Source of the DNA: Eledone cirrhosa
Taxonomy: Eukaryota
Length of the DNA: 42,145 nucleotides
NCBI GenBank assembly: GCA_964016885.1
Contig: CAXHJY010000477.1
Coordinates: 1-42,145 of the forward strand
Direction of reading: 5' to 3'
Shown here in pieces: positions 1-42,145 of the stretch. The first letter of the stretch is position 1. Every line of letters begins with the position of its first letter. The notes under the pieces were generated by a model. It had not been told where the DNA came from. It saw nothing but the letters and a program-made list of their open reading frames with translations, and ran no database searches. Made by a program: the position numbers and the translations under genes.

Positions 1-119
1 CTTAATACCTTATCGCTCACCCACCAGAAACTGTTAATCATCACGAGAAAGTCAATCTAAACGTTACTTGAACAATTTATTAAGGTACGTACATGATTAA
101 CAATTTTTTTTTTACCGGT

Positions 120-395
120 AGCGTAGGCGCTGAGCTGGCTAGCCGTAGGTGTGAGCCTCGCGAGATGGAATGGCTCTTCCAACGCATCTCCTTCAGCATC
201 CTCCGGGGAAATGCCTTCTCAATTCTATCTGCCGGAGCCGTGGGGTGGCCAGCGCGTGTGACCCCATTTTCTCATAATACTGAGAGATAGGGAGGGTGAG
301 AGAGATGGAGGCAATGACAGTGGGAGTTCGGCTCCTCTGTATTCGGACCTGGTATACGTGTGTGTGTATGTTTACTGTAAGGAGTTAATAAATAT
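120..395 (+). mobile_element. 3' relic of a CRE-like (restriction-like endonuclease) non-LTR retrotransposon
   Basis: Translation ...EWLFQRISFSILRGNAFSIL matches the C-terminal QR(I/L)SxxxxRGNA motif recalled from CRE-clade LINEs; AATAAA near 387. Confidence 0.55.
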
Positions 396-675
396 AGCAG
401 AAAAGAATGGACGAGACAGAGTGAACGGACAGTGTAGTGGTCAAAATAAAAAGGAATAAGAAAAAAGGCTTTGATGGTAAGGTTATAGGTAGGTCAGTCG
501 CCTCAACAAAGAGTTAGAGATAGAGATACATTGATGATTAGAGAGAAAGTTTGTAGTCAAGAAGAAACGAAACAGAGAATGGGGGGAAAAAAGATACAGG
601 CGGGGTAAAGAGAGAGTGGGGGATCACAGCAAGTAGTAAACAATGATAGGAATTTTAAAATTAGACTCTGTGTGG

Positions 676-700
676 TATATATATGTATATATATAATATC

Positions 701-770
<70 letters not shown>
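676..770. repeat. (TA)n microsatellite
   Basis: Direct reading; one of many TA tracts in the window. Confidence 0.95.
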
Positions 771-773
<3 letters not shown>

Positions 774-903
774 ACGAAGGAAATGTGGTAAGGAACCAGG
801 TGGACCATAAACGCTCCAAAGTACTCAATACTTAGGGTACTTAGGGAGTCCAGAATTAGCCGTCGAAACGCTTGAGCTCAGCCGTCGGGTCCTACTCGTT
901 CCT
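771..903 (-). mobile_element. Short dispersed structured element, copy 1, flanked by (TA)n
   Basis: Reverse complement matches 32865-33058 and 39816-39978 (AGGAACGAGTAGGACC..GGCTGAGCTCAAGC; CCCTAAGTATTGAGTAC..GGTCCACCTGGTTCCTTACCACA). Confidence 0.75.
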
Positions 904-1499
904 ATATATATTTATAATTATATATATATATATACTATATAGTATATAGTATGTATGTATGTATGTATGTATGTATGTATGTGTGTGTGTGTGTGTGTTT
1001 ATACATGTGGATGTGGAATCTCATTTCATTGTTTCAAATCATACATAATACATGTGCTTCAAACATATTTCGGTCTTTGCACTAAACTAATAAAATAGTT
1101 AATATCATTTTTTTATGTGGGTGTGTGTATGTGCATGTGTGTGTGTGTTATTTGTGTGTGTGTTTGTGCGTGTGTTCACGTGAGGTTTACACACACATTT
1201 AGGCACATATATTTACACTGACATACATGGACAATCACAAATACACATACATACATAAATACAATCTCACACTCACACACGCGTGTGTGTATGTATACGT
1301 AAAGTTTACACATTCACAAACACATACAATGCACAAACACACTATTCCATACAAATATACGTATGTATGTATATATAGATAATACAAACCTAGACAAACA
1401 AAAAATAACGAAATACACTTAGTGACATTTGTAATGAGGTTTATCTAATATTTATTGTGAAACTGTTATTGTAATATTAATATTATCATTTCTTTTGTT

Positions 1500-3120
1500 A
1501 CGCAGTGTAGATGGAAAATGCAATGGAATATTTAGTCATCTGTCAAGTCACACCAAGGACCTCAGACAGATAATACTTTCCTAAAGGCTGATTTTTGTAT
1601 GACACCAAACCGCTTTATAAAGTCTTGGAGTTTCAAGGGTATTGACCCCTAATGTCCTGATCACAACTGGTACCACTTTTAAATTATCCCATCGCATTCG
1701 AAATAGTCTTGTCATATCCTTTTTCAAATCGGAATACTTGGTGATTTTTCTTTCAACCGTTTACTTGCAATATTCACGTCGTTTGTTATGGTTTCGTCTA
1801 TGATCTGACAGCATTTGTCCTTGTTAAATACAACAATGACCGATCGGTGATTCTCAATTACTCTATCAGTCTGAAAATCATATTCCCAGAATGTCGTTGT
1901 TTTCCATAACCCCTACATTACTTTACAATTCTCTATTACTTCGTGACATAACAGCCAATGAAGATACTTTTTCATGGCAGTGCTTGTATTCCTTTTTCTC
2001 AAGGCCCTCACATCCACTTACCAAGTGGGTTTCATTTTCCACATTCTTTTCACAGAGTCTGTATTTCTGGGTGTCAGAAGTTTTGTAGATGTTATTACTT
2101 TTATCGAATTGGTTGCAAGAGCTTGGTCTTCTGCTGCAATCACAAGTCTTTTATAAGCACGCTTCAAATCACCTTACTTAAGCCATGTCCATGATGTTTT
2201 ATTCTTGACATCCTGTGAATTTCGTTCAAACTGCGGTGCAATCTCATTCTAGATCTTCTTTTCCCGTCTCTTAACACTTTGGTTAAACTATTCATTTCCA
2301 ACCATTTCTACTGCATTTCTACCCATATCTTCTGCTGTATATTGCAACAACTCTTTGTCACTGTTTACCCAAATATTCTTCAAGGGTTTTCTTTTCTCTC
2401 CTTATACAATAATCTACACCGATGAGACCTCTACCGCCATTCTTTCTCTCCATGTACAATCTGTTTATATTCGCTTTAGGGTGTAAAGCTCCATAACAAT
2501 AATCATTAACTTTCTCGTCTTTCTATCCAACTTTGCTATTTCTTTTTCAGTCCACCTGAGAATGGATGCACTATATCTAATTACTGTCACTACCAAGATA
2601 TTTCATTATAGTGACTAGATTTTTCGCATTCAGGTTGGATTTTGAAATCATTTTTACTCTTTTTAAATATGTTCCTCTAAACTTTTCTTTCATTTTGGCA
2701 TGTAAAATGTCCTCCATCTTTAAAATACTCAAATAATTGGATTCACTATCTTCCGGTTCCCCCATGGCCTCTCCCAATGACAGCTATAATCCACTACAGG
2801 TTTGCCTTTTCCCTCTTTTCATATTGAGTACAGAGCATTTGGAGATCCCAAATTTCATACCGATGTCACTGCTATATATCGGTTTTAACCAGAATATCGA
2901 ATCTATCTTGTTTTCGGATTCCCGAACGGTTTCAGGTGATCCATAATAGAAGGTAGTTTATGAATGGCCTTTTCTTTCCCCATTGGTAATCCTAACCCAT
3001 TTAACTTTTCTAAGTGGTCCAGTGTTGTAGGTATAAATGAAAATATGACTAATAGTTAATGTGGAAATGAGTCACCTTCGAAGATACCCCTTTTAATTTC
3101 TCCTTCCGACAGTGCGGAAG
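1500..3120 (-). mobile_element. Degraded R4/Dong-like RLE LINE (RT C-terminal part plus restriction-like endonuclease)
   Basis: Minus-strand peptides in several frames: IKRGIFEGDSFP, SDIGMKFGISKC, GALHPKANINRLYMERKNGGRGLI, WEYDFQTDRVIENHRSVIVVFNK..IID, RWDNLKVVPVVIRTLG; stops and frameshifts. Confidence 0.8.
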
Positions 3121-3529
3121 AATTATTTTGGATATTTTGGAACAATCTATTCTCCACGTACTACTTACTTCTGTTCACATAACTTCTTATCTTCTGGCTT
3201 TAGACAAAATCCTCTGTTTTACTTGTTCCATTACTGTATAGAACCCATTCTTGTGTGTATTATTTTCTTATCTAATGTTTATCTATCGCCTTTAAAACCA
3301 GGTCCGCACTTTACCAAGAACTAAATGCCAACTACATAGAGTGTGTGGAAGGATCCAGTTTACATTACCAGGAGTGAAATGATGACGAGGTTGTGAGTTT
3401 CTCTGATTTAAAATATGTGGCGTCCTCTTACCTATGGGAGGCTGGGTTGCCTATATTTATTAATCATTCATTTTCGTTTGAACTTAGAGACAAGAGTAGT
3501 CATTTTGGGGAGGTGGGAAGTCGATTAAG

Positions 3530-3680
3530 TTTATGCCAGTATTTTACTGGTAAATTGTCCCAGAAACAAGAAAAGCAAAGATCACCTTGGTGAGATTTGA
3601 ACTCAAAACGTAAAGAGGCGGAGAAAATACAGCAAAGCATTTTCTCCAATGCTCTAATAATGCTGCCAATCTACTGCGCT
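3530..3680 (-). mobile_element. Diverged tRNA-derived SINE fragment
   Basis: Similar to 41965-42138; B-box-like GAGTTCAAATC on the minus strand. Confidence 0.55.
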
Positions 3681-3734
3681 CGTGCAGATGCGTGGCCTAG
3701 TCGTTAAGAGGTCAGATCACGATTAAGAGATCAA

Positions 3735-4070
3735 GAATTGAGAAGTTCAAGTATCTCAGGGCCGAGTTGACGAGTAATGGAAGGCAGGAGGCTGAATTAA
3801 GTGCAAGAATAACAGGAGCTGGTGTAGTAATGCGCCAGCTTCAGCATTCGCATTCGCTAATCAGAAAAAGAGAGGTAGAGCCATTACTTTTCCGAATTCA
3901 GAGATCACAAGTCCGATACTATGGGTATGTGGCTAGAATGTCTCTGGAAAGAATCGCTGGACAGATATTATGGGTAAAATCATCAACCGGCAGGAGACCC
4001 AGGGGTAGACCACGAGGAAGATTGTTGGATAACATCCATGGGCTTGGCTGGTCTCACTTGGGGATCCAGA
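3735..4070 (+). mobile_element. RTE-clade LINE 3' relic with internal deletion
   Basis: EKFKYL..LTSNGRQEAELSARI..AGVVMRQL / EPLLFRIQRSQVRYYGYVARM..ER....GRRPRGRPRGR: typical RTE C-terminus. Confidence 0.75.
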
Positions 4071-4338
4071 AGAAGAAGAAAAAGAAAAAGAAAAAGAAAA
4101 AGAAAAAGAAAAAGAAAAAAAAGAAAAAAAAGGAAAAAAAGAAAAAGAAAAAAGAAAAAAGAAAAAAAGAAAAAAGAAAAAAGAAAAAAGAAAAAAGAAA
4201 AAAGAAAAAAGAAAAAAGAAAAAAGAAAAAAGAAAAAAGAAAAGAAGAAGAAGAAGAAGAAGAAGAAGAAGAAGAAGAAGAAAAGAAGAAGAAGAAGAAG
4301 AAGAAGAAGAAGAAGAAGAAAAGAAAGAAAGAAGAAGA
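4068..4338. repeat. Polypurine (GAA)n/(GAAAAA)n tract
   Basis: About 270 bp of only A and G. Confidence 0.95.
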
Positions 4339-4683
4339 TTCCTGGTGGTGCGTTATGTTATTGAGCATGACGCTACATTTCACGTTACATTTCATGATAG
4401 GATTGTGGTGGGAGCTATCAGTAAAACACCCGAGAAAGCTCTTTCTGGTGTACAAGCTACTAAGATGCTAAATAAACCTACATAGGTGTGAGCTGTAATA
4501 ACAACATTAGGGCCTCTATCGGTAAAACATATTAGAAACCTTCTATGAGATACAATTTGTAGGAGGTCTAAACGTGTGAGCCGTAGCTAAAGCAGCAATA
4601 GTTCATTTATTTATGTACTTTACCTGTACAACACTTATGCCCCAACCTTCGTTTACAATATATATATATATAAGATTATTAAA

Positions 4684-4744
<61 letters not shown>
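4684..4744. repeat. (TAC)n microsatellite
   Basis: Direct reading. Confidence 0.95.
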
Positions 4745-4745
<1 letters not shown>

Positions 4746-5033
4746 TTTGACATAATGTGTATAATAATTCTCTTTTGTAAAGAATTGGAAAGAAAATGTC
4801 AAAGTAGATTACTCCTAGATATACGTAGACCATATGGTCTATACTGGTACATAAATAGACTCATTAACTAATAGTTTTTAGGTGAAATATACGTCAGCCA
4901 TAACGATTTCACTTTTCAATACTTTCAGATTATGGCCTCAAAACAATTTGGATATCAATAATATCTCTCTCCCTCTCTCTCTCTCCCCCTCACCCCTCTC
5001 CCTCTCTCTATCTATCTATCCTTCTCTCTCTCT

Positions 5034-5135
<102 letters not shown>

Positions 5136-5226
5136 TGAATGTAGAAAAGTAACGCAGGAGTTGATATATATATAAACAACTAGTAGAAAGGAAAAAGATT
5201 CTTTCAGTCGAAAATGTTGAAGGAAT

Positions 5227-5621
5227 TTTTTTCAGTGAGATATCAAAACATTAATTTATTTACAATACCGGTTTCAGCATTATATGCATTGTCAATTGCA
5301 GATATGCAGAATATTGTTAAGTTGCATATTTGTACAAATAGTGATAATAATAATAATGAAGAAAATGAAAATAAAAAGGGAAGGAAAATTAATTTTCACA
5401 TACATGTTCATTCAGAGAAGAAAGTTCATCTCTCTGTCCATTCTACACTGCTTACAGCTTTTTTTCCCCTTTTTATTTTCATTTTCTTCATTATTATCAT
5501 TATTATCACTATTTGTACAAATATGTAACTTAACAATATTCTGCATATCCGCAATTGACAATGCATATAATGCTGAAACCGGTATTGTAAATAAATTAAT
5601 GTTTTGATATCTCACTGAAAA
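5227..5621. mobile_element. Fold-back element with ~150-bp inverted arms, each carrying a decayed HHR
   Basis: 5227-~5380 is the near-perfect reverse complement of ~5465-5621; GCAA-TTGACAA-tGCA tataa TGCt-GAAA-CCGG-TA-TTGT at 5551-5588 (+) and 5262-5299 (-). Confidence 0.7.
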
Positions 5622-5649
5622 GAATCTCATGTTTTAGAAGTATATAGCC

Positions 5650-6064
5650 GTCTTAAGATGTTTCGTCGTTCATTGTTGTACAGTGCCGTTTAGGTAAGGA
5701 CTTTATTTTTTCCAGTATTTTCCATTTAATGGAGAAGTCCGCACCTGCATCATTGAGGGACCAGACGTGACTTGCTAGCTTCGTAGCTGTTCGTTTATCT
5801 GGGTTCCTACAAGTTAAGGAAGTGGCTTTTGAAATGACCCCTTGACATACCTAGATATGTTCTGACGTCATACCGCTGATTCGTTTGGATGGAAGTTACC
5901 TCAGTTTCATAGACGACCGTTGCACTGCTGATCAAAAAGGCATGATTCCGGCTTTCTACAAGAGCATCACGGTACGGCAGCGCTCTTGGTTTTGTTGGGG
6001 ATCTGGACTTTCGTGTTTTACGCAGAGGAGTAACCGATTTTCACTGTATGTCAGTTAAAGATTG
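5650..6064 (-). pseudogene. GIY-YIG endonuclease relic of a second PLE lineage
   Basis: Minus-strand CSCRKPESCLFDQQC / VVYETEVT....RTYLGMSRGHFKSH / RTATKLASHVWSLND..FSIKWKILEK, frameshifted. Confidence 0.75.
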
Positions 6065-6157
6065 GTCTAGACCAAAGGTTCTCAACCCATTTCGGCCCCT
6101 CGAAATCACGAAACGCCCTCCTACCCTATTTTTCCATTTTTCAATATACTACTGTCT

Positions 6158-6285
6158 TAACTTTGCCTTTCATCCTTTTGGGGTCGATAAATTAAGTACC
6201 AGTTGTGAACTGGGATCGATGTAATCGACACGGACCCTAAACCTCAAATTTCATGCTTTGTGCCTATAGTAGAAATGATTATAAC
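6158..6285 (+). mobile_element. SINE 3' part nested in the hAT element
   Basis: CTTTGCCTTTCATCC..GGGGTCGATAAA..AAGTACCAGT is the reverse complement of the core at ~42001-42050. Confidence 0.7.
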
Positions 6286-6479
6286 TGGTGAAAATCATCA
6301 ACCACCACCACGTTTGGCCCACTCTGCCTCTCCGCCAGGGCCAGGACGTAATGGCCCTTTTATGTCCTTGACTTTGAGACCCCTCTTCTACACACACACA
6401 TATATATACACTACTTTTTTTCTGTCTCTGGACTACGCCCAAGCTGGAGCATCACCTTGGTAAGTTATGGGGACGTCAA

Positions 6480-6792
<313 letters not shown>

Positions 6793-7052
6793 CAAATTGA
6801 CAATGAAAATAAAAAGAACAAAGTCAAGTTACATTATAACTTTGTTTTTATTTTGTTGCTATTATTTTTATTGTTAATATAATACCTAATATCTGATTTT
6901 GTATCTAAAGAATTAATTCAGCGAGACACAGAACTTCTCTATGGATTTTACAAGCTTACATTGAGTTCTATCTAAGGTACCGACCCTACCACCAGAAGTC
7001 GACAGGGTGAAAAAAGAAAAAATATATATATATGTGTGTGTCTGTGTGTGTG

Positions 7053-7100
<48 letters not shown>

Positions 7101-7789
7101 CTACAAACATACATACGTATATACATACATACATTTACGTATGTATATAGCTATGCATTTGTATATATACATGCATTTATATTTAAGTGTGTGTATATGT
7201 TGACCTGATTTATGTTTTTTTTTATAAGGAGAGAATTTTGACTCCAGATTTTATTACCTAAGGAGATTAAATACCACAGCATTTCAACCTCATCAAACAC
7301 CAACGCCGGCCTGTGTGTGTATATATGTGTGTGTATGTATGTATGTATGTATGTATGTATGTATGTATGTGTGTGTATGATTGTATGTATATGTATACAC
7401 CCACACCTTTCATCACCATTGCTTCTTTTTCTTGTCGTTTCTGTTGTTCTTGTAACTCTTGTCATAGTTTATGTTGTCCTTAGTTTCATTTTCTTTGATT
7501 TCTTTCGTTTTCTTTTATCTCCCTAGAGAATTCGTTGACAAGCTTCTTTCATTTATTTTCTTCGTTTTCTTCATCCAAATGCATTCACACTGGCTGTCTC
7601 AGAGACGTACAAATATGGCTTATAAAACGTACCTGAGTAAAGAGCCTTCAGCGCACCCCTAGCGCCCCCAAAGCTTCAAAACGCCCCCCCCCTCCCCTAA
7701 CGCCCCTTGCTCCCCCTCTGGAGGTCCGAAACGCCCTCCGGGGGGGGGGGGGGGGGGTTATACCCCCCTCCCCCGTTGAGAACCTTTGG

Positions 7790-8027
<238 letters not shown>

Positions 8028-8144
8028 ATGTATATATATATATATATATATGCTTAGTACAACCTCTAAGTACATACAGGAAAGTACGCATCGAGAGCTC
8101 ACTTTAGCAATCCAACAAAAACTTGATGTTACAATCCCTAAAGT

Positions 8145-8272
<128 letters not shown>

Positions 8273-8699
8273 CGTGTCTGTGTCTGTCTTTTCAAAAGAA
8301 TGGTATACCGATGTATTCGACGAAGAGTAATCTAGCTGTGCGATTAACTGAGATATCTGATTATTGAATTAGTTTGTACGTGTCTGAGTATTCCACAGAC
8401 ATATATGCATTAGCACACATTTGCGCACACGCACAGAATATGAAGAAATCGAATCTTTGTTCGTTTCGACCACCATGTCCCTAGTTGAACGATCAACGCT
8501 ATTATCTGCTTATTAAAACAGTGTCAAAGGGTATTCCATAGACACCTGTACATTTACCGTAACCCCTAGACAGAACCCGGTTTACACACTTTGTAACTGT
8601 GACATTCCTTTGAAATACAAATAAAGTACACTCCACCCGAAAGCTTGAACACAAATGATGTCTCTCCAATTTTATTTATAAGATATTGATCGGTCCGAG

Positions 8700-9335
8700 G
8701 TTTTAGCAGTGGAAACTAGCTAAAGATGTCCTCTTCCGCCTCTCTTCCACTGCATCAGCCTATACTCTAAGTAGTATGTGTCTCATCGTTCCAGCCTTTC
8801 CGTATTTGCACAGGCCACTGTCTTCTACTTTACAATGATTTAAGTTTGTGGTACTAGGAAGCATGTCATACACAGATCAAAACAAAAAAACTTGTTCTGG
8901 CTGGCTCTCATGACCACAATTTCTCCCATCTGCTCTCCTGTTCAACCACAAATTCCTCCTAAGACACACACTGACCCTGTTGGTCGCATACCACCAAGGC
9001 CACATGGCATCTTCTCACTTCCCACCTCCGTACCAGGTTGACTACCGCAACCCTTCTCTCCTTATGATTCAGGGCGCAATATGGTCTGAATTAGGAGATT
9101 CCAAGGCCCATCTTTTGCTCTGTGCAGGATCTGCTATATCATTGTATCTTAGAAAAGCCACGAAATACTGCGCTGCCTCAGATTTGATCCAATTTCTTGC
9201 AATCGTGAGCACTGGTGGGGAGGAGCAGATGATTTCCTCACTTAAATGGTAAATTATCAGTATGGTCCACACCTTACAGCATTTGAATTGCTCGACTACT
9301 GATGGGATAGGTAATTCTAGTGGGTCACCATTCCT
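8700..9335 (-). mobile_element. Degraded HERO-like RLE LINE
   Basis: LELPIPSVVEQFKCCKV; LTIARNW...LRYNDIAD; RSVYDMLPSTTNL....GLCKYGKAGTMRHIL (YDxLPSxxNL followed by CCHC knuckle remnant). Confidence 0.6.
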
Positions 9336-9697
9336 GCAGACACACATACACACACATAAACCCACGCACACACGCGCACTTATACGTATATATATGTATA
9401 TATAAAAACAAATAACGAAACGAAATTAAATTTCGTTTCGTTTGTAACTCACTTTTGTATGACTGACGCTTAAACAATTAAGTTAAAGATGTACATCCAT
9501 ATATGTATACTGAAATACTAGTATGTATATGAATACACACACGTATACATATGTAGATGTACCAAGTTTTTTCACTGGTCACTTTACTGTGAGTGGCCAG
9601 CTATTCTGTATGTAAACACACAGACAAACCGGTTTTTAGAGTCATACTGGTTTTTGAGGAAACACCTTTCCTCTATTCCCCAGAAAGCCAGACAAGG

Positions 9698-9742
9698 AAT
9701 ATTGAACTAGTTTCGTTGTTGTTACAACTCATCAGCAATATT
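9698..9742 (-). ncRNA. Minimal type I hammerhead ribozyme (first of 27, repeating every 467 bp)
   Basis: AAUAUUG-CUGAUGA-GUUGU aaca ACAAC-GAAA-CUAG-UU^CAAUAUU: 7-bp stem I, 5-bp stem II, palindromic AACUAGUU stem III, GUU cleavage triplet. Confidence 0.88.
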
Positions 9743-9827
9743 TACCTATCTTCCGGCCTCTCTAGAGAATCGTAAAAGCACATATCGTTATATGCTTTTT
9801 CTATGATAATTAGTAGTGGGCAGACTA

Positions 9828-9835
9828 ATTTGCAT
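9828..9835 (-). promoter_or_regulatory. Octamer motif ATGCAAAT ~85 nt upstream of the HHR in each unit
   Basis: Perfect octamer in nearly all units (mutated near 12633); also at 22287 and in a related element at 30331. Confidence 0.45.
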
Positions 9836-12800
9836 AGAGTGTGAGTAAGTACCGGTTCAACGGAGACGATAAAAACAAATAACGAAACGAAATTAAATTT
9901 CGTTTCGTTTGTAACTCACTTTTGTATGACTGACGCTTAAACAATTAAGTTAAAGATGTACATCCATATATGTATACTGAAATACTAGTATGTATATGAA
10001 TACACACACGTATACATATGTAGATGTACCAAGTTTTTTCACTGGTCACTTTACTGTGAGTGGCCAGCTATTCTGTATGTAAACACACAGACAAACCGGT
10101 TTTTAGAGTCATACTGGTTTTTGAGGAAACACCTTTCCTCTATTCCCCAGAAAGCCAGACAAGGAATATTGAACTAGTTTCGTTGTTGTTACAACTCATC
10201 AGCAATATTTACCTATCTTCCGGCCTCTCTAGAGAATCGTAAAAGCACATATCGTTATATGCTTTTTCTATGATAATTAGTAGTGGGCAGACTAATTTGC
10301 ATAGAGTGTGAGTAAGTACCGGTTCAACGGAGACGATAAAAACAAATAACGAAACGAAATTAAATTTCGTTTCGTTTGTAATTCACTTTTGTATGACTGA
10401 CGCTTAAACAATTAAGTTAAAGATGTACATCCATATATGTATACTGAAATACTAGTATGTATATGAATACACACACGTATACATATGTAGATGTACCAAG
10501 TTTTTTCACTGGTCACTTTACTGTGAGTGGCCAGCTATTCTGTATGTAAACACACAGACAAACCGGTTTTTAGAGTCATACTGGTTTTTGAGGAAACACC
10601 TTTCCTCTATTCCCCAGAAAGCCAGACAAGGAATATTGAACTAGTTTCGTTGTTGTTACAACTCATCAGCAATATTTACCTATCTTCCGGCCTCTCTAGA
10701 GAATCGTAAAAGCACATATCGTTATATGCTTTTTCTATGATAATTAGTAGTGGGCAGACTAATTTGCATAGAGTGTGAGTAAGTACCGGTTCAACGGAGA
10801 CGATAAAAACAAATAACGAAACGAAATTAAATTTCGTTTCGTTTGTAACTCACTTTTGTATGACTGACGCTTAAACAATTAAGTTAAAGATGTACATCCA
10901 TATATGTATACTGAAATACTAGTATGTATATGAATACACACACGTATACATATGTAGATGTACCAAGTTTTTTCACTGGTCACTTTACTGTGAGTGGCCA
11001 GCTATTCTGTATGTAAACACAGACAAACCGGTTTTTAGAGTCATACTGGTTTTTGAGGAAACACCTTTCCTCTATTCCCCAGAAAGCCAGACAAGGAATA
11101 TTGAACTAGTTTCGTTGTTGTTACAACTCATCAGCAATATTTACCTATCTTCCGGCCTCTCTAGAGAATCGTAAAAGCACATATCGTTATATGCTTTTTC
11201 TATGATAATTAGTAGTGGGCAGACTAATTTGCATAGAGTGTGAGTAAGTACCGGTTCAACGGAGACGATAAAAACAAATAACGAAACGAAATTAAATTTC
11301 GTTTCGTTTGTAACTCACTTTTGTATGACTGACGCTTAAACAATTAAGTTAAAGATGTACATCCATATATGTATACTGAAATACTAGTATGTATATGAAT
11401 ACACACACGTATACATATGTAGATGTACCAAGTTTTTTCACTGGTCACTTTACTGTGAGTGGCCAGCTATTCTGTATGTAAACACACAGACAAACCGGTT
11501 TTTGGAGTCATACTGGTTTTTGAGGAAACACCTTTCCTCTATTCCCCAGAAAGCCAGACAAGGAATATTGAACTAGTTTCGTTGTTGTTACAACTCATCA
11601 GCAATATTTACCTATCTTACGGCCTCTCTAGAGAATCGTAAAAGCACATATCGTTATATGCTTTTTCTATGATAATTAGTAGTGGGCAGACCAATTTGCA
11701 TAGAGTGTGAGTAAGTACCGGTTCAACGGAGACGATAAAAACAAATAACGAAACGAAATTAAATTTCGTTTCGTTTGTAACTCACTTTTGTATGACTGAC
11801 GCTTAAACAATTAAGTTAAAGATGTACATCCATATATGTATACTGAAATACTAGTATGTATATGAATACACACACGTATACATATGTAGATGTACCAAGT
11901 TTTTTCACTGGTCACTTTACTGTGAGTGGCCAGCTATTCTGTATGTAAACACACAGACAAACCGGTTTTTGGAGTCATACTGGTTTTTGAGGAAACACCT
12001 TTCCTCTATTCCCCAGAAAGCCAGACAAGGAATATTGAACTAGTTTCGTTGTTGTTACAACTCATCAGCAATATTTACCTATCTTCCGGCCTCTCTAGAG
12101 AATCGTAAAAGCACATATCGTTATATGCTTTTTCTATGATAATTAGTAGTGGGCAGACTAATTTGCATAGAGTGTGAGTAAGTACCGGTTCAACGGAGAC
12201 GATAAAAACAAATAACGAAACGAAATTAAATTTCGTTTCGTTTGTAATTCACTTTTGTATGACTGACGCTTAAACAATTAAGTTAAAGATGTACATCCAT
12301 ATATGTATACTGAAATACTAGTATGTATATGAATACACACACGTATACATATGTAGATGTACCAAGTTTTTTCACTGGTCACTTTACTGTGAGTGGCCAG
12401 CTATTCTGTATGTAAACACACAGACAAACCGGTTTTTAGAGTCATACTGGTTTTTGAGGAAACACCTTTCCTCTATTCACCAGACAGCCAGACAAGGAAT
12501 ATTGAACTAGTTTCGTTGTTGTTACAACTCATCAGCAATATTTACCTATCTTCCGGCCTCTCTAGAGAATCGTAAAAGCACATATCGTTATATGCTTTTT
12601 CTATGATAATTAGTAGTGGGCAGACTAATTTGTATAGAGTGTGAGTAAGTACCGGTTCAACGGAGACGATAAAAACAAATAACGAAACGAAATTAAATTT
12701 CGTTTCGTTTGTAACTCACTTTTGTATGACTGACGCTTAAACAATTAAGTTAAAGATGTACATCCATATATGTATACTGAAATACTAGTATGTATATGAA

Positions 12801-15800
12801 TACACACACGTATACATATGTAGATGTACCAAGTTTTTTCACTGGTCACTTTACTGTGAGTGGCCAGCTATTCTGTATGTAAACACACAGACAAACCTGT
12901 TTTTAGAGTCATACTGGTTTTTGAGGAAACACCTTTCCTCTATTCTCCAGAAAGCCAGACAAGGAATATTGAACTAGTTTCGTTGTTGTTACAACTCATC
13001 AGCAATATTTACCTATCTTCCGGCCTCTCTAGAGAATCGTAAAAGCACATATCGTTATATGCTTTTTCTATGATAATTAGTAGTGGGCAGACTAATTTGC
13101 ATAGAGTGTGAGTAAGTACCGGTTCAACGGAGACGATAAAAACAAATAACGAAACGAAATTAAATTTCGTTTCGTTTGTAACTCACTTTTGTATGACTGA
13201 CGCTTAAACAATTAAGTTAAAGATGTACATCCATATATGTATACTGAAATACTAGTATGTATATGAATACACACACGTATACATATGTAGATGTACCAAG
13301 TTTTTTCACTGGTCACTTTACTGTGAGTGGCCAGCTATTCTGTATGTAAACACACAGACAAACCGGTTTTTAAAGTCATACTGGTTTTTGAGGAAACACC
13401 TTTCCTCTATTCTCCAGAAAGCCAGACAAGGAATATTGAACTAGTTTCGTAGTTGTTACAACTCATCAGCAATATTTACCTATCTTCCGGCCTCTCTAGA
13501 GAATCGTAAAAGCACATATCGTTATATGCTTTTTCTATGATAATTAGTAGTGGGCAGACTAATTTGCATAGAGTGTGAGTAAGTACCGGTTCAACGGAGA
13601 CGATAAAAACAAATAACGAAACGAAATTAAATTTCGTTTCGTTTGTAACTCACTTTTGTATGACTGACGCTTAAACAATTAAGTTAAAGATGTACATCCA
13701 TATATGTATACTGAAATACTAGTATGTATATGAATACACACACGTATACATATGTAGATGTACCAAGTTTTTTCACTGGTCACTTTACTGTGAGTGGCCA
13801 GCTATTCTGTATGTAAACACACAGACAAACCGGTTTTTGGAGTCATACTGGTTTTTGAGGAAACACCTTTCCTCTATTCTCCAGAAAGCCAGACAAGGAA
13901 TATTGAACTAGTTTCGTTGTTGTTACAACTCATCAGCAATATTTACCTATCTTCCGGCCTCTCTAGAGAATCGTAAAAGCACATATCGTTATATGCTTTT
14001 TCTATGATAATTAGTAGTGGGCAGACTAATTTGCATAGAGTGTGAGTAAGTACCGGTTCAACGGAGACGATAAAAACAAATAACGAAACGAAATTAAATT
14101 TCGTTTCGTTTGTAACTCACTTTTGTATGACTGACGCTTAAACAATTAAGTTAAAGATGTACATCCATATATGTATACTGAAATACTAGTATGTATATGA
14201 ATACACACACGTATACATATGTAGATGTACCAAGTTTTTTCACTGGTCACTTTACTGTGAGTGGCCAGCTATTCTGTATGTAAACACACAGACAAACCGG
14301 TTTTTGGAGTCATACTGGTTTTTGAGGAAACACCTTTCCTCTATTCTCCAGAAAGCCAGACAAGGAATATTGAACTAGTTTCGTTGTTGTTACAACTCAT
14401 CAGCAATATTTACCTATCTTCCGGCCTCTCTAGAGAATCGTAAAAGCACATATCGTTATATGCTTTTTCTATGATAATTAGTAGTGGGCAGACTAATTTG
14501 CATAGAGTGTGAGTAAGTACCGGTTCAACGGAGACGATAAAAACAAATAACGAAACGAAATTAAATTTCGTTTCGTTTGTAACTCACTTTTGTATGACTG
14601 ACGCTTAAACAATTAAGTTAAAGATGTACATCCATATATGTATACTGAAATACTAGTATGTATATGAATACACACACGTATACATATGTAGATGTACCAA
14701 GTTTTTTCACTGGTCACTTTACTGTGAGTGGCCAGCTATTCTGTATGTAAACACACAGACAAACCGGTTTTTAGAATCATACTGGTTTTTGAGGAAACAC
14801 CTTTCCTCTATTCTCCACAAAGCCAGACAAGGAATATTGAACTAGTTTCGTTGTTGTTACAACTCATCAGCAATATTTACCTATCTTCCGGCCTCTCTAG
14901 AGAATCGTAAAAGCACATATCGTTATATGCTTTTTCTATGATAATTAGTAGTGGGCAGACTAATTTGCATAGAGTGTGAGTAAGTACCGGTTCAACGGAG
15001 ACGATAAAAACAAATAACGAAACGAAATTAAATTTCGTTTCGTTTGTAACTCACTTTTGTATGACTGACGCTTAAACAATTAAGTTAAAGATGTACATCC
15101 ATATATGTATACTGAAATACTAGTATGTATATGAATACACACACGTATACATATGTAGATGTACCAAGTTTTTTCACTGGTCACTTTACTGTGAGTGGCC
15201 AGCTATTCTGTATGTAAACACACAGACAAACCGGTTTTTGGAGTCATACTGGTTTTTGAGGAAACACCTTTCCTCTATTCCCCAAAAAGCCAGACAAGGA
15301 ATATTGAACTAGTTTCGTTGTTGTTACAACTCATCAGCAATATTTACCTATCTTCCGGCCTCTCTAGAGAATCGTAAAAGCACATATCGTTATATGCTTT
15401 TTCTATGATAATTAGTAGTGGGCAGACTAATTTGCATAGAGTGTGAGTAAGTACCGGTTCAACGGAGACGATAAAAACAAATAACGAAACGAAATTAAAT
15501 TTCGTTTCGTTTGTAACTCACTTTTGTATGACTGACGCTTAAACAATTAAGTTAAAGATGTACATCCATATATGTATACTGAAATACTAGTATGTATATG
15601 AATACACACACGTATACATATGTAGAAGTACCAAGTTTTTTCACTGGTCACTTTACTGTGAGTGGCCAGCTATTCTGTATGTAAACACACAGACAAACCG
15701 GTTTTTAGAGTCATACTGGTTTTTGAGGAAACACCTTTCCTCTATTCCCCAGAAAGCCAGACAAGGAATATTGAACTAGTTTCGTTGTTGTTACAACTCA

Positions 15801-18800
15801 TCAGCAATATTTACCTATCTTCCGGCCTCTCTAGAGAATCGTAAAAGCACATATCGTTATATGCTTTTTCTATGATAATTAGTAGTGGGCAGACTAATTT
15901 GCATAGAGTGTGAGTAAGTACCGGTTCAACGGAGACGATAAAAACAAATAACGAAACGAAATTAAATTTCGTTTCGTTTGTAACTCACTTTTGTATGACT
16001 GACGCTTAAACAATTAAGTTAAAGATGTACATCCATATATGTATACTGAAATACTAGTATGTATATGAATACACACACGTATACATATGTAGATGTACCA
16101 AGTTTTTTCACTGGTCACTTTACTGTGAGTGGCCAGCTATTCTGTATGTAAACACACAGACAAACCGGTTTTTGGAGTCATACTGGTTTTTGAGGAAACA
16201 CCTTTCCTCTATTCTCCAGAAAGCCAGACAAGGAATATTGAACTAGTTTCGTTGTTGTTACAACTCATCAGCAATATTTACCTATCTTCCGGCCTCTCTA
16301 GAGAATCGTAAAAGCACATATCGTTATATGCTTTTTCTATGATAATTAGTAGTGGGCAGACTAATTTGCATAGAGTGTGAGTAAGTACCGGTTCAACGGA
16401 GACGATAAAAACAAATAACGAAACGAAATTAAATTTCGTTTCGTTTGTAACTCACTTTTGTATGACTGACGCTTAAACAATTAAGTTAAAGATGTACATC
16501 CATATATGTATACTGAAATACTAGTATGTATATGAATACACACACGTATACATATGTAGATGTACCAAGTTTTTTCACTGGTCACTTTACTGTGAGTGGC
16601 CAGCTATTCTGTATGTAAACACACAGACAAACCGGTTTTTAGAATCATACTGGTTTTTGAGGAAACACCTTTCCTCTATTCTCCACAAAGCCAGACAAGG
16701 AATATTGAACTAGTTTCGTTGTTGTTACAACTCATCAGCAATATTTACCTATCTTCCGGCCTCTCTAGAGAATCGTAAAAGCACATATCGTTATATGCTT
16801 TTTCTATGATAATTAGTAGTGGGCAGACTAATTTGCATAGAGTGTGAGTAAGTACCGGTTCAACGGAGACGATAAAAACAAATAACGAAACGAAATTAAA
16901 TTTCGTTTCGTTTGTAACTCACTTTTGTATGACTGACGCTTAAACAATTAAGTTAAAGATGTACATCCATATATGTATACTGAAATACTAGTATGTATAT
17001 GAATACACACACGTATACATATGTAGATGTACCAAGTTTTTTCACTGGTCACTTTACTGTGAGTGGCCAGCTATTCTGTATGTAAACACACAGACAAACC
17101 GGTTTTTGGAGTCATACTGGTTTTTGAGGAAACACCTTTCCTCTATTCCCCAAAAAGCCAGACAAGGAATATTGAACTAGTTTCGTTGTTGTTACAACTC
17201 ATCAGCAATATTTACCTATCTTCCGGCCTCTCTAGAGAATCGTAAAAGCACATATCGTTATATGCTTTTTCTATGATAATTAGTAGTGGGCAGACTAATT
17301 TGCATAGAGTGTGAGTAAGTACCGGTTCAACGGAGACGATAAAAACAAATAACGAAACGAAATTAAATTTCGTTTCGTTTGTAACTCACTTTTGTATGAC
17401 TGACGCTTAAACAATTAAGTTAAAGATGTACATCCATATATGTATACTGAAATACTAGTATGTATATGAATACACACACGTATACATATGTAGAAGTACC
17501 AAGTTTTTTCACTGGTCACTTTACTGTGAGTGGCCAGCTATTCTGTATGTAAACACACAGACAAACCGGTTTTTAGAGTCATACTGGTTTTTGAGGAAAC
17601 ACCTTTCCTCTATTCCCCAGAAAGCCAGACAAGGAATATTGAACTAGTTTCGTTGTTGTTACAACTCATCAGCAATATTTACCTATCTTCCGGCCTCTCT
17701 AGAGAATCGTAAAAGCACATATCGTTATATGCTTTTTCTATGATAATTAGTAGTGGGCAGACTAATTTGCATAGAGTGTGAGTAAGTACCGGTTCAACGG
17801 AGACGATAAAAACAAATAACGAAACGAAATTAAATTTCGTTTCGTTTGTAACTCACTTTTGTATGACTGACGCTTAAACAATTAAGTTAAAGATGTACAT
17901 CCATATATGTATACTGAAATACTAGTATGTATATGAATACACACACGTATACATATGTAGATGTACCAAGTTTTTTCACTGGTCACTTTACTGTGAGTGG
18001 CCAGCTATTCTGTATGTAAACACACAGACAAACCGGTTTTTGGAGTCATACTGGTTTTTGAGGAAACACCTTTCCTCTATTCCCCAGAAAGCCAGACAAG
18101 GAATATTGAACTAGTTTCGTTGTTGTTACAACTCATCAGCAATATTTACCTATCTTCCGGCCTCTCTAGAGAATCGTAAAAGCACATATCGTTATATGCT
18201 TTTTCTATGATAATTAGTAGTGGGCAGACTAATTTGCATAGAGTGTGAGTAAGTACCGGTTCAACGGAGACGATAAAAACAAATAACGAAACGAAATTAA
18301 ATTTCGTTTCGTTTGTAACTCACTTTTGTATGACTGACGCTTAAACAATTAAGTTAAAGATGTACATCCATATATGTATACTGAAATACTAGTATGTATA
18401 TGAATACACACACGTATACATATGTAGATGTACCAAGTTTTTTCACTGGTCACTTTACTGTGAGTGGCCAGCTATTCTGTATGTAAACACACAGACAAAC
18501 CGGTTTTTAGAGTCATACTGGTTTTTGAGGAAACACCTTTCCTCTATTCTCCAGAAAGCCAGACAAGGAATATTGAACTAGTTTCGTTGTTGTTACAACT
18601 CATCAGCAATATTTACCTATCTTCCGGCCTCTCTAGAGAATCGTAAAAGCACATATCGTTATATGCTTTTTCTATGATAATTAGTAGTGGGCAGACTAAT
18701 TTGCATAGAGTGTGAGTAAGTACCGGTTCAACGGAGACGATAAAAACAAATAACGAAACGAAATTAAATTTCGTTTCGTTTGTAACTCACTTTTGTATGA

Positions 18801-21800
18801 CTGACGCTTAAACAATTAAGTTAAAGATGTACATCCATATATGTATACTGAAATACTAGTATGTATATGAATACACACACGTATACATATGTAGATGTAC
18901 CAAGTTTTTTCACTGGTCACTTTACTGTGAGTGGCCAGCTATTCTGTATGTAAACACACAGACAAACCGGTTTTTAGAGTCATACTGGTTTTTGAGGAAA
19001 CACCTTTCCTCTATTCTCCAGAAAGCCAGACAAGGAATATTGAACTAGTTTCGTTGTTGTTACAACTCATCAGCAATATTTACCTATCTTCCGGCCTCTC
19101 TAGAGAATCGTAAAAGCACATATCGTTATATGCTTTTTCTATGATAATTAGTAGTGGGCAGACTAATTTGCATAGAGTGTGAGTAAGTACCGGTTCAACG
19201 GAGACGATAAAAACAAATAACGAAACGAAATTAAATTTCGTTTCGTTTGTAACTCACTTTTGTATGACTGACGCTTAAACAATTAAGTTAAAGATGTACA
19301 TCCATATATGTATACTGAAATACTAGTATGTATATGAATACACACACGTATACATATGTAGATGTACCAAGTTTTTTCACTGGTCACTTTACTGTGAGTG
19401 GCCAGCTATTCTGTATGTAAACACACAGACAAACCGGTTTTTGGAGTCATACTGGTTTTTGAGGAAACACCTTTCCTCTATTCCCCAGAAAGCCAGACAA
19501 GGAATATTGAACTAGTTTCGTTGTTGTTACAACTCATCAGCAATATTTACCTATCCTCCGGCCTCTCTAGAGAATCGTAAAAGCACATATCGTTATATGC
19601 TTTTTCTATGATAATTAGTAGTGGGCAGACTAATTTGCATAGAGTGTGAGTAAGTACCGGTTCAACGGAGACGATAAAAACAAATAACGAAACGAAATTA
19701 AATTTCGTTTCGTTTGTAACTCACTTTTGTATGACTGACGCTTAAACAATTAAGTTAAAGATGTACATCCATATATGTATACTGAAATACTAGTATGTAT
19801 ATGAATACACACACGTATACATATGTAGATGTACCAAGTTTTTTCACTGGTCACTTTACTGTGAGTGGCCAGCTATTCTGTATGTAAACACACAGACAAA
19901 CCGGTTTTTGGAGTCATACTGGTTTTTGAGGAAACACCTTTCCTCTATTCTCCAGAAAGCCAGACAAGGAATATTGAACTAGTTTCGTTGTTGTTACAAC
20001 TCATCAGCAATATTTACCTATCCTCCGGCCTCTCTAGAGAATCGTAAAAGCACATATCGTTATATGCTTTTTCTATGATAATTAGTAGTGGGCAGACTAA
20101 TTTGCATAGAGTGTGAGTAAGTACCGGTTCAACGGAGACGATAAAAACAAATAACGAAACGAAATTAAATTTCGTTTCGTTTGTAACTCACTTTTGTATG
20201 ACTGACGCTTAAACAATTAAGTTAAAGATGTACATCCATATATGTATACTGAAATACTAGTATGTATATGAATACACACACGTATACATATGTAGATGTA
20301 CCAAGTTTTTTCACTGGTCACTTTACTGTGAGTGGCCAGCTATTCTGTATGTAAACACACAGACAAACCGGTTTTTAGAGTCATACTGGTTTTTGAGGAA
20401 ACACCTTTCCTCTATTCTCCAGAAAGCCAGACAAGGAATATTGAACTAGTTTCGTTGTTGTTACAACTCATCAGCAATATTTACCTATCTTCCGGCCTCT
20501 CTAGAGAATCGTAAAAGCACATATCGTTATATGCTTTTTCTATGATAATTAGTAGTGGGCAGACTAATTTGCATAGAGTGTGAGTAAGTACCGGTTCAAC
20601 GGAGACGATAAAAACAAATAACGAAACGAAATTAAATTTCGTTTCGTTTGTAACTCACTTTTGTATGACTGACGCTTAAACAATTAAGTTAAAGATGTAC
20701 ATCCATATATGTATACTGAAATACTAGTATGTATATGAATACACACACGTATACATATGTAGATGTACCAAGTTTTTTCACTGGTCACTTTACTGTGAGT
20801 GGCCAGCTATTCTGTATGTAAACACACAGACAAACCGGTTTTTGGAGTCATACTGGTTTTTGAGGAAACACCTTTCCTCTATTCCCCAGAAAGCCAGACA
20901 AGGAATATTGAACTAGTTTCGTTGTTGTTACAACTCATCAGCAATATTTACCTATCTTCCGGCCTCTCTAGAGAATCGTAAAAGCACATATCGTTATATG
21001 CTTTTTCTATGATAATTAGTAGTGGGCAGACTAATTTGCATAGAGTGTGAGTAAGTACCGGTTCAACGGAGACGATAAAGACAAATAACGAAACGAAATT
21101 AAATTTCGTTTCGTTTGTAACTCACTTTTGTATGACTGACGCTTAAACAATTAAGTTAAAGATGTACATCCATATATGTATACTGAAATACTAGTATGTA
21201 TATGAATACACACACGTATACATATGTAGATGTACCAAGTTTTTTCACTGGTCACTTCACTGTGAGTGGCCAGCTATTCTGTATGTAAACACACAGACAA
21301 ACCGGTTTTTAGAGTCATACTGGTTTTTGAGGAAACACCTTTCCTCTATTCTCCACAAAGCCAGACAAGGAATATTGAACTAGTTTCGTTGTTGTTACAA
21401 CTCATCAGCAATATTTACCTATCTTCCGGCCTCTCTAGAGAATCGTAAAAGCACATATCGTTATATGCTTTTTCTATGATAATTAGTAGTGGGCAGACTA
21501 ATTTGCATAGAGTGTGAGTAAGTACCGGTTCAACGGAGACGATAAAAACAAATAACGAAACGAAATTAAATTTCGTTTCGTTTGTAACTCACTTTTGTAT
21601 GACTGACGCTTAAACAATTAAGTTAAAGATGTACATCCATATATGTATACTGAAATACTAGTATGTATATGAATACACACACGTATACATATGTAGATGT
21701 ACCAAGTTTTTTCACTGGTCACTTTACTGTGAGTGGCCAGCTATTCTGTATGTAAACACACAGACAAACCGGTTTTTGGAGTCATACTGGTTTTTGAGGA

Positions 21801-22379
21801 AACACCTTTCCTCTATTCCCCAGAAAGCCAGACAAGGAATATTGAACTAGTTTCGTTGTTGTTACAACTCATCAGCAATATTTACCTATCTTCCGGCCTC
21901 TCTAGAGAATCGTAAAAGCACATATCGTTATATGCTTTTTCTATGATAATTAGTAGTGGGCAGACTAATTTGCATAGAGTGTGAGTAAGTACCGGTTCAA
22001 CGGAGACGATAAAAACAAATAACGAAACGAAATTAAATTTCGTTTGTAACTCACTTTTGTATGACTGACGCTTAAACAATTAAGTTAAAGATGTACATCC
22101 ATATATGTATACTGAAATACTAGTATGTACATACTAGTATTTCAGTATACATATATGGATGTACATCTTTAACTTAATTGTTTAAGCGTCAGTTATACAA
22201 AAGTGAGTTACAAACGAAACGAAATTTAATTTCGTTTCGTTATTTGTTTTTATCGTCTCCGTTGAACCGGTACTTACTCACACTCTATGCAAATTAGTCT
22301 GCCCACTACTAATTATCATAGAAAAAGCATATAACGATATGTGCTTTTACGATTCTCTAGAGAGGCCGGAAGATAGGTA

Positions 22380-22424
22380 AATATTGCTGATGAGTTGTAA
22401 CAACAACGAAACTAGTTCAATATT
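22380..22424 (+). ncRNA. Minimal type I hammerhead ribozyme
   Basis: Same motif as in the array, on the + strand. Confidence 0.88.
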
Positions 22425-22846
22425 CCTTGTCTGGCTTTCTGGGGAATAGAGGAAAGGTGTTTCCTCAAAAACCAGTATGACTCTAAAAACCGGTTTGTCT
22501 GTGTGTTTACATACAGAATAGCTGGCCACTCACAGTAAAGTGACCAGTGAAAAAACTTGGTACATCTACATATGTATACGTGTGTGTATTCATATACATA
22601 CTAGTATTTCAGTATACATATATGGATGTACATCTTTAACTTAATTGTTTAGGCGTCAGTCATAGAAAAGTGAGTTACAAACGAAACGAAATTTAATTTC
22701 GTTTCGTTATTTGTTTTTATCGTCTCCGTTGAACCGGTACTTACTCACACTCTATGCAAATTAGTCTGCCCACTACTAATTATCATAGAAAAAGCATATA
22801 ACGATATGTGCTTTTACGATTCTCTAGAGAGGCCGGAAGATAGGTA

Positions 22847-22891
22847 AATATTGCTGATGAGTTGTAACAACAACGAAACTAGTTCAATATT
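22847..22891 (+). ncRNA. Minimal type I hammerhead ribozyme
   Basis: Same motif as in the array, on the + strand. Confidence 0.88.
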
Positions 22892-23120
22892 CCTTGTCTG
22901 GCTTTCTGGGGAATAGAGGAAAGGTGTTTCCTCAAAAACCAGTATGACTCTAAAAACCGGTTTGTCTGTGTGTTTACATACAGAATAGCTGGCCACTCAC
23001 AGTAAAGTGACCAGTGAAAAGACTTGGTACATCTACATATGTATACGTGTGTGTATTCATATACATACTAGTATTTCAGTATACATATATGGATGTACAT
23101 CTTTAACTTAATTGTTTATG

Positions 23121-23237
<117 letters not shown>

Positions 23238-23304
23238 GTGTGTGTGTATGTATATATTTATATACACTGTTATATATATATATATATATATATAACAGTA
23301 TATA

Positions 23305-23363
<59 letters not shown>

Positions 23364-23426
23364 CAGTATATATATATGTATATATATATATATATGCATA
23401 CAGACACACACACACATATATATATA

Positions 23427-23940
23427 TATTAATAAAAGGAATCCTAGCTTTGTCTGATTTACTTGTTTTATTTACAATCCTTTAAAATTATAATGATATT
23501 ATAATGAAATAGTAGGGTAGAATATTACATGTTAATTGAACAAGTACTTTCATGCTTTCGCAATCTTCAGGTTCACATTCAGTGGTGACAGTCAAGTTTG
23601 CAATTTTCAACTGTAATCAGATGTGTAAAATCTGTGCCTTTTATACAGTAAAAAGGGGCTACAGAATGCTAAGTTTTGCAAACTGTATTTCGACCAATCG
23701 GTGTGTAGTTTCACTAGATTACTAAAGCTGATTGGTTCAGGGGTCATGGTTGGTTGAGCATGTCTAACGAGTTCTATTTGACCCTACGCAAAGCATCAAT
23801 TGTTTTGCTATTTTTGAAAGTACTTGTTCTATTAACATGTAATATTCTACCCTACTATTTCATTATAATATCATTATAATTTTAAAGGATTGTAAATAAA
23901 ACGAGTAAATCAGACACAGCTAGGATTCCTTTTATTAATA
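23427..23940. mobile_element. (TA)n-flanked fold-back element with ~125-bp inverted arms
   Basis: 23427-23552 is the near-perfect reverse complement of 23815-23940. Confidence 0.8.
23537..23575 (-). ncRNA. Minimal type I hammerhead ribozyme
   Basis: UGAAC-CUGAAGA-uUGC GAAA GCAu-GAAA-GUAC-UU^GUUCA; palindromic AAGUACUU stem III, CUU triplet. Confidence 0.75.
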
Positions 23941-24117
23941 TAATCTTCTATACACAATCATACACACCAGTGTATATTTATATATATATATACATTCATA
24001 TATATACATATATATATATACATACATATATATATATATACATACATATATATATATATATACATACATATATATATATATACATATATATATATACATA
24101 CATATATATATACATAC

Positions 24118-24165
<48 letters not shown>

Positions 24166-24167
<2 letters not shown>

Positions 24168-25477
24168 GGAAGGACACATCCAACACTTCATCAACCGCAT
24201 GCAGTTCTCTGGCTACAACCAAAGAGACAGAGTCAGAGTATACGAAGGAGCCATGGAAAAGTATAAGACCCTCATAGAACTGGACATGAAAGGAATTTGC
24301 CCACTATACAGGAGCAAATCATGGAATAGCTTAGATAGGGCTAGACATAAGATAGGGAAGGCCACATCATGGTACGACAACCAGAGATATCAGAGTGTCA
24401 TGTTTGTGGACGCCACCCCTGGAGGGAAATTAGCTAACCAGTGTAGAAAGGCCCTGAGAAAGACCCACTTAAAAATAAAGGTGGTAGAAAAGCCAGGAAC
24501 CACCATAAAATCCCTGATCAGCAAAACCTACCCTTTTAAGAAAACCCACTGTACCAATAGGAAATGTATCATATGTAAGGTGAACCCCCGGATAAACTGT
24601 AAAACTAGAAACGTAGTCTATAGCATAAGATGTACAGAGGGTACTTGCAGAAACACGACAACAACATACATAGGTGAGACAGCTCGTAGCATAGGTGAAA
24701 GGATAGACCAACACTGGGGGGAACTAAAAGGACGAAAAAACGGGTCAGTACTATATGAACATGCTAGACAACATCATGACGGTAACATAGACAACATAGA
24801 AATTAGAATAATATCTAAACATAGGAATGACCCAGCAGATAGGCAAATCAGAGAGGCCAGTGAAATAGAAATTAGAAGACCAAAGCTAAACAGAAAGAAT
24901 GAGTGGAACAACAACAACACCCAAACAAACAACACTGACCTAAGAGAAGTATAAATAAATAAGTAAATTAAATTAAATAAAATAAGATAAATAAATACAT
25001 ACACAAGCACATAAACACACACTAGTCACCCAGCAGACACAACACTATACACACTAGTCACACATCACACATAACACTATACACACACGCAAACGCATGC
25101 GCAAAGAAGGCAAAATAAAATAAGATAAACAAACAAGCAAATAAATAAATAAATATATAGACAGACTGAACAAAAAAAAAATGGCGTAGACATACAACAC
25201 AACAGGAGGAACAATGAATATAACACCACTGACGATGTTGCAGATGTGCAACGAAAGATTTATGTAAACTATATATATATGTGTTTGTCTATATTGTATC
25301 TGTATTATTTTTGACCGCCGGTCAGTCAATGGCAACATTGAGGACCGAGTAAGTTAGATCGCAGATATATATATATAAAAGACAGCGAGAAGCGAAAACC
25401 AACCAAACAGTGAGTGTGTTCTGTTATTAATTCTGGCAATATTACGCAAATATGACCCTCCCCAAATATAACAATAT
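24166..25477 (+). repeat. 5' pseudo-LTR (ORF 3' end, UTR and first 9 codons)
   Basis: Direct repeat of 28296-29607; its 264-aa ORF equals the C-terminus of the main ORF. Confidence 0.9.
25223..25265 (+). ncRNA. Hammerhead-like motif in the pLTR
   Basis: CUGACGA-u-GUUGCA gaug UGCAAC-GAAA-GAUU-UA; core and stem II good, stem I only ~2 bp. Confidence 0.6.
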
Positions 25478-28400
25478 CTGTTTCGACACACGATTTCATA
25501 TAAAAAACCTCGCAAAACTAATTCATCGCCGCTATGGCATTAGCTTGTGCCAAGCTGAAAGGTTATTGAAAGACACTGTTTTCTGTTATATAAAAACTAC
25601 AATAACAACAGAACAAATCCGCTTCTTAAAACACTGTGTTTCCTCCAAAACATACACAACAAACATATCAAAACAAGTAAATAATTTATTATTGAACAAA
25701 ACACAAGCTGAACGGCTAAAACACACAATAACAGTTAATATGAAAAGAACAACATACACAAAAGTCAACGCACTCTACAGACAAAAACGCATCAACGGTA
25801 AGGAAATCCGAAATCTCATCACAGCAAACGAGAGAGATGACTTCATGAGCGTCATCCGACGCGAAACGAAATATGCTCAAAACGAATGCTGTAGGCATTT
25901 CAAGAAGAAATTAGAATGGATGAATAAGAAAAAACTACAAGAAAGGAAAATCGAATATTCTCAAAAATACCCAGATAACATCGACAACATCCGTATGAGT
26001 GATGTAAGACTACCGGAAGAATTTACCAATGACCACACAGTAAATATCTATGGGAACACTTTAATCAGTGAACAAGAACAACAAATCCTAAAGTTACCAC
26101 CAAAATTTGCCATCTACAAAAAGATTAATCCTATGGAATGCAAAACGGAGCTGGAAAAGTGTTTCACAAAAATACGTTGGAATGCAAAGGTAAACAACAA
26201 CAACAATAATAACGGTAGTAGTAATATAAACAATAACTCTGGGTATAGAAATAACAGCCATAACCATAACAATGGCAGGAAAGTGAGAAATAGTGATAAT
26301 GGTAATAATACTAGCGATAGACAGAACAACAACAACCACAATAATAATAATAATAGAAACGTTAACCACAGACACAGCAACAGTGACCACAGTAGTAATA
26401 ACGGTAACAATACGAACAACAACAACAACAATAACCACAGTGGTAATAATGGAAATAGTACATGTAGCAACATCAACAAAAACAAGAAACATAATAATAG
26501 TAACAACCACAATGGTAGAAATAGCAGTAACAACAACAACAATAACGGTGAAGTAAACAACAATACATCTAGCAATCATAACAATAATAATATTAATGCT
26601 AAGGATAGAAACAACAACAACCACCATGATAACAATAATAGCAACACACACAACTATGACGATAGAAATAACGACAACCCCTTAGAGAAACTATTTTTCA
26701 ACCCAGCTGACAAAACATATAAGATGGGTAATATCTATCCTACGAGGTTACCCTTTAATAAAAGAGTTTGCATACCACAACAAATAGATGACGAGACGGA
26801 GGCACAGTTCACCATAGCTAGAAATAAGATTAGACAAGTAGTAGACAGGTACACTATGAGACAGAGCAGACCAGAGGCCCAACAACTTGGGATAAAACCT
26901 GTAGAAGGCTTGGTTAGCCTCAAGCAGCGCACAAGGGATGGTGAGGTAGTGTGTCTACCCACAGATAAGTCTGGTAGGATGTCAATAGATAGCATGCCGA
27001 ACTACATCGAGGCAATGCAACCCCACATCACCAACACGAGCGAAGTTGCACAACTAACACACGATGGGAGAGAAAAAATCCTCAACGCTCACATGATGAT
27101 GTGGACTGACATCCTAAAGCCAAGCAGACGCACTGCCAACAACTTCCAGGCGTCTAACAATGGCATACCACCCTTGTATGGGCTCCGCAAAGACCACAAG
27201 ACTGTCGACGACCCGACAATAGGACCACCAACAAGACCTGTATGCGGAGCTAATATAGCTAGCAACTACAGGATCTCCTACTTCCTCTCAATGGTTATAC
27301 GCCCCATAATCAAGATGTCCCCAGATGTATGTGAAAGTACAGAGGACCTCCTCAGCAGAATCAGTGAGTGCAACAAAAACAGGAGCCTATCCAACTGCAT
27401 AATAGGCAGCATGGATGTGGTGTCACTGTACCCATCCATTAACATTGATTTTGCTGTGAAAAGATGTGTGGAGATGATCATTGAGAGTGAGGTGGAGTTC
27501 TGCGACGTCGACACAGACGAACTGGGCCTCCTACTTAGACTTACCTACGACACTGACTACCTAGACAGCCATGACCTTAGATGTTTCTGCCCTAGTAGAC
27601 CTATAAGAGGTAGACCCCCCACCATAACCTCAATGGCTAAAAAGACTCCCATAGGAAGGTGGATTGGGTGGACCAAAGCTATACGGACCCCCCAAAACAC
27701 TGATCAGGTAAGAAAAATGGTCGCACATGCAATAGGGGCTAGTATCAAAACTACCCTAAAGGGCCACATATTTAAGTTCAATGAGAAAATCTACACCCAA
27801 AATGAGGGAGCAGCCATCGGCGTCAGCATAGCTGGCGATGTTGCCAACCTTTTCATGGTATGGTGGGAAAGGAGACTTAAAGATCTCCTTAATGAAAGCT
27901 CCATAGACCTCATCATGTACTCTCGTTATGTAGACGATATCAATATAGTTATAAGAACACCCCCACTAGAGAGCACTAACAAGTTTGATTTAGAACGTAG
28001 CACGATGGAAAGCATCCAGCAGATAGCTAATTCCATACACCAGAGTATAACTGTAACTATAGACTTCCCTTCCAAACACCCTAACAATAGACTACCTGTA
28101 TTAGACACAGAACTCTGGATCAACACTATAGACGAGAGAGCCCAAATTCTCCACTCACACTATGCTAAACCCATGGCCTCCAAATACCTGATACTCAAAA
28201 ACTCAGCAATGTCCAGTAGTGCTAAGTTTAATATTCTGATCGCAGATTTGGTACGAGTGATGAAGAATGTGTCCAGCATGTGCGACCCAACAGAAATGGA
28301 AGGACACATCCAACACTTCATCAACCGCATGCAGTTCTCTGGCTACAACCAAAGAGACAGAGTCAGAGTATACGAAGGAGCCATGGAAAAGTATAAGACC

Positions 28401-29084
28401 CTCATAGAACTGGACATGAAAGGAATTTGCCCACTATACAGGAGCAAATCATGGAATAGCTTAGATAGGGCTAGACATAAGATAGGGAAGGCCACATCAT
28501 GGTACGACAACCAGAGATATCAGAGTGTCATGTTTGTGGACGCCACCCCTGGAGGGAAATTAGCTAACCAGTGTAGAAAGGCCCTGAGAAAGACCCACTT
28601 AAAAATAAAGGTGGTAGAAAAGCCAGGAACCACCATAAAATCCCTGATCAGCAAAACCTACCCTTTTAAGAAAACCCACTGTACCAATAGGAAATGTATC
28701 ATATGTAAGGTGAACCCCCGGATAAACTGTAAAACTAGAAACGTAGTCTATAGCATAAGATGTACAGAGGGTACTTGCAGAAACACGACAACAACATACA
28801 TAGGTGAGACAGCTCGTAGCATAGGTGAAAGGATAGACCAACACTGGGGGGAACTAAAAGGACGAAAAAACGGGTCAGTACTATATGAACATGCTAGACA
28901 ACATCATGACGGTAACATAGACAACATAGAAATTAGAATAATATCTAAACATAGGAATGACCCAGCAGATAGGCAAATCAGAGAGGCCAGTGAAATAGAA
29001 ATTAGAAGACCAAAGCTAAACAGAAAGAATGAGTGGAACAACAACAACACCCAAACAAACAACACTGACCTAAGAGAAGTATAA
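25452..29084 (+). CDS. PLE polyprotein: Asn-rich N-terminal insert, reverse transcriptase, Cys-rich linker, GIY-YIG endonuclease (1210 aa)
   Basis: TDKSG; LYGLRKDHK; RPVC; SMDVVSLYPSI; GAAIG; YSRYVDD; LPVLDT; [10 protein letters not shown]...C; VVYSIRC....C.....YIGET...IGERIDQH; EHARQHH; RQIREA...PKLN. Confidence 0.95.
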   Translation: MTLPKYNNICFDTRFHIKNLAKLIHRRYGISLCQAERLLKDTVFCYIKTTITTEQIRFLKHCVSSKTYTTNISKQVNNLLLNKTQAERLKHTITVNMKRTTYTKVNALYRQKRINGKEIRNLITANERDDFMSVIRRETKYAQNECCRHFKKKLEWMNKKKLQERKIEYSQKYPDNIDNIRMSDVRLPEEFTNDHTVNIYGNTLISEQEQQILKLPPKFAIYKKINPMECKTELEKCFTKIRWNAKVNNNNNNNGSSNINNNSGYRNNSHNHNNGRKVRNSDNGNNTSDRQNNNNHNNNNNRNVNHRHSNSDHSSNNGNNTNNNNNNNHSGNNGNSTCSNINKNKKHNNSNNHNGRNSSNNNNNNGEVNNNTSSNHNNNNINAKDRNNNNHHDNNNSNTHNYDDRNNDNPLEKLFFNPADKTYKMGNIYPTRLPFNKRVCIPQQIDDETEAQFTIARNKIRQVVDRYTMRQSRPEAQQLGIKPVEGLVSLKQRTRDGEVVCLPTDKSGRMSIDSMPNYIEAMQPHITNTSEVAQLTHDGREKILNAHMMMWTDILKPSRRTANNFQASNNGIPPLYGLRKDHKTVDDPTIGPPTRPVCGANIASNYRISYFLSMVIRPIIKMSPDVCESTEDLLSRISECNKNRSLSNCIIGSMDVVSLYPSINIDFAVKRCVEMIIESEVEFCDVDTDELGLLLRLTYDTDYLDSHDLRCFCPSRPIRGRPPTITSMAKKTPIGRWIGWTKAIRTPQNTDQVRKMVAHAIGASIKTTLKGHIFKFNEKIYTQNEGAAIGVSIAGDVANLFMVWWERRLKDLLNESSIDLIMYSRYVDDINIVIRTPPLESTNKFDLERSTMESIQQIANSIHQSITVTIDFPSKHPNNRLPVLDTELWINTIDERAQILHSHYAKPMASKYLILKNSAMSSSAKFNILIADLVRVMKNVSSMCDPTEMEGHIQHFINRMQFSGYNQRDRVRVYEGAMEKYKTLIELDMKGICPLYRSKSWNSLDRARHKIGKATSWYDNQRYQSVMFVDATPGGKLANQCRKALRKTHLKIKVVEKPGTTIKSLISKTYPFKKTHCTNRKCIICKVNPRINCKTRNVVYSIRCTEGTCRNTTTTYIGETARSIGERIDQHWGELKGRKNGSVLYEHARQHHDGNIDNIEIRIISKHRNDPADRQIREASEIEIRRPKLNRKNEWNNNNTQTNNTDLREV

Positions 29085-29352
29085 ATAAATAAGTAAATTA
29101 AATTAAATAAAATAAGATAAATAAATACATACACAAGCACATAAACACACACTAGTCACCCAGCAGACACAACACTATACACACTAGTCACACATCACAC
29201 ATAACACTATACACACACGCAAACGCATGCGCAAAGAAGGCAAAATAAAATAAGATAAACAAACAAGCAAATAAATAAATAAATATATAGACAGACTGAA
29301 CAAAAAAAAAATGGCGTAGACATACAACACAACAGGAGGAACAATGAATATA

Positions 29353-29395
29353 ACACCACTGACGATGTTGCAGATGTGCAACGAAAGATTTATGT
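29353..29395 (+). ncRNA. Hammerhead-like motif in the 3' pLTR
   Basis: Identical to 25223-25265. Confidence 0.6.
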
Positions 29396-29599
29396 AAACT
29401 ATATATATATGTGTTTGTCTATATTGTATCTGTATTATTTTTGACCGCCGGTCAGTCAATGGCAACATTGAGGACCGAGTAAGTTAGATCGCAGATATAT
29501 ATATATAAAAGACAGCGAGAAGCGAAAACCAACCAAACAGTGAGTGTGTTCTGTTATTAATTCTGGCAATATTACGCAAATATGACCCTCCCCAAATAT

Positions 29600-29677
<78 letters not shown>

Positions 29678-29784
29678 ATGTATATATATATATGTGTATG
29701 TGTGTGTGTGTATGTATATATATATATATACTGTTATATATATATATATACACTGTTATATATATATATATATGTGTGTGTATG

Positions 29785-29849
<65 letters not shown>

Positions 29850-29860
29850 GTGTGTGTATG

Positions 29861-29937
<77 letters not shown>

Positions 29938-30022
29938 GTGTGTGTATGTATGTATATATATATATATATAAATGGAAAAAATGTAATTTCATTTCTCATT
30001 CTTAGTACGGCTGATACTTAAA

Positions 30023-30575
30023 TATAAGTATGTATACGTACATACATATATGCATACAGACGTACAGTAGTATGTATATACATACACACATGCACACATA
30101 TATATATGGGTATACCGAACATTTATTATAATGCTCGGTTTGTTTGTAAACAAACAGCCTGAATTATTAGCCGTACAGTGTTCGGCAACCATCGTTGCCA
30201 TTTTGTTCAACACCGACAAAGAAATGATGAACTAGTTTCTAGCTTAATAGCTGTCATCAGCACCGTATACCTTCCTGTCATTTTTTTCATTTATCGTTTT
30301 CGGTACGCCCAGCCGACTAACTCACTGGATATGCAAATTAGGCTGCTCAGCCGTTAATATGCATAAGGAAAGTATATACTTTCAAACATTCAGTCAACTG
30401 ACAGGACGGTATACGGTGCTGATGACAGCTAATAAGCTAGAAACTAGTTCATCGTTCCTTTGTCAGTGTTGAACAAAATGGCAACGAAGGTTCCCGAACA
30501 CTGTAGCGCTAATAATTCGGGCTGTTTGTTTACAAGCAAACCGAGCATTATAATAAATGTTCGGTAAACACATAC

Positions 30576-30648
<73 letters not shown>

Positions 30649-30741
30649 CATGTATGTATATATATGTGTGTGCATGTATGTATATATATACATACTACTG
30701 TACGTCTGTATACATATATTTATGTACGTATACATACTTAT
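30023..30741. mobile_element. Fold-back element with two outward-facing HHRs, related to the 467-bp unit
   Basis: Arms 30023-30280 and 30399-30741; ACGGUG-CUGAUGA-cAGCU aaua AGCUa-GAAA-CUAG-UU^CAUCGU at 30413-30455 (+) and 30224-30266 (-); ATGCAAATTAGGCTGC at 30331. Confidence 0.75.
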
Positions 30742-30759
30742 ATATATCATCTTACAGAC

Positions 30760-32204
30760 CCACACTCCCCCGGCCTGAACTCCCCACCCTTATTCCTTTA
30801 GCGTTCGACCGCCCCCCTCCCCCCACACTTATTCCCCACTAACACCACTAACACACCCTTCCTTTTCACCGCCCCCCCCCACACTAACAATACTAACACC
30901 TCCACTACACCCCTCATCTGACCACCCTTCCCCAACTAACATACTAACATCCCTTCCCTCCCCTCTTCTCCTCCTCCCCCTCCTTATCACACGCACACAC
31001 GCACCCACTTACACCACCCACCCCACACGCAACTAACATCACTAACACCCCCCAACCCCACGCACACGTACCCACACACCCTCGTACACCACCAACTCTA
31101 CACACCCTACCACCACTAACCCCCACTCACACCTGCATTCCACCCCTCCCCACCTCCCGTATACTAACACCCACTAACACCTCTTCACCAAACTATACAC
31201 ACACCAGTACACCACACTCCCTCCATAGAACCACACACACCCTTCTCTCCCCGCTCCACCCCTACTAATACACACACACACACACCCTCCTCACTCCAAC
31301 TCTCACACCTACCCATCCTCGCCTCCCTATCATTCCACCGACTGCTGCTATGCCCTTCTGACCACCTCCCAGCACCAATTGACCACAGCACTCCCACTGC
31401 TGACCACTTCCTGTTGCGCGCGCACCCCACATCTCTCCTCTTCCGACCACCGCTTCTTGGATTACCCACACGCAGAAATTGACTTATAACCAAATCTCCA
31501 AACATCCTTGGAACTTATCAACTTTTCAACCATCCTCTTACGTCATCACCTATATAACACACCCACACATACACCCCCAACATTTTTTTTCTCCACACGC
31601 CACCCACACCCACAACACTCTTAAACCCCACACACACGTGCTTTTCACCACATATTTACACCCTCAGCCTCCTGATTCCTCTCCCCCCTATCCCCACACG
31701 CACAGACACTCCGACCCACAAAAACACCCCCACACACACCTCTTCCTGAACATGCAACCCCGTTCTTCCCCCAACCCTCACTTTCACATACACACACACA
31801 CACACACACGCACACCTACACACACACACCACCTTCAGCCCTCCCCGCTCGGACACTCGTCTCCCTCTCCCCACTCCACCCGCCACCACCCCTACTCACC
31901 CCACACCCTTCCACCACCTGTTTACCCCCCTTTTAATTTCAGTTTATTTTGATTATGCTTTATTTTTATTTTTAATATTTTTTTGTCTTTATTTGTTAAT
32001 TTTTCATTCGCACCGTTTCCTTTCGCTATATGTCTCTCCACCACTCCCCTACACACCTTTTGAACTCTGTTCCCACACACTTCTCACCTGAGGAAGGGCT
32101 TATGCCCGAAACGTCGTCCCCCACCTACTCCCCACTCTCCTGAGCGTGAATTTAATAAACATTTATTGTACTGCCTCTCTGTTCTGTCCCTGTTCAAATT
32201 TTTC

Positions 32205-32205
<1 letters not shown>
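30760..32205 (+). mobile_element. C/A-rich probable PLE-derived 3' region ending in an HHR and AATAAA
   Basis: Strong C-rich strand skew; HHR at 32086-32117; AATAAA near 32154; (TA)n follows. Confidence 0.5.
32086..32117 (+). ncRNA. Minimal hammerhead ribozyme (PLE type)
   Basis: AC-CUGAGGA-a-GGGC uuau GCCC-GAAAC-GUC^GU; ACGU palindromic stem III; short stem I. Confidence 0.7.
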
Positions 32206-32254
<49 letters not shown>

Positions 32255-32527
32255 CCGAGAAAATATGTGTCATCAAACGATGTACACACATGGATATTTT
32301 TTCAAATTCCAATTGAGTTCTACCACGTGGCCTGAATTCCTTTTAGAATTCATTGTCCTGCGCATGTATCGTTTTTTTGGCTGTAATTTTCTTCCTCGTT
32401 TTAGAATCAGTTTGAGAATTTCTTTAGAACTGGTAGAATAGCAACCTGGCAGTTACCTCAAGCACTGATGGTGATTATCGCTAAATACTGATGTTGATTT
32501 GATAATCAATATTTGTATTATTGGGCA

Positions 32528-32653
32528 CCCACTGAAGAATTATAAGAGCCCACTTGTATAAGTATCTGTTGATCTTATACAAGCTTCTACATAAATTGGT
32601 ATAATTTCACCCAAATTGTAGGAATCTTATAATGAAACGGACGTCCGTCTGGG
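32528..32653 (+). ncRNA. Type I hammerhead ribozyme with large branched stem II insertion
   Basis: CCCA-CUGAAGA-AUUAUAAGA [~77 nt, two hairpins] UCUUAUAAU-GAAA-CGGACGUCCG-UC^UGGG. Confidence 0.8.
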
Positions 32654-32823
32654 AAGAGATATATTTGATATATCTCATATGAAATGATACAGTCAATTTT
32701 CCACACAATACAATTAGTTAGCACCCCGAACGTTTAATTAGGAATATACTCACTTATTTCCTAATGTTTGTTGAGTGAGTTGGAATTTGGCCGGAGTATC
32801 GCTATTAGCTTTCTCCGATAATG

Positions 32824-32864
<41 letters not shown>

Positions 32865-32867
<3 letters not shown>

Positions 32868-33058
32868 AACGAGTAGGACCCCGACGGCTGAGCTCAAGCC
32901 GTTTCGACGGCTAATTCTGCGTCCAGAATTAGCCGTCGAAACGGCTTGAGCTCAGCCGTCGGGGTCCTACTCGTTCCTATTACCCACTCTACAACCCTAA
33001 GTATTGAGTACTTTGGTGCGTTATGGTCCACCTGGTTCCTTACCACATTTCTTCCGTT
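32865..33058 (+). mobile_element. Short dispersed structured element, copy 2, with 57-bp perfect inverted repeat
   Basis: Arms 32863-32919 and 32924-32980; (TA)n on both sides. Confidence 0.75.
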
Positions 33059-33078
33059 ATATATATATATATATACTG

Positions 33079-33128
<50 letters not shown>

Positions 33129-33155
33129 CAGTATATATAAATATATACGTACATA

Positions 33156-33193
<38 letters not shown>

Positions 33194-33304
33194 CATACAT
33201 ACATGCACATATATATATATATATATATATATTCATACATACACACACACACACACACTCACATACACAGACACACACTCACATACACACACACACACTC
33301 ACAT

Positions 33305-33341
<37 letters not shown>

Positions 33342-33549
33342 AACCATTATGACCCGCTTTGTTATTGTTAAAACGGGTTACTGGAGCGAAAGAGTGCAGT
33401 ACAACCAGTACATTTATATAGACTTTTTCTTTGTATTTTTTTTGCAGTTAATCGTCACATATTTTCATTTCACACACACACACACACACACACACGCGCG
33501 CACACACACACGCGCGCGCGCGCACACACGCGCACACACACACACACGC

Positions 33550-33580
<31 letters not shown>

Positions 33581-33681
33581 AACACGCACACGCACACACA
33601 CACACACACGCGCGCGCACACACACGCACACACGCACACACACACGCACGCACACGCACACACGCACACGCACACACACAC

Positions 33682-33717
<36 letters not shown>

Positions 33718-33864
33718 GAATTCAGGCCTTTTACCCTTTTTTTCTGCTTGTAGATGTTCTTTGCCCGATTCTTTAGTGATTGTTTATTGCTATAGTTATC
33801 TGCGTTGGGATGATAGCATTTCAAATATACATATATAGATATATGCTTATAAAAAAAAAAGACG

Positions 33865-34367
33865 CAATATTTAGACAAATGACAGAGGCAATAAACATAA
33901 ATGAGTTACAACCAAAATTAAATAGAAAATATGAGTGGAATAGCAACATCACAACTTACAATTAAGGACAAATTGAAAACACACACGCACATAGAACAAA
34001 CAACCAACCAGTAACATGTAAATAAACAAATAAATAAACGAATATAAACACACACACACCCGGATGTAACACATGCGCAGACTAAGCAAACAACACACAC
34101 ACAAAAACAAGATGGCGTAGGACAGAACAAAGGAGAGGCACAAAAAACAAAGAAAAGAATCCCAGTCACTGAAGAGGTCACAGAATGTGTGACGAAAGAA
34201 CTTTGACAAGATATAAACAACCATCTGGTTGCGGAACCCAACCAACCAACCGGAAATTTATAAATTCCTAAATTTATGAATTTATTATAATAAATTGAAG
34301 TGAAAGCAACTGGTGCGTGTGTTTCTTATTGGCAACATGACCCACCCAAAGTATAACGATATATGCT
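33865..34367 (+). mobile_element. Solo pLTR of a diverged sister family of the intact PLE
   Basis: [23 protein letters not shown] (compare [23 protein letters not shown]); similar UTR; HHR; ends with [10 protein letters not shown] (compare [10 protein letters not shown]) then TA-rich sequence. Confidence 0.85.
34165..34207 (+). ncRNA. Minimal hammerhead ribozyme
   Basis: GUCA-CUGAAGA-g-GUCACA gaaug UGUGAC-GAAA-GAAC-UU^UGAC. Confidence 0.8.
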
Positions 34368-34415
34368 TATTAATATATATGTATGTATGTGCATATATAT
34401 ATAAGTGTGCGTTTG

Positions 34416-34474
<59 letters not shown>

Positions 34475-34492
34475 ATGTGTGTTTGTATGTGC

Positions 34493-34548
<56 letters not shown>

Positions 34549-34565
34549 GCACATACAAACACACA

Positions 34566-34975
34566 CAAAGGGCAAAGGAGTTCTTAAGAGTCAATGGCCA
34601 TCCAAAATCACCGGGAGAGATGACCCCTTAGCCTTTGTCAAGGCAGAATTCTAGGAGAAGGAAAACTCTGATATAACACCTGCAACCCTGATGGTATCCA
34701 ATGATGTTGACTTGTTCTTCTTTTTGGTAAATATCATCTTGGTTAAGAGAGTGCGACTGGCTTTGTGCAGTGCTTTTGCTCACTATAAAAGCTTCACGGC
34801 ACAGGCATTGCTTTATATCTGGAGATCTCTCTGCACTTGTCGTCTCATGGTACCATGGGCCCAGCACTATGTGTCAATAACTGTCACAAGTGTAGTGTTT
34901 GTACCAGAGTTTTCAAGTCGCTGGCTGGACTAAAAATTCACACTCGTTCAGCGCATCGGTAGGGGTTGGCAGCCA
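34566..34975 (+). mobile_element. Non-autonomous RTE-like short element, 5'-truncated copy
   Basis: Near-identical to 40175-40570; ends in a degenerate C2H2 coding remnant. Confidence 0.6.
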
Positions 34976-35039
<64 letters not shown>

Positions 35040-35305
35040 CGGCGATGAATTAGTTTTGCGAGGTTTTTTATATGAAATCGTGTGTCGAAACAGATATTGT
35101 TATATTTGGGGAGGGTCATATTTGCGTAATATTGCCAGAATTAATAACAGAACACACTCACTGTTTGGTTGGTTTTCGCTTCTCGCTGTCTTTTATATAT
35201 ATATATCTGCGATCTAACTTACTCGGTCCTCAATGTTGCCATTGACTGACCGGCGGTCAAAAATAATACAGATACAATATAGACAAACACATATATATAT
35301 AGTTT

Positions 35306-35348
35306 ACATAAATCTTTCGTTGCACATCTGCAACATCGTCAGTGGTGT
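35306..35348 (-). ncRNA. Hammerhead-like motif in the pLTR of copy 2
   Basis: Reverse complement of 25223-25265. Confidence 0.6.
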
Positions 35349-35615
35349 TATATTCATTGTTCCTCCTGTTGTGTTGTATGTCTACGCCATTTTTTTTTGT
35401 TCAGTCTGTCTATATATTTATTTAATTATTTGCTTGTTTGTTTATCTTATTTTATTTTGTCTTCTTTGCGCATGCGTTTGCGTGTGTGTATAGTGTTATG
35501 TGTGATGTGTGACTAGTGTGTATAGTGTTGTGTCTGCTGGGTGACTAGTGTGTGTTTATGTGCTTGTGTATGTATTTATTTATCTTATTTTATTTAATTT
35601 AATTTACTTATTTAT

Positions 35616-37976
35616 TTATACTTCTCTTAGGTCAGTGTTGTTTGTTTGGGTGTTGTTGTTGTTCCACTCATTCTTTCTGTTTAGCTTTGGTCTTCTAATT
35701 TCTATTTCACTGGCCTCTCTGATTTGCCTATCTGCTGGGTCATTCCTATGTTTAGATATTATTCTAATTTCTATGTTGTCTATGTTACCGTCATGATGTT
35801 GTCTAGCATGTTCGTATAGTACTGACCCGTTTTTTCGTCCTTTTAGTTCCCCCCAGTGTTGGTCTATCCTTTCACCTATGCTACGAGCTGTCTCACCTAT
35901 GTATGTTGTTGTCGTGTTTCTGCAAGTACCCTCTGTACATCTTATGCTATAGACTACGTTTCTAGTTTTACAGTTTATCCGGGGGTTCACCTTACATATG
36001 ATACATTTCCTATTGGTACAGTGGGTTTTCTTAAAAGGGTAGGTTTTGCTGATCAGGGATTTTATGGTGGTTCCTGGCTTTTCTACCACCTTTATTTTTA
36101 AGTGGGTCTTTCTCAGGGCCTTTCTACACTGGTTAGCTAATTTCCCTCCAGGGGTGGCGTCCACAAACATGACACTCTGATATCTCTGGTTGTCGTACCA
36201 TGATGTGGCCTTCCCTATCTTATGTCTAGCCCTATCTAAGCTATTCCATGATTTGCTCCTGTATAGTGGGCAAATTCCTTTCATGTCCAGTTCTATGAGG
36301 GTCTTATACTTTTCCATGGCTCCTTCGTATACTCTGACTCTGTCTCTTTGGTTGTAGCCAGAGAACTGCATGCGGTTGATGAAGTGTTGGATGTGTCCTT
36401 CCATTTCTGTTGGGTCGCACATGCTGGACACATTCTTCATCACTCGTACCAAATCTGCGATCAGAATATTAAACTTAGCACTACTGGACATTGCTGAGTT
36501 TTTGAGTATCAGGTATTTGGAGGCCATGGGTTTAGCATAGTGTGAGTGGAGAATTTGGGCTCTCTCGTCTATAGTGTTGATCCAGAGTTCTGTGTCTAAT
36601 ACAGGTAGTCTATTGTTAGGGTGTTTGGAAGGGAAGTCTATAGTTACAGTTATACTCTGGTGTATGGAATTAGCTATCTGCTGGATGCTTTCCATCGTGC
36701 TACGTTCTAAATCAAACTTGTTAGTGCTCTCTAGTGGGGGTGTTCTTATAACTATATTGATATCGTCTACATAACGAGAGTACATGATGAGGTCTATGGA
36801 GCTTTCATTAAGGAGATCTTTAAGTCTCCTTTCCCACCATACCATGAAAAGGTTGGCAACATCGCCAGCTATGCTGACGCCGATGGCTGCTCCCTCATTT
36901 TGGGTGTAGATTTTCTCATTGAACTTAAATATGTGGCCCTTTAGGGTAGTTTTGATACTAGCCCCTATTGCATGTGCGACCATTTTTCTTACCTGATCAG
37001 TGTTTTGGGGGGTCCGTATAGCTTTGGTCCACCCAATCCACCTTCCTATGGGAGTCTTTTTAGCCATTGAGGTTATGGTGGGGGGTCTACCTCTTATAGG
37101 TCTACTAGGGCAGAAACATCTAAGGTCATGGCTGTCTAGGTAGTCAGTGTCGTAGGTAAGTCTAAGTAGGAGGCCCAGTTCGTCTGTGTCGACGTCGCAG
37201 AACTCCACCTCACTCTCAATGATCATCTCCACACATCTTTTCACAGCAAAATCAATGTTAATGGATGGGTACAGTGACACCACATCCATGCTGCCTATTA
37301 TGCAGTTGGATAGGCTCCTGTTTTTGTTGCACTCACTGATTCTGCTGAGGAGGTCCTCTGTACTTTCACATACATCTGGGGACATCTTGATTATGGGGCG
37401 TATAACCATTGAGAGGAAGTAGGATATCCTGTAGTTGCTAGCTATATTAGCTCCGCATACAGGTCTTGTTGGTGGTCCTATTGTCGGGTCGTCGACTGTC
37501 TTGTGGTCTTTGCGGAGCCCATACAAGGGTGGTATGCCATTGTTAGACGCCTGGAAGTTGTTGGCAGTGCGTCTGCTTGGCTTTAGGATGTCAGTCCACA
37601 TCATCATGTGAGCGTTGAGGATTTTTTCTCTCCCATCGTGTGTTAGTTGTGCAACTTCGCTCGTGTTGGTGATGTGGGGTTGCATTGCCTCGATGTAGTT
37701 CGGCATGCTATCTATTGACATCCTACCAGACTTATCTGTGGGTAGACACACTACCTCACCATCCCTTGTGCGCTGCTTGAGGCTAACCAAGCCTTCTACA
37801 GGTTTTATCCCAAGTTGTTGGGCCTCTGGTCTGCTCTGTCTCATAGTGTACCTGTCTACTACTTGTCTAATCTTATTTCTAGCTATGGTGAACTGTGCCT
37901 CCGTCTCGTCATCTATTTGTTGTGGTATGCAAACTCTTTTATTAAAGGGTAACCTCGTAGGATAGATATTACCCAT
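35616..37976 (-). CDS. Truncated PLE ORF (786 aa, RT plus GIY-YIG, lacks N-terminus)
   Basis: Protein appears identical to the C-terminal 786 aa of 25452..29084; lacks native start and promoter. Confidence 0.7.
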   Translation of the reverse strand: MGNIYPTRLPFNKRVCIPQQIDDETEAQFTIARNKIRQVVDRYTMRQSRPEAQQLGIKPVEGLVSLKQRTRDGEVVCLPTDKSGRMSIDSMPNYIEAMQPHITNTSEVAQLTHDGREKILNAHMMMWTDILKPSRRTANNFQASNNGIPPLYGLRKDHKTVDDPTIGPPTRPVCGANIASNYRISYFLSMVIRPIIKMSPDVCESTEDLLSRISECNKNRSLSNCIIGSMDVVSLYPSINIDFAVKRCVEMIIESEVEFCDVDTDELGLLLRLTYDTDYLDSHDLRCFCPSRPIRGRPPTITSMAKKTPIGRWIGWTKAIRTPQNTDQVRKMVAHAIGASIKTTLKGHIFKFNEKIYTQNEGAAIGVSIAGDVANLFMVWWERRLKDLLNESSIDLIMYSRYVDDINIVIRTPPLESTNKFDLERSTMESIQQIANSIHQSITVTIDFPSKHPNNRLPVLDTELWINTIDERAQILHSHYAKPMASKYLILKNSAMSSSAKFNILIADLVRVMKNVSSMCDPTEMEGHIQHFINRMQFSGYNQRDRVRVYEGAMEKYKTLIELDMKGICPLYRSKSWNSLDRARHKIGKATSWYDNQRYQSVMFVDATPGGKLANQCRKALRKTHLKIKVVEKPGTTIKSLISKTYPFKKTHCTNRKCIICKVNPRINCKTRNVVYSIRCTEGTCRNTTTTYIGETARSIGERIDQHWGELKGRKNGSVLYEHARQHHDGNIDNIEIRIISKHRNDPADRQIREASEIEIRRPKLNRKNEWNNNNTQTNNTDLREV

Positions 37977-38389
37977 CTTATATGTTTTGTCAGCTGTGCA
38001 ACGAAAGATTTATGTAAACTATATATATATGTGTTTGTCTATATTGTATCTGTATTATTTTTGACCGCCGGTCAGTCAATGGCAACATTGAGGACCGAGT
38101 AAGTTAGATCGCAGATATATATATATAAAAGACAGCGAGAAGCGAAAACCAACCAAACAGTGAGTGTGTTCTGTTATTAATTCTGGCAATATTACGCAAA
38201 TATGACCCTCCCCAAATATAACAATATATATATATATATATATAAGTATTAAATTGTTAAACAATATTCAATGAATTATGTCAAAGAATGATTTTTACAG
38301 TAGATTGGAAGAACTCAACGAAAAAATAATTTTCAGGAGTTATTAATATAAATATTAATAAGATAGATGTTCTTTTGATCAATTACATT

Positions 38390-38438
38390 TTATTATACAT
38401 ATTTCGGATGTACAACAGTACGTCCTCATCAGACAAAA
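38390..38438 (-). ncRNA. Hammerhead-like motif with decayed stem I
   Basis: CUGAUGA-GGAcGUAC uguu GUACaUCC-GAAA-UAUG-UA. Confidence 0.55.
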
Positions 38439-38519
38439 TATAATTATACATGACATACCCTGAGATGTTAAATGGTTAAGATTTAAATATATATATATGT
38501 GTGTGTGTATGTGTGTGTA

Positions 38520-38660
38520 GTAATCACTGGTGAAGTCACAAATGTGTGACGAAAGAACTTTGACAATCAACAACTAAACACTTGACCCTCCCAAAGTATA
38601 ACTATGTTTCAACACATGTTTTCAGATAAGAAATCTTGTAAAACAAATTAGAAAAACGAA
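38520..38660 (+). mobile_element. Old pLTR relic of the sister PLE family
   Basis: Mutated HHR (CUGGUGA-a-GUCACA aaug UGUGAC-GAAAGAACUUUGAC) then TLPKYN / CFNTCFQIRNLVKQIRK (compare CFDTRFHIKNLAKLIHR). Confidence 0.75.
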
Positions 38661-38696
38661 GAGTTTCTGTGTGGGCGCGTAACGTCTGTATGGATA

Positions 38697-38788
<92 letters not shown>

Positions 38789-39155
38789 AATCTATATGTA
38801 TATAATACTATATATATATATAGAGAGAGAGAGACAGATGTTAGATATAAATATACATAATTACTGTTTGTACATCGACATGTCTCTCCCCCCCTCTCTC
38901 TCCACACACACACACACACACACACACGCACATTTACATATATATGTTCATGTACAATATATTTGCCGTTGCCTCGCCTACAACAATCCTACTAAATAAT
39001 AACCATAACAATCTCTCACTCTTTAACGTACTGAATGACCTCAGTGCACTTAACTCCTGCACCGACGCCGTCCACCGAATATGTTGTGTAGGGTGTATTT
39101 TATCTCTCTATTTAAACGAAGAGATTACTGTAGTTGTTGTAACGCTATTACCTAT

Positions 39156-39268
<113 letters not shown>

Positions 39269-39368
39269 TTTATAAATATATATATACATATATGCATATA
39301 TACATATTTATTGTTTACTGTACTTCCTAATTATTGTTGTTCATCTTGTTCGTCATATGCATATGGGC

Positions 39369-39456
<88 letters not shown>

Positions 39457-39486
39457 TTGTATATATATATATATATATTATATGAA

Positions 39487-39579
<93 letters not shown>

Positions 39580-39757
39580 AGCTTTGAAGTATTTTACTTT
39601 TACTTTTACTTTTTTGTGTATGCTACGAGAGGTGGTAGATGGTTGGTAGGTGGCGGTGGTGTTGCTTTCTTTCCGTTTTATGATTATAGATTATATACAA
39701 ATAGTTTTGCTGAATGTAACAGGTTGAACAGACACCCACACACCCACACACACACAC

Positions 39758-39815
<58 letters not shown>

Positions 39816-39818
<3 letters not shown>

Positions 39819-39978
39819 AAAATAGTCAGGACCCCGTCGGCTGAGCTCCGGCCGTTTCGACAGCTAGAGCCGAACTAACTCGGTTAGTTCGGATCTAGCT
39901 CAGCCCAATCTACTACCCTAAGTATCAAGTACTCTGATGTGTTATGGTCCACCTGGTTCCTTACCACACTTTCGTTGC
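39816..39978 (+). mobile_element. Short dispersed structured element, copy 3 (diverged)
   Basis: Homologous ends to 32865-33058; (TA)n on both sides. Confidence 0.7.
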
Positions 39979-40029
39979 TATATATATATATATATATGTG
40001 TGTGCGTATATATATATATATATGTATGT

Positions 40030-40572
40030 CAGGTCACCAGTTGGTGCTACTGGTAACATGTATCCCAGTACAACCTGTCCCATGGTCGTTGGCGACTAAA
40101 CTGGCAACCCCACCAAGGTTTCTTGGTGAAGAGGGTGACTTTGGACATCCTGCAGGACTAAAAACAAAACCTGTCAAAGGGCAAAGGAGCTCTTAAGAGT
40201 CAATGGCCATCCAAAATCACCGGGAGAGATGACCCCTTAGCCTTTGTCAAGGCAGAATTCTAGGAGAAGGAAAACTCTGATATAACACCTGCAACCCTGA
40301 TGGTATCCAATGATGTTGACTTGTTCTTCTTTTTGGTAAATATCATCTTGGTTAAGAGAGTGGGACTGGCTTTGTGCAGTGCCTTTGCTCACTATAAAAG
40401 CTTCACGGCACAGGCATTGCTTTATATCTGGAGATCTCTCTGCACTTGTCATCACATGGTACCATGGGCCCAGCACTATGTCAATAATTGTTACAAGTGT
40501 AGTGTTTGTACCAGAGTTTTCAAGTCGCTGGCTGGACTAAAAAGTCACACTCGTTCAGCGCATCGGTAAGGG
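40030..40572 (+). mobile_element. Non-autonomous RTE-like bipartite short element
   Basis: Shares ~390 bp with 34566-34960; 3' CSVCTRVFKSLAGLKSHTRSAH resembles the terminal C2H2 finger of RTE LINEs. Confidence 0.6.
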
Positions 40573-40703
40573 TTCTCCTACATGGATATATTACTGGTAG
40601 TTTATTTTATCAATCCCATAAGGATGAAAGGCAAAGTTAATCTAATAATAACATTCGATTCGTTTGCAATTATGCAAACAAGCCTCAATTTTATAGCCTA
40701 TGT

Positions 40704-40745
<42 letters not shown>

Positions 40746-40770
40746 CTGTATATGTATATATGTGTATATA

Positions 40771-40859
<89 letters not shown>

Positions 40860-41442
40860 CTGTATATGTGTGTATATATATAAACAATGAATTTATGGTT
40901 TATTGATTATTCAACAGAGTTAATTCTACAACAGATTAGAAGTATTCAACACCATTTATCTGGAGTATCATTAATATTGATAATATTAATAAATGGAAAA
41001 TATCTTTATAAAACCATATTTATTTTATTATACGTATTTCAAGGGTACTAATATTTAAGTATGCTTTCGTCATATAAAATATAATAATTGGTATTAAGAT
41101 AGTGACATATCTTCATGTGAACTTAATGGTATAAGTCCAGTGAAGAAAATATGAAGAAAACATTTTTTTGTTTCATGTTTTCTATTCATAACATCTCTGG
41201 CTGATGAACGATCCACGTGTATATTAATATTGTTTAGGGTCCTGAAATCTTTGGTAATGGAGTACGGTAGTTATATATTGTGTTGTTCATTTTCTAATTA
41301 AATAGCTCTGTTCTATACATTGAGCACTCTTTTTTGCTTTTTCTTCGGAATTACTTAAAACATATATATATATATACACACACACATATATATATATATA
41401 TATATTCACGTACTCCAGATGGAGTCATAGGGGCGCCGTAGT

Positions 41443-41546
<104 letters not shown>

Positions 41547-41964
41547 CTCTTCACACTAACAATTGTTATATACTTCCTATTAATTGATTGTTTATTTAAT
41601 TCCCTCTGTCATTGACCAAAACTAGTAAAGGAACCACACCACATATATATATATATGTATTTATACTATTTCTATTTGTCCTACAATTTATGTCCATGTT
41701 ATGTTTATCGCACATCGAAGTTTTTTATATTTTTGTTGATATTTGATAACTTCATAGTAAATTTTTTTTTTTCATGTCATAACTTTTTCTCCACATATCA
41801 CTGTTTTCCAATTGCTAGTATGTGTATTCAGAGAGAGATTTCATAAGTCCTTTTGCTATAATCTTAGCTATAATAAAGTAAGGAGTGCGAGACTGCGTAC
41901 GGTTTATTTCTTTTAATCCAATTAGTAAAAATAAGTTGGATTATTTTGAATAAATAATTGTTTC

Positions 41965-42138
41965 TACTTTAGGCACAAGGCCAGCAAATACCCAGTGCAT
42001 TACTGGTACTTTATTTTATCGACCCCGTAAGGATGAAAGGCAAAGTCAACCTCGGCGGGATTTGAACTCACATCGTAAAGGGACGTAACTATGTTGGAAA
42101 GCATGGCGTCTGACCCTCTACCGATACTGCCAATCCAC
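41965..42138 (-). mobile_element. tRNA-derived SINE
   Basis: B box GAGTTCAAATCC followed by GACTTTGCCTTTCATCC..GGGGTCGATAAAATAAAGTACCAGT on the minus strand; related fragments at 3530, 6158 and 40590. Confidence 0.7.
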
Positions 42139-42145
42139 ATGAATG

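Follow-up and report, generated by a model that had tools for sequence, protein, structure and literature searches.

The window, a stretch of 42,145 nucleotides that makes up an entire 42-kb contig (CAXHJY010000477.1) of the 3.0-Gb Eledone cirrhosa assembly GCA_964016885.1, holds a two-armed array of a 467-bp repeat and two copies of a Penelope-like element (PLE). The features of both are listed below; A and B are the two end sites of the array unit, 1 and 2 those of the PLE.

9387..9401: short, imperfect (TA)n tract flanking the 3' end of the left array arm, read from the sequence
9402..22129, minus strand: left arm of the array, comprising 27.3 units of 467 bp and having its 3' end at site A (unit position 467/468)
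22128..22129: 5'-5' head-to-head junction of the two arms, a 2-nt overlap in a short palindrome of the unit
22128..23118, plus strand: right arm of the array, comprising 2.1 units and having its 3' end at site B (unit position 399)
22369..22440, plus strand: type I hammerhead motif, one per unit, with its core CTGATGA at 22387, a 2-bp palindromic helix III and a predicted cut after 22417
22652..22720, plus strand: tail, the ~70 nt between end sites B and A of one unit, containing a 13-bp hairpin
23119..23395: (TA)n tract flanking the 3' end of the right arm
24166..29607, plus strand: PLE copy 1, uninverted, a full unit preceded in tandem by a partial copy that lacks its 5' part (24166-25477); its 3' end lies in (TA)n at PLE site 1
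25431..29084, plus strand: intact PLE ORF, 1217 aa stop to stop, with RT, CX4CxxC linker and C-terminal GIY-YIG with CCHH
25478..25535, plus strand: PLE tail, between site 1 (25477) and site 2 (25520/25535)
35036..37996, minus strand: long arm of PLE copy 2, 3' end at site 2 in (TA)n 34978-35038
37995..38227, plus strand: inverted short arm of PLE copy 2, 3' end at site 1 in (TA)n

The ribozyme lay on the minus strand in the left arm and on the plus strand in the right arm. Read in ribozyme sense, both array 3' ends pointed outward into TA, the left one as ...TTTTTAT/ATATA at 9402 (TA overlap of 3 nt) and the right one as ...TTGTTTA/TGTATA at 23118 (overlap of 2 nt). The array layout given in the original prediction (ends at 9402 and 23118, junction at 22128/9, outward 3' ends) was confirmed in the sequence, as was its geometry for PLE copy 2, with (TA)n 3' ends at 35036 and 38227 and an inversion at 37995/6. 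The two arms of the array were not mirror copies: they differed by 7 substitutions and one 5-nt indel, which argues against a fold-back read artefact. Along the 27 units of the left arm a 4-unit variant pattern recurred, which suggests later tandem duplication. An older inverted relative of the unit was also present in the window, at ~29970-30735.

The unit had a GC content of 36%, and the array was free of any ORF of 100 aa. A motif scan found a type I hammerhead in each tandem unit. Positions 22369-22440 matched Rfam Hammerhead_HH9 with 37.7 bits (E 1.9e-6), under the gathering score of 52, and at the gathering threshold Rfam returned no match in the window; many Rfam miRNA matches at the E-value threshold were set aside as microsatellite noise. 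One unit folded much better than shuffled sequence (z -9.5), and no terminal direct repeats were seen at the mapped array ends. A shared ATGCAAAT octamer was considered as a possible snRNA-type promoter, as in newt satellite 2, a role for which a literature search gave no supporting paper. The unit length slightly exceeded the range given by Cervera and de la Pena 2020 (150-450 bp; PMC7229834) and lay inside that of Li, Clavereau and Pollet 2026 (51-972 bp; preprint, 10.64898/2026.07.22.740005). As judged from these sequence features, the 467-bp unit is a non-LTR retrozyme with a predicted type I hammerhead. It shares with the metazoan non-LTR retrozymes, as these are presented in the available text of PMC7229834 and 10.64898/2026.07.22.740005, the non-coding tandem arrangement, one type I hammerhead per unit, a strongly folded monomer, a dispersed distribution and the presence of PLEs in the genome.

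In the assembly, the 37 best-scoring of 212 array candidates were resolved into 33 loci (32 and the window) with 34 insertions, a selection skewed to young, full-unit copies; the counts leave out the end of L037, which was not reached, and a 19-nt filler at the junction of L053. Array 3' ends abutted (TA)n in 59 of the 63 visible cases, 58 of them directly and one (L039) after passing into a related family, while the four ends without TA were the short arm of L031, both ends of L056 and one end of L062. The same TA rule held at 44,298 of 558,936 positions (7.9%) in 28 arbitrary 10-kb stretches, and a stricter rule at 5.6% in arbitrary stretches and 13.5% in the flanks of the arrays themselves. 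The original prediction had named two outcomes at other array loci that would speak against it, a lack of TA enrichment and ends of TIR, TSD or Helitron type; put to the test, the loci displayed the enrichment just given, and a non-TA TSD was visible in L056 only.

Two opposed arms were present in 30 of the 34 insertions, two of these having arms of just 16-21 nt. The inversion joint of L041 fell at almost the same unit position as the window junction. Microhomology of 1-5 nt occurred at 18 of the 30 joints, a count that lacks a chance comparison and carries no weight here. Locus L045 lies in a threefold segmental repeat; its filled copy joins the TA tract at site B, with ~110 bp absent on the 5' side, and the two empty copies hold the tract, so that the tract was the target and not an added tail, at L045 at least. 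In ribozyme sense, 3' ends were fixed and 5' ends were scattered across the unit; 6 of 64 5' ends lay in unit positions 164-180 (2.3 expected, p 0.03), a weak test given that the range was picked post hoc and the pairs are non-independent. Related copies behaved alike: in family B (472 bp, related hammerhead, 91 candidates) TA ends were seen at two homologous sites, viewed in 19 of 30 loci without formal count, and L276, an older array copy (87% identity) outside the selected set, had one arm ending at A and one at B (A/B layout).

The 3' ends were confined to site B (unit positions 391-399) and site A (464-468), ~70 nt apart (69-77 nt). All 58 family-A TA ends fell within these 14 of the 467 unit positions. 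As the unit contains longer TA-alternating runs outside the two sites, the longest of 6 nt at position 371, microhomology alone does not pick the site. Insertions with both ends in TA were A/B in 24 of 25 cases, B/B in one and A/A in none (binomial p 8e-7 against independent site use). The PLE behaved in the same manner. Its site 1 corresponded to 25477/29607 and its site 2 to 25520 or 25535, giving tails of 43 and 58 nt, and 15 of 16 inverted PLE insertions used site 1 and site 2, one each (p 3e-4); this count was made by eye, and the one exception, L148, has its junction in common with L149 and does not count as independent. No structure common to the array and PLE start sites was found. The two-site, one-per-arm tail rule common to array and PLE is the discriminating signature, one that the original prediction does not mention, and it is the published PLE 'tail', shown for the Poseidon element PAc to span the stretch from one internal RT start site to the other (Frangieh et al. 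2024, PMC11167929).

TA flanks and inversion were shared with a control, a short, non-PLE-like element of ~700 bp (34600-34977 in the window; 1,437 candidates in the genome). Its copies were flanked by TA in 16 of 29 cases and by TATG in 11 (27 of 29 together), had one fixed 3' end in 29 of 29, and included an inverted copy (L260) with both arms ending at the same site. In this genome, a TA target with inversion is therefore not specific to PLEs. The original prediction had proposed mobilisation in trans by a TA-targeting PLE from three features, the (TA)n target, the 5' inversion and the two outward 3' ends with TA microhomology; this remains the best reading, but the three features are weaker support than was claimed. 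The control element has a LINE-like C2H2 tail; its identification as an RTE LINE was dropped after no RT was found upstream.

The CX4CxxC linker, CCHH and GIY-YIG of the PLE ORF were read off its translation. Pfam returned no match on the whole ORF, RVT_1 reached E 1.6e-4 (below cut-off), and the Pfam GIY-YIG model did not match the window protein and matched the homologue P0068 at no better than E 0.099; a PDB sequence search gave weak RT matches only. The linker, CTNRKCIIC, fits the CX2-5CxxC definition (PMC8557442) and precedes the C-terminal EN, and the window copies display a pLTR from partial tandems, an inverted arm and a tail, the features of EN+ PLEs. By the definitions of PMC8557442, applied to motifs alone, the window PLE would be of Neptune/Nematis type; Naiad was ruled out, the EN being C-terminal rather than N-terminal. 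The closest named protein was from Octopus vulgaris (68% identity).

A full-length query at 35% identity led to the window PLE family in 30 of 30 fetched loci (96-99.7%). Matches of this family were free of stops in 38 of 43 cases, in a ranking that favours intact frames, and the family covered the same age range as the arrays. From its sequences, it is the youngest intact PLE candidate seen, Naiad, Hydra and Poseidon lying outside the survey. For PLE ends, a short pLTR DNA query gave no candidates and an EN query was used instead. A further, EN-only query led to a sister family (EN identity 54-73%, mostly short frames), which ends in TA at two sites and has a hammerhead-like motif that is unrelated. 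As the sister family is also TA-ended at two sites, the signature names no family, and the caution of the original prediction, that the mobilising PLE family cannot be told from this window, stands.

The sequences of the arms bear on the template. Both arms were identical at 26 subfamily-informative sites in 20 of 25 insertions; arm pairs formed between loci were identical in 100 of 676 cases (15%). Four of the remaining five insertions, the window included, differed at one site, and L055 differed at 6 of 11. Ten locus-private variants, spread over 8 loci, were fixed in all the units that cover them in either arm; a further two were found in only some units of both arms. The shared arm haplotypes point to one RNA template for both arms, and the fixed private variants favour a single-unit template, with the reservation that a homogeneous unsampled source array would look alike. 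Many arms were longer than one unit and passed the predicted cut site, so that the template would be circular, or an uncut multimer, or else the RT jumped from one cut monomer to the next. In the three longest arrays (window, L034, L037) variant patterns of 2-4 units recurred, and the 27-unit arm is thus no evidence of a single 12-kb RT pass.

Two insertions had arms stemming from clearly different RNAs, and both had B/B ends: L055 displayed two haplotypes, and L039 switched from family A to family B at a 10-nt shared stretch. A tie of B/B ends to two-RNA events may be suspected from these sequences, as a lead only (n = 2). RNA-editing scars were unsupported, locus-private A>G numbering 17 versus 10 T>C (p 0.18), with G>A versus C>T equally skewed (18 versus 7); a larger excess in a separate count, 60 versus 20, included shared ancestry repeatedly.

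Taken as a whole, the array is a hammerhead retrozyme, very probably written in trans by a Penelope-like RT/GIY-YIG that targets (TA)n. Probably acting as a dimer, the enzyme would nick both strands of a (TA)n tract, and each 3'-OH would prime on the same RNA, through a TA overlap of 1-3 nt, at one or the other of two internal sites separated by ~70 nt. Both cDNAs would run through the ribozyme cut site, so that the template would be a circle, to which we give about an even chance, or an uncut multimer, which we rate only a little lower. Repair would then join the two cDNAs 5'-to-5', and the longest arms, the 27-unit arm included, were likely lengthened later by tandem duplication. Frangieh 2024 (PMC11167929) describes an enzyme that cuts and extends both strands, with a predicted dimer, and that starts at RNA sites lacking homology to the cleaved DNA; the 1-3-nt TA overlap hence need not be functional. 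Among the observations that go against the PLE reading are the 4 of 63 ends outside TA, the LINE-like L056 and the TA flanks shared by the control. The PLE family of the window itself is the likeliest source of the enzyme, an attribution that we hold slightly more probable than its opposite. Tail lengths speak against this partner, being 69-77 nt in the array and 43 or 58 nt in the PLE, as do the lack of a common structure at the start sites and the lack of significant similarity between the unit and the pLTR/UTR DNA of the window PLE (best E 0.04, AT-rich).

The best-surviving alternative concerns the origin of the unit, which could be the detached pLTR of an unsampled PLE family and a non-autonomous derivative of that family, following the model of Li 2026 (10.64898/2026.07.22.740005). 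In the available text of that preprint, 24 of 57 Xenopus retrozyme families were homologous to Repbase TEs, 21 of 22 such TEs being PLEs, and the genome studied here contains ~29,000-36,000 PLE-like candidates, of which a few dozen were examined. Against such a derivation, none of the 30 EN loci of the sister family had a unit-like pLTR and their hammerhead-like motifs were of another type; the L276 unit that adjoins a PLE proved a separate TA-bounded insertion. No PLE-retrozyme fusion naming a family was found in the loci examined. A detached pLTR seems unlikely, if not far-fetched; it is compatible with writing in trans by a PLE and differs just in origin and partner.

Insertions made by L1-type twin priming have segments that abut, a single template 3' end, a TSD, and a 5' inversion with microhomology at the junction. 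A LINE (RTE/L1-like) moving the RNA through ordinary TPRT with twin priming would account for L056, which has an 11-bp direct repeat at both ends, no TA, arms abutting in template coordinates and a 3' end precisely at the predicted ribozyme cut (unit position 165), an indirect pointer to RNA self-cleavage. From its sequence, L056 fits a LINE-type twin-primed event. The short control element with its LINE-like tail also ends in TA/TATG, and Cervera 2020 (PMC7229834), in its available text, names LINEs as a possible partner. However, TSD, single template 3' end and abutting segments came together in L056 alone, 1 of 34 insertions. Most of the others had arms overlapping in template coordinates and outer ends at two fixed internal sites, with no non-TA TSD visible (a TSD within (TA)n being undetectable), and the control element had a single fixed 3' end throughout. 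A LINE route for the arrays is thereby very improbable.

Spread at the DNA level, by a rolling-circle or Helitron-like satellite, eccDNA or break repair at fragile TA tracts, would draw on the commonness of TA tracts (7.9% background) and on the 2-4-unit patterns of long arms, which show that DNA-level duplication does act; yet the ends are strand-polar, fixed at 3' and scattered at 5', and DNA capture explains neither the A/B rule nor its match in the PLE, which renders this route extremely improbable. That the assembly created the array, as a fold-back chimera in a contig that is small and unplaced, is scarcely credible: the junction is indeed a spacer-less palindrome on a contig of 42 kb, but the arms differ in sequence, 29 further two-armed insertions lie mostly on chromosome-scale contigs with varied junctions, and contigs of run X1 (possibly the source sample) showed TA loose ends at site A.

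The idea that PLEs mobilise retrozymes was put forward on the basis of co-occurrence in Cervera and de la Pena 2020 (PMC7229834) and of pLTR homology in the 2026 preprint (10.64898/2026.07.22.740005). Unlike in these two sources, the evidence for writing in trans by a PLE consists here of junction geometry, with no pLTR homology found and TSDs exceptional. The word 'inverted' occurs 0 times and once (in a reference) in the respective main texts, and 'tail' and 'junction' 0 times in the preprint. A literature search found no junction evidence for PLE mobilisation of retrozymes, subscription papers and supplements, including Cervera Fig. S9, lying outside it. The element kind and its proposed partner were already known; new here are the countable insertion evidence and the exact predictions.

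According to the available text of Craig et al. 2021 (PMC8557442), EN+ PLEs often have a tail at one end only, of 30-40 bp, microsatellite targeting is linked to the CX2-5CxxC linker, and the reason for the inversion and the one-end tail is listed as open. The arrays resemble EN+ PLEs as these are described there and in PMC11167929, with an inverted 5'-truncated arm, a one-end tail, two internal starts, a microsatellite target and partial tandems. They differ in that the array encodes nothing and has a tail of ~70 nt against the 30-40 bp described; the window PLE tails, at 43 and 58 nt, also differ from that figure. Unlike for EN+ PLEs, the one-site-per-arm rule was counted here for a trans substrate, and it bears on the point listed as open in Craig 2021.

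The enzyme that mobilises animal hammerhead repeats was thus proposed in 2020 and 2026 and not shown from insertions in the literature searched, insofar as its available text goes. The retrozyme at this locus and the adjoining PLE, whose ORF is intact, are both young and obey the same countable end rule. The proposed route is now directly testable, and its interpretation is better grounded than in the original prediction: base-level predictions (starts at A and B, one per strand) fit an assay format that exists for PAc. More tentatively, and with somewhat less than an even chance, a PLE dimer could capture one circular ribozyme RNA that is non-homologous to its pLTR, two RTs starting from structure-defined sites ~70 nt apart and running round the circle from both strands of the (TA)n cut. 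If so, paired initiation on a single RNA would have left the tail and inversion of PLEs as its footprint, and retrozymes would be circular-RNA parasites in their own right, having evolved a mimic of the PLE loading site. The two B/B events would then be exceptions that involved two RNAs, in one case through a template switch from one retrozyme family to another.

Noted elsewhere in the same genome were two array loci with family A (467-bp) units:
L056:2385-3399 (contig G000:C3:279919885-279920899), retrozyme insertion
L039:2894-5386, two-family insertion

The exceptional L056 insertion was bounded by an 11-bp TSD and had flanks without TA; its arms abutted, and its 3' end lay exactly at the predicted hammerhead cut. 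This structure fits LINE-type twin priming on a cut multimer as template, and the position of the 3' end hints, at the sequence level, at cutting by the ribozyme in vivo. At L039, family A passed into the related 472-bp hammerhead family B within one arm, through a 10-nt stretch common to both, and both outer ends were B-type (at site B, one of the two fixed 3' end positions of arms).

Several further elements and motifs were located in the window:
22288-22295, octamer ATGCAAAT, in every unit
23425-23942, non-coding element with inverted ends
25229-25280, hammerhead-like motif of the window PLE itself
26180-26680, low-complexity, asparagine-rich insert (~165 aa) in the PLE ORF, ahead of RT
29970-30735, older insertion of a related hammerhead family, inverted
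33880-34360 and 38520-38670, remnants of sister-family PLE pLTRs
34600-34977 and 40264-40569, ~700-bp non-autonomous element
38380-38440 (minus), separate hammerhead-like motif, core at 38432

The octamer was kept in families A and B; by analogy, we take it to be a possible snRNA-type promoter element, a role for which a literature search found no supporting paper. In the older insertion, one hammerhead motif lay on the minus strand at 30260 and another on the plus strand at 30419, each outer end lying in TA. The element at 23425-23942, with 128-bp inverted ends 97.7% alike and TA-like sequence at either side, is possibly a further two-armed insertion. The ~700-bp element (1,437 candidates) displayed a C2H2 zinc-finger remnant and a single fixed 3' end, with TA/TATG flanking.

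The sister-family remnants harbored a minimal hammerhead-like motif and identical site-1 sequence. The window PLE motif, with a good helix II and a weak helix I, failed the hammerhead motif scan and may be degenerate. Full-length PLE frames differed in length from copy to copy. The separate minus-strand motif sits shortly past PLE copy 2.

Near-identical units (compared with window 22000-23200) were found in contigs of three other labelled organisms (sequencing runs X4, X5, X6), one contig piece of 497 nt showing 8 differences; the 467-bp family is thus present beyond this assembly.
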